Positions 1 through 64,000 of a stretch of 64,000 bases of DNA are shown piece by piece (positions within the stretch are counted from its first letter, which is position 1; every line of letters starts with the position of its first letter). The DNA is taken from contig JAYWIR010000001.1 in assembly GCA_036172245.1 (NCBI GenBank), positions 11,470,001 to 11,534,000 of the forward strand. Direction: 5' to 3'. A program made the translations under genes and the position numbers. The DNA comes from Raillietiella orientalis. Its lineage: Eukaryota. Below the pieces are notes generated by a model that saw nothing but the letters and a program-made list of their open reading frames with translations, did not search any database and had not been told where the DNA came from.

Positions 1-3000
1 AAGTCAAAGTCATGTCACATTTGCTGTTGAGTGTGCAATAATTATGAACGTCCAGAACTACTGAGCAATTCTCATGGGTAAAATTATGTAGCAACATATA
101 TATGTGGGAAATGTATTTTTTTGTTATTGTTTGCAAAACTGCTGTTACAGAGAAAATAATCTTTGTAATTACATAGATTCCCCTTTTTTTTCTTCTGGTG
201 TATAGGGTGCATTGTATCCTGCAGCATTGTAAAATGGAAGGTGATTTTAATTACCTTAATGCAGCCCATCGTTCTTTCTCGTTTTATATTTGTGGAAAAT
301 GTTATGGAAAATGCTATCATAACTGGCCATAATGTCTAATGGGTAAAACTGTTTTATTCAATATGTTTTTTCGTGAAATAATCAAGGGATGTACGAACTC
401 AAGCAATAAACTGCTGGTTGATGTCAGGATTGAAACACTTTTTTGTGTGTTCACTTGTCTTGTCAGTTCATCAGTTTTGTTATATAGTGAGGGTATTATT
501 AAAGCTACAAACTAAAGTTTCAGATGTTACTGTGTTTTCCTTTGGATAGATTCCATGAATTGAAAACTCGTAATCAAAAATATCAGGTATGTTTGAGAGG
601 TGTGTCAATTCAAGAAAAAGAATAGTTTTGCACAAGCACTTTCTTTCAAAGCACTATCACACAGTTCCATTTCATGTTGGTTGATTGGTTAGTTATTGAC
701 TGGAACTGTTAAGTAAGCACAGAGGCATTTCATTGTTTTCCACAGAATTTTGGAATGAATTATTCAGTAAGAAACATGTAGCATGGCAAAAACTTTTTGG
801 CTGTAATCTTTATGGATTAAGAAACCCAAATTTGTCCGGTAGTTAGAGGGGTTTCTTGGGGAAACGTGCTTTCAAACATGCATTTCACTGAATGCTCTCC
901 CATTTCCATCCAGATGTTGATGCTGTTTGGCAATTGAGAACAAAGTGGGAAATAAGACTGCAAAATTTTCGTATTTGTGTGGTGGTTTCTGCAGTAGTTT
1001 TCTGTAGGAGTTGTGTTTCTTACGAGTATGTCCTTAAGTTGCATCTCATTGAAGGTTGAAGCACTCACCTTTCTCTTCACAACAGTTAATTTGCAAATGA
1101 CGAAGATTTCTGCACAGTCGCAACCATGGTGAGCCTGTGAAAGTGGCCTGCTAGAGCAAAACCATTCCTAATTGCTAACCACACATAACAGCAGTTTCTC
1201 CATGTTGCCAGAGAGTTTTTCAGTGTCCAGCTCGTCAGTCCACATTAAGTGTCCACATAAAGGCGACATAGTTAGTGCAAGCTCTGTACTGTGCACTACC
1301 CTCTGGAAAACTTTTGATGATTCCTAGTAGCACTTAAATGAGGGTCTGCCACAAGGTGCAGCGTGCATCGATTTTCCAGTTACAAATTCAACAGAGAAAT
1401 GCAATAAAACAGTTTAGGACATGACAGTAAACTGTCAGTTTAACATGTGCTAAACGACTTGGTTAGCATTGAATGCTATGGAAATACCAGAGTGAACATA
1501 TGCTGGAAGATAAACAAATATTGCAGATCTTTTTGGTTTCGAGTTTACGTTTTAAAAATTACAGAAATTGGCTGTAGTTTCTGATATTCTTTGTTAATGG
1601 GTTATTTAAAATATTAACGCATTAATTGTGAAATTAAGTGTTGATGCTTGTACTCCCGCCACATCAAGGAAAAGCACTTATTTGGTTCCCACTGGAATCA
1701 TTTTTTAAACCGTTCGTTATGTTTTTCGCTTAGTTTGCACTGTCTGTTATTTTTCGACATTTGATATTCATTATAAGAAGCTCATGAGAGCTGCATTCTT
1801 TCCATGCCCCTTGTGTACATCAAAATCATGATATTTTGGTGTACATAGGGATTGAAAACATCTTACATCTGTGAAGCAGGAATTGAGGATTGATTTTTCT
1901 GTGGGATAATGCTCCGTTTCTCTGCTAAACACGTCAAGGAGCCAGAAAGCTTCACCAGGAAAATAGTTGTAGGGGCCAGTTTTTAAGACCCATCTGCTGT
2001 TGCTGCTTTGGGCGTTCAGGAAATTAACAGGAAGAGAAAATTATTAGTAGAAAGTGCAATGAGCGAGTAGCACTGCAGATGCTAAAAAGCATTTTAAATA
2101 ATCATCAAGTAGACTGGGAATGCATTTAGGTTCCAAAGCGCACGCTATTTTCACTTCAGAGAATCTGTGGTCGGAAAGTCGGATAGTCATTTAGGTATAT
2201 AAGCAGAAGACGAAGTCTTCAGCTAGCGAGCAGGGAAGGAAATTCAAAAACGTGAGAGAACTCTTTGCTGAAATGTTCTTCCGGAGCTTTGTCCGTTTCA
2301 TTAAAAGAATTCAGGCATCTTTTTTGTGATAACACTCGAAATATTTTCCGTGCCTTTCTCCACATGGAAGAAAATCGATGCTTTCCTTCATCTGACAGAA
2401 ATGGCCTTAGGTCGACTAGAGAACAGTGGCTTTCGTAGAAGTTCCGCTGCACTGCATTTGATTTTGCAATGTCGATTATCCTCCGGGAAGTGAAGCTGTC
2501 GATGCTTCAAAGAATTCTATGTGCACTCGAATGATTTTGAAACGAGCATTCTGCTCGTTTCAAAATCATCTCTTAAATTAAAGGCTATGGAACAGCTCGT
2601 AAACGTTACTAATCGATGGTGTAGAAGTTGTCTTCTGTTAGTTGGAAGCATGATGGTGTTTGATGAATACCTGGATCCTTGCGAAAACAGTAGATAAATA
2701 AGATATTGGAGCATTATTAATATGAAGGAGAAAAATCTTGTCTTAGCAAATTAGGAGAAGGAACCTCTGGTGCATAGCTAAAAGATTTACATTATTTTCT
2801 CTTGAGGAGCGCCTTTGCGAACCCGCTTTGATGGATCTTCATCCTTACTAACTGGAAACAGGAGAGCAGCGTGTAAGGGTTCCATAGAGATAGTATTAGG
2901 GGGCAGAAAGATATCATGAAATGGGTACATAAGAAAAATTGAACCCAAGAAGGAAGCTCTTCGCTTTTATAAAGAAAGAATTGCTTACTCCAGAGGTTAA

Positions 3001-3570
3001 CAGCACTCATCTACCAGTGTCTCTACGCCATGGAATGTGAAACATTCCTGTATGTGCCATACGCAGTCGTGTTTTCAATGCACTGAATATAAGGGGCTAT
3101 AATATTTACTCAATAATACACGTGTGACCTTAATCAGTTCAATCAGATAACGCGTTGAGATATAGGATCAATTCCGAAAGGTAAATTATAAGATAAAAAT
3201 CGTACAGAGTTTTCGAATAGTGGAAAAGATTCTCAGAAATTGCATTTTCTCTGTAAGAGATCCAGCAATGGTATTCAAGAGATACTTCACGGAAACCTGT
3301 CGACAATCCCATTGCTTGAATGAAAGTGTCTACCAGCTTCGAGTCTGATCCCTGTCGGCTAGTCACAGAAAACTGATTCAGGATATGCGCGCGTTGCATT
3401 GACATCACAGTTCGAATACCACCTCTCCTCAGTCCAAGCACAACGCACATGTGCTCTTTTCCGCTTGTTATCTGACGCAATACGTATCTAGTGTGAAAAG
3501 ATGAGAAAAGGTTCGATTCGATCTCTTACTTTGCATTTGCACTTTGTTGCTTCCATAGGAGGGAGTGATA

Positions 3571-3705
3571 GGCCGCTCCTGGAGGTACCACAATACCAGG
3601 TCACCCCATGGCAGGAGAGGAGCATGCCACCCACTTCCCAGAATTAGTTAAACTTACTGCCCACCAGATAGGTGGTGTATCAGACATTAAGCTGATCAGA
3701 GCACA
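3571..3705 (-). ncRNA. U2: U2 snRNA copy lacking the first ~40 nt (probable pseudogene or retroelement target remnant)
   Basis: Minus strand reads GCTCTGATCAGCTTAATGTCTGATAC (stem IIa; cf. U2 GTTCTTATCAGTTTAATATCTGATAC), a CCACC-TATCT-GGTGG hairpin (IIb), a degenerate Sm site AATTCTGGG, and GACCTGGTATTGTGGTACCTCCAGGAGCGG (stem IV; cf. GACCTGGTATTGCAGTACCTCCAGGAACGG). Stem I and the branch-point recognition sequence are absent. Confidence 0.8.
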
Positions 3706-5300
3706 TTTACTTCTCTCAGAGAGAGAACACATTCAAGGGAATGATGGGTGGCTAGTCTACTCAGCTTATGGATCACGTGTTGCGTGAGAAAGGTTCAGTC
3801 TTCACCTGCGAGTTGCTTTCGAGCTGCTTAGCCTCATCCACCTCGGGTAGCAGGAACAATATTGTTCTTTGGGTAGATGACCTGAACGATTCGTGCAGTA
3901 CATGTCCCTCGAGTGCTAAGTCGTACAAGAGTCCGTGAGCTTGCGCATCGTGTCTTCCTACTTAAAGGAGTGCGCAAGTCTCCCAGTCATATTGTGTCTT
4001 CCAACAATATCTCCTTGGCAACCATATGCTCTCTCGCAGGATTGAACCTAGAATGTCCTCTCCCAGAGGATTCCCTAGGTAGCGACAGGCTTCGGAGGAT
4101 CTAGGAAAGGGATGTCTTCCTCATGAATTTGGAACATCATTGGGTGGGTACCCTTTGGATTCACAGAAGAGTTGTACAACGACGTACACGTCCTCGCATC
4201 CATCTCGAACTTAGATAGACGGCAAAGATCTTCAGGCAGGGATAGTTGATTTTCAAAGAGGGCCGAAGAATCGGCTAAGAAAATGCCCTCTCTACACTCT
4301 TTTAGCTTGTGGAGTAGCGATTCAAAAGAGGTATTAAAAGCAGCGAGCCGAGTGGACATCCCTGCTTTCCTAAATAAAGGCTATGGAATACATTGATCCC
4401 TAAATAAATCCCGCAAATATCTGCGTACATCATCCAGACGGACAGCCAAACCCGCGTTCTGTGCAAAATTCCGACCCCGTCGAAGGGTGGAAATTATTTT
4501 TCCTCCTTGCAGATAACTTGCTTTTCCATCGTCCAATCGCGGAATCCGGCTAGCAGGCATTTGGCGAGAAGCCGCTATGGACTCTCGGTTGAATCTGATA
4601 CCTTCATTCGAATCTCGGGTTATCCGGGAGGAATGCGGTGCGGGAATTCTGCCTCCACATCGGAATCCACCTAAAGCGCGCACAAACACGAAAAATCGGA
4701 GTCGGAAAGAGTCCACTGCTCGCCACCCACTGTGAATGATTCACGCATCTGATCCCGGAGAAGTTTCCACAGATCTGAGCACTGCGATCACACCACCTCA
4801 TGAAAAAGTCGAGTTCTGTCGGAGGCGGTAACCGATTTCTTCGACGCCAAAGTCATGCTCACGATAGATGTCTGCTCCAACACCTGAGAAAGACTCGACA
4901 TGGTGTGGTTGAGCATCGAAAACATTTATCCGTACCACCCTATACGCTCCCTTATTAGCTCTCCCCTAATAGATCCAATAGAATTTTGGATATCAGGCTC
5001 GCAGTACGGGTCAGCCGTTTTTCGGTGCAGCATGGATTCTTTGGCGTTTACGGTATCGGGGGAAACAGATGCGAGTTCGACACCTTTCTTGATAGGTCCA
5101 CTTTCTTCTCCTTCTTGAAATCTCCCTTTCCCTATGTAAATTTTGCAGATGAATCCTGGAGCTCGACAAGCCATCTAGAACGGCCTTCAAATGTCGAGCA
5201 CGGCGTCAGCTGCAACGACCCTTCACTAAAGATGAATGAGGTGAGCCGACTCTGAGGTGTTCTAAAGCGCAGCGAAACGTCCCGCTCAAGCGGCAGCATC
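3706..5300 (-). mobile_element. Decayed Penelope-like retroelement fragment (RT thumb, possible GIY-YIG remnant, 3' end)
   Basis: ORF 4381-4716 contains ...KIISTLRRGRNFAQ...RRYLRDLFRDQCIP, resembling the PLE RT thumb consensus (SxIxTLxRRAxxxC...YLxxxFxxNGYP). Many stops and frameshifts. Confidence 0.45.
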
Positions 5301-5809
5301 TACCCTTCTCATTCTAAATCCATTGACTTGTGTAATCCTCGCCATCCTTTCCAGAAGAAGACGGCGCAGTTTGCTAAACAGCCTCTCGATTCACAGAACT
5401 CTCTCCACCAATCAGTTCCACGTTCAGGGACTCTCCAGCATCGTCCTCTGGGAGGAAGGGCCATCCTAGAAACCGTGCTAATTTGGAGAGACAGGCGTCT
5501 AAGGTCGACTCCGAGCGAGCGTCACCTAGCAGCCAGGCTGATTGCGAGCAGGGGACACCCAGGAGTCAGGACGATTAGAAGAAAGAAGGACCCTTTTCAA
5601 ACTTCATTAGCGGAAGGATCACATGGCGGGGAGGCACCAGCAGATGGGTGACGGTAATCTCTGCATGGATGCGAGTTTACCACACCGGTGCCATCTTCCT
5701 TGTGCGCGACCCGAAACGCCGCTTCGTGCTTTGCAATTGATGACGCCTTCAGCCTTCAGCTGCACTAGCCGCAGGCGTCTCCAGGGGATGGAAGGGATTC
5801 GTTTCGTAG

Positions 5810-6210
5810 TGGGTCAAACTGGAGCGGGCCAAAATCCCGAACGCCGAAATTCTGAGAAATTACGAAAGAATAAATGCATGTGTTTATTATATATACTGAT
5901 CTACATTTGTTTAGGTATTTATTAATAAGTATTAATACATATGCATGTTAATAAATATTAACACATATTCGTGTTTGAATGAACTTGTATACCAATCTAC
6001 ATAGAAATACATATATTAATAGACATAATAAGCATCCATATTCGTGTTTTATAATCTTTTTAATATATGTAGATTTATATATTGATCTATGTATAAACAT
6101 GTGTGTCAATATATGCAATAAACACGCATATATACATATATTTTGATGATCTCTCGAGACTTCGACATTCGGGATTTTGATCGTTCAGGATTTCGGACCG
6201 AACCCAATCA
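5810..6210. mobile_element. MITE-like element with imperfect ~100-bp terminal inverted repeats and an AT-rich interior
   Basis: CAAAATCCCGAA (5830-5841) pairs with TTCGGGATTTTG (6168-6179). Imperfect pairing continues inward (TGTGTTTATTATATATACTGA vs TCAATATATGCAATAAACACG). No TSD identified. Confidence 0.55.
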
Positions 6211-6229
6211 AGACAATGATCAAACCCTC

Positions 6230-8172
6230 TGAGCAACGAATGCCGCATTGGATGTTGAAAAGGATTTGGCCTCCCTTTCTGAAAGTCTTGTGGACTGAAA
6301 AGATCCATGACCAAGACCAATACTTTCAGAAAGGGAGACTCTTAGAAAGATCATTCTGATAGTATCTAAGCGTCTTGAGGACCACCCTTTCTGAAAGTTG
6401 GCGAGATCAGATCCGCCCGGTATGCCTGTCGTGTCGGCCCACATCTTTGCTGCTGCTCCCCATGACAACCCCGGCATCCGCACTCGAGGACTTCCAGTTG
6501 CTAAGTCGGGGTGCAGACCTTGAGGCGAACAGGGCGAAGTCATCTATTGGCGCGACGAGGCCCAGACGGTCGCACTGGATTTGCTTGGGGATCCTCACGG
6601 GTGGGTGATTCAAGTACCTTGGAATTCCCTTGGGGGAATTCTGCGTTGGAAGGTTTTACTTGCAGGAACGTGCCGCAGTGTGGAATGAGTTTGTGGTTCC
6701 TCTGCTCCGTCTCCTACTTTTTGTATGCCGCGTCTCATCCAACATCAGGAAGCGAACCAAGGACCTCTTGAGGAAATCCCTCTGGGGACAGGGAGGTGGC
6801 TACGCGTAGGGATGGTGGACTGGGTCTCCTTACGCTGGAGAGGATGAAACCTCAGCTCCAGATCAGAAGACTCGCCCTTGCATCCAAGTTGTGGATCACA
6901 GCATGGTGATCTCCGGCTCGAATTGTTGTTTAGCGAGCAGCTGGTTGCGAAAGACTGACTCTGGTATTCGTGGCCACCGGGCGAAGTTTGAGCTATCTTG
7001 GCTCCCAGCTCTGAAAAATGGTTACCTTGGTCTGAAGGAATCCCTGAATCTCCTGTCTTCCCGCGAACTGGACTGCCTGGCTGCGGGAGTCAGTTCTCGT
7101 CTTGGGTAAAATCAACGGCACGAGCGAGGCAAAGAACATCTGCTTGCGAAACAGCAGATACACTCGTTTGTCGTCGAGTTTGATCCTGGGTAACACCAGG
7201 AATCCACTGTGGGCTTCGTTCATCCCCCCTTTCCCTAGTAATGTCCTCCTTCAAACACTCAAAGGACAGCGACTTTCCAGGAAGATGGGAGGCGTCCTGC
7301 TGCATTGAAGGCAGAAACAAAGTTCTGTGCGCGTGGACTATTCGGTAACTCACGGACTCTGTGATCCCAAGTGGCCCGTCGAAAGGAATTGTACGCTGGA
7401 GCGAGCTCCTCAATCCCTGCGTAGGAGGTGAAGTGCTCTCATCGTTCTGGAACAGTGGCACCCTCCCTCTCGAGTGACAGGAGTTGGCGTTGCTGGTGTC
7501 GCATTGGGGGATCCATGCAAAGAGCGCCTCCACCTGTACTGGGGGGAGGGGGATTGTGGATGCCAGTTGTTGAAGGTGTCGGGAGAAGGAGACCCGGTTG
7601 GTTCCCGTTCTTTCTGCTAGACTGTGCCGTCCTCCGATCGTTTTGGGATTGCCTCTCGACCCTTGGAATCCCGGTTAGAGGTTCCAGGTATTTTCCGACT
7701 CCTCTTCGTGCGTATCGCAATGCCGCAGCCGCGTATCTTGCAGTGCTTTGCTGTCTTCGTGGGATCGTGGTGGTATGGATGGCCAGCAGAAGCCAAATTG
7801 GAAGTGAAGCCATCCACTGAACTACAATCTTCTTGAAGGCCGCCTCGAGATGACCCCATCTGGGTAACCTATAAACAGAACTTGTCACCATCGTGTCCAG
7901 GATGCTGAGGACTTCTCGCAGGAAGCGTGTGATCCCATTCCCGTTCCCTTCCCCCTTTCCCAGTAAAACTTATTCTCCTGTTTTTCTACTTTTGTTTGTT
8001 TCTTGTTTTCCGGTTTTTCCTTCCCCATCGCTGTGGGAACGGACTTCAAAGGTCTCCGTACCGGTCATGGCAAGTTCCGGACACACGAATATAGTGTTTA
8101 GACCACACTAGAACATCTACGTGTTTTTTTTCTTATTGAATAATAAATGCCCCGGAAAAACCGAGTGGAAAA
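6230..8172 (+). mobile_element. L1/Tx1-type LINE, 5'-truncated and decayed (RT to 3' terminus)
   Basis: Remnants LLLLPMTTPASALEDF and LLDCAVLRSFW...LAVLCCLRGIV match the 1194-aa ORF2. Pyrimidine-rich 3' UTR, AATAAA at 8142 and terminal hairpin CCCGG-AAAAA-CCGAG-TG. Confidence 0.8.
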
Positions 8173-8615
8173 CTTGATGCAGAAGAAAATGGCGAAGCAC
8201 AGCAGTCGCAGAATTGATCAGAACTAGAGTCTTACCAGTTTCGCAAAAGGTATTGGAGACTTCGGCGATATGTGTGCACGTTAATGATGGCGCCTCCGAC
8301 CTCGATTGGAACTAAACACTCTCGCGTAATGGACTGATTCGAAATTAACAATGTCCTAGATGAACACTTCTAAAAGAGTCCAAAGGACCAATCAGACCCG
8401 ACAGCAGGAGAACGCATCCACTGAGATCATGTTTTGTGGCTCGTCATCCGTTGGAACTCGAACTTTCAACAGAAGCTCGGGCCACCCACGGCAGATGAGA
8501 GAGTGGACCAATCCAAGAGGTAGGTACGCGCGTTTCGCTCCTGAAGACTCGAGCTGTGGCACGGAACACCAGGAAGGACAACGACGAGGCAAGGGACAGC
8601 CTCACCTTCAGAAAC
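8112..8615 (+). repeat. Left arm of a 504-bp inverted duplication
   Basis: Reverse complement of 9529-10032. The same ORF translations (MNTSKRVQRTNQ...) appear on opposite strands. Confidence 0.95.
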
Positions 8616-9528
8616 TTCGGGTTTGTGGCACACGGCCCAAGACCTCGGTCTTGGGCACGCTTGGAAACACTCGAGCAACCCTCGTTGTCAGTCAAGCAAC
8701 CAAACGCCGTTCAGTCCAGTCTCGGGAGCGGTTGCTTCCGTCGTCTTGCGATCCACGGTCCTGCTGGTCACTTCCAGCAAGGCTAGACGAGCGGCGCAGC
8801 GCACGGCTTCATTTGCGCACACAGAGGGCGCGAATGGGAGCGGGGGGAACAGCAGCCTCATGCGCACGCTTGGAGAAATCCACGCATGGAGCCGTGGACT
8901 CTCAGTCAGCGCCCAAGCCTAAAGCGAAGGGCAACCCGCGGGAACCAACCGTAGTGAAGAGGTAGCCGGGAGCTTGCTAGGAGCGAGCGACAAGAATAAG
9001 AATTGAAGAGGGGGAGCGAGCAGGAACAGGTGGAAGGGAGCCAAGGAGAACTGCACAGGTTCCACGGTTCCAAGCACTGAAGGCAGCAGGACAAGATGGC
9101 ATTGGCGGAACTCTTCCTGCGTAAATATGAGGACGCCATATGCTCAGCTGCGATGACGCAGCTGAGCATATGGCAAGTGTCGGGCAGCGTCAAATCTCAG
9201 CTGACTGCAGACAGGGAGACAGAAAAACGTCACAGTCCTCCGTGTGGATGCAGCGGATCGTTCAACCCGTCTGAACGACTCGTGCTTTGCTTAACAACGG
9301 CAGGTTGAGTCTTGAGCAACCTCTGGTTCTCGGCTTGCGATCTAGCTTTCCGCAGTCAGAACGATGATCTCGGTTCGCGTGCTGGGATGCTGCGGGAAAA
9401 TCAACATGAGAATCGTAATGTTCCGCACGCGATGTTTCTCAGCGAAGATATCTCGGAAGAGCAGACCCCCTCACACCAAATCAACCATCACTGATCGCTT
9501 TGCAAGCACTTTCGTGAACAGCACATCT

Positions 9529-10032
9529 GTTTCTGAAGGTGAGGCTGTCCCTTGCCTCGTCGTTGTCCTTCCTGGTGTTCCGTGCCACAGCTCGAGTCTT
9601 CAGGAGCGAAACGCGCGTACCTACCTCTTGGATTGGTCCACTCTCTCATCTGCCGTGGGTGGCCCGAGCTTCTGTTGAAAGTTCGAGTTCCAACGGATGA
9701 CGAGCCACAAAACATGATCTCAGTGGATGCGTTCTCCTGCTGTCGGGTCTGATTGGTCCTTTGGACTCTTTTAGAAGTGTTCATCTAGGACATTGTTAAT
9801 TTCGAATCAGTCCATTACGCGAGAGTGTTTAGTTCCAATCGAGGTCGGAGGCGCCATCATTAACGTGCACACATATCGCCGAAGTCTCCAATACCTTTTG
9901 CGAAACTGGTAAGACTCTAGTTCTGATCAATTCTGCGACTGCTGTGCTTCGCCATTTTCTTCTGCATCAAGTTTTCCACTCGGTTTTTCCGGGGCATTTA
10001 TTATTCAATAAGAAAAAAAACACGTAGATGTT
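9529..10032 (-). repeat. Right arm of the 504-bp inverted duplication
   Basis: Reverse complement of 8112-8615; spacer 8616-9528. Confidence 0.95.
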
Positions 10033-10329
10033 AGGCCCGGAAATCAACAGACCACACGCAAAACACTTCGCTGATGCAGCCATGGGAGAGTCGCGATTCT
10101 CATCCTTTGCTCTTTCCTGAGCAATCATCAGACACGCAGGATCGCACCCAAGCCTTCGAGAATCTCGATTGAAACCTGAATTTTTCCCCCCCTGCCAGGA
10201 ATCGGGAGAATCCCCCCATGTCTTGCGTCGCACACCTTTCCTATCGAATGTGCGAGGCAGGCGACGACCCACCGCGAATGAATAAGAGGAACTGAGCTTC
10301 TCTTTGTTCACTCGTGCTTGAAGGAATTT

Positions 10330-11080
10330 TTCCAGCAGCAGGGATCCTCCGCCTCTCGTGGGTGCGGCGGTGCGGTGCAGGTGGGTATCCGTAGCCGATG
10401 GCGTCCTTCTCGAGTTCATCAGCTGGAGCAAAACTCCGCAAGCTTGGGTCCTGGATTCAAGATGGCCGTTCGTCTAGCCGATGCAGAAACGAGCACCCGC
10501 TCCGGGAAAAAGGACTCTTTTCCGGCAGGGGCGACGGTTCCTCCGTTTCGGGTCACGCCGTTTGGCTCCTCGGTTTTTCGGACGGTCCGCAGTCAGCCTG
10601 TCTTGAGAATGCGCTACGGCCGCTGTCCGGAGCGGCTCCTCGTGGGGCGCAGCTCGCCTCCTCCGATCGGATGGTCAGCCTTTCGCGACAGCAGGCCTGG
10701 TGGTGGAGCCCTGGACCTGGGCTCAAGACGCTCACCTCGCCACGAAAGGATGAGCCCGTCGTTTTCATCTCGCAACCGTCTGTCGCGATTCACAAGGGAC
10801 CCCGGAAATCAGCTGACGAAGTAAGTGAGCGGCCTTTGGCTCGGCAGTCGAAGTGCTTGCCGCTGGCTCTTGTCCCTGGCGCGAAGCAGGGAGCGAACCC
10901 CCTGACGCGAAGTCACGTCCGTTTCCCAGTTCAATAGAGTGGTCGCGAGTGGCAGCGGGAAAACGCTCTCTCACCAGACATGGAAGGAGCATACCTTGCC
11001 TACACTCTGTATACGGGGCATCCTCCTCCTCCCACGTGCATTCTGTACGCGTCGATTAAGAAAAAGTTTCATTCGAAGCC
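10330..11080 (+). pseudogene. Heavily decayed ORF2 fragment of the main LINE family (post-RT region)
   Basis: Similarity to the LLRIAL...RRDGGLGLLTLERL region (TTTCGCGACAGCAGGCCTGGTGGTGGAGCCCTGG). Confidence 0.45.
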
Positions 11081-11199
11081 TGCTCTCTCTCGCGGCAACC
11101 CATACGTGCGAGATGAAGGCATCACCTGATACTGCAGGCCCGCCAATTGGCGGACTCCGAAAGAAAGATGTTCGGAACACCCGTTTCGTTTTCCTGCTA

Positions 11200-12760
11200 T
11201 ATAGGAGCAGGAGCGAGTCGGGATTCCCTTACAGAAGAGGAATCGCTCAGCATCCGCCTCCAGCATGTTCGCCGTCCTCCTTGTCTGTGTGGCCCTGTCA
11301 GGGTAAGATCTTCAGGTCTTTACTTTGCAAGACTGTGGCTCGTTCACGTTCTTTCTCCAGGGTTGCCCGCGTGAGTACTGACCAGCCGGTCCACACCCTC
11401 CATTTGGGATTCCACAAAGTACTGGTGAGAACCGCGCTACCTGACTACGCCCGAGGCGACCCCAAACCCCACTTTTCAGCGTCAGTGGTACACCGTCGTC
11501 CAGGCAGGCTCTGGGGAGGAAGAATTCACTGTCAACGCAGACAGCACGTTCAGTGGTCTCTGGGTTCCGGACATTCAATGCGAAACGCCTTGGTGCAGTA
11601 AGCGACACGTCCGGATGAATAGCGGTGCCTCTTCAATGTGATGTGATCTTCTTCTAGAAACGCACAAGCGATTCGACCCTTCTAAGTCTTCCACATGGAG
11701 GGATAGGAGAAAGAGCCTTTCGAGATGGTACTTGGGAGTGTACTTAAGCACAAGAGAGGGTGCGGACAACATCAAGGTAGGTGCTACTCTCAGAGTTCCG
11801 GCACTCCGACCTCTTTTAGGTTCGAAATATCGATACGACGCTCGCATTCGAAGAGGAAGAGTCGCTCATAGAGTTGTTCACCCTGGAAACCAACAGCTCG
11901 TATCTGCATCAGTTCATGGTCGGAGATGGGCTCCTTGGATTGGACCTGCTGAGTCTGCAAGTGGTTGCTGACCAACCCAAGATTTACGGATTTTCCCTTG
12001 GAGAGTAAGGAGAGATGTGAAGTCCTGGAATAGCGCTTTGCCTCTCCTCCAACCAGGGAGTTCGGTTCCAAAGTGACCTTTGGTGGAGTCGACTCCGAAG
12101 ATTGGAAGAAAGTCCGGCATTCCGTGTCGAAACCACTCCTGGATCGGAGTGGGAAGAAGTGGCCCAATATGGCCTCGTTCTCTTTAGAAGGGTAAGGAAG
12201 TACCCCTTCAGCTCGTGAGGGTGTCCCAAGCGACGGACCCTGCGCGCTTACCAGAGACGGTGGCGTGCAGGGAGCCACCCCCGAGTTTGCAAAGCGCGTC
12301 GTGTAAAGTTTGGACCTTCGGGGGAAATTAGTTCCTTCTCAGCATCCGTCTGAAAAGCGCACCCCTACACCCGGGCAATTTTCGATCCCTTCCCCAATTT
12401 CTGACTTGCAGGATTTCCTATGGAGGTGAGTCTTTCGGAATAGGCGACGAAACAAGCGCCGTGATCGACACTGGCTTGAACTTTATGGAAGTACCCGAAG
12501 ACTTCATGCAATGGTTGCTGAAGTTCATTCCCGCGACACCCTCCCCGCCGTTCAACCGTCTGTACAAGGTTGGTGCTTCGCCGATGGCCGTGGCCTTGAT
12601 GATCACTTGCCACGCATAGATGTCTTGCGACAGCCGCGATCCTAAGAAACAAAAGGACGTGACCTACTCGTTCGGCAACGGAGTGCAAGTTTCTCTTAAC
12701 GTCATGGAGTACTCAATCCCGGTAAGCAAAAATTCCGATCGGTAGGGTGGCAGCTCCTGC
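11200..12760 (-). mobile_element. Decayed fragments of a probable Penelope-like element
   Basis: LKYTPKYHLERLF (N-terminal PLE-like region) and DIYAWQVIIKATAIGEAPTLYRRLNG (GIY-YIG-like spacing). Confidence 0.3.
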
Positions 12761-12949
12761 ATCTGCGTTCTGCTTGCATGCGCGGAACATCTCTTCTTTA
12801 CACGGGGGGGTCTCTCGCGCAAGAAGACATCGTGTTCTCTGAGGACAGCTCAGAGAACAAAACGTTTCGCAGCCTTTGGCTGCTTCAAGCAGTCAGAGGA
12901 TGCTTGTCTGCCGGGAATCGCTCGAGGCTATTCTCGGCTGACCAACTGA

Positions 12950-14650
12950 CAAGACTGAAAGGAGGAATCATTCATTCCGTATTATTTTTATGTCATTGTT
13001 TCTTCGGCAGGCCTATCCGGGAAGCAATGTCTGCTACCTGCTTTTCAACCACGGGCTTCGAAAAGAGACCGAGTCACACTGGACCATTGGAGTGGAACTC
13101 ATAAGAAAGCTTCTCATAAAATTGGAGCTCTCTAGTGGCAACGAGGGGAAAGTGACTTTGGCCAACTGAGCACTTTGTGTCATTTTCATCAGCAGTAATA
13201 CATTTGGATGTACTATTATTGTGTGCTTTTCTTCGTGGCGACGCCAAATTTGAGAAGAATCTTTCCGTTGATTTTGATCAAAGCAGCCATGGGTTGGTTG
13301 GGTTTTCCGCCACCACACGTCAGCATGCAGATGCTCGCTTACCGACCTCAGGCAATCCTCGCTAGTCCGAGATCAACTCGCTGTACCCTTAGGAGGGATT
13401 CTGCCATTGTCGGCTCACTCGAAGCGCGCGACACAGTCAGGCGACGGCCGCAGGTTGACCTCATACGCAGTCAGCTTCCTGCAGCCGGATGGTGCACAAA
13501 ATGATGGTCCATGGAAGGAAAGGGATCCCCCATTCCGTCGACCTCCGACATTTTCCAGACTGCCGCACAAGGTCGAGGAACCGACGTTTGGTTTTCAGAC
13601 AGAGGATTCGTGGTCGTGCGCACTGCCGGGAGTATGACACATTCCAGGGAACACCGCCAGCAACGCAAGCACCGCTAAGCAGTGTCGAAAAAACTGTTCT
13701 TGTGACCGACACGTCCGTTGTTTGTCCCTCATAGCGCGTTCGTGAGAAACCCGTTGATCTGCAGAGGCACTCCTGTTCCCGAGATCCGTCTCTGCCTTTT
13801 CTTTCCTTTTTAAAGACCAGCAGCGAACTCACCAGGAGATCTTATTGATTGGAATCCATTGAGGTTCTTGTGTTTCTTCTGCTTTCCTTCCTCCTTAGGG
13901 GGGTCCACGAAAACGTGAAAGACGCCACCCGAGGGTGACTTTCTTTAATTTATGGTAACTATGGGACAACCTCATAGTTAACACCCTATGAATCCAGGAG
14001 GGCTCTGGAGGAAGGAGTCCGTTCCTCTTGATAGAGAACCCACGAAGGGAACCCTCGCCCTGGTTGTATCCAAAGAGAACTCAGGAGGAAAGTCTTCCTT
14101 GTTGTGCATAGAAAGACTCCTCGGAGGGGGCTACGCCCCACTTCTCCTCCCAAGAACATCCTCCAGGGAACCACCCCTTGTTTCCTCCTCGGAAGGCAAC
14201 CCCAGAGTGACGCTTCTCAATCTCTATGAGGGACGCTCCTCAAAGGGAGCAGCGCGTTTCTGACACTATGGAGAAGCAAACCAATGGAGGGGGGAGGTAC
14301 GAACCAGCTCCATAAAACAACTCCATCTTCTGCTCCGTAGGCGAACTTCCGAGGTGAACTTCCTTGCGAAAGAACCAGCTCCTGGATTCCTGTAAGGTCC
14401 TGGGGAGTCTATTTCTAATCCCGGCCAGTCAACGGTTTCCACCCGTTCCGCCGCACTCGGAGCCCATGGGTCAACCAGCGTCATCCTGTGGGCGGGACTT
14501 GAAACCCCTGACGCATCCATTTCTTGGCTCCAATCCTTCTCCCGGTGGAATTCGAACCCGCAACCCCTGGTACCACGCGCTCAGACCACCAACTCGAACC
14601 TACAAAGAACCATTGACAATGGTTCGTGCATTCTCTTTGGTACTTTCATC
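12950..14650 (+). mobile_element. Decayed Penelope-like RT fragment followed by a copy of the second-family repeat unit
   Basis: LCVIFISSNTFG...LIKAAMGWLGFPP resembles PLE RT motif B (GxAMGSPLSP). Segment 13980-14600 is homologous in reverse to 59930-60490. Confidence 0.4.
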
Positions 14651-14879
14651 TGCCAAGAATTCAGAGTAGTGTTGAAAGTTACCTCGAATGTTCCAGCAAT
14701 GCCACAAAGTGTTGGCATGAAAGAATTCTTGCATCTGAGCATTCTGCAGCACTGCGAGACCAAGGAAACACGTTTCTGTGGTAACAGATAATCGAGTACA
14801 GAAAAATGCGCTCCGAAATAGGAAGGCGGCAGGATGGATACTTCATTACCCTCTGGAAGAAATTCGTCCAGTTGCTCGC

Positions 14880-16360
14880 ACTCTTGCTTCGAAATCTCAG
14901 CCCACATTGGTGGAAATTTGCGGAAGACAGGCATCGAGGACACAGGGCACAGGCCATCAAGGGACAGGCGCGCCTGAAGCCCTTACAGTAGCGGTAGATC
15001 TGCGCAAAGCTTTCTACTGAGTGGACCAAGAACTCCTTCTGGAGCTCCTGGAACACATGGGATTCTCGGCCGTCTTCCTGACCTATCTGCACTCCTGCTG
15101 GCTCTTCGAGATAATATTTGTTTCAGCGGCCGGCACGCGTACGGCGTGCCCGTTCATCGCGGAATCAGACAGAATGACAGTCTGAAGCCCCCGTTCTTCA
15201 GCATCTACTTGGAGCTGGTGCTGAGAGCATACAGGAGACTCTGACAACCCTGCGGAGCTCGTGTCCGGGCACGCCTGCCGTGTCGGTTTACGCGGACGAT
15301 CTTCTGCTGCTGCTCCCCATGTCCACCCCGACTTCTGCACTCGAGCGCTTCTTCGAGCTGCTCAGTCGCGGGACGGGACTGGAGATGAACAGAGCGAAGT
15401 CGTTCGTAGTGTCTATCGGTGCGACATGGGCCGGACGGCCGAACTGGATTCGTTTGGGAGTCTCCACGGGAGGGTGCTTCAGGTACCTTTGCGTTCCGTT
15501 GGCTGACTTCGGTCCATCTGAAGTCTGATCAGACCGTCTCCTAAAGGTGGAGTTGGCGATCGGCCCGTTCCGGAACAGCAAGTTTTACTTCCAGGAATGG
15601 GCCGCGGTGTGGAACGCTTTCGCAACCCCCTTCCTTCTTCCCTCACTTTTGTTTGCCCACCCCACCAATCATCAGAAGACGGACCGTGGCGGGAGTCGCC
15701 GTTGTTGGCGTTCATGGGGAAATTCCGTGCAAATTGCTCCTTCGCCACTGGACGCAAGGGGGGGGGAGGGAGGGCGCTGAGTGTGACAGGTGCGGGAAGG
15801 AGACACTCCTGTTCCTGCTGTTGGATTGTGTGCCCTCCGACCCCTTTGGTATCGCCTCGCGACGACCCTTGGGATCCCGTCGTGCAGCACCAGGGACATT
15901 TTCAGACGCTTTCTCATGCGTACCGCTCTGCCACCGCCGCATCCCTAGCGGGATCGCGGTGGCCTGGAATGCCAGAAGAGGAGGCGAAAATAGTGAGAAC
16001 GTCATCCACTGGGCGCAGATCTTCCTGAAGAACGCCTCAGGATGATCTTACTCTGGAGAGACAAGGAAGGAACTTGCCAGCACATTGAACAGGATGCGGG
16101 GAGGCCTGGAAGCGTACAATGATCCCTTCCTCGATTCCCCTCTCCCTTCTCACCTTGTGCAATTCTTCTTCCCTTGTTTTGTATGTTTACTTTTTCTGTT
16201 TTTGTTTCATCTTTCCCACACTGCCGAAGAGGATCTCGCCAGTCTGCTAACCGCTCTTCGGCAGGTCCATTGCAAGTGGTAGGGGAGCCTATGGTTCTAC
16301 CATACCAATATATTTTTATCATTTTATATAATGAATGCTCCGTCATAACCGGCTGATAAC
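14880..16360 (+). mobile_element. Main LINE family, 5'-truncated, internally deleted copy with 3' terminus
   Basis: AVAVDLRKAF, SVYADDLLLLLP, C-terminal finger, 3' UTR stem CTGCCGAAGA/TCTTCGGCAG, and degenerate terminus CTCCGTCATAACCGGCTGATAA. Confidence 0.85.
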
Positions 16361-16479
16361 ATCCTAGGCCAGTAGTAACGAACTCCCCGAGAGATCGCTA
16401 CTGGCCTTAAAAAAACAAAAACGAACGGCTTCAACGGACTGACATCGGTCCTTGTCGCAAGCCACCGAAGTGTGATTCC

Positions 16480-17136
16480 ATACAAACATCAGCTTCGGCA
16501 CTTCCTCCCTTTGAAGTGGTAGGAGACGACGCTGCTGGTTTTGCATTGGGGAGCCCCCAGTGCAAAGCGCGCCTTCGCCACTGGACACGGAGAGAGTCGA
16601 TCCGGTGGCGGACGCGACATGTGCGGGGCGAGGGACACCCTCTCACACCTGTTTCTTGACCGTGCTGCCTTCCGGCCCCCCTGAGAACGTTTCTTGACAA
16701 TCCCCTGGATCGCCGGGAGCAATCCCAGAAACGTGTTCGAGTTCCTGCGTGGCTGGTGCGCTGCCGCGAGCTGCGTGCTTAGAAACTGTTTGCTGCAGTC
16801 GGGGCAGCATGGAAGAGGCTAGCCCAACAGGGGTGCCATCCACTGGACGAAACTCCTTCCGGGAATTGCAGCGAGATGGGTCCATCTGCAAACCGACAAA
16901 CTCCAACTTGTCAGCATCCTCCAAAAGATGAACGGGACATCGCAGACACGCAGTGATCCCCCCAAACAAACAACTTTTTAACCTTTTTTATTTATTCTTG
17001 CTTTGCTTTTTGCATCCCCAGTGTCTACGCAGCGAACCCTAAGTGGCCAGTGGAAAGGAACTTTTGTATATGGTAGCACCAAGAGTCCTGTCCTGTTTAT
17101 TCTTAAAATAAACTCTCCGGCGTATCCGGGTGAATA
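16480..17136 (+). mobile_element. Main LINE family, short 3' fragment with terminus
   Basis: PLKW*ETTLLVLHWG remnant, GTGATCCC end-of-ORF motif, AATAAA at 17107 and CCGG-CGTAT-CCGGG-TG. Confidence 0.8.
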
Positions 17137-19789
17137 GCCTCATCGCTCCGGCATGTAGTCCTGGTCTACCCAGACACCACTTAGCTTCGCCTCCGCGGAA
17201 GCTGCTGGGGAGGCGGTCATCAACGTCCGCGTCCTCCGTACACGAGATGATCTCGTCCTGGATTTTTCTCTGAGAAAAAACGTCCCTTTTAAGTTCCCTG
17301 CAGTCTCAGCCGTTACCGAGAGTACTACCGAGCGCCCATATACAGCACCACACCCACGAAAGAGATGTTTCACTTGGAAGGGCACTGCGTCGGTAGAGCA
17401 CCTATTCAAGAACCCACTCACGCCTAAGCAACAACCCGTGGGAGGCGAAACGCGTTGCAAGCCGCTGGCCAACCTATGAAGCAAGCCCCGGCGTGCAGCT
17501 CCCCATCTGAAGGTGCAAGTGCAACGGTGACCCTGACCTTCTTCTCTCAGACACTCGCTTCCGAGGTGTTGCTGCACACCCACTGCCGGGAATCGAACCC
17601 CGGGTTACTGTTGCATGCTGCGAGAAAACCAGTTGTCCAGCTGACTTGGAAAGTTTGTGATGCTGCTCTCTGCAGGCGGGCGTGGACGATTCGGGGTCTT
17701 CTCAATTGAGACTAGGAGATGACGGCACTAGAGAAAGCGAGGTTGATCTTGCAGTTGCCAATGCGATGATTGGAATGTGATAGGGGTGCTAAAGGGAACG
17801 TTTAATGACGAGGATGTATGTGTTCGTACGTATTCGTACGTGCGGTTTTTAGATCTTCGTTGTTTTTGGTTGGTATAAGGTGATGTGGGATTTATTGTTA
17901 GATCGTCGGAGAGAAGGATGTCACTTAAGAGTTCATCATTTGGTGTGTTCCTTTTGAATTTGTCGGTTTATAGCGTTTATTTACGGCTTCCTAAATCTCA
18001 AGTGGAGTCTGCTTCCTAGCGTTGAAGTAAAGGAGTTGTGGATTAGTGCGGCTGTTTAGGAAGTATAGGTATGGGGTCGTTGGAGTATGTTCGGCGGGAG
18101 CTAGAGTGGTTAACGGTATTATTAGAGAGGGGACTGTATCTTCGGCAGGTAGATCAGAAGTAATTGTGGTTCATGCTTCAGTGTGCCATATTACAATGAT
18201 TGTGAATGGGACGTTCATTGTAGGGTAGGAGAAGATGAAAATCATAGGGTGCTTATTGTTGTTCTTTGAATAATGATCGTGTATATGAGGATGGTGAGGG
18301 TAGAGGTAAATGGCTTGTATGTGTGCTACATTTGCCCTCAATTAGGTGGCTGAGACAGATTATGGAATGCATACGGTAGACTTAGTAATCATGGGTTCAT
18401 GATCCTATTGAATCATAGATAGGAAGTTAGGAGTGGTAACGAAGGGTTTTGTTTTGCATGTGACATCGAGGGTGATGAATATGGTGATGGTAATGAGGTC
18501 GTGAGCCAAAGTAGTTTAATGAGGATGGTGATTTGAGGTATCGTAGGTGATTTTTAAGTTGCTCTCGGCTAGAGTAATGATTACGAATATAGGATGGTAG
18601 GGAATTGGTTGAGGTGTTGTTTATGATGTTACGAGTGATTATGAGGATAGGAAAGTTAGAGTGAGGTAATGTTTGTTGCAGATCATACGCATTTGTTGTT
18701 TATGTAGTATACTTGTGCTAGTGATGATTTATGGCAGGGGATATGTAAGCTGAATATAGAAGCGCTTCATGTTTTTGTATTTTGGATAGTGGTGTGGATA
18801 ATTATGATACTTTTGAGGGATAATGATTACCATTCGGTCAGCACTGCTTTGAGGTGAGATGGATTAAGAATGTGTTCCTTATTGTTTGGTTATTTTTTTT
18901 ATAAGTCGTGGCTCTGATTTTATTAATTGAATTACATTTTTGAGTAATCGTAGTAATGAGAGGATTTCATTGATGGGCATGATCACGAGCGCGCGGTTGC
19001 CTATTGGCACTTAATTGTCGAAGACTATGGGTATTGGGGCATCTACTCCGCCTCCGACATTGGTTCGGTAGCCCATTTTACCTACGGCCAGAACTTAATT
19101 ATTGATACTGTTTAATGAGGTCGAGTTGTTGAGTAGGGTGACAGTTATGGTGTATCTTGGGGTTTAGGATTTGAGGGGAGCATCGGGGATGTGGAGATTT
19201 ATTTTGCATTGAGGCAGTGAAGTATGACATTTATGGGATTAGGGATGAGAATGTTATCATTAGTTGTTTACACGGTTTGCCGTATAATACATTTTCCATT
19301 ATTGAACAAGAAAATATCATGTGATATTGTGGCACTAAACCAAATAATGAGCTGAGATTACTTGGCGCGATTGATCTCACGTGAACGCCCATCCAAAGCA
19401 ATGCGGCCTTTGTTTGGATCATGCAAGCGGAACAGAAGCTAAGAAAAGCCTTGCTCACGGGCAGTATCATAGGCGAAGAAGGGGACTGAGCCGTGATTAT
19501 TGCTAGTTGAAAACTTTACCCAATACCCCGCCAAGGCAGTGCGTAAAACCACTGCCGCGGCAATTTTTGTGTGCCCCGAGAGGGCAAGTGCTTGAAAAGA
19601 TAGTGAGTGTGGACGGCAACAAGTAACAGTGCAGATGAGCATCTTCACCAGTCGCGTCGCGGCAGCACTACAAGAGGCGACTTGCATCCAACGGAGACGG
19701 CGACGGGAACTCATCAGCCCACCGCCGGGATGCAGGAATCCAGGATGGATCGGAGGCCGACGTCCCCCATGGAAATGAAGGTACAGTAC

Positions 19790-19985
19790 GGCATTGGCGA
19801 GGCGGCGGCGACGCCAAGGATAGCGCCCGCGGCGGCAGTTGTCGCGCCCGCCGCGACGACGGCGGAGGTCGTGCTCGCGGCGGCGATGCCAAGGGTCGCG
19901 CCCGCGGTGGCGGCGACGGCGGCAAAGGTTGTGGCCGCGGCGTCGGCATCCCAGGCGGGACCCGCGGGCATCCACGCGGCACCCA
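19790..19985 (+). repeat. GC-rich imperfect repeat encoding an Ala/Pro-rich low-complexity tract
   Basis: Two related units, GCGGCGGCGACGCCAAGGATAGCGCCCGCGG and GCGGCGGCGATGCCAAGGGTCGCGCCCGCGG. Confidence 0.6.
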
Positions 19986-20007
19986 GTGTGCAGAGCGCGA
20001 CGCCATC

Positions 20008-21295
20008 TTGCTAATGGAAGAAGGACTGGGCCCGAAGATCAACGCCCAGAAGAGCCAGCTTTTGCCCTTCGGAATCCTGGATCTCTCCGCTCTCACGGGG
20101 AGAGGATTCCGAACGGTGGACACGGCCAAGTACCTGGGAGTCTACATCGGCGACGACTTTGCGTCGAAGCTATTGTGGACGGAAATCCTGGGGAAAACGG
20201 CCAAGGAAGCAGCGAAGTACACTAGCCTGGAGTTCGGAATGAAGCGACAGGCCAACCTCTGGAATGGATTACTCCTTCCAAAGGTTCTCTTCGGAGCGGC
20301 CTTCGCCAGGATGAACAAGGAGACCACCCGCGAAGTGGAAAAACTGCAGAGAAAAACACTTTGGGGACACCATCGCTTAAGAGTCTGGTTAAAGCCCCTG
20401 TGTCGTCCCAGGGAAGAAGGCGGCTCAGGGATGAAGTCGCTTGCACATTCCATGGAAACCATGGATACGCGGCACATCCTGGATATCGCTACTCACTGGG
20501 ATGACTGGCCGTATGCGGCACACAGGGCTTACGCGTTGTTGTTGAACAACTCGAAAGGCCTGATGACTGCGCTGCTAGGCCGAGCAGGGGAATGGATCAA
20601 CACCGACCCAACCTGGAGGAGAAAGCAACGGCTGGTGAGCAAGCACAAGATCAAGATCGTGCCGAGAAGCAGGGAACTCTGGCAGGAGGAATCCATCCCA
20701 TGATCCCGTGGATGCTTCCGGTCCCTGCGGACACGAGAAGCTGGATCTACCAGCGGCCCAGAGTTACCCTGCAACGCATCCAGGAGTGGAGACGAGGAGG
20801 CTACGTACATCACACTCGTATACTTCGCTATATAGAGATGATGCTAGGCAGGTTCACCCATATGACCCGCGAAGTGTGGATAAACCACAACGACTTCGCG
20901 TGGTCTAGGTAACCAAGATGAACCTCCGGAGACTCATTAAGGAAGAGGACAAAGACACTAGTGCCCTCCAAGAAGCCGCCGATCTCTACGGGAGTGACAG
21001 GATCAACCTGCTAGCGATCGGCACGACGCTTTGGAGGAGTGACCTTCCGCCTGGGACCCAGGATGACCTCCTGATGTTTTATCATGGAGGAATCCAGAGT
21101 GGGTCCAGGCTCAAGTATTTCACAGGAAGAAGGGACGACGAAGACTGCACGGCATGTGGTGACATCGATACAAGATTACATATCTTGACGTGTCCCACAT
21201 TGCTCCACGACTGGCTGATCCTGAAAAGGATCATTGGACTGACCACCAGCTCCACGATGGAAATCCTTGCCGGGATGTTTCAGGGAGACGAATAA
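20008..21295 (+). pseudogene. ORF2 3' half of a second, unrelated L1-type LINE (two frameshifts)
   Basis: GPKINAQKS, KYLGVYI, LCRPREEGGSG and C-terminal finger CTACGDIDTRLHILTCP, split over three ORFs in different frames. Confidence 0.8.
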
Positions 21296-24200
21296 TACAA
21301 TTAGTGGAAGAGTTTATACATATATGTAATATAACCCAATCCAAATAGCAAATCACAAAACAAACAATGAAATTTTCCTTCTTCAGTACATATATATATG
21401 TATGTATGTATATATATGGTAGATTGATTAGAGATTTATGAGTAAAAGCTCTTGTCTTGAATTGATCTGTTGATGTGGTGGGAGTCTTATAAGGGGAGGT
21501 TGTACTGATTATGATAAAGGTAAATGGTGACGGAATGAGATGAAGAGGTAAGTCTTACATAAATGCCAACATAAATCCTCCTACATTGAGATGGGAGGAT
21601 GTATGTGGGCATTAGGATAGATGTTTATCCATTTGATGTATGAGGGACTGACTATGGATTTCATTCGTATCCAACTTATAAGGATAAGTTGGATATTAAG
21701 TTTGCTTTGATGATCGACTTCCAGAGTAGTTGTTAGGAATAGGTTATTTAACTATGGTAATTGTATAGGATGTGATATGCCAGGGACAGTGAGTGTGGAT
21801 GTAGGTATAAGGTTAGGTTTGGACTGTTGTATCTACACACAGAATTGATGTATCATGTGTGTGGACATGGGCAGTTAGGTTGAAACCACCTGTGCAGTGT
21901 CTTTATGTCTCACCAAAATATTCATGAGATTGATTTAGTGTACAGTTCATATTTCACTTTTCAAAATAGCAAGCAGATTAATGATGAATTGTATAGGGAG
22001 AGTGCATGTAAAAAGAGGAATAGGGCAAGGATAAGATGATGGTTTGTTCAGACTCCATGATGAAAAACGTGATAAGGATTCAGAAGAATTGGATAGCAAA
22101 TGGGGAACATGCTTTGAAATTTGTAACCAGTTTATATTCAACAGGAGATGAACTGTGGTAATGAAAATGGTAAAGAAGATTTGATGACATTTTAAATAAG
22201 GAAATGAGAAGGATGATTAAGAGGGAGAATATTAAGAAGAGGAATGTTTTATTTCTTTCCAAGTAGAGGTAAAAAGGTGAAATCACTATTGGATAATTAG
22301 GATTCCTTTGATGTATCTCGTTAAAGGAATTGAAGTAGTAGCTGATTGCTATGTACATTTCTTTACAAGTGCTGTTGAAAATGAAAATGCAACATTAGAG
22401 AATTTTGTTTGAAAAATTATTTCAGTTCATTTCATATAACATTTCACAATTTTCCATTATGTATAATCAAACAAATATATACTATATGCATATGCAAAAC
22501 AAATATTTTAGCAGAATTTTCAGTATGACAGTTAAAAAAGTTAAAGTTTGGCTTATTGATAGGATGGAATATTAAAAATGCTTAGGAGAGTTGGATCAGT
22601 TGTAAAAGGCTATAAGAATTGGACTTAAATAATTTGAAGTAATTTGAGTTGTGGGAATAAATATCATTAACAGTGGCATGTCAGCCCACTTCAGTAATTA
22701 TTCCCAAGATTTTATTCTGAAGGCATTATGGGTTATGATATATTACATTAAGAGAACTACTCTTTATTCCTTAATAATTTGGAGCTACTTCTACTACTTA
22801 TACTGATAAAGTTTCTTCATGAGTGTATAAATAAGAAAAGGAAGCTGTGCAACATTTATGAAAGAAATATCAGTGTTACAAGAGAGTTCAAATGAAAAAT
22901 AATGGATGTTGATAAGTTGGTAAAAATGTGAGATTGTGAGGGAGAAAGTCAAATGAGACCAGCAATCCCATGAAGTCATGGAATTCTGTGGACATAAAAA
23001 AACTTTGGAACTTAAAATGGAATCTGTACTAGAAAATCTAAGTAAAAGATATTCTGCAAATTGTTGGCAGTGTGGAAGGTGTTTGGAACATTCATTATGC
23101 TGTATTTCTACCAAGATAATTCTGCAATCGAATGTGCTTTGGCTGCATAGTTGTTACTTGTTCAAGGAAAACCTCACCAGAAAGATGAAAGTTGCTCAAA
23201 GCCGAGCTGGGTATCTTTACCGTATTACAAATGGAGTATTCGTTGACCTAGCTCCGAAGGGAAGTCAAGTTCGTCGATTGTTTTTTTTTTTTATAAGTTG
23301 TGTAACGAGCATTTTTTGGTGCTTTTCTGCTTCTATGACACCCGCTTCTGAGTTTTTGGACCATGCGGGCGAGTGTCCTTCCCTGTTCTTCAGGTCAAGG
23401 TCCTTGCTGACACCTCGCACCACGGCATTGGCGAGGAGAATGACCTCCGTGCCTTCTTAGCGTGTTCGTGTGTCACCAAGAGACCACGAACTTGTCACAG
23501 TATTGCTACCATCGCGTCCAAGGATAGCTTCTGCGGAAGAAACAAACTCCCCACCGGTTCTGTTGTCTGCGAGAGAGATGCAACCTTCCATCCGCATAGA
23601 AAGCCGCCACATTCCAGGAAGAGGTGTGATGGCGTTTCCACGTTACCTCGCTTCAGGCAGTCCGGGATACCTCTCCCTTGTGGGTCTGTGGTGGCACCGA
23701 CTGCGTGGTAAATCCTAGTGCAACAGCAGCCTCCGTCGTGTGCTGGAGCGCGAAGGAAAGACCATAGCTGTGCTCTCAGTCCCTGGAGACACTTCAGTTC
23801 TTCCTCAGTTGTGGCTACGTGGCCCCACCCCCCGCGCTCTTCTGTGGGCTTGCATGCTCGATGTGGCCACGTCTACTAGCTGGTCTGCCGCCCACGCACC
23901 AAGTAGTCGGATCGTTCCTCAAATGGCTCAAATCCCTGTCGGAATACCATGACGACAGAACATTGAGAATTGATCGCCACTGATCAACCAGTCCCAGGTG
24001 CAGATTCTAGCCTCCGATCAGATCTGGTGCAGCGAGGAGGTGAGCGGGTGATCATACTCGACGTAGTCTTCCTTTTTGAAAGGAGCGGCCATAGAGGACT
24101 CCAGTAAGATCAAAGAAAACAAATACTGAGGTTTCACTCAGCTCTTCGTTGCTTATATTTATTTTTTAATATATATTTCTAAAAAAATTAAAACATATGT

Positions 24201-25182
24201 GTTGTTCCGCCGTTACGGACGGGCTCTCCGGAGAGGCGGCGATGCACGGGAGCGCTCGTCAACAGAAATCTCCCTCTTCTCCCCCCTTCCTTCCCCGGAG
24301 AAGAAGCCACTCCCACTCAACGAGGAGACACTGGAATGCCCTCCGGGAGGTCGGGATGCAGAGGAGTTGTATCCTGGACATCCTTCCTGGCCAATACGGA
24401 TCGATAGAGGACGAGAGGGAGACCTGTGGAAGCTTCCCGCATTCTCGAAAAGGGGTGAGGGAGCGCCCCCGGATCCTCAACGCCCTCCCTCGACCCCTTT
24501 CTCCTTCCCTGGCCGGAGGCAACGCACCCCACCGACCTCGCACCGGCGCATCAGGTGCAGATGAGAAGTGAAAGTTCAGTACGTGGAAGATGTGAAGAGG
24601 AGACTGGCAGGAAAAACCACAAGCAGGCGGTGTTCCAGTGGTCTCAGCGCAGGCATCAGCTGCTGTTGGTGTCGTGCATCAATCCGATGATGTACAAGAG
24701 CTGTACTGCCGAGTGCAATGCATGGAGACTGAAACTTCTGTTGTTACTGCAACAGTCACAAGGATTGCTATGAGAAACCCGGGTTTCCAAACTAGAAAGA
24801 GGTTGAGATGTTATCACAATGGAAATCCATAATGGATGGCGACGTTTTGGTTAAGAATGACCGTTGACTGAGATGGAGGGTTGTCGGAAAACCATGATTG
24901 GAATGGTGTTGATCGCTAATGTGGGATGTGAGGAGTCGAGGTAGGGGTATGTTTGCTGATGATAACAGCATTTCGGTGATGAAAGATAAGAAGAAGCCAA
25001 TGCAGAGAGGAAGAAGTTGAGTGAAGGAACCGTTGTTCGTGGTTTTAGAAAGGAGGCGGACCGTTCACTAAATTTGCTGATGGGGGTTTCTTTGATGTTG
25101 CCGAAGTAGAGTATGACGTGTTGTCAGATGGGTTAGGAACCCATGCGGGATGAGTCACGTCAACCCGCGCGGGATCGTGACT

Positions 25183-26780
25183 ACATCTACTCAGAGAGAG
25201 AAATGTACGTTTATTGAAATCAAAACTTTAAGGGACAGTCATGAGTGGGGGAAGGACTTTACAATGGGGTGAACTGTCCGCCCCGTCTAAGGTCTTCGGG
25301 AGGGCAGAAGACTCAAATATCCATGGGTCCCAATATCTTCCAGCACAACAGCGCCATTCCGATCATCTCAGCGATATTCCGGGATCGGTTGCTTTCTCTC
25401 CCTATGAGAGAGCACAAGCGACGCCCGAATTCGCTTATCGTGAAGAAGCAGTCGGCAAACATTAGGTACAAGTGGCCCACCTTTCTGAGCCTGTGGCGGC
25501 GGAGCAGTCTACGAAAAGTCCTGCTCACTCCCGGTACGCTTCCGACGTCATCGTAGAGCTTTGCTTCGCTGGCGAAATTCCAGAACTCCTGAGAAACGAA
25601 GATGGTGTAATTCTCGTCGGTCATCAACGGGGATCTGTACGTATCCCTGATTTGATTCAGGTCGTGTAGCAGAGCTAGCGCTTCCGGAGGGGGTTCAACA
25701 GGGCGGGGGCGAAAGCGAGGCATCATGAAGAGACGTGCAAGAGTGCAGGAACTTTAGATCCTCATAAGTCTTTCAGGGAAAGGCTCAGCAGGCTTAGCGC
25801 TTCACGCTAGGCCTGGAAAGAATTCCGAGAAGGGCAGCAGAAGGCTCCGAAAGCAACAAGACGTGAGGGTATGCTGTTGCCTCGGAAACGGAACTTTCTT
25901 TCTGAGTTGCTCGTTCTAAACTTCCTTTTGGAACTTGCATAAAAAAATCGTGGGAATCCTCCTCAGTAGTTCCAGCTCTTCGGAGAAGACAGGTCCACAT
26001 TCGTCTTTTCCCGAGGAGCGCGTCGCCAAGGAGACTTAGCGTTCCTGAGAAGCACCTCCAACAACGCAGGACTTCTCAGGAACTCGAGGCCTTCCCTAAG
26101 AAAACGTTTTCTGCGTGAGCATGCCTTACAAGATTGCTCCATCCACGAATGGGTGGTGTGACTAGACAAGAAACTAAATAAAAAGTTGATGGCCTTTTTG
26201 CTTCCGGAATGATTTCTTTCTTTCCTTTAGTTGCATCGGAATTCCTTCTTAGGTGCATTGGCGAGGATGTTCACCTCAGAGATCCTGAACATTGAAAAAT
26301 TCCTGAAACTCTTGAAATCACCAACAAAATTTTGTTTCCTCGGGAACCACTTTTCGAATGTCTTCTTAAGAGATTTCATCAGGGTTCCAGCGAAAAGAAC
26401 CAGATACTTGCGATTGATTGATCTGTACCTCAAGGCACCGCTGCGCCCGAACACAGATAGGAACGAAGAGAAATCAAAACCGAGATGTCCAGTAGTTCTG
26501 CAGAAAATTCGTCAAAGTGTCGGACAAAACTCGAATTCGGATTTTTGAACTTCTCGCCAATGCTTCCTATCGTGACCATCTGACTCTTTGCACTCGAAAA
26601 CCCATCAGCGACCTCATCCGAGACCACATCGGGAAACGGGGATTGCAGCAGCAGGTGGACTAAGTACAGCCGCTGCGACCGGCTGACCTATCCGATGCTG
26701 CAGTCTAGCGTTGCACAACGGTCACCAACCGGCCATCCGCATCCCGTATCTTCACGAGCTCCCGTGTGCTGAAACGGAGG
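25183..26780 (-). mobile_element. Decayed fragment, probably of the second (Penelope-like) family, with AATAAA and shared terminal motif
   Basis: Terminal motif shared with 3703-3727. WTCLLRRAGTTEED resembles LHLLLRRRTSEVN near 14320. Confidence 0.3.
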
Positions 26781-26889
26781 AGAACAGTCGCATCTACCGA
26801 TCCGTTCTATACTGTTGGCCAAAACAGGAGCGAGCGAAAGGGAACAGCGATGAAGGAGGAACGAAACGATTGGGAAAAACCTCGTAAAA

Positions 26890-27506
26890 GTGGGAAGGTG
26901 TCGAACCTAGAAGCGAAAGAAAAGCGACCACAAGATGAAACAGGACGGGAGCGAGTCGCCTAAATGGATCCAACGTGGATCAATCTTCTGGGGGGGTGGG
27001 AAGGGATCACTGCCCATTGGGAGGTGGGTGGATCCACCATACTTCTCAAGATGCCGTCGAGGTCCATCCGAATGTTTTCCAGGTAGGACTATCCGATCGC
27101 AATCCTCAGGAAGCAGACTGCAAACTAGAAGGCGTCCCATTCGTTGTTTCCTCCGCTGGCGTCGTTCCACGCAGCCACAATCTCTCGGACGCAGCAGAGC
27201 GCTGCCAGGGCTTCAGGTGGTCGCAGAACGTCCACCATGAAGAGGATCCCAAAAACTTCCCTGAGAGGGCTGCGAATCGGGATCCGGAGGGTTGACGAGA
27301 AACGTTGCCAAAGGGGTCGGAGGGCAGCGCAGTCCACTAACAGGTAGGGGAGGACTCCTTCCCGCACACTGCAAAGTTTTGTCCCACCTTTCCCAACGCC
27401 TAGTGGTGGCGGCGCGCGTTGCAGAGAAGACCCCAGTACAACAGCAGCAGCGTCGACTCCTGCCAATTTAGGGGGAGGACCCTGAATCTATTTAACAGAT
27501 TCGGGG
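26890..27506 (-). mobile_element. Main LINE family, 5'-truncated 3' fragment
   Basis: VLPLNWQE...LLVDCAALRPLW...LAALCCVREIV. It begins directly after the terminus of the copy at 27507. Confidence 0.85.
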
Positions 27507-29640
27507 TTACCACCCGGTCACGCCGGAGCATTTATTTAAACTCTACAAAAACGTGGTACGAGGCCCCACTAACAGCCACCACAACACCGGACCGGCCGGG
27601 ACGCCGGGACGCAGACCAGCAGCAGCGGAGGGATATGGGGGATAAAACAAAAAAAAAAATAAAATATAAGGAAAACAAAAAGAGTTGGGAGGGACGGGAA
27701 GGGATCACTGGCCACCGGGAGGAGAATCCATCCTTTGCAGGATGCCCTTCAGGTCCATCTGCATTCTTCCCAGCTGGGGTCATTCCGTTGCTCTTACTAG
27801 GAAGCGAACAGCATATGGGATGACTTCCCTGTCGTAAGCATCATCTTCTTCGTTGCGGACATCGCTCCAAACCGCCACGATGCCGCAGCTGCAGCAAAGT
27901 GCTGCCAGGGCTGTGGCAGGCTGCAAGGCGTCCCGCACGAAAAGAAGCAGAAAAACGTCTCTGGGCGCGCTGCCCGTTGGGAGCCCGAGGGTCGTCCCGA
28001 ATTGTTCCCATAGGGGTCGGAGGGTAACACAGTCAACAAGAAGGTGGGGGAGCGATTCCCGCTCCCCACACCTGGCATATTGAAGATTCACTGTTCCCCT
28101 CGTCCAGTGGAAGCGGAGTGCGTTGCAGGGTAGAACCAAATGCAACAGCAGCAACGCCGACTCTTGCCACTTCAGGGGGGAATTCCTGGATACAATCAAC
28201 CCTGGGGGCCACTTCAGCTCATCCATCGGGATGGCGACCAGCTCGCCCCATCTTGTTAATCCACGCGGAAGGACGCTCGGGGTCGTGGCATCCGCCAGCT
28301 CTCCAATGGTCCAACCGCTCATCTTCTTCTCTCTGCCTGCGATTAGACAGGAGACATGCCACTTAGGCGTCCGGCCGCTGGAGAAGGCCCTCCATAGGAA
28401 GGGAAGTGTCGCAGCCAAAGGGGTCGTCTCCGCCCTCGTGTCCCGGGGAGGACACAACAGAATGAAACGTAGGGAGCAGGGGGCGAAATTCGAAACTCGT
28501 AGGCAGTTCCAGTTTTTACTTCTCTGATTAATCTTCTCCCACGATCCAAAAGATTCCTACGGCCATGCGTGGGAGTTGGCGAGGTTGCATACTATCCAGC
28601 CGTTCCCCTTCACCAGTGTTTCCATGCGTCCAAAAAGAAGGCCGCAACTTCTGACTTTCCGGCCGGGGCAAGTACCGCGTACTCAAGGAATTCAGTACTC
28701 AAGGACTCGTCCTTGAGTACTGGAGACACGGCTGGCGAGGAGGCAGGCCGGAACGCACCAAGGGGTGCTCCACGACTTCGCTGCGATGGCGAGGGCGCGC
28801 CATCGCAGCTGAATCTCCAAGCGCTCCAGCGTGAGGAGGTCAAGACCACCGTCCCGACGCGGAGCGCATAAGTCTTTCAGAGGCACTCTGAGTGTCCCGC
28901 TACCCCCGAGAGAGATGCGGAGTATATCCTTAGTCCTCTTCTTCAACTGGGAAGGGACAGGGCAAACAAAAAGCAGGGGGCGGAGAATGGGAGTCCCGAA
29001 CGCGTTCCACACCGCGGCCTGTTCCGGCAGAAGGAACTTGCCTTCCAGGAACGGGCCGATCGCCAACTCTACCTTTTGGAAGCGACCTGACCAGGCTTCT
29101 GCGTGGCAGAAATCCCCCAACAGGATGCCCGGTACTTCAGGTACCTGGTCGTGGGGATCCTCAAACGGATCCAGTCAGGCCTTCCGACCCACGTCGCACC
29201 AACCGCCACCACCGACGACTTTGCCTTGTTCACCCGTAGTCTAGTCCCGCAACTTATCAGATCGAAGAAGTCCTCGACTGCGGCTGCCGGGGCGAATATG
29301 GGCAACAAGAGCAGAAGATCTTCGGCGTACGCAAATACGGCAGGCGTACCGGGGCACGAGCTCGGCAAGGCAGTCAAAGTCTCCCTGTACGCGCTCAGCA
29401 ACAACTCAAAGTAGGTGCTAAAGAGCAGGGCACTCAGACTATAGCCCTGCCGTAAGCCCCACCGCACCGGCACGCCGTACGCTATCTGACCACTGAAACA
29501 AACGTTGATTAGCGCGCTGCGCTAGCATGAGCGCAGGTAGGAGAGTAGGGAGGGTGGAAAACCCATGCGACCTAGGAGTTCCAGCAGGAGATCCTTGTCC
29601 ACGCAGTCCACCGCCTTGCTTGTGCGGGGTGGACGCCATG
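27507..29640 (-). mobile_element. Main LINE family, RT to 3' terminus (frameshifted)
   Basis: KAVDCVDKDLLLELL, GLRQGYSLSALLF, YAEDLL, PLKWQES, finger region, and terminus AATAAATGCTCCGGCGTGACCGGGTG. Confidence 0.9.
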
Positions 29641-30778
29641 TCTTGGTGCTCCTCGGTGCCGGAAACCCTCCCCTTAAAGCGAAGTTTCCGGTGGTTCGAT
29701 GGTCGCTCAGACAGCAACGCCTGACTCGACCACCAGTGAGTGCCAGGGGGCGGCGGCAACGTCGCCCCCAGAGGCGATGGAGGTGGGGGCATCCGCCCCA
29801 CAGAATCGGTCCCCGCTGCAGCGCGGGCGTGGAGCGCCGTTGTAGCGGCGCCATCGCCTGCAGCCGCGGCGGAATAGACTGCCTACGTGGAGGAGGGGTA
29901 TAATCCCTCACTACTCTATAAGGTAGACAATCTTCATTGTTCCGAGAACGCGCGCCTATTCCCAAAAGGGATGCGCGCTCTCAATGTAGAAGAGGAGGAG
30001 CTCAGCGTCATGACCATCCGCAGCGAAGAACAGTACGTTGAGGTGATCTGCGAACAGGCAGATCTGGCCCAGCGTCTGTTTAAAACCGCCGTGGTGATGG
30101 GGACACGCAGGCTCCTTCCCATTACGGTGAAACGCAGTGTGGTGGTCCAACTGTTAGGCGATACCGCGCTCATGCGTCGCGAAAGCGTACGCGCCGCGTT
30201 AGAAGAATACGGAACGGTGCACGCAATGTGGACGAAACGTAGTCCCTTTGTGGACTATACTCGACTGCAATGCGGCCTCACGGCTGCACGCGTCACCGTT
30301 CGAGAGGGCTGCAATCTTCCCCACAAACTGGTGGTCGGCGGCGAAACCGTGGACCTCTGGTATGTGGGGAAGCCCAAATACTGCGGCTTCTGCAACACGT
30401 CGGGCCACCTCAGAAAGAGGTGCCCCAACGTGCAGTGCCAAGTATGCGGGACCATGGGCCACACGCGGGAGGTGTGCCCACAAGCAGTTGTGCGCGTGGT
30501 GTCCGCGCGAAACGCGAAAAAACGCGCCCGGCTGCTCCTAAAAAGGCTGGCAGCGAAAGCTGCCGCCAAAGCTGTGCCACCCGCGCCCAAGGCTCAGGCT
30601 GCACCCTAGACCACGGCGAACAACGGCGAAAAGGTCGAGGGAAACGGCCAGGAGCCTGGGTGGCTGGTGGCAGCGGCTAGAAAGTCGAAAAAACAACGAT
30701 GACTTAAAAGGAAATTCGCATACCAACAGAAGAAGAAAGAGCAGGGTAGCGAGGCAATCAGAGAATGCAGCGTCGTCA
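29641..30778 (+). pseudogene. LINE ORF1 (gag-like, two CCHC zinc knuckles) with probable 5' region, C-terminally truncated
   Basis: ORF 29887-30609 has CGFCNTSGHLRKRC and CQVCGTMGHTREVC and is homologous to the ORF1 copies at 33.2, 42.4 and 43.6 kb. Confidence 0.85.
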
Positions 30779-32075
30779 TTTGTTACCCGGTTGCGCCGGG
30801 ACGTTTATTTCAAATCGTCTGGGAACTGTGTTCCCAGGCAAGGAAACAGGAGATGGGGAGGAGTGTACCCGACATGCAGGCCGGGCACACTGAGAGTTCG
30901 GAACGGCAGGGAGGGGACAATAAACAATTAAATAGGGTGGGAGGGTGGGGATAGGGGTATGCAGTCCAGCCGTTCCTATTCTCAGAACCGGCGGTGAATG
31001 CCGGCAATCTCCGTCCTTACTTCTGCTCCAAGGTGTGGCCACCCGGCAGCCATTTGCAGGTTGCAGGCTGCAGTTTCGGGGACCGATGTTGGGACCGCTC
31101 GCATCTGCAATACGTGGCGGGCCCTGACGATGGCGCGGACGCAGCAGATGAGTGCGACGACCGCTCCAAGAGAAAGACCGCGACGCGTGAAGAAGCGGCG
31201 CATCCAATGCATTGCGGTCTGTCCGGGGTGCAGGAGCGCTGAAGACAGCCGCCGCCACAGCTCCTGGAGGGCGCCGCATTCAAACAGCAAATGCGGAAGC
31301 GATTCCACCGCTCCGCATTGGGCACAGTTCGGGGACGCAACTCCCCTGGAAACCAGGTGCGCGCGCTGGTTGCAGTACAAACACCAATGCACCAGCAGAA
31401 AAGCGTCCTGTTTCCAACGAAGGGGGAAGACAGTCGCGTCCAAGCACGCAGAAGGGACCACAAGTTCTTCGGTGGGCACCCCGAGGAGCTCGCTCCACCG
31501 GAGAAGTCCCTTGGCACGAATGCAAGGCGAGGCAGCGTCTGCCAGCTCGCAGGTCCTCCAACCGCCCAGAAGTCGGGTTTCGCCTGCGCTATCGCAGGCG
31601 ACCTCCCACCTCGCCGGTAGGTCACTGTCGTCTCGCACCATCAGGGCAGCCAGTGCTGCGGCGAGAGTCGTAGCGGCTGGGCGTGTCCACTGGTCCTGGT
31701 CTTCCAACACCTCCCCCACTGGACAGTATGGAGAAAGGTTCACGCAACGGAGTTCCAATCGGGACACATCCTGTTGCGCTGCCCAGGACGATAAGGTTTC
31801 CTGCCTCCAGGCGTTAAAGTTCGTCGGCCGGCAGGAGATTCACGAATGCTTTCCCAGAAGCGAGCCGAGCTGCTTCAGAGGGAAGCCGAATCCTCTCAAG
31901 ACGCGCTCCGTGCGCAGGTGCAACGAACGCAGTCCGTCGCCACCCGTGCAGCGCCGCAGCAGCAGCGAAACTGGAGCACACTAGGGAGTAGTCCAAAGCT
32001 GGGCGCGAAGTGCCAGCATGCGGAACTGCACTGGCAGTCCGATCTGCTCCTACAAAGAACTCGCCGCTACCGACG
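30779..32075 (-). mobile_element. Divergent subfamily copy of the main LINE, 5'-truncated, with terminus
   Basis: ORF 30982-31767 (FPLRWKQDAFLLVHW, CAQCGAVESLPHLLFEC) and terminus AATAAACGTCCCGGCGCAACCGGGTA. Confidence 0.9.
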
Positions 32076-33030
32076 TTGTAACCCGGATACGCCCGGGGCG
32101 TTTATTGAAAATTCTACAAACGCGGTACAAGGCTCCGCTCACGGCCATAGACACCGGACCTGCCGGGACGCTGGGACGCAGCCCGGCGTGACTCTCCTCG
32201 GCAGTGAAAGGGATGGGGGAAAAAACAAAAAGAAAAATAGAAAAGAAAGAAACAAAAAGAGTTTGGAGGGAGGGGAAGGGATCACTGATCACTGCGAGGG
32301 CCCATCCGTCGAAGAAAGCCCTCGAGGTCCATCCGAATGTTTCCCAGATGGGTCATCTGGCAGCTCTCTGCATGAAGCGTACTGCATACTGGATGACGTC
32401 CCTCTCGTTCCAATCTTCCTCTCCGCTGTCGGCATCGCTCCAGGCCGCCACGATGCCTCGGACGCAGCAAAGTGCTGCGAAGGCTGCGGCTGGCTGCAGG
32501 GCGTTCCGCACGAAGAGGAGGCGGAAAACGTCTCTGGGCGCGCAGCACGTGGAGAGCCCGAGGGTCGTCCCCAACCGTTCCCAAAGGGGTCGGAGGGCAG
32601 CACAATCTACAATAAGGTGGGGAAGCGATTCTCGCTCCCCGCACCTGGCACACGCAGGATCCACAGCTCCCCTTGTCCAGTGGAAGCGGCGTGCGTTGCA
32701 GGTAAGCCCCAGTGCAACAGCAGCAACGCCGACTCTTGCCACTTAAGGGGCAGGATCCTGGATTCCTTCATCTCTGGAGGCCACTTCAGCTCATCCATCG
32801 GGATGGCGAGCAGCTCGCCTCATCTCTGTAGTCCACGCGGATGGACGCTCGGGGTCGTGGCGTCAGCCAGCTCTCCCGTGGTCCATCCGCTCATCAACTT
32901 CTCTCGTCCCGCGATGCAGCAGGAGACTTGCCACCGTGGCGTCCGGCTGCTGTTAAGCGCCCTCCTCAGGAAGGGCAAGGCCGTAGCTAGGCAGGTCGTC
33001 TCTGCCTAGCTACGGCCCTCGCCACTCCCA
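32076..33030 (-). mobile_element. Main LINE family, 5'-truncated 3' fragment with terminus
   Basis: CARCGERESLPHLIVDC and terminus AATAAACGCCCCGGGCGTATCCGGGTT. Confidence 0.9.
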
Positions 33031-33035
33031 GAACT

Positions 33036-33236
33036 TTGTGCCCTCCCTACATTTCTCCTTTTGTTTGTTTTTTGTTTTATTTCTTCCTACCCCCGCGCGT
33101 TGAATGGACCTCGCCGGTTTTTGCGCCGGCAACTAGCTTGCTGTTATGCAGTGGTGAGCCCTTGAGTTCACCACAAGAAACTAATATGAACTTTTATTTG
33201 TTTCAAATAAATGCCCCGGCACATCCAGGTGATAAA
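33036..33236 (+). mobile_element. Main LINE family, 3' UTR-only copy
   Basis: Pyrimidine tract, two hairpins, and AATAAATGCCCCGGCACATCCAGGTG. Confidence 0.8.
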
Positions 33237-33836
33237 TTCCTTTAATTCCTCGCGCAGAGAAATTTTGTTTTTGCCTTTCGCGGGTTTCTTCGGAACAATC
33301 GCGTTCTGATTTGCTTTTATTTGTAGGGGTTTTTTGGTTTTATTTTGAATTTCTTTTAATTTCTTATTTACGACCGTTTTCCAGCCTTCCTCGTCGGCGG
33401 TTGGCTCAGAAGTCTCCTTTTGAGAATTCCGGTCCATCTGCACGACTTCTTCTGAAGTTAGCTGGAGATCGCGTTGTATTTTGTTTTCCGCCTTCTTCCC
33501 CTCTTCCTGTATTTTCGGAGTGTCCGGCGTTGGAGCGGCGTTTTTCGGGCACACGACGCTAGTGTGGCCCTTCCCGTCGCACGTTGGGCATGTGACGTCC
33601 GGGCATCTCTTCTTGAGATGCCCAAACGTGCTGAATAGCCCGCAGTATTTCTCCTTCCCCACGTACCGGAGGTCAACGAGCTCGTCGTTGATCTCTAGTT
33701 TGTGGGGAATTTCGGTGTTTTCGCGGAGAGTTACACGTGCGGCGAATCGCCCACTAAATGCGCCTCGATATGTAAAGGCGTTGGGCTTGCTCCACATCGC
33801 GTATATCTCCGCGAATTTGTTAATTTCGGTGCGGAT
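33237..33836 (-). pseudogene. LINE ORF1 fragment (zinc knuckles)
   Basis: PHKLEINDELVDLRYVGKEKYCGLFSTFGHLKKRCPDVTCPTCDGKGHTSVVC. Confidence 0.85.
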
Positions 33837-34209
33837 GGCTTCCTCGCTCCTTCCTCTTGTCCAGGAACGCCGTACGTGGTGGCCTGTGCCGACGACCTGC
33901 TTCTCCTCTTACCCATGACCACCCCGGCGTCCAGTCTCGAGGATTTCTTCGAGCTGATCCGCCGGGGAGCGGGCATGAGCGTAAACCGGAGCAAGAGCGT
34001 GGTCGTTCCTGTTGGTGCAGCGTGGGAGGGGTAGTCCGACTGGATCCGCCTGGGGATCCCGACCGCTTCCTCCATCCAATATCTGGGCGTCCCGCTGGGG
34101 AACGTCAGCCGAGTGGAAGTGTGGTCGGACTGCCTTCGGAAGGCTACGAGTGCTCTGAGCCCGTTCCCCTTTGGCAGGTTCCTCCTGCCGGAGCGGACCA
34201 CCGTATGGA
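33837..34209 (+). pseudogene. LINE ORF2 RT fragment
   Basis: SSCPGTPYVVACADDLLLLLPMTTPASSLEDFF. Confidence 0.85.
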
Positions 34210-34822
34210 TTTTCACCCGGGTAAGCCGGGGCTTTTCTTATTAAAAATTTTTACAATTATGTATTTTATAATGAAGTCCTGTCGTCTGTACTTGTGTTCC
34301 AGTCAGAACACATTGTTCTTATTGTCTTATGCACTTTCCGACTTGTATGCCTGTAAGGTCCTCTACACTGGCGAAGGGGACGGGAAAAAGAGAAAAAAAC
34401 AAAAACAAAAAAAGAAAAACGCTTGGGGGACAATGTTTATGGCAGGGGAGGGAAGGGAAGGGAACACGGTACGCCATGGGGAGGCCTCTGCATCCCCACG
34501 GAGGCGAGACGCTCGGGGTTGTAGCGTCCGCTGGTTCCCGGGACGTCCACGCCTTCATCAGCTTTTTCCTGCCTCTGATGAGGCAGGACGCTGCCCACGA
34601 TGCCTCCTCTTGGCTGTCCCTGGCTTCTCTGAGGGAGGGCAGCACGGAGGCAAGGGGGGTTGAGGAAGCCCACAGAAGTTTCTGTGGGTTGGAAACGATC
34701 TCTTGCAGGGTCTGGCCAGCGTTCCTTCCTCGATGGAGGCAAAACTCCACATCGCTGGAGCCGTTGATCTTTGAATCTTTCCGGTCTCCCTGTCCGACTC
34801 ACCTACGGGGGCCACTTTTGCC
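34210..34822 (-). mobile_element. Main LINE family, short internally deleted copy with terminus
   Basis: WAASCLIRGRKKLMKAWTSREPADATTP joined to a 3' UTR; terminus GCCCCGGCTTACCCGGGTGAAAA. Confidence 0.8.
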
Positions 34823-35972
34823 TTTTACACCCGGGTGCGCCGGGGCGTTAATTTTTTAGTAAAAACAAACAAGCAAGTGTAGGGCTATTGCCCCTACAGC
34901 GTCCTAAAAAAAAAAAAAAAAATGTTCTAATAAAGAGTTGCCGAGTAGCAAGCACGCAGGCTGGCGAGTTCGACTCGGCAGCGGGGGGGGAAAGGACAAA
35001 TAAAAACAAAAAGAAAACACTATTTACAAAAGCAGGGAGGAGTTGGGGAAGGGATCACATTCCGCTGGAGTCGTCCTCTACATCCTTTCCAGGATGCCGG
35101 CAAGTTCGGTCCGCATATGCCCCAAATGGGACCATCTGGCTGCCGTCCTTAGGAAACGTAGGGCGGAGCAGATGATGTCCCTGTCGTTCGGTCCACCAGT
35201 GGCGGTGCTCCAGGCCGTCACAATCCCTCGTAGGCAGCAGAGGGCTGCAAGGGTTGCGGCAGGCCGAAGGGCGTCACTCACAAAGAGGCGCGTCAGAACG
35301 TCTCTAGGGTTGATCGAGGGTGCTCCTAGGGCCGTTGCGAAACGCAACCACAGAGGCCGGAGGGCAACACAGTCAAGAAGCAGGTGCGGGAGGGTTTCCC
35401 GTTCCCCGCACCTGACACAATTTGGGTCCACAGCCCCCCTCGTCCAGTGCGAACGGCGGGCGTTGCTGGGGAGTCCCCAGTGCAACACCAGGAACGCCGA
35501 CTCCTGCCACTTCAGGGGGAGGGCCCGGGTAGTCTTCAGCACCGGGGGCCACTCGAGTACATCCATGGGGATGCTCAGCAGCTCGCCCCAACGCAATAGT
35601 CCCTTTGGTGGGGCACTTGGGGTCGCAGCGTCTGTCAACTGGCCCGTGGTCCAACCACCTTGCTCTCTCTCTCTTCCAGAGATACTGGACCTCCCATTTC
35701 GCCGGCTGGCTACTGCCCAGGTGCTCCCTGAGGTGGGACAGAGCCGCGACAAGGGAGGTCCTCTCAGCCCACGCACTCAAGGTGGGCTGCACGATGATGT
35801 CCTGCAGCGAGCGGTTCTTGTGATAGGAGAGCAGCATTCGCTGCTGCAACTCCGGGCTCGCTTCCTCGATCTGGGCCCACGTGCGAAGGCTTTCCTGCAA
35901 CCAGGACGTACCGTTCGCGGGCCGGCAGGAGATCCAGGTGTTCGTTCTGGTCATCTTCGCCTCTCGCCGAAG
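34823..35972 (-). mobile_element. Main LINE family, 5'-truncated copy with terminus
   Basis: ORF 35078-35776 carries the C-terminal domain; terminus AATTAACGCCCCGGCGCACCCGGGTGTAAAA. Confidence 0.9.
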
Positions 35973-38082
35973 TTTTCACCCGGTCACGCCGGGGCGTTTA
36001 TTGCTAAACACTATGTTTTCGCGGTACGAGGCCCCGCTACGGCCAATAGTTCTTTGGACCTGCCGGGAAGCCGGCTCGCAGGCCGGCTTGACTCTCCTCG
36101 GCAGCGGAGGGGGTAGGGGGTAAAAACGAAAAGAAAAATAAAAGAAATAAACGAAAAGAAACTATTTGGAGGGCCGGGAAGGGATCACAGCCCGCTGGAG
36201 GAAGAGACCATCCTTTCGAGGATGCCCTCGAGGTCCCTCTTCATTGTTCCCAGATGGGACCAGCCGATCGCGATTCGCAGGTATCGACCAGCGTGTACGA
36301 TGGGATCCCTGTCGCTGCTTCCTCTGTTGGCTGCGCTCCAGGCGGCCACAATCCCTCGGAGGCAGCAAAGTGCTGCCAGGGCTGAGGCTGGTGTCAGGGC
36401 GTGTCGCTCGAAGAGGAGTCTCATAACGTCTCTGGGGGTGCTGCCTACCGGCATTGAAAGGTTCGTAGCAAAACGTTCCCACAAGGGCCGGAGGGCACCG
36501 CAGTCCACTAACAGATGGGGGAGGGATTCCTTCTCCCCGCACACTGCACAGTTCTGTTCAACATTCCCCCACGTCCAGTGGTGGCGGCGCACGTTGCAGG
36601 GAAGACCCCAGTGCAACAACAACAGCGCCGTTTCTTGCCACTTTAGGGGGAGGATTGATGAGCCAATGAACGACGGGGGCCACTCTAGGTCATCCGTCGG
36701 GATGCCAAGCAGCTCGCCCCATCTCCGTAGTCCATGTGGGTGAATTCTTGGGGTCGCGGCGTCAGCCAGTTCCCTCATGGTCCACCCAGTCAGATCCTTC
36801 TCTTTGCCCGCTATCCGGCAGGAGACTTGCCATCTCGGCTTCCGAATATTTTGGAGCGCCCTCCGTAGGAAGGGTAGCGCCGTGGCCAGTGGGGTCGTCT
36901 CCGCCCATGTGCTTCTGGCGGGACACACGATCATGTTCCGCAGCGTGCAGCGGGTGTAGATGCCGGTACGCAGGCCGTTGCAGGATTCTTCACTGATATT
37001 GTTTATCTTTGCCCAAGTTCCAACTGTTTCTTCCAGCCATGCGCTGGAGTTGGCGGGGCTGCAGGCCATCCACCTGTTCTCCTTTGCCAGGGTGGTCATG
37101 CGTCCCAGGAGAAGTCCGCATCTTCTTATTTTCCGGCCGGGGCACAGAAGAAAAGACGCGAGTCCTTCAGTCCCGGACACACGTCTGGCGAGAAGGCGGG
37201 CCGGTACGCACCACGGGGTGTTCCACATTTTCGCTGCGATGGCTAGAGTACGCCACCGCAGCTGTGTTTCCATTCGCTCCATCGTCAGTACGCTGAGACC
37301 TCCGTCCCGACGTGGAGCGCACAAGTCTTTAAGAGGCAAACGAGGCCTCCCGCCTCCCCACAGGGCGATACGTAGGAGGTCCTTCGTTCTTTTTCTTAAT
37401 TCACGGGGTACGGGGCAAACAAAAAGTAGGGGGCGAAGGAGGGGGGCCGCGAACGCGTTCCACACCGCGGCCCGTTCCGGCAAGTGAAACTTGCCTTCCA
37501 GGAACGGGCCGATCGCTGACTCCACTTTTTGGAGACGACCTGACCAGGCTTCTGACTGACAGAAGTCCCCCAACGGAACGTCGAGGTACTTTAAGTACCT
37601 GTCCGTGGGGATCCCCAGGCGGATCCAATCAGGTCGTCCTGCCCACGTAGCACCAACCGCAACCAGCGACGACTTCGTCCTGTTCACCCGTAGTCCTGTC
37701 CCACGGCTCAACAATTCGAAGAAATCCTCGACTGCCGAAGCCGGGGCGGACATGGGCAGCAGGAGCAAAAGATCGTCAGCGTACGCCGACACAGCCGGCG
37801 TACCTGGACACGAGCTTGGCAGGACAGCCAATGTCACCCTGTATGCTCTCAGCACCAGTTCGAAATAGGTGCTGAAGAGTAGGGGACTCAGGCTGTCGCC
37901 CTGCCGGATGCCGCGCCTCACCGGTACGCCGAACACATGCTGTCCTCTAAAAAATACGTTAATGATCGCATTGCGCCAGCAGGCGCGCAGGTAAGCCAGT
38001 AAAGTGTTCGGGAAGCCCATGCGATCCAGGAGCTCCAGAAGGAGTTCCTGGTTTACACAATCGAGCGCTTTGTGCAGATCGA
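35973..38082 (-). mobile_element. Main LINE family, 5'-truncated copy with an uninterrupted ~630-codon RT-to-C-terminus frame
   Basis: ORF 36185-38089: DLHKALDCV, GIRQGDSLSPLLF, YADD, KYLDV, CAVCGEKESLPHLLVDC. Terminus AATAAACGCCCCGGCGTGACCGGGTGAAAA. Confidence 0.95.
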
Positions 38083-38299
38083 TTTTCACCCGGATTTCTC
38101 CGGGTCGTTTATTAAAAAATAAACTTTATAAAGTAATTATTAATGGCTGTGGCAATGCTCCAGCCAGAAGCTAAGATCCACGGAGCCTGCCAATTCACCG
38201 GTTTCTAGACCGGTACGGTCCACAAAGGCAGCACGGGAAAGGAAAGAAACAAAAAAACTAAACAAAAAGAAACAAAGGGTGGGAGGGAACGGGAAGGGA
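38083..38299 (-). promoter_or_regulatory. 3' UTR and terminus of the ORF2-complete copy (pyrimidine tract, structured region, AATAAA, terminal hairpin)
   Basis: Ends in AATAAACGACCCGGAGAAATCCGGGTGAAAA; same layout as the other copies. Confidence 0.85.
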
Positions 38300-41200
38300 T
38301 CACTGATGCTGCTGGGGCCGCATCATCCCTCTCAGGATGCTGACAAGCTCTTGTTTGTTATGAAAATCCAGGTGGGGCCATCGCGACGCCCTCCTCAGGA
38401 ATTGGGAGGCGCACTGGATGGCGTCCTGATCGCTAGGTCCTCCCGTCGCCGTGCTCCAGGCGGCGACGATCCCACGAAGGCAGCACAAGGCTGCTATCGA
38501 GGACGCTGGCCGCAGGGCGTCGGCAACGAAGAAGGCTTTTAGTGCGTCCCTGGGATTGCCGCAAGGGATACCGATGGCCGCGGCAAAGCGGAACCAAAGG
38601 GGCCGAAGGGCAACACAATCCACTAGGAGGTGGGGGAGGGACTCCCGTTCCCCGCACCTTACACAATTGGGATCCACCGCTCCCCAGGTCCAGTGGTGTC
38701 GACGGGCGTTGCAGGGGAGTCCCCAGTGCTGCAACAGGAATGCCGACTCTTGCCATTTTAGGGGGAGGATGGAAGTGTTCATAAGAATCGGGGGCCACTT
38801 CAGATGTTCAATCGGAACATCCAGCAGCGCTCCCCAGCGCAGAAGTCCATTAGGAGGCGTACTCGGGGTCGCAGCATCAGTTAGCTGGCCCGTCTTCCAC
38901 TCTCTCTGCTTCTTCTCCTTCCCGGAGATTTTTATTGTAACCTCCCACTTCGCCGCAACATCGCTGTCCTGTTGTTCCACTAGGGAGTCCAGCGCAGCAG
39001 CGAGGGGGGTTCTTCCTGACCACGCTCTCTTCTTAGGATCCTCCAGGATCTCACGGAGCGTGCAACTTCTGTAACACCCAAACAGGAACCTTCGTTCCTG
39101 ATGGGAGGGTTGCATGCCGAACTGTCCCCACGTGCGAACGGTTTCCTGCAACCAGGCACTACCGTTCGCGGGGAGACAGGTGATCCATCCTTGATTTTTC
39201 CTTGCCAGCGCAGCCACCCTCCGTAGCTGAAGCCCACATCGGTTGATGCGGCTTCGATGGAGTGCAAGAAACGACGTAAGTCCCGTCTTGCCGGTGGCTT
39301 GCTGAAGGAGGGGACGTGCAGGGACACACCAACAGGTGCACCACAACTCCGGCACAAGTGCCAAAATCCGGAACTGGAGCTGCAGCTCCAGCCGCTCCAA
39401 TGTCAGGAGGCCGAGACCACCGTCCCGACGCGGAGCGCACAAGTCCTTTAAGCGGACTCGGGCCCTCCCGTTGCCCCAAAGGGCGATACGGAGGAGGTCC
39501 TTCGTCCGCTTTTTGATCCTCTCTGTGGGGGGGCAAACAAAAAGCAGGGAACGGAGGAGAGGAGCCGCGAACGTGTTCCAAACCGCGGCCCGTTCAGGCA
39601 GGAAAAACCTGCCGCCTCGGAACGGGCCGATAGCCGTCTCTACTTTTTGAAGGCAGCCGGACCACGCTTCCGCAGGGGAGTAGTCTCCCAACGGCACACC
39701 AAGGTACTTGAAGTACCTCACCGTGGGGATCCCCAAACGGACCCAGTCCTGCTGCCCTGCCCACGCCGCACCAACTGGCATCACGGACGACTTCGCCCTG
39801 TTCACCGTAAGCCCGGTTCCTCGATTCAGCAGGTCGAAGAACTTCTCGACCGCCGAAGCCGGGGTGGACATAGGGAGCAGTAGCAGCAGGTCGTTCGCAT
39901 ATGCTGAAACCCCAGGCGTTCCGGCGCATTCATGCGGCAGGTGCGCCAGAGTTTCCCTGTACGCTCTCAGTACCAACTCAAAGTAGGTACTGAAGAGCAA
40001 GGGGCTCAGGCTGTCTCCTTGCCGGATCCCACGTCGCACCGGCACGCCGTGAACAGTATGCCCGCTGAAAGTAACATTGATTTGCGAATCGCGCCAGCTA
40101 GAGCGCAGATAGGCCAATAATGAGGCCGGGAAGCCCAAGCGTTCCAAAAGCTCCAGCAGGAGTTTCTGGTCGACGCTGTCGAATGCTTTACGCAAGTCGA
40201 CAGCGACCGCAAGTGCTCCCTCCCCCATCCGACCATCCGTCGCATGACTGACGGACTCACCGGAATTCCCGGTGCGCATCAAGCCCCTTTCGTGTTGGAG
40301 CTCTAGCCAGGTGGAAGCGTGGAACAGGTTCGTCTCCATGCTTCGCCCCGGAACAGCATACGTCTGTTCCGGGCTGATGAAGGCGTTTGCAACCCGTCCC
40401 AAACGCTCAGCCCAAACCTTAGCTATCAACTTGGCATCCGCATTCACTATTGTGATGGGACGCCAGTTGTTCATGCTCCTCAGATCTCCTCCCTTAGGGA
40501 GAAGCCGCACCTTTGCCGAACGAAACGAGGCGGAAACGTCACCTGTCTCGCGTATCAGCAAGGTGAGTTGATGTACCAGGGGGGTTAGCTCAGCCGCGAA
40601 AGTTTGATAAAACTCCGCGGACAGGCCGTCCTCCCCTGGAGCCTTTCGCCTCTTGAGCTTTCCGATGGCCGAGATGATCTCGCCCATCGTGAAAGTCTCG
40701 TCGAGGGACTTTTTCTCCTCTTCCCCGATCGCAGGAGCGCCTTCCGGAAGCAGGATTCGTGAGAAATCCCGCTCGGGAGGCGTTCTTGCGTACAGGGAGG
40801 AGTAAAAACGCCGCAGCAGACCGCGGATCTGAGCGGGTGCCGAATGCTCCTGGCCCTGATCGTCCAGCAAGCTGGCCGATCCTGACTGCCAGGCTTGCCT
40901 CTCGGCTCCCGCTTTGTATTCCGCCAGCCTGCGGATGTCGGAGGTCCTGGCGTAACGGCGAGCCTGCAGATAGGCTCGTTCGTTACGTACCCCGTCCCCA
41001 AATCCCGAAGGTAGGCGGTGCCGAGGGAACTGGTCGCAGAACTCCTGGACCGACCGCTTGAAGCGGTCCCAATCCTGAAGTGTCTGCATCCTAAAGCTCC
41101 GTATAAACGTGCGGAGATGTTCCGTCGCGTCCGGGAGCTTCAGCCAGTCCCCTGGCAAACGCCACGCTGACGAGGGGGGGGCCCTGTCGCGCGGATGGAT

Positions 41201-41884
41201 TTCAATCACGATTGGTCGATGGTCGGACAACTCGCACGGCAACTTGCAGCGCCTGCCCACACGAGTGCACAGGTGCTCGTCAAGGAACACGTGATCGATG
41301 TTGTCCTCCATCCCTGGTACACTGGCCAACAAATTACAAGTGTGCACCGCCGCGCACACCTCGTTGACCAGGTCACGCTCGTGATTCGGCCCGTCCGGTT
41401 TCAGACGAACGTTAAAATCGGCTGCAACCAGATGGGCATTCCGCACGCCTGCCTCGGTCAACCAGTCGCGATGGAGGGCAAGGAAAAATTCTTTCCTGGC
41501 CCTCCTGTTCGTCAGGTCCGCTCCGCTCGGGGCGTAAACGTTCGTAACGATCAGGTCGATCGAGTCGGACCAGCTGAGAGTCAGCTGGCCGACACGACCG
41601 TGATCGTCGAACCGAACTGCACGGGCGGCGGCCTCGACGGCGGGCCGAAGCAGGTAGGCGACACCACAACTTCTCGATGTTCCACACCGATACCACAGCC
41701 GCCCTCCGTAGATGCGTTCGATCTCCTGCGCTTGTTCTGCAGAGATCACATGGATCTCCTGCAGCAGCACAAGGTCGAACGATCCTAGAATGGCGGCCAT
41801 GTCTCGTCTCCTGCCGGCGTCTGTCATCCCGTTCACGTTCCAAACGGCGATGCGCAGACGACGGCAGGAGGAGATTCCCGGCAT
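38300..41884 (-). CDS. LINE ORF2 polyprotein, L1/Tx1-type: APE endonuclease + reverse transcriptase + C-terminal Cys/His finger (1194 aa; catalytic motif YAND)
   Basis: APE motifs WNVNG, LQE, NVYAP, ADFN, IDH, SDH. RT motifs KAPGEDG, WRPIT, DLRKAFDSV, GIRQGDSLSPLLF, YAND, KYLGV. Finger CVRCGERESLPHLLVDC. Confidence 0.95.
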   Translation of the reverse strand: MPGISSCRRLRIAVWNVNGMTDAGRRRDMAAILGSFDLVLLQEIHVISAEQAQEIERIYGGRLWYRCGTSRSCGVAYLLRPAVEAAARAVRFDDHGRVGQLTLSWSDSIDLIVTNVYAPSGADLTNRRARKEFFLALHRDWLTEAGVRNAHLVAADFNVRLKPDGPNHERDLVNEVCAAVHTCNLLASVPGMEDNIDHVFLDEHLCTRVGRRCKLPCELSDHRPIVIEIHPRDRAPPSSAWRLPGDWLKLPDATEHLRTFIRSFRMQTLQDWDRFKRSVQEFCDQFPRHRLPSGFGDGVRNERAYLQARRYARTSDIRRLAEYKAGAERQAWQSGSASLLDDQGQEHSAPAQIRGLLRRFYSSLYARTPPERDFSRILLPEGAPAIGEEEKKSLDETFTMGEIISAIGKLKRRKAPGEDGLSAEFYQTFAAELTPLVHQLTLLIRETGDVSASFRSAKVRLLPKGGDLRSMNNWRPITIVNADAKLIAKVWAERLGRVANAFISPEQTYAVPGRSMETNLFHASTWLELQHERGLMRTGNSGESVSHATDGRMGEGALAVAVDLRKAFDSVDQKLLLELLERLGFPASLLAYLRSSWRDSQINVTFSGHTVHGVPVRRGIRQGDSLSPLLFSTYFELVLRAYRETLAHLPHECAGTPGVSAYANDLLLLLPMSTPASAVEKFFDLLNRGTGLTVNRAKSSVMPVGAAWAGQQDWVRLGIPTVRYFKYLGVPLGDYSPAEAWSGCLQKVETAIGPFRGGRFFLPERAAVWNTFAAPLLRSLLFVCPPTERIKKRTKDLLRIALWGNGRARVRLKDLCAPRRDGGLGLLTLERLELQLQFRILALVPELWCTCWCVPARPLLQQATGKTGLTSFLALHRSRINRCGLQLRRVAALARKNQGWITCLPANGSAWLQETVRTWGQFGMQPSHQERRFLFGCYRSCTLREILEDPKKRAWSGRTPLAAALDSLVEQQDSDVAAKWEVTIKISGKEKKQREWKTGQLTDAATPSTPPNGLLRWGALLDVPIEHLKWPPILMNTSILPLKWQESAFLLQHWGLPCNARRHHWTWGAVDPNCVRCGERESLPHLLVDCVALRPLWFRFAAAIGIPCGNPRDALKAFFVADALRPASSIAALCCLRGIVAAWSTATGGPSDQDAIQCASQFLRRASRWPHLDFHNKQELVSILRGMMRPQQHQ

Positions 41885-43385
41885 TACTGCCGGGAATATG
41901 ACGGTGTGGGGGAACCCGCCTCTTCCGAGGCGGGTGAGATGACCATTAGGGTTTCAGCCTCCTCAGGCACCTTGGGTATCCTACGGCGACAGGCGAGTCC
42001 AGGTGTTAATCCTGGGAAATTGGCAATGGGGCTCCCGCCACCTTGTCGGGCGGGACGCTAGGAGGAGGGGGTGCGTCGCGCACCGCTTCTCCCTCCTCCA
42101 TGGAGGACGAATCGTCGTCGGGGCTTTGCAGAGGAAGTAGGGGTTCACCCACCTGCACATCCTCCTCCATGGGGGTCGCTAGCTGCACGGTGTCGGGGAA
42201 TGAGATATTCCCACCCACGCTGCCGGCTTCCCCCTCGGGGGCCGATTCATCCGCCTCCTTATTGATCCGGATGCGCCTCCTGGGATTCTGAGACTTACTT
42301 CTTTGGTCTTCTTTGGTGGAGCCTCCGCTGAAGAGGACGCACTTTCGACGTCCGGATCGGCCTCACCTGCCTCCGGAGCCTTCCTCGCGGCCGGCCTTCG
42401 CAAGGCTTTTCGCGAGTTCTTCTAACGGCCTTGCAGTTCAGCCGCGAGTTCTTCCACCGCCTGCTGGAAGGCGGCCTCCTCGATCGCGTCGAGCGCGGCG
42501 CGCGGTTCCCCCTCGGTTTCCCCAGAGGGTTCGCCATCGACCGTCGCGGCTTCGGCGGACGCGAGGGGGGGGATTGCTCCCCCGGCGGCGGCATCGGGTG
42601 CCTCCACACGCTCTAATTTTACCGAACAAGCGCGGAGTTTTTCGCGGCACGGTTTTTCGCGCTGCGTTTTTGTTTTCACCGCGTTTCGTTCGGGACTCCC
42701 GGGCTTTCTTCTGGGCTGTACCGTCTGCCAGCCTTCGTCGGGAGCATCTTCGCCGTCTCCAGCATCGTCGGGAGTACTCTCAACCGACGTTTGCTGGGAG
42801 GGTTTAAGGACTGGCATCTGGCTTTTTGCAGCCTGTTTCAAGTTATTCTCCTCTCCCGCCCGTTTGCCCTTTGCCTTTTTGGCAGCGGGTGGGACCGGGA
42901 TTTCTCTTCTTGGGCACACCTTGCGAATGTGGCCCTTATTTCCATATAAGTGGTATTGGATGTTAGGGCACCACTTTTTTAGATGCCCTGTAGCATCGCA
43001 TTGGCCACAATACTTGGGCTTACCCACGTACCAAACATCGACTTTTTCTTCGCCGATATTCAGTTTGTGGGGAAGCCCACCATTCTCCGGTAGTGTGACG
43101 CAGGCAGCGGCCATTCCACTGAATAGCCTTCCGTACGTTCGGAAGACATTGGGTTTGGCCCAATACGCGTGCACACTACTATGCTTCGACAACTCCTCAT
43201 GGACGCTGGTTTTGTCCATTCGGAGTGATACGCCAGTGAGGTGGACCACGACGGAGCGGTCCTCCGTCACAGGGAAGATCCTGCGGCCGTCCACCGTAAT
43301 AGGGATGTTCAGCAGTCGCTGCGCCAGACTTGCCTCTTTGCATGTCAGCTCAACTCGCTGGCCCCCACTAAGGACGGATAGGCCT
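41885..43385 (-). pseudogene. LINE ORF1 (frameshifted, 5'-truncated) upstream of ORF2
   Basis: ORF 42422-43294 with KYCGQCDATGHLKKWC and a degenerate second knuckle; the C-terminal part is spread over several frames. Confidence 0.85.
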
Positions 43386-43625
43386 CAAGTGCCAGTCCGC
43401 AGTGGAACAGGTACCGGCGTTTGCGGCGCGCTAGGAAGGTAGACAGTCCCGCGCAGCCGCTAGCTCGCTGAACCAGGCGTCGTGCAGGCTCGCACCAGCT
43501 GGTGCTCCATAGCTTCGCTACTAGGGCTAGAGTCCTGAACTGCAGCTGCAGTTCGAGGCGCTCCAGCGTGAGGAGGCCGAGGCCTCCATCGCGACCAGGG
43601 GCACATAAGTCCTTCAAACCCACTT
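43386..43625 (-). pseudogene. LINE ORF2 internal fragment lodged between two ORF1 copies
   Basis: LKDLCAPGRDGGLGLLTLERLELQLQFR. Confidence 0.85.
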
Positions 43626-45075
43626 TTGCCGGAGCCGGTCTGCGCACCCCCTTGCTCGAGGGGTTCTCGCGCTCGACGAGCGTTACCGCGAGCACCTCTG
43701 CCGCCTTCTCGAAGGCGGCGTCCTCGCTGTCGGCGAGCTTGTCGCGCGACTGACCCTCTGCGCAAGCAGAGGGTGCGCCTTCGCGCGAATCGATCGCGGC
43801 GGGAACGGCTATGGAAAGTGTTTCGCCTCGGGTGGCGTCGGCGGGAACATCTGTACGTTCTAGTGCCACCGAGCACTGGGAGAGAGTTTTAATACGCGGC
43901 ACAGATTTGGTCTTTCCTCCGATCGCGGTCTCCTCCGCGTTTTTCTCGACAGTTTTGTCCCTCTTCTCCTTTTTAGCCTTAACAAGCTGCCAGCCCTCTT
44001 CTCCCTCTACGACGTAGGGGACCTTGTCCTCCGAAGCCGGTTTTGGGGATTGGGGCGTTGGCTGCTGTTGTCGGCCATTTTCGCGGATATTAACTTTAAC
44101 TTTTCCCGCGTGTTTCTTCTGCGCCTTTTTTGCGTTTGGAGGAATCGGGGTGGGGCGTTTCGGGCACACACGACGGACGTGGCCCTTCTCCCCGTATATG
44201 TAGCACTCGATGTTAGGGCACCTCTTGCGGAGATGCCCTACTGCATCGGAGTAGCCACAGCACCGGCGCTTCCTCACATATTAGAGGTCGACCGAATCGT
44301 TCGCCACCTCTAGTTTGTGGGGGAGTCTACCTTCTTCCTTAACGGCGACGCGTACTGCAGCCATTTCCCCGACAAGGCTGCCGTAGCCCTCAAAGATCGT
44401 GGGATTCGGCCACAGAGCGTGTACATCGCCGTACTTTCGCAATTCCTCACTAACCGCAGAGAGCGTCATGCAGTTAGTGATTCCTGTCAAAGGGACCACT
44501 ACCGAGTGGTCCATTGACACCAGGAAGATCTTACGGCCATCCACGATCAACGGGTTGTTAATCAGGCGCTGAGCTAGGCTGATGTCTTTATACACCAGCT
44601 CAACGCGCTATGCCCCTCTGAGCACGGACAGACCGTCAAGATCTTCCTCTCGCCATTGATTTCTTGAAACGCTCTGCTGAAAGAGCGTGCCGTCTTGCCG
44701 TCAAATAAAGGGGCCTACCTTGTATACAAGTGATGGCTTCTATCCCGTAGCCCTGTAGCCGGCTTGTTTGGCCAAGGCTTAAGCGGTGGGGCGGCGACCA
44801 TGACGTTCCAACTCCTCGCCGCGGCGAAGAGGATCCTGGGGCAGATGCCCCATCTCTGCAGGTTGTGGGGGGAGACCTTCCTCCCCCACACCTACCTCCA
44901 CCACGGTGTCCTCTGGCAACGCTTCCATCGGACACCGACGATCTACACTACACACCACACAAAAAAGAAAAGAAAGGGACTTTCCAAGGACTCGTTCACG
45001 GAGCGCCCGAAAACCACGTCCTCCCAAACCAGGTTTCGGCGAAGGCGAAACCTGGTTTTCAGAAGCCTGTTGGAA
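43626..45075 (-). pseudogene. LINE ORF1 N-terminal two-thirds plus probable 5' UTR
   Basis: LAQRLINNPLIVDGRKIF...PHKLEV and degenerate knuckles. The N-terminal part is similar to 29780-29990. A T-rich tract and hairpin lie upstream. Confidence 0.75.
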
Positions 45076-45921
45076 ACATGGAAGGTCGTCTGCTAGATGG
45101 GATGCCGAAGAAAAAGCGTTAATTGCGCGAACCACGAAACAACTGACTGACGCTGTGACCCCGAGTGTCCTACCTAAAGGACTTTTGCGCTGGAGTGAGC
45201 TGTTGGGAATTTCCCTGGAAGACCTCGAGTGGCCCTCAGTACTCTGGAACACTAGCATCCTCCCACTCAGTTGGCAGGAGCCAGAGATGATACTGTTACA
45301 TTGGGGCCTCCGATGCAACGCCCACCGACATCCTTGGATTTGAGGGGCGCAAGTCCGAACTGTAGCAGGTGTAGGGAACGGGAATCCTTCCTATACCTGC
45401 TTGTAGATTGTGTTGCCCTCCGGCCCCTATGGGAACGCTTTGTTGCGACCCTAGCAACCCTAGTGACGTAAGTCAACCCCGAGGCCGCAAGCTCATCCTC
45501 CGTTGAGCCTCCCCCTGGAAGTGAAAACGTAAAACCAAGACTACGAGGAGGCACATCCTGCCCCAAGAGGGAAACGAGCCGGCATCCGAAAGGGAAGCCG
45601 GCAGCTTGGAAACACAGGACTCCTGCGGTGGGAATCACCCACATCCCGACGCCGAGCAAGCAACCCCCATGGAGTGGGCCAGCAGGTGCACCATGGAAGG
45701 GACATTTCTGCTTGCGCCCCCGCCCGAATAGGTGGCGGGAGCTGCAGCATCAACTTCCCAGGAGTTACTCCTGGGCCCGCCTCCCGCCGCCGAATCCGTG
45801 TGGCCTGTTGGAACGTCAACGGGCTGCGCGGCGACGGCAGAAGGCGAGATGTGGCCGTCACCCTGCCGACCTAGTGCCCCTGAGGGAGATAACGTGATCT
45901 CCGCAGAGAATGCCCAAGGGA
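45076..45921 (+). pseudogene. Two LINE fragments: ORF2 C-terminal region (to ~45470), then the ORF1/ORF2 junction with the start of APE
   Basis: ILPLSWQEPEMILLHWGL, then FPGVTPGPASRRRIRVACWNVNGLRGDGRRRDVA. Confidence 0.8.
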
Positions 45922-46680
45922 TTTCTCACCCCGTCACGCCGGGGCGTTTATTTTAGAGAAAATAAACCAGCTGGGAACAGAGTTCCCAACCGACGACAAA
46001 ACAAGCAATGGGGAGGGTCTGCTGGCACGCAGGCTGGCATAACGGAAGTTTGGAACCGGACAGGAGGTGGGAGACAGCCAAAAAAAATTAAATGTGGTGG
46101 GATGGGACAGGGGTCTTTAAGATAGCGCCGGGAGATACTGGGGTCAAAACAAAAACGCCGGGGAAGTTGCGAAGCAAAAGGGGATGGGAGATGAGGAAAA
46201 AAAAAAAAAGATGTTGGTAAAGGGAAAGGTCCACCGGGTTCCACCGTTCTTAACTGTCCATCAACCGACGGTGGATGTCGACGATCTCCTCCTTTGTTTG
46301 TTCTTCCAGGTGAGATCACCTTACAGCCATTCTCATGTACGCGGCTGCCAGACTGTGGACCTCCCTTCACTGCGCTCTCGTCCCCATGGCGTAGCGGGTC
46401 TCAGCAATGTCGCGAATTAAAAAGCTGTTGGAACTACGGCGCCACTGAAAATCCGTTGCTCCTGAAAAAACGCCACCGCAGATCCTTCTCAGAGTCCTCC
46501 TGGAACGGGGCGCCTAAAGCCAGCCACCGCCACAGTCCGCGGAGGGCACCACAGTCGAGCAAAAGGTGCCCGAGCGTCTCGATCTCCCAACACCTCGAGC
46601 AGTTCCGGGAAACAACTTCCCTGGAAACGAGGCTTTAGCGCTGATTACACGGGAACTCCCAGTGTTAAAGCAGCAGCAAG
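45922..46680 (-). mobile_element. Main LINE family, decayed 3' fragment with terminus
   Basis: CSRCWEIETLGHLLLDCGALRGLW remnant; terminus AATAAACGCCCCGGCGTGACGGGGTG. Confidence 0.75.
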
Positions 46681-46749
46681 TACTGTTTTCATCCTAAAGT
46701 AAACACCGGGGTGCCTAAACAAGCGGGGAAACCACTAGTTTTTCGGAGA

Positions 46750-48665
46750 CCGCGTGCCCGTCCTCCGCGGCATCCGGCAGGGAGGCAGTCTGAGCCCCTT
46801 GCTCTTCAGCATCCACTTCGAGTTGGTGCTGAGAGCATACAAGGAGACTTTGGCAACCCTGCCGAGCTCGTGTCCAGGCACGCCTGCCGTGTCGGCCTAT
46901 GCAGACGATCTTCTGCTGCTGCTTCCCGGGTCCACCCCGGCGAGTGCGCTCGAGGACTTCTTCGAGTTGCTACGCCGCGAGACGGGCCTGGTGGTGAACA
47001 GGGCGAAGTCGTCCATCGTTTATGTCGGCTCGGCGTGGTCTGGACGGCCGGACTGGATCCTCCTGGGGATCCCCACGGACGGGTACATCAAGAACCTTGG
47101 CGTTCCGTTGTGGGACTTCTGCCCCAGCAGAAGTCTATTCTCACCGTCTTTAGAAGGTAGGGTTGGCGATCGTTTCGTTCTTGGATGGCGAGTTCTACTT
47201 GCCGGGACGGACCGCTGTTTGGAACGCGTTCGCGGCTCCCCTCCTCCGCCCCCTACTTTTTGTTTCCTCCGTCCCCAAAGAGGAAAAAAAGTGGACACGG
47301 TCCCTATTGAGAATAGTCTTGTGGGGTCCCGAATCTCGCCGATGGACTCGTGTGCTCTGTGGGAGACAGCGGACCTCGGCCTCCTCACGCTGGAGGGGAC
47401 AGAAATCCAGCCGCGATGGAGAATGTTGGCCATCAAAGTGACGTACTGGAGCTCTCCCTGGTACGTTCTTAAACGCCTGCTCTTCATGGAAGGACTCGCC
47501 TCCTACCTTCCGTGCCCCGGTCAAAAGTTGAGAAGCTGCGGTCACCTCTTTGGACTCATGGCCATATTGGCGAATGAGAACGGCTGGATGGCCTGTTGCC
47601 CCGCCAACTGTAGCGCCTATCTAGAGGAAACAGTTGGCACGCGGGCGAAGGTAAACGAGCCCATCTCATAAGTGTGGAACTGCCTGCGACTCGGCAGCCA
47701 CGCGCGCTGCTCACTGAGGAAGATTCTGGAGAGTTCCAGAATGAGCGCGTGATCGGAGCGGACCTCCTCGCTGCAGTGATGTCTTTTCTGACGAAGGCAC
47801 TTGGCGGCAGCCAACCGTCGGAGTGGTTAGTTTCCTGTGAGATCGCAGGAAGGAGGAAGTTCATGAGTGGGCGGGCAGCTAGCGGACGCTGCGACCCCGA
47901 ACGCCCTTTCACGAGGACTGCAACGCTGGAGCGAGCCGCTCGAGATTCCCAGCCAAGACCTCAAGTGACCCTCAGAGTTCGAAGGCAGCAGCACTCTTCT
48001 CTTGGAATAGCAGGAGTCAGCGTTGATGCTGCTGCACTGGGACCTCCCGTGCAACACCCGCTGGCATCACTGGACACGGGGGAGGGGTGGACCCGAACTG
48101 TGCAAGGTGCGTGGAGCGGGAATCCTTCCCGCACCTCCTCTGCTGCCCTCCTGCACCTTTGGGGACGCTTGACCACGACCCTTGAAACCCCGGATGGCAA
48201 TTCCAGATATGTTGTAAAGCGCCTCTTCCTGAGCGACACCCTCACTCTGGCTGCATCCCTAGCAGCACTTTGCTGCATCCGCGGGATTGTGACGATCTGG
48301 AGCGTCGCTGAAGCAGGAGCGAAACAAAAGAGACGCCGTCCAGCATGCACTTCGCTTTCTGCGGATAACAGCAAGATGACCCCACCTGGGTACAATCAGG
48401 ACCGATCCAGCCGGCATTCCAGGAAGGATGCAGAGGACTCCAGAGGACTGCGATCCCTTACCGGCCCTCCAAAGGACTTTTATTTATTTTTTTTTTCTTT
48501 TGTTTCTCCCTGCCCTCCGCTGCCGAGGCGAACCTCGCCGGTCTGCGTGCCAGTGACCCGGCAGGTCCACGGACAAATTGAGCGTGGTAGGACCACGTGT
48601 CCTACCACAAATTGTGAGATTGATTGAAATGTTAAGAAAGGCCCTGGCATCGTGTCCGTGAGGAA
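46750..48665 (+). mobile_element. Main LINE family, RT to 3' UTR (frameshifted)
   Basis: GIRQGGSLSPLLF, SAYADDLL, LAALCCIRGIV, 3' UTR stem CTGCCG/CGGCAG; terminus degenerate. Confidence 0.85.
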
Positions 48666-51600
48666 ATCGGAGGTAACGAGGGAGGAGGGTTTCCTTCGGG
48701 ACCTCCCACCAAGCGTAAGAGGAACAAACTCTTTTTCTCCAGAGTCCTTCCTGGATCCGTAGTCCTTCCCTACGAACCCAGTCCGGGATTATACCCCATA
48801 AATTGAAGAGTTACACGCAATTCGGCTGACGTGCACAGTGTTGAATAGTTTCGTAGGCCTTCCCTGAGGGGCCGAACGGTTCTTCAGCACTTGGCGAACC
48901 AAAAAGAAGACAATGCGAAAAAAAGAAAACTGAGAGGGAAGAAACGAAACAGACAAATCCGAAAGGATTTCCATCGTCCTTTGCAAGAGCAGTGGGAGGG
49001 CATTGCAAAACTGCAACGCTCGTCGTTCTTAAGGAAGAGAGCACTCCCAATGGATGCTCTCAGCTGATGCTCAGCCTTGTTGTCCACGAGATAAGCAACG
49101 ACAGCGTTTTTCGAAAACCTAGGCAAACCATACCAGCAAGATGACCTCCACGTCTGGGTACCAAACGTAAGTGACTGTTCTGATTCTCCACGTGACTTTC
49201 AGAGACCGCCGTTTACCAAGGAAAGTCTCTTTCTCAAAGTCGACCGATGAAGCCCTAATCGTCACCGACTAAGTGGCACGTCAGCTGTAGCTCCACAGGG
49301 CTCAAGTTCGAAATGATGACTCTTGTGTGCCTCAGAATTATAGGTTTATTTTCAGTCGGAATTAGTAGGAGAAGGAAACTGTTGCCAAGGTCACACTACT
49401 CAAAGAAAGCTTTTAGCACACGTTGCAACCTCAAATCTTCAGAAACGGAAAACTTCACGCCAGCAATTCCCATGGATACCCCGGTCCAACCGCCACGTAA
49501 AGTTTCCTCTCGATTTCCCATCCTTCTCATGCCTTTGTTTGCTCCTTGATCTCGAAACGTATCTCTCCTTTCAAGACGTCAATCGTTGTGATCACTTTTT
49601 CCAACATCCTCGTAGACAGCTCGAGAGTATTCATGGATGAGGAGACGAATATGAGGTAGCAATCGTTGTTTATCTGCAAAAAGATACGAACGTGACCGGC
49701 ACTCTCTGCAGGCAGAAGAATTCTTGGAAGGGACAGGGGTTTCTGGCAGATTTGACCCAAGAAGACGGAGACTGAAGGCGAGCATGAAGATGCAAAAGCT
49801 CCCATAGCTTCGGTTCGCCCCGAGGAAAATGCGACCTTGAGAAGCTCAGCTGAGAGACACGTGAAGTTCGGAGGACGAGGTGAACTCGAAAGCGACATTT
49901 ACGAAGAAATGAGACCAGCCTAGTCATCCATGCTCTGCTTCTCAACCTCTCAAGATGGCAGTTGAGTACGCTACCATGGCTGCAGCGCAAGGCGATGGAA
50001 GAAGCGTGAGACACGAGGGGTTCTTCGGAAAGATCCCGCCACAGCCTAAGCGATTCGGCATTGAAATTTTCCCACGAGGAGGTCGCAAGCGGAGGGTCAG
50101 GCTGTCCACCTACCTTGAAGTGGTAGTCGTCATAATGAAGGGTGAAGCTTTTCATCAGGCTGAACGAGATTTCTACGGTGGGCTTGTACCCGGAATTCGC
50201 GTTGCACTTGAACTGGAAAGACGTCCTTCGCTTGTCCTCTATTGCTCGTGAGGAAACCGACCTTGTAAAATCCCCCACTGGGAGAAGCGTCAACCAGCTT
50301 CGCCAGCCTCTCGGTGAAAGACTTAGGAGCGGTGCTGAGGAATTTGTTCATACGCAAGGGTGCGTACAGATTCCTCTCCTTCAAAATTTCGTTGCCGCTC
50401 TGGAGGATCCGCAGCCTACCAAAGGCGACTCAGAAAGCATCTTCAAGCGTTTCGACCGCCGGAGGTTTGGATTCTGCTTACGCTGCCGGAGATAGGCCTC
50501 CGCGCTTTTTGGATCGAAAGCGAAGGAAGCAGAAACCTCGCATGCTGGAGGGAGCTCTCGGAAATATTTAGAGAACGAGGCCCAGAGCTCACCCTCGCAG
50601 TGTGTTGCAGGGAGGGGGAGGCAAAACCTGGGAAGCGCTCCTACCTGTACAACTCGATGGCGTAATCGGGTCCCGTCTCCAGCCCGATGTCAATGCCGTT
50701 CTCGGGGGCGGTTCCGCTGCCCGTCATCTTGTCGAAGTCCACGTCCAGAGTCCCTCCGGATTTCCTGAGCGCCCAAAGGGGTGCGCATGTGCCCAACCGT
50801 CCATCGCCTTACCCGTCGAAAGAGAACCTCATCCGAAATGCGCCCAGTCTCACGTGTTTGGCAAAGTCTTCCAGGTTCGTTCTCGATATGGAGTAGCTGC
50901 CGAGGTGCACAACGTGTATCAAGAAAGAGCTAGAGCGTCTCAGCGAAAAGATGCTCTGCATCGTTCGGTTGTTGGGTCCGATATAGATGAGCCTTCCCTC
51001 TTGTTTGGGCGTCTGGAAATTTGCAGCTCGCAGCCTGTGTTGTCCTCGTCCCCCTCCCTTTGCTTTCATTTTGCAAGCCTCAAGGCGAAAGAAAAGCGTT
51101 CTCGAATGGCTCCTTGCATTCGGTCAGACCGAAGTAGGAAAGGAGGAAGACAAAGCTTTTCGAAAGACCTTCGTGACGTTCTTTCTGGAAACAAGGAGGG
51201 AAGCGGCGAGAACGCGAGCTAAGGTTGGCTTGTGGGACATCGCGCAAACGGAAGGACCATCTCGACAGAAACGCGGCAAACGTCCTCGGCGGCATAGCAA
51301 CCGCTGCGATACACTTTCGTGAATGCCACGGAGGGTCCTTTGGGTTAGCTGATGTTAGAAGATTTGTTCTTTGGTTCATCCTGGAGGCGGTGCGCGAATT
51401 CCAAGAAGATGGCAGCACTGCGTCGCACCTTTCGTAAAAGATTCACCTACCGCAAGGTCGTACGCCTGATCGACTACTGCCACCGTTGAAAAAAGATTCC
51501 TCGAAATTCTCGTCTTTCCACTCCAGCTGGTTGAACGGAAGCTGCTGAATCTCTGAACGGCCCCTGGTAGAGAGAGGAACGTTCGAGAAGGCAAGGAGCC

Positions 51601-52000
51601 GCGGTCCGGGAAAACCCACGGCAGAGTTCCTGCTTGCATTGCGAGTCCGCCACAATCGTCGCGTTTTCGTGAGTGTCCAGGGTCAGCTGCAGGGTCTGGG
51701 GCGGAGTGCCCGCGGTCACATCCATCACGTAGAAGCCCTGAATCCATAGCGTGAGGAAGGCCTGGAGCAGTGACCTACCTTGCCGTTCAAACTCAGACTC
51801 AGCTTCTCTTGCCCGGACAATTTTCCAGCATCGTTGGGGTCCGCTTCAGTTCTGCACAGAGCAAACAAATTAGGGAATCTGCGGGATCGCCCCGCACATC
51901 CTACCGGTGAAGGCAAAGAAGTCCCGCTGCGAGCAGGGGGAACAGAAACGTCCTCGAAGTCGGCATCTGTCAACCACAGGCTTCCCGATTGGGGGATTTT
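48666..52000 (-). mobile_element. Decayed second-family (Penelope-like) sequence including RT remnants and the shared repeat unit
   Basis: MKSFTLHYDDYHFKVGGQPDPPLATSSW (RT motif B-like) and FAKHVRLGAFRMRF. Segment 48680-48910 is homologous to 60400-60640. Confidence 0.35.
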
Positions 52001-52559
52001 CTCGATCCTGGAGGGCGGAGGTCTCTTACAAACCGTTTCCTTCAGTCTGAGAGACAAGGAATGGTGCAGAGGACCCCCGGAGGCTGCCCTTTTATCTCCG
52101 ACGCAACTGCACGGTCTCCGTCGAAGGAAGAAAAAAAAGTTGTTATGTAACATCGATTACGGCAGCCGTCTTTTTGCAGTAAAATTCGGAATATTACTTT
52201 TTAATGGCTTTGGGGTAAGCGCCACGCGCAGAGCAATGCAAGGAAAGCGCAAGCAGCTTTTGGCAGCCTGGAGCCAGCGTAAGGGAGAACATTGAAACCA
52301 ACTACGCGCTTCGAAAGATTGGCCGAGAGGCATCCGGAAGCCTCCGTGTGGTTATCCGAGTTCGGCGTGTGCAGTAGCGGCCAAAGGACAACCACCAAAA
52401 GAGGTTGCCTCTAAAGAACAGCGGCAGAGTGCCTAGGCTGCCAAGGGAGGCCCTCCTAGAATCGTTAGGGATGGGGGGTAGGGGGGCAAGCATGCCAATA
52501 CGACGAATTCCGTAAAAGAAATGGAACTGCAACAATTCGAGGTCTGGTAATCAGCACTG

Positions 52560-55500
52560 GCTTGCCTGCACGCCGGTGGTCATCCACAAAGCTCTTTTTT
52601 CTTCTTCTTTTCTGGCATCTCTTGTATTCGGGGGACGCTATTCCCCTCCGACTTGTGGTTTATTTATTAAATAAACGACTCGTCGTGACCGAGCATTCCA
52701 CCATCTGCATGTCACACATTACAGAGCTGTTTCTCCCCACGAAAAGAAATCGACTCCTTCAGAACATTTCCGCACGGCTGGGAACAGCGGCTCAAACCTC
52801 AAACTGCCACCCGTCGACAAAGCAGCTGTACTGTCCTTCCAGACAACTCCAGGAGCACGGCGAAGCCTCTCAAAGATTTCGTTTATCACGCGGTCACTCC
52901 GGGCGTTCCTTCGGGAAACAAGTAAAATCGAAGGCAAACGAGGTCACCGAGAACGCAACTCCCGAGACAAAAGCAGCGAGGAGACGTCCGCGAGGGGACT
53001 TCATCAACACTAGGGGCGGTTGCCAAACGAGAAGGGAAGGGGAAGAGGCAAAGAAAGAAATGAAGAGATCATGGGGACAGTGGGTCCTTGGAAGGAACTG
53101 TTCCTTCTTGCTCATCATCGGCGCCCGGTCCCTCCCATTTCCGGTACGACTTCCTCCTCCAGATGAAGACGGTCCTCCTGCAGGCGGCATCTGATCTCCC
53201 ATCCCCTCCCGAGTGTCCAACGCCTGGCGGGATGCAGCCGTCCACCGTCGACATCGCCGCTCCAGCAAAGAGTCCTCCTCGCGAGAAGAATCGCCGCAGC
53301 AGGTCCTTGACGGCGTCCTCGGGGTGCAGGACTGTTGAAGACAGCCTCCGTCACAGTTCTTGGTGGCCGCCGCAGCCCATCAAGACGTTCGGCATCGAAT
53401 CAATCGTTCCGCACCTGGAGCACCCCGAGCACGCAACTGCCCAGCTCATGGAAGCGAAGTGTCGGCGCTGGTTGCACAGGAAACCCCCGGTGCAAGGACA
53501 AGGCTTCGCGGCAACACGCCTGCTGGGAAACCTGCAAGCAGCGCAGAGGAAGACGTATCCGCAGTCCGCAACCAACCAGGGAAAGATTCTCCCGTGGAAG
53601 ACAGGGAAAAGAGGGAGCCGCAAGAGGCGAGGGTGGATTCCGAGGAGTCTGCGCTTGCGATGGAAGCTGGAAACTCAGGAACGGTTGCACCCAAACTGCT
53701 GGACGTCCTCCGCTTACGCGTGCGCTGCGTGAGACGCTCGAATCCTCGACGTCCCTTCCGTGGAACTCGGGCAAGCAAGGGCATGGACGTCGTCACTCTG
53801 GCCATCCGGTATGCGACCCATCACCCCTCGAATCACCACGAGATTCGCTCGCATGACGCGACACATCCGCACGCTGGTTGCCTGGGAGACACGCACACAA
53901 AAAGACGGAATATCAGCAGCGCAGCGCAGTCGGCGCCATCTTTTTCTTTCTCTAAAATCTTCCTTCTCCTCAGCAGTCCTCCTCGCAACAAACCCTGCGG
54001 AGAGACCGCATGGAGATTGGGAGCCTTTTAGAAGCCGACCTGGAAACGAGTGTCCCCTGTAGCGATCCCTCCCTGTTTCGGGCATTCTGCTCACGCATCC
54101 TAGATGATCCAGGGAATTGGCAAAGCCCACGCTGGTGGTCTCCGTACTCCTTCGGCCGGCGACCAGCGAACAGGTGTCAAGGATGGCATCAATGCCCGGT
54201 TGTCCCGTGCAAGCACCGGCAAACCCCTGTTGGCGGTACTGCCTTAGGCTAGACAAAGAGTTTTTCCGGGACGGATCATCGGCTCCGCACCCTTTCGGAA
54301 GAGACGGAGGGACGTTTCGCTTTCGAACTCCGTGACCTAGAGGTGCACGGGAGCGCTGAAGACCGATCAACGGTTGGGCAATCGCAGGAGCCGCCGAACT
54401 CCTGTGCGGCTGGAAGACGGGCGACACGGAAGTGGACGCCCCACTTCCGTGTCCTCGCTATGTTGCAAACACAAAGTGCTGCTATTTCTGCACTGGGGTT
54501 TCCAGAACAACCACCTCGTTTCCGAGGCAGCTTCATGCACGAGCCGTACCAGTTGCGAGACGACCGAATCGATCCCGCACCTGGTTTTGGACTGCGGCAG
54601 GGCCCAATTGCCGACCCTCTCGCTCGGCATTCCCTCTCCAGAGATTCCGCCTAGCAACACGCTACGGGACACACAGAAGCCTTCGCAGGAGCGAACCGAG
54701 AAAAACAGCATCCCACTGCATAAGCCGCACCAGCTCCTTCCCGGAATCTCCTTCACTGACCACACCCAGTACTCCTTGAACGACACACATCGGCAACTCC
54801 TCTCGGACCCCTCCGTCGCGTCTTTTTCCAGTCAGCCTATACGCGCTCAGGGACGCCAACGGGAGACCCTGATCGCGCGACTTTCAAGTGGCGCGAGTGG
54901 CGCGCGGGCCGCCCTCGAGAGAAGCCACCTTTCGAAGCCTCCCACGAGCATCCAGACTCCTGCGACATTCCGCGGCACAGGCGCCTGCACCTGTTCTCCG
55001 ACCAGGAGCTGTCAAGTGTGCTCCAGGAAGAGCAGTCGCTCGTCGCCGTGCTGCGCACACAAAATGCTCGCAGCGCCTCCATCCGAATCTCGAAATCGCG
55101 GCGTTCATGGGAGGCAATGCCGTAAGAGTGGCAACACCTGTCACCGTAAATCTTTGGCTGAGCAAATGACTTAATACGCGTGGAGGCTGGAGTGGTAGAA
55201 AAGATGATGAATGGACCTGTTTTTCTTTCTTTCTTGAGAGGAACAAAGCAAACAGAACGACGAGCGACAACTAAAAAGCGATTTATCTTCGGGTGACTCC
55301 AACGACTCCAGGGTGCAGCTTTCTACTCTCTGGAACGTGGGATCGGTCCGCCTTGCGCCTGATCGTTCCCGTTGCCGCTCCGAGCGCTTTCCTCCGCACG
55401 AAAGGTCGATTTTCCTGGCCGGTTCTTATTGCCACTTCTCGGTGCCCGCAGGACTGACAGCTGCCGTCTTCGTGATCGGCCGTTAGGCGCTCCCGTGCAC

Positions 55501-57900
55501 CCCTAGGTCAAGGGGTTCGAAAGCGAAACGTGCCTTCGTCTCTCCCGAAAGGGTGCGGGGTCGATGATGTGTCCCGGAAAAACTCTTTGTCTAGCCGCAG
55601 GCTCTACCGTCAACAGGGTCGTCTGATATCTCTCCCTTGCTGAGAGGCGGGCAGACAGCTCTGCGGCAGCAAGGGGGGAGGCAACCACACGGGATCGCTG
55701 CGTCCTGTCCTGCGGTTCACTTTCGAATGGATGGCTCAGGAAACGTCGCAAGAGACGAAGGACCCGCGGTTATGAGAGGATGGACGCGCTCAAAAACTCA
55801 GATTCGTTCAACAGAAGGAAATCGAAACGTGGCCTTGGAAGAGTTGCACAGGTTAGCGAGGACATCCAGTGAGGTTCGCCGCTGTTCCGTCTCCTCGCGT
55901 TCGCCGACTGACTTGACCTCTCATCGTGAAAACCGAAAATCCGTGCGTCCTTCCTGTCGAATGCATTGTTCTCCCCATCTTCCGTCGTCTAACCACCAAG
56001 AAGAAAAGGGCTTTTCTCCACCCGGTCGCAGCTTCCGTTTTCCTCTCTTCCGCATTCGTGAGAGCATACCGTTGGCCCTCCTCCTTTCGGATCGGATTCG
56101 AGCAGACGAACCGCCCTCCCTCTTCCTTCGTGGAACAGACGATCGATTCGCAAGCACGCCAGGGCGCCCACTTCTTTGTTTCAGAATCTCTGGGGAGAGG
56201 ATGCCGAGCGAGAGGGCCGGCCATTCGGCAGCTTCCGTGCGGTGGAACAGAAGCAGGGCGTTCTTCGTCTGTGGTGTTCAGAGCTCTGCCGTCCGATCTC
56301 AAGCACCCCTCGTGCAGCGCGACATGTGATGCTTGGCGACTTCCGCAAGCTGGAGCTCTTTTCGAGTCTGTCTGTATCTCAGCTGCCAACAGGAGCACCG
56401 GTTGGTGATCCTTAAACGTTCGTCATGGCACCATTTTCTCGGTGAGGCAGCCCCCAGTACGCTTCGTCGCTCCCTGAAGCACCCTCCTGTATCTGTTATC
56501 CGATGACCAGTGCTGTTTGACCGTAGGACAAGCAGAAATGAGAGCATGAGCACAAGAGCTCTAAAATGTGTCCCCGGGGCCTCTTCGGATATTCTTTCTG
56601 TGAGGAGACCTTCAGTTCTCATGGGGCTCTCCTGAGTCCACGTTTCCACGAAAAGATGCTGAAGTCCTCCTCCAGGTGCATTTCTCATGAACGCGGTGAG
56701 GTGCAAGGAACGCGCAGACACAAAGAGAAAAAAGAGAATTCTTCGACAGAACAGATACGGGCGTGGTACCTAGGGAGAACCTTCGAAGATTCGGAATCCA
56801 CGAGGGGGGAGGCACGTGGTGGTCCACTCACGGGGATTTGGCTTCACTGTGGACGAAGGTCTCGTTCTCTTTGCAAATGTGGAGACCTCTGCCTGAAAGG
56901 TGTGCCGATCCAGCAGCCTTGCTGAGCACTCACGTGACGTGCGCGTGAGGAGGAGGAATACGAGGCGGGCCGTTTCAGCGGACTGCGGTGCGCGGGAGGA
57001 AGAAGGGAAGTCCTTCCTTTCGAGGAAGGGAGGTCTTGTTTGTCGGATAACGGGGAACGCGCGAATGCCAGACGTCGTTTCTCTGGAACGTGCTCTTTGC
57101 GTCTGCCCACGACGAGGAATTCCCGGCACGAAGCTCGACCGGAATAGGACGCAACGAGATGGGAGCGGCGGTTTCCCTGAGGGTGTGCAGCGAGATGATC
57201 CCAGCTTGTGGATTTGAAGATGGAGCTCGCCCCAGCACTCGTCACGGGATGCAGAAGACCTCGGAGGAACACCGATGTGACCCCGGTGCTCCCTTGATCT
57301 CCTCCCGCCACACAAAGACAGGCGTATATTTTTTCTTTTTCCTCATTTGGCAACCCTGCCCCTCCTCTGACAGAGACCTCTCTGGAAAGGCAGAGCTGGC
57401 TGCTTGCCAGCTCATCCAGGATTCTACGCGACTCTTCGCCCTGTTGATCCGTTTGATTTTTTGCAATTCGACCGACACAATCAGCAATGCACCTGGACAA
57501 TAGAAAGGTGGAACTTTCGAATCGTTTCCCCTCTGGAATTTCCCAAGGCTTCCTCGTTAGCAGGTGGTCTCCTGTGGTCGACTCCCGAAGCGTCTCCAAA
57601 GGACCCCAGCCAGGATGATTGATCCCCGAGACATAACAATGGAACGAAGCTTTCCATGAAGTTGGTTTGGCCACGAGAGTGGCCAGCCACGTTCCGGGCA
57701 GAAAGAGGGCGATCCCGCATCCTTCAGTCACACCACCGCCACGCACCCGCCTGCAGGTCTCCGGGAAAGGGATCGTCTTTTTACGCCACACGTTCCAGGT
57801 GACTCCCACCCACTTCGCCACTGACCACCTCGGTAGGGCGCATTCGACACTTGACCGCCCAACCGCAGCAACTGTTTCACGCGAGGGCTTTTCGACGGAT
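52560..57900. mobile_element. Highly decayed LINE fragments in both orientations
   Basis: Remnants such as VLLFLHWGFQNN...CTSCETTESIPHLVLDC (54470-54600, +); otherwise poorly resolvable. Confidence 0.45.
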
Positions 57901-57959
57901 GAGGCTCCCCGCCGTCCGTGTGGATGTGCGATCTCGTTCGGAAGATGCAAAATGAGTTG

Positions 57960-59117
57960 TCCGCCGTTCTTCGAGCTGGCGCTAGCGAAGCCTTTTCGAA
58001 AGGGGTAAGTCGCGCACCAGGTTTCCTCCTCGCGCCAGGTAGTGCTTGGTTGCAGGAAACCGTTCTCACGTGGGCGAGGAGCCAGGAGCAACGCACGGAA
58101 AAGGTACGCCGGCTCCTGTTCGTGCGCAACAACCGATGCAGCTCCGAGAGATCCTGGAGGATCCGGGAAAAAGGGCGTGGGCAGGAAGCACTTCTCTCGC
58201 TGCAGCGCTGCTCTCCTCGAGGGAACCCATGGGCAGAAGACTTGAGGCTAGATGGGAGCTTACTGTGGAAATCCGCGGAAGCAGAAAATGACTGAGCGAG
58301 TGGACGACAGGCCAGTTCCCCGACTCTGTGACCCCGAATGCTCGACCTCGTGGACCTTAGCGCCCGGGCGTGCTACTGGGTATTCCGGAGGAAGATCCGC
58401 AGCGACCCTTGGTGCTCACGAACACCCGCATTCTTCCCTTAAAGTGGCGGGAGTCGGCGTCGATGCTGTTGCACTGGGGTCTCCCGTGCAACATCCGCTC
58501 CCATCATTGGTCACGGGGGCGAGAGGTGGATCCGAAGGTGCGTGGAGCGGGAATCTCTCCCGCACCTCCTAGTGGACTCTGCTGCCCTCCGGCGCCTTTG
58601 GGGACGCTTTGTCTAGACCCCTGAAACCCCCTGTGGCATCTTCAGAGACGTTGTACAGCTCCTCTTCCTGCGCAACAACGTCTCACACCGGCCGCCTCCC
58701 TAGCGGCACTGTGCTGCCTCCGTGGGATCGTGGCGGCGTGGAACGACGCCAGCCGACGGGCCAACGATAGGAACGCCATCCACTTCGCTCTTCGCTTTCT
58801 GCGGATAGCGACCAGATGGCCCCACCTGCATATCTCCATGAAAAAAGACCTTGCCGGTGTCCTCCAAAAGATGCAGGGGACCACCCCAGCAGGTTGTGAT
58901 TTTGTGATTCCCCCAAAATTGCTCCATTTTTGTTTTGTTTCTCTTTCCTTTTGTTTGGACCCTCCCCTCCGCTGCCTTGCTGAAGCTAACCGGTCCGCGA
59001 ACCGGTAACACGGCAGGGTATCTACAGAAAGGACGTGGCTGGACCACCAGTCCAACCACAAAAATTGTAAATGTTAATTTTGTTTTGAGTAAACGCCCCG
59101 CCGAACCCAGGCGAAAA
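57960..59117 (+). mobile_element. Main LINE family, 5'-truncated copy with terminus
   Basis: GSAWLQETV, ILPLKWRESASMLLHWGLPCN, LRIATRWPHL; terminus AGTAAACGCCCCGCCGAACCCAGGCGAAAA. Confidence 0.85.
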
Positions 59118-59899
59118 CTCCTCACTCCAGGAGATCCCGAGATTTGGCACCCGCAGGTCCGTTCACACTGCCAGCCTTGATTTACCACTACCGACACGAG
59201 GAATGAAGACCCGAAGAACAGAAGACCGCTCTTGCGGGAGATGAGCTGCACAAGGAGAGATCCTGCTCTTCGCTACGTGGAGCATTCTCGCCTGCACACA
59301 TTGCAGCGAGAAGCAGCTGAGAACCGGACGAAGGATGCAGCTTCGACAGTCGGAGCAAAAAGAATAGCTGTCGGCAAACCAGAATGTCTTGGTTGTAGAT
59401 TCTTTCCTGAGTCCCAATCTTCCATTGCCAAAAGGCAGCAGGGCAGCAGAGCTGGACGTTTCCTGCCCGCAGGAGGGGGGAGGGAGGAAGAGCCACGTGG
59501 AGCTACCTGCACCGGGATGGAACGGACACGTTGCCTACCGACCATGTCAAAAGGGTGGAGAAGGTACATGCCTTCATCGTTGGCTCGTTCCCAGAATGAT
59601 GCGCTCCGGAAGGATGTCGAAGTCCGCTCTCCCCATCGCGTGCTGAAGAACCGAAGTACCTCTGATGGTCGCATCGATTGCCCACCATAGCCGCGAGGTT
59701 TGCTGGATCCACCGCTCGGGACGACTGCCTGGCGGCATCTGCGCCTGGTCACCCAATCCGCGCGAGGTGGGCACGGCTGAGCAGCCTCTGAATGGTAGCG
59801 TCTCCGCAGAAGCTGACCGATGGAGGAGACCATGGGCATCTCCCCCGTTGAAGAAGCGTTCTTTCTGATAGTTACTGAACACACTCCAGTTATGGGAAG

Positions 59900-60640
59900 A
59901 CATTGAAAAGATTGCAAAATGGCGTATGTGGCACCAAGCGTTGCGGATTCGAACCCCCACGTGGAGGATCGACGCCGAGAAATGGGGGTGCGTCGTGGAT
60001 TTCCAGTGCTCCCCGCATGATGACGCTGGAAGGTCTATTTGGATGCAACTCTGGAGCAAGCAGGAGACCGGGTGCCCCCGATGAGTGTCCAGGATTGGAA
60101 GTGGACCCTCCGAGGTGCTTCCAGAAACCAAGGAGTGCCGGGGTTATCCCTCCAGTGGTGAAGATGGAGCCGTACCCCATGGGGCTGGTTGATACCCCAC
60201 TTGGGAGTCGCCTTCCCAGAGCGTAAGCGCGCTGCTCCCTTCCGGGAGAGCCCTCCAGAGAAAATTGGAAAGAGTCCCTTCGGGGTTCTCTGTAGAGGAG
60301 GAAACAGGGAGAGGCACCCTTGCAGGTGTCCTCCGAGAAAGAAATTCAGGAGCGGATCCCTTCCGGGGGATCCCTCTGATGAGAATAAGGAAGAGGTTCT
60401 CACCGAGGTTCCCTTCAGAGACAACCAGGGCGATGGTTCCCCTCCCAATCGCGAGAGGAACGGACTCCGAGCCTTACCTGGATCCACAGGATGAGGCCCC
60501 TCCGGGGTTCTTCCTCCCCATAGCTGGAAGAGTGGCACGCGCCCTCGGGCGGCGTGGACGGGGTCAAGGAGCGTCGTGAGTGCCCCCCCCCAAGGAGGCG
60601 AGCGGTTCTTCAGAACTTGGCGAACCAAAAAGAAGACGAG
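59900..60640 (-). repeat. Copy of the second-family repeat unit
   Basis: Shares ACAACCAGGGCGA.GGTTCCC and GAGGAACGGACTCC with 13980-14100 (reverse), and CGGTTCTTCAG.ACTTGGCGAACCAAAAAGAAGAC with 48876-48910. Confidence 0.65.
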
Positions 60641-62624
60641 TGTTTTTCCTGTTGGTCAGCGGGATGAGGTCGCTTCGGTCAGCACACCGGGGGTGTTTGT
60701 GTTGCACATATGCTGGAGAGCACCGCCAGACAAGTTGGGGCAGTTGCAGAAAAGTTTCCCTTCCCTCCGAACGATGGTTGCGGAGGAACGAGCGCCGACC
60801 GGCGTGCAGAATCAACCAGGCAGCTGGCCGTTTGGGATACCTCAGCTGCGGGGAGCGGAAACCAGGGGGGTCCACATGTCTCCAAGGCACACAAATGATG
60901 CAAGCCGCGTAAGCTCCCTTCGTCAGGGTCACCCGCCTGCGCCTTTGAGGAAGAGCTGCGCAAACGCACATGGCGAAGAGCCAGGTGGAGGCTACGGTTG
61001 CGCTGAGCAGGGGGCCATGCTGCGGGCTGACCTGCGAGATCCCCTCGGCGGGTTCTGAAGGACCAGATCGAGGGCAGGGCGCCGCCGCTCCACGCAAGAA
61101 CGGACCAATCGGATGCGGTCCGCGTCCGTAGCTAAACCACTGTGAGGAAGGCGGAGGAGGAAGTCATCCGTCTACTTCCGGCAAACTCGGCCTCATGCGC
61201 GTCGTGGAGGGAGTGCGCCCTGGTGGCGGCGCTCGCAGCTGCGACCGGAGCCCCAGGGCTCTACTTCTCCGCAGAACCGCGAAATCGGCTCGGAACTCTT
61301 CGGTGCTGCGGTCCGTGGGAAAACAGCCGCTAATCTTGCATCCCGTCCTCGCTTCCGGGAAGAGCGGGAAGGGTAGGGGCGAGGAGCCTCCCGGGATGGA
61401 GTGAGGTCGGGCCGGCTCACGGCAGTGGGCGCGCCTTCTGGTGCTGACCCTGGTCTTTCTCAGCAGATCGATGATCTGCTCTCCACCCCCATCCGGTTGA
61501 TGTCCTGGTAGTTCGCTTGCATCATCGACCCCTCAGCCTGCCGTCCCCGAGCGGGTTCGCCCGGGCTGTCCGCGTGGACGACGTTTACGACCCCGAGACC
61601 ATCCTCGTCCTGCCTCAGGCTCAAGCCATGGACCAGGAGGTCCGTTGGCGGTTGAGAGCTGCCCAGGGGAGGCCCCCCTGGGCGCTCCGGAACGACGACG
61701 GAGGAGGAGGAGGGGTTGCCCGAGGGGGTCCTGTTGCTGCGACACTCGGGGGTGGTTGCGTGGTGGTCGGGGTGCCTGCGGTGGGTGCCCACGGAGACGA
61801 TGGCGCGCAAAGGGAGGGAGCCGCTTGGGTCGCCCTCCTGGGGGAAGAAGGCGTGCGGCTCCTCGTCCTTGCCGCCGAAGATCCTCCTTTAGGTTAGGCT
61901 CGCTAGTACTCCTACTGGGCGCTCCGGCGAGGAGAGGGGAGCGCGACCCTCCCGGAGAAGCGCTCCCTTCTGGGGGCTCCCAGGCGCCGCCGCCGGTGGG
62001 CGGTAAGCAGCACAGCCCCATGGCTGGCAGATCCCCCGACCTCGTGCACACGCGGCGACCCTCGGGAAAGCCCAGAAGGGGTGTGGCAGAACTCGTTGAG
62101 TACAGCGCAAGAGGAAGCGGCGACCGGGATGGAACAGGGCGAGGGGCCCTCTGGTCCAGAGCGTCCCCGGGTGGTCCCAGTCCTCGAGTCTGCCGCTGAG
62201 CGGAAAGAAACTGCAAGCGCGCTTCTCGCTGCTTCGGATGCGCCCGGCAGACCCCCCTTGGAAGCCCCCGCGCGTCTCCGCGCAGTCGCGAGGGGAGACG
62301 ACCTGCCGAAGCGGTGCAGCCGAGCAAGAAAGCGGGGAGGAGACCCAACGCCCCAGAAGGTAAAAACAAAACCTGAGAAGACCGACGAACAAAAGTATGA
62401 CCGCGGCGGCGGCCCGCGAAACCCTTGGGGTCAACCTCGTACGCCGACTGGCAAAGGGAGAGGGAGGAGGGGGAAGAACGAAAGGAAGGAACAAGAGAGG
62501 AAGAGCGCTCTCCGCGGAGACACCGGAAAGTCGCTTCCTAGCGGCGGTGACCTTGAACGAGCGTTCGCGCGACCGATGCCGCGGCAGGAAATGCGATCGT
62601 CGGGGTGGTCGATATCGCCTCGAG

Positions 62625-63714
62625 CGATTGCGGGCCCCCCGCGAACGGTAGCACCTGGTTGCAGGAAGCCGTTCGCACTTGGGCGCAGCACGAGCCACGC
62701 TCGGAACAGGAACAGCGCTCTCTGCACTGCTTTTACAACAGCTGCTCGCTACGGGAGATCCTGGAACACCCATTGAAGAGTGCATGGGCAGGAAGAACCT
62801 CCCTCTCCACAGCGCTGCTCTCCTCAGGGAACACACGGGCAGCAGCCTTGAGGCGAGATGGGAGGTTAGTGTGGAATTCTCCGCCAGAAGGAAATGACTG
62901 GGTGAGTGGACGACGGGCCAGCTCGTGGAGGCTGCGACCCCCAGTGCTTCCCTCCCACGAGGACTTTTGAGCTGTGACGAGCTACTGCGTATTCCTGAGG
63001 AAGACTCGCAGTGGCCCCCAATGCTTCTGGACACGCACACCCTCCCCCTAAAGTGGCAGCAGTCGGCATTTCTGGTGTTGCACTGGGACCTCCCCGACAA
63101 CGCCCGCTGCTCCCAGTGGACCCGGGCGGCTGTGTATCCCAACTATTGCAGGTGCGAGGAACGGGAATTCCTCTCGCACCTGCTTGTAGACTGTGTGCAC
63201 CCCGGCCCCTGTCGTTGCGTAACGCAACGACCCTTGGGGCATCAAAGACAATCCCAGGGACGTCTTGAAGCGCCTCCTCGTGCGCGATGCCCTTTCACCT
63301 GCGGCATCCCTATGCTGCCTACTAGGGATTGTGGTGACCTGGAGCTATGCGAGAGGAGGACGGCGCTCTGGTGACGCCAGCTGCTTCGCCCTGCATTTCC
63401 TGAGGATGACAACTAGATGACTCCACTTGGGACATGCTCAGAAGGAACTTGCCGGCATCCTGGAAAGGATGCAGAGAACGCCCTCCAGCGGACAGCGATC
63501 TCTTCCCGTGCACCCCAGAATCTTTTTTTATTGCTTTTATTTATTCTCACTTCTGTTTGCCTCTCTCCCTCCGCCGCCGAGGTGAACCTCGCCGGCCTTC
63601 GTGCCGGTTACGCGGCAGGTTCCGAGCATGCTCTGACAATGTAGGGCTGATGGCCCTACATCTGTATGTTTATTATTTTTTATAATAAACGTCCCGCAGT
63701 GACCGGGTGATAAA
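62625..63714 (+). mobile_element. Main LINE family, 5'-truncated copy with terminus
   Basis: PANGSTWLQEAVRTW, LPLKWQQSAFLVLHW; terminus AATAAACGTCCCGCAGTGACCGGGTGATAAA. Confidence 0.9.
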
Positions 63715-64000
63715 CCAACTGTGCCAGGTGCGGGGAGTTCGAATCACTCATCCAGCCCAGGACTGTGCTGTCCTCCGGCCCCTGTGGGAACTCTTCGCCG
63801 CCACCCCAGGAACCCCCGACGGCAACTCCAGGGACGTTCCGAAACCTCTCCTCGTTCGCGACGCCCTTCGACTCACAGCCTCGCTAGCAGTCCTGTGCTG
63901 TCGACGAGGGATCCTCGCTGCCTGGAGTGACGCAAGAGGAAGACACAGCGACAGGGGTGCCACATCCACTTAGCCGTTCGATCCGTGAGAATGCAACAAG
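63715..64000 (+). mobile_element. Next 5'-truncated LINE copy, head-to-tail, running off the window
   Basis: Starts at NCARCGE and continues DCAVLRPLWELF...LAVLCCRRGIL. Confidence 0.85.

Follow-up and report, generated by a model that had tools for sequence, protein, structure and literature searches.

A conserved predicted hairpin at the tail-less 3′ ends of L1-type LINEs in Raillietiella orientalis

LINE termini in the window

The window analyzed here is a 64,000-nt stretch of Raillietiella orientalis DNA (assembly GCA_036172245.1, contig JAYWIR010000001.1, positions 11,470,001–11,534,000 of the forward strand), and all coordinates below refer to it. Its minus strand carries an open ORF2 frame (P0001, 1217 amino acids, 38300–41953) with an APE endonuclease, a reverse transcriptase (RT), and a C-terminal zinc-binding motif, as well as an N-terminally incomplete ORF1 (P0002, 42422–43384) with CCHC zinc-knuckle-like motifs. 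The ORF2 frame stops ∼190 nt upstream of a LINE 3′ terminus (38083–38113, minus strand) that has a perfect hairpin with the 6-nt loop AGAAAT and the tail AAAA and lies within the RT of another copy (∼residue 585).

The original prediction listed 14 termini ending in CCCGG, a loop of 5–6 nt, CCGGG, and TG. We found this motif, in the orientation of the element, at all 14 of them: four are perfect (34230, 34844, 35993, and 38104), eight have one change, and two have three changes (16339 and 59097). The AATAAA-like signal was also present as described, being exactly AATAAA at 10 of the 14 termini and AATGAA, AAGAAA, AATTAA, or AGTAAA at the others.

The remaining perfect hairpins all lie on the minus strand. 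One (34210–34239; loop CTTAC, tail AAAA) is antisense within the ORF2 of another copy (∼residue 792), and another (35973–36002; loop CGTGA, tail AAAA) is also within the ORF2 of another copy (∼residue 910). The third (34824–34853; loop CGCAC, tail TAAA(A)) has a candidate target-site duplication in an 11-nt direct repeat ∼8.8 kb upstream. Further minus-strand termini are found at 27507–27536 (loop CGTGA, tail GTAA), 30780–30809 (loop CGCAA, tail ACAA), 32076–32106 (6-nt loop GCGTAT, tail ACAA), and 45923–45952 (loop CGTGA, tail AGAA), the last being antisense in an endonuclease-coding region (∼residues 75–78) at a site common to copies L001 and L002. On the plus strand, the terminus at 8142–8171 (AATAAA, loop AAAAA, one change, TG, tail GAAA) follows an ORF2 C-terminal remnant that ends at 7925, the terminus at 33206–33235 (loop CACAT, tail ATAA) has no ORF2 remnant that we could find upstream on the same strand, and the terminus at 63684–63713 (loop AGTGA, tail ATAA) lies within the ORF2 C-terminal region of another copy (∼residue 1096). 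The same strand carries the terminus at 17107–17136 (loop CGTAT, tail AATA) and the two degenerate ones with three changes at 16330–16359 (AATGAA, tail ATAA) and 59088–59117 (tail AAAA).

Two more minus-strand termini, with motifs at 9993 and 52903, had been overlooked. The former (9973–10002) is a second copy of the 8142 terminus and not an independent insertion, being part of an inverted duplication (504 bp, perfect) of the 8151 site, and the latter (52883–52912) is degenerate and lies ∼150 nt downstream of a diverged ORF2 C terminus. Exact CCCGG-N5–6-CCGGGT gave seven strand-matches at six sites in the window, compared with a mean of 0.07 over 30 dinucleotide shuffles. Genome-wide, CCGG-N5-CCGGGTG occurs 2935 times and its reversed control 87 times; the 30-nt end is a near-perfect annotation tag for these tail-less L1-type copies.

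Coding content and relationships

The assignment to the APE- and RT-bearing LINEs of the L1 clade was borne out by matches to RVT_1 and, weakly, zf-RVT in ORF2 and to Exo_endo_phos in the full-length copy L116. Among solved structures, the RT best matches human L1 ORF2p (E = 3e-45, and 1e-13 for R2), which is a comparison of E-values and not a tree. The best-matching named homologues are L1-type proteins of plants and vertebrates (22–31% identity); the closest relatives are one representative at 73% and one fragment at 65% identity, with the rest at ≤37%. Named Tx1 reference sequences were not among the homologues returned by the protein and structure searches. Twelve metagenome matches to the terminal pattern showed no L1 protein similarity and were dismissed as chance bacterial matches.

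The ORF1 of L116, which is of the same type as P0002, matches zf-CCHC below the cut-off, and P0002 has no Pfam match at 1e-3. By Atlas features, ORF1 scores 0.92–0.94 to zf-CCHC and ZCCHC3-RBD clusters, which is no more than a lead. CCHC-knuckle ORF1 proteins are of the Tx1 type. The ORF1 type together with the target specificity, rather than an RT tree, suggests that the elements belong to Tx1 rather than to L1. They show the broad traits of the L1 clade (two ORFs, 5′ truncation, and target-site duplications) and a Tx1-like preference for target sequences that often lie inside other repeats.

Anatomy of the 3′ end

The conserved end reaches ∼110 nt upstream of AATAAA. This signal is near-invariant, has a U-rich tract upstream, adjoins the predicted stem, and keeps a nearly fixed spacing to the end. 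Downstream of ORF2 C termini that were picked without regard to the motif, the motif follows at 139–263 nt in 45 of 61 cases.

The 3′ end is more ordered than originally thought. What had been described as an A-rich tail is really N-N-A-A: among 162 termini, position +3 is A in 93% and position +4 in 86%. The NN is specific to subfamilies and the AA universal. In one subfamily (GCAT/ACAT), position +4 is T, a base that is missing from the 5′ target copy at two junctions; this is more in keeping with an encoded or read-through end than with a start in poly(A). Nor is the loop free to vary, because C, G, Y, and R occur in 125, 112, 141, and 144 of 150 copies, respectively, counts that are inflated by related copies.

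Insertion junctions and tail length

Target-site duplications were detected at 37 of 210 termini, compared with 3, 4, and 4 at control offsets. In these 37 copies they are 11–16 bp long (mode, 14) and start ∼4 nt (range, 3–6) after TG. Identity to the 5′ target copy is 0.14 at +3, 0.32 at +4, and 0.95 at +5 of the 37 junctions, which bears out the earlier observation that the joined sequence lacks the tail. There is no microhomology between tail and target at +3 or +4 (the value of 0.43 at +2 is at most marginal), and mismatches do not accumulate at the first duplicated bases (0.95 versus ∼0.97 inside the duplication). When 209 termini were searched without anchoring, 25 duplications started at offsets 2–6 and 13 were scattered over offsets 7–120, so that there is no peak indicative of 3′ transduction.

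None of the 37 targets begins with AAA, one begins with AA, and 18 begin with a single A; priming from a T-tract on poly(A), as in human L1, therefore does not apply. The nucleotide 2 nt 5′ of the nick is preferentially C (22 of 37), and the first 4–5 target bases are common within subfamilies. Sixteen termini have one homologous downstream target in common, further insertion clusters are located at ORF2 residues ∼78 and 86 (antisense), 179 (sense), and 1092 (antisense), and 61 of the 210 termini have flanks that match ORF1 or ORF2. Inserts range from 52 to 5843 nt, with a median of 486 nt among the 37 and frequent 5′ truncation. L114 and L116 contain ORF1 and ORF2 between their duplications, and the short copies seen are 5′-truncated LINEs.

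The claim that these copies lack poly(A) proved correct also for young insertions. Only five of the 2935 loci (nine matches) have A8 within 8 nt behind the motif, and the A-run is ≤3 in 18 of 18 copies that have a sister at ≥93% identity; none of these 18 youngest copies carries a long poly(A). Copies L031, L038, and L039 have 8–14 A's starting from +1 to +3, for which A-rich targets are possible.

RNA structure and covariation

As the original prediction had it, the terminal stem is free of compensatory change; none was seen in an alignment of 56 unselected copies. Double changes number 18, compared with ∼16 expected from independent decay (derived from 155 one-arm singles and 1519 intact copies, with symmetry assumed), and in hand counts the product of a double CpG transition accounts for 8 of 18 and 9 of 19 of them. 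An apparent compensation of this stem in alignment A1 is due to 21 rows that were chosen for double changes. RNAalifold found the terminal hairpin alone and missed the upstream ones; folding of the terminal hairpin was better than that of shuffles in one of three copies tried.

Two other hairpins of the same 3′ UTR, located 30–110 nt upstream, do covary (compensated pairs 37–44, 34–47, 93–120, and 94–119 of alignment A1). One of them features a CUGCGH loop and is found at 111 of 210 termini versus 14 of 209 controls, with the closing pair being CG in 56, TA in 36, and GC in 7. In the copy with the terminus at 35973, this hairpin (36070–36087) is embedded in a conserved upstream module (36060–36104, minus strand) with the outer stem CTGCCG/CGGCAG, which itself shows no covariation. 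The distance from the module to AATAAA varies between 60 and 110 nt. The second upstream hairpin, at 63639–63661 (plus strand) in the copy with the terminus at 63684, is variable in sequence and covaries across subfamilies.

Other structures were considered and rejected. A kissing loop between the upstream UGCG and the terminal CGYR is wobble-complementary, but pairing equals the expectation for independence (0.73 versus 0.74 and 0.60 versus 0.62), and the same holds for long-range pairing of columns 21–26 with 60–64. Rfam (RNA families and ribozymes) gave no match at any terminus, and ARAGORN found no tRNA in the 64-kb window. The hairpin of the host histone genes (GGCCCTTYTYAGGGCC in H3 and H2B at four of five loci fetched) differs in sequence from the LINE motif.

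A model for initiation at the tail-less end

From these sequence comparisons, we consider the motif probably to mark the 3′ end of a lineage-specific radiation of L1-clade (Tx1-like) LINEs with stringent, RNA-structure-guided initiation. The copies stop 4 nt past TG against a duplication of 13–15 bp. An RT-recognition hairpin, as originally proposed, would be the likeliest role of the terminal motif. The U-rich stretch and AATAAA would direct normal cleavage and polyadenylation right after TG-N-N-(A), ∼22–24 nt from the signal. ORF2p would bind the structured 3′ UTR and read the terminal hairpin through its sequence as well as its shape, which might explain why this hairpin does not covary. 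ORF2p would then position the 3′ OH of the nicked target after the first one or two A's of the tail, at a constant spacing from the stem. What remains of the tail would thus be bypassed or already trimmed back to the protected end, and sites would be chosen by the endonuclease of each subfamily and not by A:T pairing. In human ORF2p, a stem-loop also helps to define the start of TPRT, and ∼20 A's are needed between stem-loop and active site (PMC10830416); the geometry here must therefore differ.

Such a start measured from a hairpin, most likely the cause of these ends, is a strategy known from other jumping-gene groups and would be used here with unusual strictness. We are doubtful about a more far-reaching version, in which an animal L1/Tx1-type ORF2p would make no use of poly(A) at all. 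Such an enzyme would dock on the multi-hairpin 3′ UTR, read the invariant terminal hairpin by sequence, and start cDNA 4 nt past the stem on non-polyadenylated or fully trimmed RNA without annealing of primer and template. This would represent R2-like handling by an APE-type L1 enzyme, kept across subfamilies with different evolved DNA targets.

There is also a minor chance that the template is encoded without poly(A) or arises by read-through. Its RNA would end at NNAA through a hairpin-dependent cut or trimming, as in histone mRNA, or run into the donor flank, and ORF2p would start at +4 by an R2-like jump onto the free 3′ end or with pairing of read-through RNA and primer strand, AATAAA being part of the recognition element. 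The fixed 4-nt overhang and the T at +4 of the GCAT/ACAT group speak for this scenario, the first target bases common to subfamilies could pair with read-through RNA, and the host possesses histone mRNAs that end in a stem-loop. However, the histone hairpin has a different sequence, AATAAA is intact and canonical in form and distance, with the U-rich tract upstream, and L031, L038, and L039 look as if more tail had been copied, unless their targets were A-rich. The lack of a mismatch excess at the first duplicated bases also argues against it, and RNA pairing cannot explain the C enrichment next to the nick. It is unlikely that the hairpin chiefly serves 3′-end processing, by bringing the cut closer to AATAAA or replacing a missing downstream element, with ORF2p recognizing the upstream covarying module and the short tail following from its position there. 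Although AATAAA adjoins the stem at a nearly fixed spacing to the end and covariation sits in the upstream hairpins, a hairpin acting as a spacer should drift in sequence, which the terminal one does not, and a start fixed within ∼1 nt could hardly be measured from a module whose distance to AATAAA varies.

The DNA recognition site offered as an option in the original prediction is not favored and seems very improbable. Here, two CCGG palindromes would be bound as a duplex by a host or element protein during transcription termination, at the promoter of a downstream neighbor, or in cDNA handling. An invariant sequence without compensation and the palindromic nature of each arm would suit such a site, but it leaves the cDNA start 4 nt downstream unexplained, and RNA is favored because the two upstream hairpins of this 3′ UTR covary and 6-nt loops are tolerated. 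With the same pattern, the spacer is 6 nt in 425 copies versus 5 nt in 1519, and among the first 100 six-nt loops, 53 use the extra base for a sixth pair (a hand count from few lineages). CCGG is preceded by C or T, both able to pair with G, in 1519 copies and by a purine in 29, transitions also being the commonest mutation. We give practically no credence to ordinary poly(A)-tailed L1 copies whose tails eroded after insertion. Poly(A) tracts do shorten with age in mammals (PMC3812793) and five loci have A8 or more, but these are only five of 2935, and intact duplications directly adjoin the 4-nt tail. The erosion reading is excluded because NNAA is not derived from the target and is as short in the 18 youngest copies as in old ones.

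Comparison with known systems

A tail-less, hairpin-ended L1 is not a new class of element. The contrast with known L1 ends had been overstated, because two studies describe stringent stem-loop ends in the L1 clade of monocots and Chlamydomonas and L1 families without a 3′ repeat (9 of 233 in plants and 5 of 15 in green algae) (PMC3472496, PMC3747384). Monocot lineage 1a (LINE1-1_ZM with ZmSINE2/3) and L1-1_CR of Chlamydomonas likewise possess an L1-clade ORF2 and a 3′-end hairpin that is conserved across divergent families, including loop and flank bases, with RT recognition inferred. In these elements, the stem shows covariation and L1-1_CR has a poly(A) end (PMC3472496, PMC3747384), whereas in our animal host the terminal stem is invariant, the upstream hairpins covary, there is no tail, and no SINE partner came to light. 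In the literature consulted on stringent L1-clade, L2, R1-clade, R2, and human L1 elements, we found no published report of this terminal motif; Tx1 3′ ends are not described in the available parts of PMC4746887 and PMC3812793.

A structured 3′ UTR conserved across divergent families is typical of stringent LINEs; compensation, another of their traits, is absent from the terminal stem and present in the two upstream hairpins. The L2 elements UnaL2 (eel) and ZfL2-1/ZfL2-2 (zebrafish) and the R1-clade SART1 also carry a 3′ UTR stem-loop near the end (PMC5135761, PMC7265360, PMC3747384, PMC4176376, PMC1636434). Its shape, with a 5–7-nt loop and a bulge 4–6 bp from the loop, bears a marginal resemblance to a predicted 7-bp bulged form here. 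These elements belong to other clades. The end of UnaL2 consists of TGTAA repeats and that of SART1 of a poly(A) needed for accurate starts, neither of which is found here. R2 differs by its restriction-like endonuclease, single rDNA target, and distant sequence (E = 1e-13). It does without long poly(A) priming. The R2 of Bombyx mori likewise has a structured 3′ UTR in which more than one stem-loop sets the template position (PMC11194090).

Target-specific LINEs of the Tx1 clade (Tx1 in Tx1D, Tx1-Mar in Mariner-N4, Keno, Kibi, and Koshi) also have animal hosts and fixed sites inside other repeats for each subfamily; SINEU, the proposed passenger of Tx1-Mar, has poly(A), unlike the copies here (PMC4494074). 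The RNA recognition of one common end appears separate from DNA targeting to many subfamily-specific sites, a separation that would render the system amenable to in vitro work and attractive for site-directed insertion tools. The system also offers a natural test, in an animal, of whether stringent recognition is the ancestral state of the L1 clade, as Ohshima proposed.

Human L1, of the relaxed type, similarly combines APE and RT with 12–18-bp duplications, frequent 5′ truncation, and a template stem-loop that can help to set the start (PMC10830416, PMC10830420, PMC12503042). Its ORF2p is built around poly(A), with ∼20 A's needed for threading and a primer paired over 4–6 T:A bp at TTTT/AA sites (PMC10830416, PMC10830420, PMC12503042). 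In contrast, the relative described here lacks the relaxed-type traits of a copied poly(A) tail and a T-tract primer or TTTT/AA target: at most 2–3 A's are copied, none of the 37 targets starts with AAA, and thousands of copies have precise tail-less ends.

A Precisely Defined, Tail-less 3′ End

The window consists of nested LINE fragments piled up on one another, with 65–78% mutual identity. At all 14 predicted termini, read along the element's own strand, AATAAA or a one-base variant is followed by 3 nt, CCCGG, a 5–6-nt loop, CCGGG, and TG. The hairpin motif is perfect in four of them, has one change in eight, and three changes in two. Two further termini were found at 9993(−) and, in degenerate form, at 52903(−); the former lies where the 8151 region has been duplicated as a perfect 504-bp inverted repeat. 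The two arms of this duplication (8112–8615 and 9529–10032, ∼900 bp apart) carry one terminus with its 3′ flank and reflect either recent rearrangement or a fold-back introduced in the assembly. In a copy at ∼48500–48700(+), the upstream hairpins are intact and the terminal motif is lost or heavily decayed; another copy, whose end is near 27017(−), likewise has no terminal motif.

Exact matches to the motif are present at six sites of the window, compared with 0.07 expected per shuffled window. The whole genome (210 Mb) contains 1519 matches to AATAAAYGHYCCGG-N5-CCGGGTG (none to the reversed control) and 425 to its variant with a loop of 6 nt. The shorter pattern CCGG-N5-CCGGGTG has 2935 matches, and its reversed control has 87. 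When ORF2 C termini were picked without selection for the motif, 45 of 61 had it 139–263 nt downstream, with up to 5 deviations allowed across the 19 positions scored; the lowest value in 60 null windows was 6. The remaining 16 have decayed further or are interrupted, and a search for a compensated alternative stem in them yielded none.

Counting the first nucleotide past TG as +1, the bases in 162 termini are N, N, A (93%), A (86%), and then mixed. A 13-mer starting at +5 was found again upstream (≤1 mismatch) at 37 of 210 termini, and control offsets gave 3, 4, and 4. About 1 in 10 of these duplications is thus due to chance; those of the copies L135 and L103 look like chance matches. Identity between the junction and the 5′ target copy is 0.14 at +3, 0.32 at +4, and 0.95 at +5. 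Because this search was anchored at +5, it was repeated unanchored. Exact duplications then started at offsets 2–6 in 25 of 209 cases, and 13 were dispersed across offsets 7–120, all but one pair of them at separate offsets, so that nothing points to 3′ transduction. Tail length is 3 nt in 12 cases, 4 nt in 21, 5 nt in 2, and 6 nt in 2, the 3-nt class being ambiguous where the fourth tail base equals the target base. The target-site duplications measure 11–16 bp (mode, 14), and the inserts range in size from 52 nt up to the full-length element. Target-primed reverse transcription that starts at the hairpin end should produce this pattern. The tail-less 3′ end is real, genome-wide, and precisely defined.

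Eight consecutive A's within 8 nt of the motif were found at 5 of 2935 loci (nine overlapping matches). At one of these (L037), the A-run belongs to the target-site duplication, and the remaining four may represent infrequent copying of a tail. The copies L031, L032, L038, and L039 show 8–14 A's beginning at +1 to +3 and could be a few cases in which more of the poly(A) tail was copied. An old copy, L153, has GAG followed by eight A's. Loss of poly(A) by erosion after insertion is excluded with near certainty by the rarity of such runs and by young copies being equally short: A-runs do not exceed 3 nt in any of the 18 copies with a sister ≥93% identical, in line with the original observation that poly(A) is missing. 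The two N positions of the tail are inherited within subfamilies (TCAA, GCAT, AAAA, TAAA, and A-N-AA).

Target Sites

None of the 37 duplications begins with AAA, one begins with AA, and 18 begin with a single A; therefore, the targets are not T-tract sites. Two nucleotides 5′ of the nick, C is enriched (22 of 37), which points to the endonuclease in site choice. Target choice differs between subfamilies and frequently falls on a fixed position, either within other members of the family or, for 16 termini, within one other repeat.

These 16 termini, mostly of the TCAA-tailed subfamily, lie at nearly one position of a single abundant repeat, itself found at dozens of loci (3′ flanks of L005, L014, L054, L070, L084, L088, L089, L121, L142, L152, L155, L164, L167, L168, L174, and L178). 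ORF1 and ORF2 queries matched 1 of the 16 flanks, weakly. Two subfamilies use fixed antisense insertion sites in the endonuclease-coding region of sister elements, at about amino acids 78 and 86 (window 45923–45952, L001, L002; L027, L058, L060, L115, L126, L127).

Structure of the 3′ UTR

We aligned the 3′ UTR ends of 77 of 91 nonredundant candidates, excluding 14 with apparent insertions or mis-anchoring. As originally noted, the terminal stem shows no compensatory change (0 compensated pairs in 56 unselected rows). Double changes at one of its pairs number 18, compared with ∼16 expected from 155 one-arm singles if symmetry is assumed; the next pair has 19, about half of them double CpG transitions. 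The terminal hairpin folds better than shuffled sequences in one of three copies examined. An extension of the stem to 7 bp (YG with UG, bulged C) is possible in 131 of 149, with a mean pair probability of 0.54, and brings no energy gain in the single register evaluated.

The conserved end is larger than the terminal motif that had been claimed, with a further hairpin 60–110 nt upstream of AATAAA. This CUGCGH-loop hairpin is present at 111 of 210 termini, compared with 14 of 209 downstream controls; it often lies within a CTGCCG/CGGCAG stem and is followed by a second, variable hairpin. The pair closing the loop is CG (56), TA (36), GC (7), or TG (7), and the alignment pairs 37-44, 34-47, 93-120, and 94-119 show 12–25 two-sided changes each. 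The structure as a whole scored above every one of 500 shuffles and above all slid controls; relatedness inflates this signal, and 21 of the rows had been chosen for stem changes. Folding of the upstream 90 nt is modestly better than that of shuffled sequence (mean z of −1.24 versus −0.32). RNAalifold recovered the terminal hairpin but not the upstream hairpins, and no covariation was detected in the outer CTGCCG/CGGCAG stem.

Of the two roles first proposed for the motif, an RT-recognition hairpin and a DNA site, the RNA hairpin fits better. Both 5- and 6-nt spacers occur in large subfamilies, and the base opposite the outer G is C or T in 1519 cases and a purine in 29, both of which suit an RNA hairpin more than a paired DNA site. 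The DNA-site role is very improbable.

Proposed Mechanism

The element has a structured 3′ UTR and stops at a fixed point, its insertions contain no copied tail, and its targets offer no T-tract primer. Judging from sequence, these features are probably explained by AATAAA-directed cleavage and polyadenylation at about +3, after which ORF2p, bound to the 3′ UTR, would recognize the last hairpin by its sequence and begin reverse transcription one or two A's into the tail. The leading alternative is an encoded end, made from non-polyadenylated or read-through RNA. A T at +4 in one subfamily speaks for such an end, the intact AATAAA and the rare long A-runs speak against it, and we consider it rather unlikely. 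That the hairpin serves RNA processing only is more doubtful still.

The Element and Its Surroundings

The window encodes an open ORF2 of 1217 amino acids at 38300–41953(−) with an RT match and a weak zf-RVT match; an APE domain also scored in the full-length copy L116. Among solved structures, human L1 ORF2p is the best match (E = 3e-45; R2, 1e-13). ORF1 contains CCHC-knuckle-like motifs, a feature of the Tx1-type ORF1, and its nearest clusters are mostly arthropod. The best matches of host histone H2B are a group of Drosophila PDB entries (E of about 1e-68), ahead of entries with vertebrate-style names (1e-57 to 1e-59). Both results indicate an arthropod-like animal. By sequence, the element appears to belong to the L1 clade in the broad sense, and the ORF1 type makes it a candidate Tx1 element. 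Comparison with 1.84 billion representatives gave one close long match (73%) and one 65% fragment, all others being ≤37%, which indicates a lineage-specific family.

Another, distantly related LINE (26% identity to the 1217-residue ORF2) is represented by a fragment at 19639–21289(+), directly downstream of a full U4 snRNA (19447–19585(+), 93 bits); the 3′ region of this fragment passes into TA/TATG repeats and lacks the hairpin motif. A U2 snRNA remnant at 3563–3741(−) (51.6 bits) has a degenerate 5′ part, and no poly(A) was seen after it. GGTTCGA-type words resembling tRNA T-arms occur at ∼14530–14580 and 17570–17620 on the minus strand; they drew no ARAGORN or Rfam call and may derive from decayed tRNAs or SINE heads, or else belong to the 5′ region of the LINE. 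A histone search of the genome returned 66 family matches, many short or with stops.

Comparison with Known Retrotransposons

In the titles and beginnings of abstracts of a largely open-access literature collection, we found no description of this hairpin motif or of a tail-less, hairpin-ended animal L1/Tx1 element. Stringent 3′ stem-loops are established in L2, R1, and R2 elements; in the L1 clade, they have been proposed for a monocot lineage and Chlamydomonas, and a 3′ repeat is missing from 9 of 233 L1 families in flowering plants and from 5 of 15 in green algae (PMC3472496, PMC3747384, PMC5135761). Human ORF2p requires ∼20 A's, with a template stem-loop steadying it (PMC10830416), and its priming takes 4–6 bp (PMC10830420); accurate starts of SART1 depend on its poly(A) (PMC7265360). 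Other repeats are known as targets of Tx1 elements, and the SINEU passengers of Tx1-Mar carry poly(A) (PMC4494074). The end of the R. orientalis element behaves as that of a stringent-type LINE, in which the RT recognizes a structured 3′ end, and not as the relaxed, poly(A)-primed end of a mammalian-like L1.

Follow-up and report, generated by a model that had tools for sequence, protein, structure and literature searches.

How can a LINE copy that ends at a sharply defined nucleotide come to be joined directly to the interior of another LINE copy, and what does it take for such joins to follow one another along a chromosome? The question is raised by a 64-kb stretch of the Raillietiella orientalis genome (the window, here and below), in which a preliminary description reported head-to-tail chains of 5′-truncated LINE copies with six such junctions, at 38082/3, 35972/3, 34822/3, 32075/6, 27506/7 and 63714/5. 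All six exist, each at most 1-2 nt from where it had been placed, the elements lying on the minus strand within 26890-43385 and on the plus strand at 63713. At each junction, a precise copy terminus without poly(A) adjoins the interior of ORF2 in a different copy on the same strand. As an example, the minus strand at 38082/3 reads ...CCGGAGAAATCCGGGTGAAAA followed immediately by TCGATCTGCACAAAGCG, with the translation DLHKA. As had been proposed, the neighbours are different variants and not tandem duplicates: all pairs of copies have between 52 and 78% nucleotide identity, and copies A and B, on the two sides of 38082/3, have a dN/dS of 0.19.

On sequence similarity, the element is an L1-superfamily non-LTR LINE of the APE type. 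A single ORF2 includes both an endonuclease (Pfam Exo_endo_phos, 1.4e-12) and a reverse transcriptase (RVT_1, 7e-22), and its closest solved relative is the human L1 ORF2p (3e-45; R2 comes in at 1e-13). The zf-RVT score of 21.5 bits is under the 27.5 cut-off; a CX2C...H...C pattern is seen in P0001. The knuckles of ORF1 are visible in the translations, with Pfam zf-CCHC at E = 0.033 on the ORF1 of element Z (introduced below) and no hit on that of copy A. An exhaustive protein search finds 71% for P0009 (on a metagenome contig), 34% for P0010 (Lepidochelys olivacea), and about 29% for the rest. A word-based protein search gives four hits, all weak, and the ESM Atlas returns generic APE+RT clusters only. 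Rfam finds no ribozyme at the element ends. A scan of metagenome contigs with the terminal motif produced 77 loci, which we consider chance matches since 0/77 match the LINE profile, and the same motif has 0 occurrences in viral contigs.

The defined 3′ terminus is a family-wide feature. We accept 17 termini in the window, 16 found by a motif search plus context and one, degenerate and near 48665, read by eye. The poly(A) or A-rich 3′ tail of the L1 superfamily is present in 0/17. Instead, all 17 have the same architecture (an AATAAA, a small hairpin, and GTG-NNAA) and end 4 nt past the GTG. A hairpin is predicted 5-7 nt from the end in all eight termini that were folded. Because the last 4 nt are specific to each lineage while the architecture is common to all, the end of the element is templated and not derived from the target. 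The sequences that follow the 17 termini have no shared motif that we could find, and neither they nor the reconstructed target described below point to a single defined target sequence of the Tx1 type.

The copies around 38082/3 and 35972/3 carry most of the information. We place all copies in the coordinates of copy A (A-coordinates) using nhmmer, which reports 36 hits, of which 32 were kept. Copy A (38083-43385, minus strand) is 5′-truncated within ORF1 and is otherwise intact: the remaining ORF1 (42422-43384), the ORF2 (38303-41884) with APE, RT and a putative C-terminal CCHC, and a 3′ UTR of about 220 nt that reaches 38083 by way of an AATAAA, the hairpin and GTGAAAA. Copy B (35973-38082, minus strand) belongs to a different lineage. 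It starts at A-coordinate 3186, in the RT motif DLHKA, directly after the A terminus, and has an intact open frame of 626 codons and its own terminus at 35973. Copy C (34824-35972, minus strand) covers A-coordinates 4160 to the terminus.

According to the preliminary description, nothing of the interrupted copy's upstream half is present beyond 43385, there are no TSDs, and plain nested insertion does not fit. At 35972/3 the first and the last of these points have to be revised. The sequence at 43386-43629, which begins directly past 43385, is the upstream half of copy C, and C is the 3′ half of an element Z. The 5′ part of Z (43386-45057, minus strand) has a probable full 5′ end and an ORF1 (43669-44634), then an in-frame internal deletion at 43629/30 (from about A-coordinate 1040 to 3915), and after it, down to 43386, ORF2 residues ~823-910, ending exactly where C starts. 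Aligned with seven other copies, this last piece (Zb) continues into C in exact nucleotide register, the two overlapping by 3 nt, CTT. The Z end is ...TGCGGACTGGCACTT, the C start is CTTCGGCGAGAGG, and the joined sequence reads CGLAL-RREAK, to be compared with CGLQLRRVAA in copy A. The CTT common to both sides of the site is either a duplication of 0-3 bp or microhomology.

Thus the apparent chain of A, B, C and D is a block of A and B nested within Z (Za plus Zb plus C), followed by D, and the junction at 35972/3 is an ordinary nested insertion. The long chain first described breaks up into two-copy blocks. An independent run agrees: a single contig of X1, in which 4 letters are ambiguous, connects 35969 with 43387. 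X1 is the only sequencing run found; it contains a fraction of 0.15 of the sampled words, in short contigs of a relative that are mostly 90-95% alike. Among the X1 matches listed, none is shown to bridge 38082/3, which speaks neither way.

Together A and B fill one target site in Z, which is otherwise uninterrupted there and has lost no target sequence. The reconstructed target is GGACTGGCACTT before the insertion point and CGGCGAG after it, unlike the family terminus. Between A and B there is no CTT or other copy of the target; TCGATC follows GTGAAAA immediately (0 nt apart), with neither filler nucleotides nor microhomology at the join. Copies A and B have 0 stops and 0 frameshifts each, against one frameshift and one stop in their host, both in its C half. 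Judged by their divergence (dS 1.53 over 624 codons), their dN/dS and their intact frames, A and B are different, live lineages. That the frames of both partners are intact is also a hint, though no more, of a simultaneous arrival.

The rest of the region is a pile of similar material. Copy D (34210-34823, minus strand) lies directly after the terminus of Z; its start, read by eye, is at about A-coordinate 4147-4213, it has an internal deletion from about 4570 to 5056, and its terminus at 34210 adjoins fragment L on the opposite strand. Fragment L (33854-34209, plus strand; ORF2, A-coordinates 3454-3809) is cut by that terminus. Fragment K (33236-33853, minus strand; part of ORF1, about A-coordinates 165-780) is cut by the terminus, at 33235, of copy J (33007-33235, plus strand), a short 3′ UTR copy that stands head-to-head with copy I. 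Copy I (32076-33006, minus strand) covers A-coordinates 4366 to the terminus, and at 32076 adjoins copy H (30780-32075, minus strand), a divergent lineage with about 55% nucleotide identity to A that starts near A-coordinate 3963 and also reaches its terminus. A 16-nt perfect palindrome is found at the 5′ end of copy I (32979-33017). The H terminus at 30780 adjoins fragment O (29620-30779, plus strand), which has ORF1 and a 5′ end that is probably complete, extends to about A-coordinate 745, and is head-to-head with copy G. Copy G (27507-29619, minus strand) covers A-coordinates 3195 to the terminus with one frameshift and five stops, and copy F (26982-27506, minus strand) follows its terminus directly; F covers A-coordinates 4593 to about 5111 and has no terminal hairpin, being broken near 26980. 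On the other side of Z are P (45058-45464, plus strand; A-coordinates 4418-4837), Q (45470-45924, plus strand; 1023-1667), M (45923-46744, minus strand; 4577 to the terminus) and N (46746-48665, plus strand; 3333 to the degenerate terminus, with 14 stops). For L and O, a 3′ remainder was looked for and not found. A second site with the same pattern has a plus-strand copy (62634-63713) that ends ...GGGTGATAA, followed on the same strand by a different copy, from 63716 (A-coordinate 4717) to 63993, that runs off the window.

The pile (26982-48665) consists of nested and mostly 3′-terminal LINE copies, 10 of its approximately 20 fragments having termini. LINE sequence covers 93% of it (computed over 26982-48649), 79% on the minus and 21% on the plus strand, and its GC is 0.56-0.60 versus 0.37-0.42 at the start of the window. 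The gap pieces of the LINE map have no DNA similarity to one another, and 14 long ORFs outside the map have no Pfam hits. Two other candidates were set aside. A U4 snRNA followed by a LINE (19447-21300) resembles a U6/L1-type chimera, but the two are separated by about 380 nt of other sequence and we do not count it as one. And a palindrome at the 5′ end of Z, considered as a snap-back, is probably intrinsic to the element, since a similar hairpin lies inside the 5′ UTR of O.

Are same-strand joins more frequent than one should expect? Counting within the window, 10 of 16 termini run into LINE sequence against a LINE cover of 43.5% (p = 0.10), no enrichment over the local density. Six of these termini adjoin LINE sequence on the same strand and four on the opposite strand (p = 0.75), so that same-strand joins are not in excess. 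At least six of 16 independent termini run into non-LINE DNA; for copies in such DNA, inspection by eye gives no clear TSDs, and the 5′ boundaries are imprecise. The absence of reciprocal halves, withdrawn for 35972/3, does stand within the window for the other five same-strand junctions, for which the nhmmer map in A-coordinates finds none in 64 kb. However, five fragments at opposite-strand or internal junctions also have no partners, and thus a missing half alone proves little.

The explanation we favour, with about even confidence, is a transposon pile of diverged LINE copies in which A and B are one chimeric insertion produced by a template jump. Many long-diverged lineages of a single L1-superfamily LINE would have contributed to the pile by target-primed reverse transcription; the complete element would be about 5.7 kb, with CCHC knuckles in ORF1 and with an APE endonuclease, an RT and a C-terminal CCHC in ORF2. 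Reverse transcription would begin at a fixed nucleotide, 4 nt past the small 3′ hairpin, and a fixed start would explain why the copies end sharply and have no poly(A). New copies are mostly 5′-truncated and land within older ones, whatever the orientation; viewed from the 3′ end, such an insertion appears as a terminus joined to an internal ORF2 position. In the case of A and B, the RT would have copied the B RNA as far as RT motif A while attached to the nicked Z target, and would then have moved to the 3′ end of another LINE RNA, that of A. The A hairpin would have positioned that RNA, which would fuse the exact A terminus to the truncated 5′ end of B, and the 5′ end of A would finally have been joined to Z. 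In this model it is the hairpin that would position the RT.

We infer that a single template jump, and not RNA ligation or two precise insertions, produced the A-B join. Ligation before reverse transcription has been proposed for U6/L1 and may be the origin of A-B. Among the five orphan junctions, A-B is the one whose target can be reconstructed, and it shows two different transcripts in the same orientation, within one target site, with the upstream 3′ end complete. It is the only clean join, and the one for which the template jumping proposed earlier is favoured; for the others that proposal is at most probable. Some of the joins of Z to D, I to H, G to F, and 62634 to 63716 are probably chimeric insertions too. 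But fragments O, K, L, P and Q are without 3′ remainders, which no jump can explain, so the pile must have lost DNA, and the missing 5′ halves at these four junctions are therefore weak evidence for jumps. In a tblastn search a frame carries on past the A terminus into B, with a weak alignment of PGEIRVKIDL to RTs, which we judge a chance extension.

Two other routes could give the A-B structure itself. In one, A and B are separate insertions at the same nucleotide, the second element hitting the exact boundary of the first in Z, either because the endonuclease prefers the DNA just after the family terminus or because that boundary is fragile or unsealed. The A-B-in-Z structure fits this equally well, five same-strand orphan junctions do occur in one 64-kb window, and in the available sections of PMC5932611 Drosophila tandems of a non-LTR tail and a 5′-truncated copy are ascribed to repeated insertion at one locus. 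Nor does the overlap at the Z site help: at just 0-3 bp it cannot separate one event from two. By the same token, the target duplication that a double insertion should leave between the elements is absent between A and B, which counts weakly for a duplication of ≤3 bp. Self-targeting, also suggested in the preliminary description as cutting at the family's own terminus, finds no support: the target in Z is unlike the terminus, no motif is common to the sequences after the 17 termini, and the termini noted above include those in non-LINE DNA and the four against opposite-strand LINE. By chance alone, a second insertion at the exact nucleotide in a 20-kb pile has, as a rough estimate, a probability of about 1 in 10,000 per insertion. 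We consider two insertions unlikely. In the other route, a 3′ transduction, A was nested in B elsewhere, a transcript from the A promoter ran through to the B terminus, the RT started at the B hairpin, and the composite was inserted into Z, 5′-truncated in the A ORF1. Ordinary steps would then yield the exact structure observed; the 3′ hairpin is conserved across lineages, making the B end usable, and same-strand nests such as that of B in C do occur here. Such a transcript has to bypass the AATAAA, which lies at a normal cleavage distance, 24 nt before the A terminus, and each of the five pairs, made of different lineages, requires a source nest of its own. Read-through is, in our assessment, quite unlikely.

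Could the joins all be plain nests whose other halves were later lost by deletion or rearrangement in a repeat-rich region? For one junction of the six a nest is proven, and internal deletions exist in Z (about 1040 to 3915), in D (about 4570 to 5056) and in copy 14976 (3883 to 4630). Besides the fragments without 3′ remainders there is F, without a terminus, and the fragments that flank the blocks (L/P, Q/N, O/J, K/G) often agree in strand and order, the gaps measuring 0.6-4.3 kb. We asked whether these four pairs, or K/I or D1/F, could each be the two halves of an interrupted copy. Strand and order are right in every pair, but none closes up (the gaps are 0.06-4.3 kb) and O/J and K/I are mutually incompatible, so at least some of the supposed halves are coincidental and we reject the pairings as proof. 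The 10 pile termini that adjoin LINE are all intact, and random deletion would not respect termini. For A-B this explanation fails, because not a nucleotide of Z is missing on either side and no deletion has removed the 5′ half of B. Overall, we regard it as very unlikely. What about broken chromosome ends? Arrays of 5′-truncated, same-oriented LINE copies resemble telomeric arrays such as those of HeT-A/TART. Drosophila telomeric arrays of such copies are described in the available text of PMC5932611. Serial capping, another of the earlier proposals, has to be rejected here: Z is found on both sides of the A-B block, the orientations are mixed, and Tandem Repeats Finder identifies no telomere-like tandem repeat in the 64 kb (two rows were returned, both unrelated). 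As for an assembly artefact, the assembly or the locus does have at least one suspicious structure, a perfect inverted repeat of 504 nt in another part of the window (8112-8615 and 9529-10032). On the other hand, the X1 contigs agree with the relation of Z and C, and the copies are too different for repeat-driven misjoins: in the 26-49 kb interval no repeat exceeds 86% over 162 nt, short 30-nt termini reaching 93%, which makes such misassembly unlikely. Capping and artefact, taken together, seem to us barely credible.

A broader claim would be that relaying is a habit of the RT in this hairpin-ended clade: within one and the same integration it would pass from one LINE RNA to the 3′ hairpin of a further one, using the growing cDNA as a primer in the way of a nicked target. 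This we find doubtful. If true, heterologous head-to-tail, perhaps also head-to-head, multi-element blocks would be a regular product, involving up to 5 of the approximately 25 copies in the window, far beyond what is described for L1, and the relay would help to build LINE-only chromatin domains. Should joins of the A-B type be regular, the clade would be a natural system for how a LINE RT picks its next template: the hairpin-defined start gives exact junctions, and with many co-existing lineages every partner can be identified. The choice of the next template bears on the origin of chimeric retrocopies and on the building of LINE-only clusters, such as centromere-like domains in some algae. 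What the region mainly shows is that apparent head-to-tail chains of LINEs should be parsed as nests first. The decisive half of Z was sitting one base past the interval reported!

How does this compare with known systems? The RT of R2, an element with a restriction-like endonuclease and a fixed target in the rDNA, can reach the end of one RNA and move straight on to the 3′ end of another, with no need for homology. That template jumping is the activity the favoured mechanism would need, from an RT whose activity is predicted here by analogy, and which by its sequence would work with an APE-type endonuclease, closest to L1 ORF2p, in place of a restriction-like one. LINE chimeras made by template switching and flanked by one TSD are reported in the available parts of PMC2104539 and PMC13174262. 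As far as those parts describe them, U6/L1, Alu/L1 and other mammalian L1 chimeras, as well as MGL-LINE/WEIRD/Mg-SINE of Magnaporthe, are like A-B in joining two transcripts in the same orientation, with a 5′-truncated LINE downstream that carries the priming 3′ end, an upstream partner with a complete 3′ end, and the whole chimera in one target site. They differ from A-B, whose partners are both autonomous LINEs from different lineages of one clade, joined at a hairpin-defined terminus without poly(A), and whose target duplication is 0-3 bp versus 14 bp or L1-type TSDs in the known chimeras.

Tail-to-internal tandems are common among non-LTR elements, and nested insertions can give the same picture, as McGurk and Barbash (2018) point out for Drosophila melanogaster in the available portion of PMC5932611. 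The tandems described there are within one family and are ascribed to repeated insertion at one site; in the cases tested, the junction contains a TSD copy. A and B belong to different lineages, and their junction has no target copy. The pile, for its part, can be likened from one 64-kb window to the clusters of Zepp/ZeppL in Chlorella, Coccomyxa and Chlamydomonas, L1-type LINEs in nested arrangements of mostly 3′ ends (PMC3446292, PMC8226300, in the sections available). It shares with them the nested 3′-terminal layout and a local GC peak (61% vs. 53% for Zepp in Coccomyxa, 56-60% vs. 37-42% here). Zepp clusters, as presented in those sections, are built by one or a few families, with a single, centromere-linked cluster on each chromosome, whereas here we observe many lineages, 52-78% identical. 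Nested LINE clusters and LINE chimeras are thus kinds of structures already known, of which this region is a further example.

The LINE copies in 26890-43385 lie on the minus strand. Copy A (38083-43385) has an open ORF1 remnant (42422-43384) with two CCHC knuckles, and an intact ORF2, some 1,194 codons long from the first Met, which includes an APE endonuclease (Pfam Exo_endo_phos, 1.4e-12), a reverse transcriptase (Pfam RVT_1, 7e-22) and a C-terminal CX2C...H...C motif (zf-RVT 21.5 bits, under the cut-off). Because human L1 ORF2p is the best match to ORF2 among solved proteins (3e-45) and R2 proteins are far weaker (near 1e-13), its sequence places this LINE in the L1 superfamily. In a search of 1.84 billion representative proteins, the sole close relative comes from a metagenome contig (P0009, 71%); the second best is a Lepidochelys olivacea record (34%), and others are at about 29%. 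A scan of metagenomes with the terminal motif found the element in 0 of 77 loci, with chance matches only.

A 3′ UTR of about 220 nt ends in AATAAA-N2-3-CCCGG-loop-CCGGG-TG-NNAA. We accepted 17 termini in the window, 16 by a motif search allowing up to 2 mismatches (retained if AATAAA and the hairpin context were present) and one degenerate terminus recognized by eye. None of the 17 has a poly(A). The final four letters vary by lineage (AAAA, ATAA, GTAA, AGAA, AATA, ACAA), yet they are always four in number, which makes the end a copy of the RNA. A hairpin is predicted 5-7 nt from the end in all eight termini that were folded, and it is better than shuffles in only four of them (z of -2.6 to -2.8). 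The termini at 8171 and 9973 are one end, doubled by an inverted repeat. The two 504-nt arms of that repeat (8112-8615 and 9529-10032) are 100% complementary, lie 913 nt apart, and include the last 60 nt of the LINE copy 6416-8171 plus 444 nt of flank; the repeat arose either by palindromic duplication very recently or as an artefact of assembly.

We mapped LINE copies by nhmmer, with copy A as the seed of the profile, and give element positions along A (A-coordinates). There were 36 matches, of which four were removed as short antisense or self-palindromic (30316-30398 on the minus strand; 33654-33709, 40711-40808 and 41360-41467 on the plus strand). LINEs cover 43.5% of the window and 93% of 26982-48649, the LINE-rich pile, with 79% of LINE bases on the minus strand and 21% on the plus strand. 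This clade is far richer in GC than the neighboring non-LINE DNA (0.53-0.60 in the pile, 26000-48000, vs. 0.37-0.48 at the window start, 1-6000). Elsewhere in the window there are a full-length U4 snRNA (19447-19585, plus strand, Rfam 93 bits) and a weak U2 snRNA (3563-3741, minus strand, 51.6 bits, cut-off 46). A different LINE, lower in GC and 5′-truncated, runs to about 21295; it starts some 380 nt past U4, and that distance excludes a direct U4-LINE fusion.

All six junctions of the preliminary description, in which the terminus of one copy abuts an internal position of another (38082/3, 35972/3, 34822/3, 32075/6, 27506/7 and 63714/5), are present within 1-2 nt. That neighbors are different variants and not tandem duplications also holds, as pairwise identities are 52-78%. 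For A and B (35973-38082, minus strand, A-coordinates 3186-end), we find dS 1.53 and dN/dS 0.19 over 624 codons, and no stops or frameshifts in either copy. By these measures A and B are distinct lineages maintained by selection, not decayed duplicates.

Plain nested insertion had been said not to fit, the missing half beyond 43385 being absent. There is a half at that place, though it belongs to C (34824-35972, minus strand, A-coordinates 4160-end) rather than to B. It is part of an interrupted element, Z, that has C as its 3′ half and the minus-strand fragments Zb (43386-43629, A-coordinates 3923-4163) and Za (43630-45057, 5′ end to about 1040) as its 5′ part. The ORF2 fragment of Z terminates ...CAC TGC GGA CTG GCA CTT at 43386, and C opens CTT CGG CGA GAG GCG at 35972. 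Counting CTT once, together they read H-C-G-L-A-L-R-R-E-A, where copy A has R-C-G-L-Q-L-R-R-V-A, and, aligned against seven further copies, the Z fragment and C meet without loss. Because Z and C are collinear and continuous around A and B, 35972/3 is a nested insertion of the ordinary kind, with 0-3 bp of duplicated target or microhomology. Among the matches listed from a separate sequencing run with short contigs of a relative, one contig (about 93% similar) connects 35969 with 43387 across four ambiguous letters, and another runs from 35957 on to 43394, separated by 13 divergent letters. Since these contigs join both sides of the insertion, the Z lineage exists uninterrupted elsewhere. Z is probably somewhat older than its guests, because C carries one frameshift and one stop.

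Two elements make up the guest inside Z: A (5.3 kb, A-coordinates 1-5303), whose truncation lies in ORF1, and B (2.1 kb), whose truncation lies at RT motif A. They meet precisely at the terminus of A, with 0 nt between them and no copy of the CTT target. The 5′ half of B is absent from the nhmmer map of the entire window, and deletion cannot have removed it, since Z is whole on either side of the guest. A second insertion at the same nucleotide has a roughly estimated chance of 1 in 10,000 per insertion for a 20-kb pile, and two independent chance insertions at one nucleotide are very unlikely. On this sequence evidence, we take A|B to be a clean two-element chimera. Followed backwards from B's start, the ORF2 frame of B meets no stop over 14 codons of A's 3′ terminus (38083-38125 into 38082, SLFFNKRPGEIRVK-IDLHKA), and 39 RT alignments in a tblastn run cross the junction; we judge both to be chance.

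At the four other junctions, a terminus is followed by the 5′-truncated start of another lineage. These are Z/C|D (D, 34210-34823, minus strand, start at about 4147-4213 by eye, an internal deletion, and its terminus at 34210), I|H (I, 32076-33006, minus, 4366-end; H, 30780-32075, minus, about 3963-end), G|F (G, 27507-29619, minus, 3195-end; F, 26982-27506, minus, 4593-5111) and the plus-strand pair 62634|63716. No reciprocal half occurs upstream within the window, and the upstream copy is itself preceded by non-LINE DNA or by a fragment on the opposite strand. The 3′ remainder is likewise missing from five fragments whose junctions are opposite-strand or internal: O (29620-30779, plus, 5′ end to about 745), K (33236-33853, minus, about 165-780), L (33854-34209, plus, 3454-3809), P (45058-45464, plus, 4418-4837) and Q (45470-45924, plus, 1023-1667); F lacks a terminus. 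Since neither a jump nor self-targeting can account for these, the pile has lost DNA. Pairing flanking fragments as halves (L/P, Q/N, O/J, K/G, K/I) leaves gaps of 0.6-4.3 kb, and O/J contradicts K/I. Because other fragments lack halves too, and because internally deleted copies are common, we do not count these four junctions as proof of chimeras.

Clean internal deletions are seen in Z (43629/43630, where the end of ORF1 is joined in frame to ORF2 residue ~823, yielding a 311-codon ORF1-ORF2 fusion), D (34497-34502, spanning about 4570 to 5056) and copy 14976 (15685/15686, 3883 to 4630). They arose either by template switching within one molecule or by deletion afterwards. Along the element, break points and 5′ ends lie close to one another: 3186/3195 (B, G), about 4147/4160 (D, insertion site in Z), 4577/4593/4630 (M, F, 15686; M is 45923-46744, minus, 4577-end, next to N, 46746-48665, plus, 3333-end) and 5056/about 5070 (D2, J). 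Estimated roughly by hand, about 1.3 gaps of at most 16 nt are expected and four are seen; these positions may be preferred RT stop or switch sites. A perfect palindrome (32979-33017, 16-nt arms, 7-nt loop) sits exactly at the head-to-head junction of I and J (33007-33235, plus, about 5070-end). An equally good palindrome lies within 70 nt of only 0.3% of random places in the pile, and this one could be a snap-back of a cDNA end. Both copies whose 5′ ends are probably complete, Z and O, have a GAAAC...GTTTC hairpin (45026-45058 and 29661-29693), probably a conserved 5′ UTR feature; that of Z has 13-nt perfect arms and lies at its very end, adjoining P.

How did A|B arise? One proposal was that the endonuclease targets the family's own end. 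We find no motif common to those after the 17 termini, and the reconstructed target in Z is unlike the terminus. The 16 independent termini abut same-strand LINE (6), opposite-strand LINE (4), or DNA without LINE similarity at the junction (6, with LINE restarting after ~140 nt in one), showing neither strand bias (6 vs. 4, p = 0.75) nor LINE target enrichment (10/16 vs. 43.5% cover, p = 0.10). Serial capping of broken ends fares no better, with Z flanking A|B on both sides, LINE orientations mixed, and no telomere-like repeat in the 64-kb window. Thus, self-targeting and end-capping are not supported.

Template jumping, the remaining proposal, fits A|B without extra assumptions. But other routes lead to the same product: A|B may come from read-through of a pre-existing A-in-B nest, from RNA ligation, or from another insertion at a boundary left unsealed, each giving a result identical to A|B. 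The LINE chimeras described in PMC2104539 and PMC13174262 occupy one target site, and A|B matches them. The original observation is real but was over-read: it comprises one plain nest, one clean chimera, and four junctions that may be nests or chimeras.

The pile combines patterns known from several systems. R2 performs end-to-end template jumping. For Drosophila non-LTR elements, PMC5932611 describes widespread tail-to-internal tandems and ascribes them to repeated insertion, cautioning that nests give a similar picture. The Zepp/ZeppL LINEs of green algae are described as GC-rich clusters of nested 3′ fragments (PMC3446292; PMC8226300). Particular to A|B is its pairing of two autonomous LINEs from different lineages, and particular to the joins in this window is their exactness, which comes from a 3′ end defined by a hairpin.
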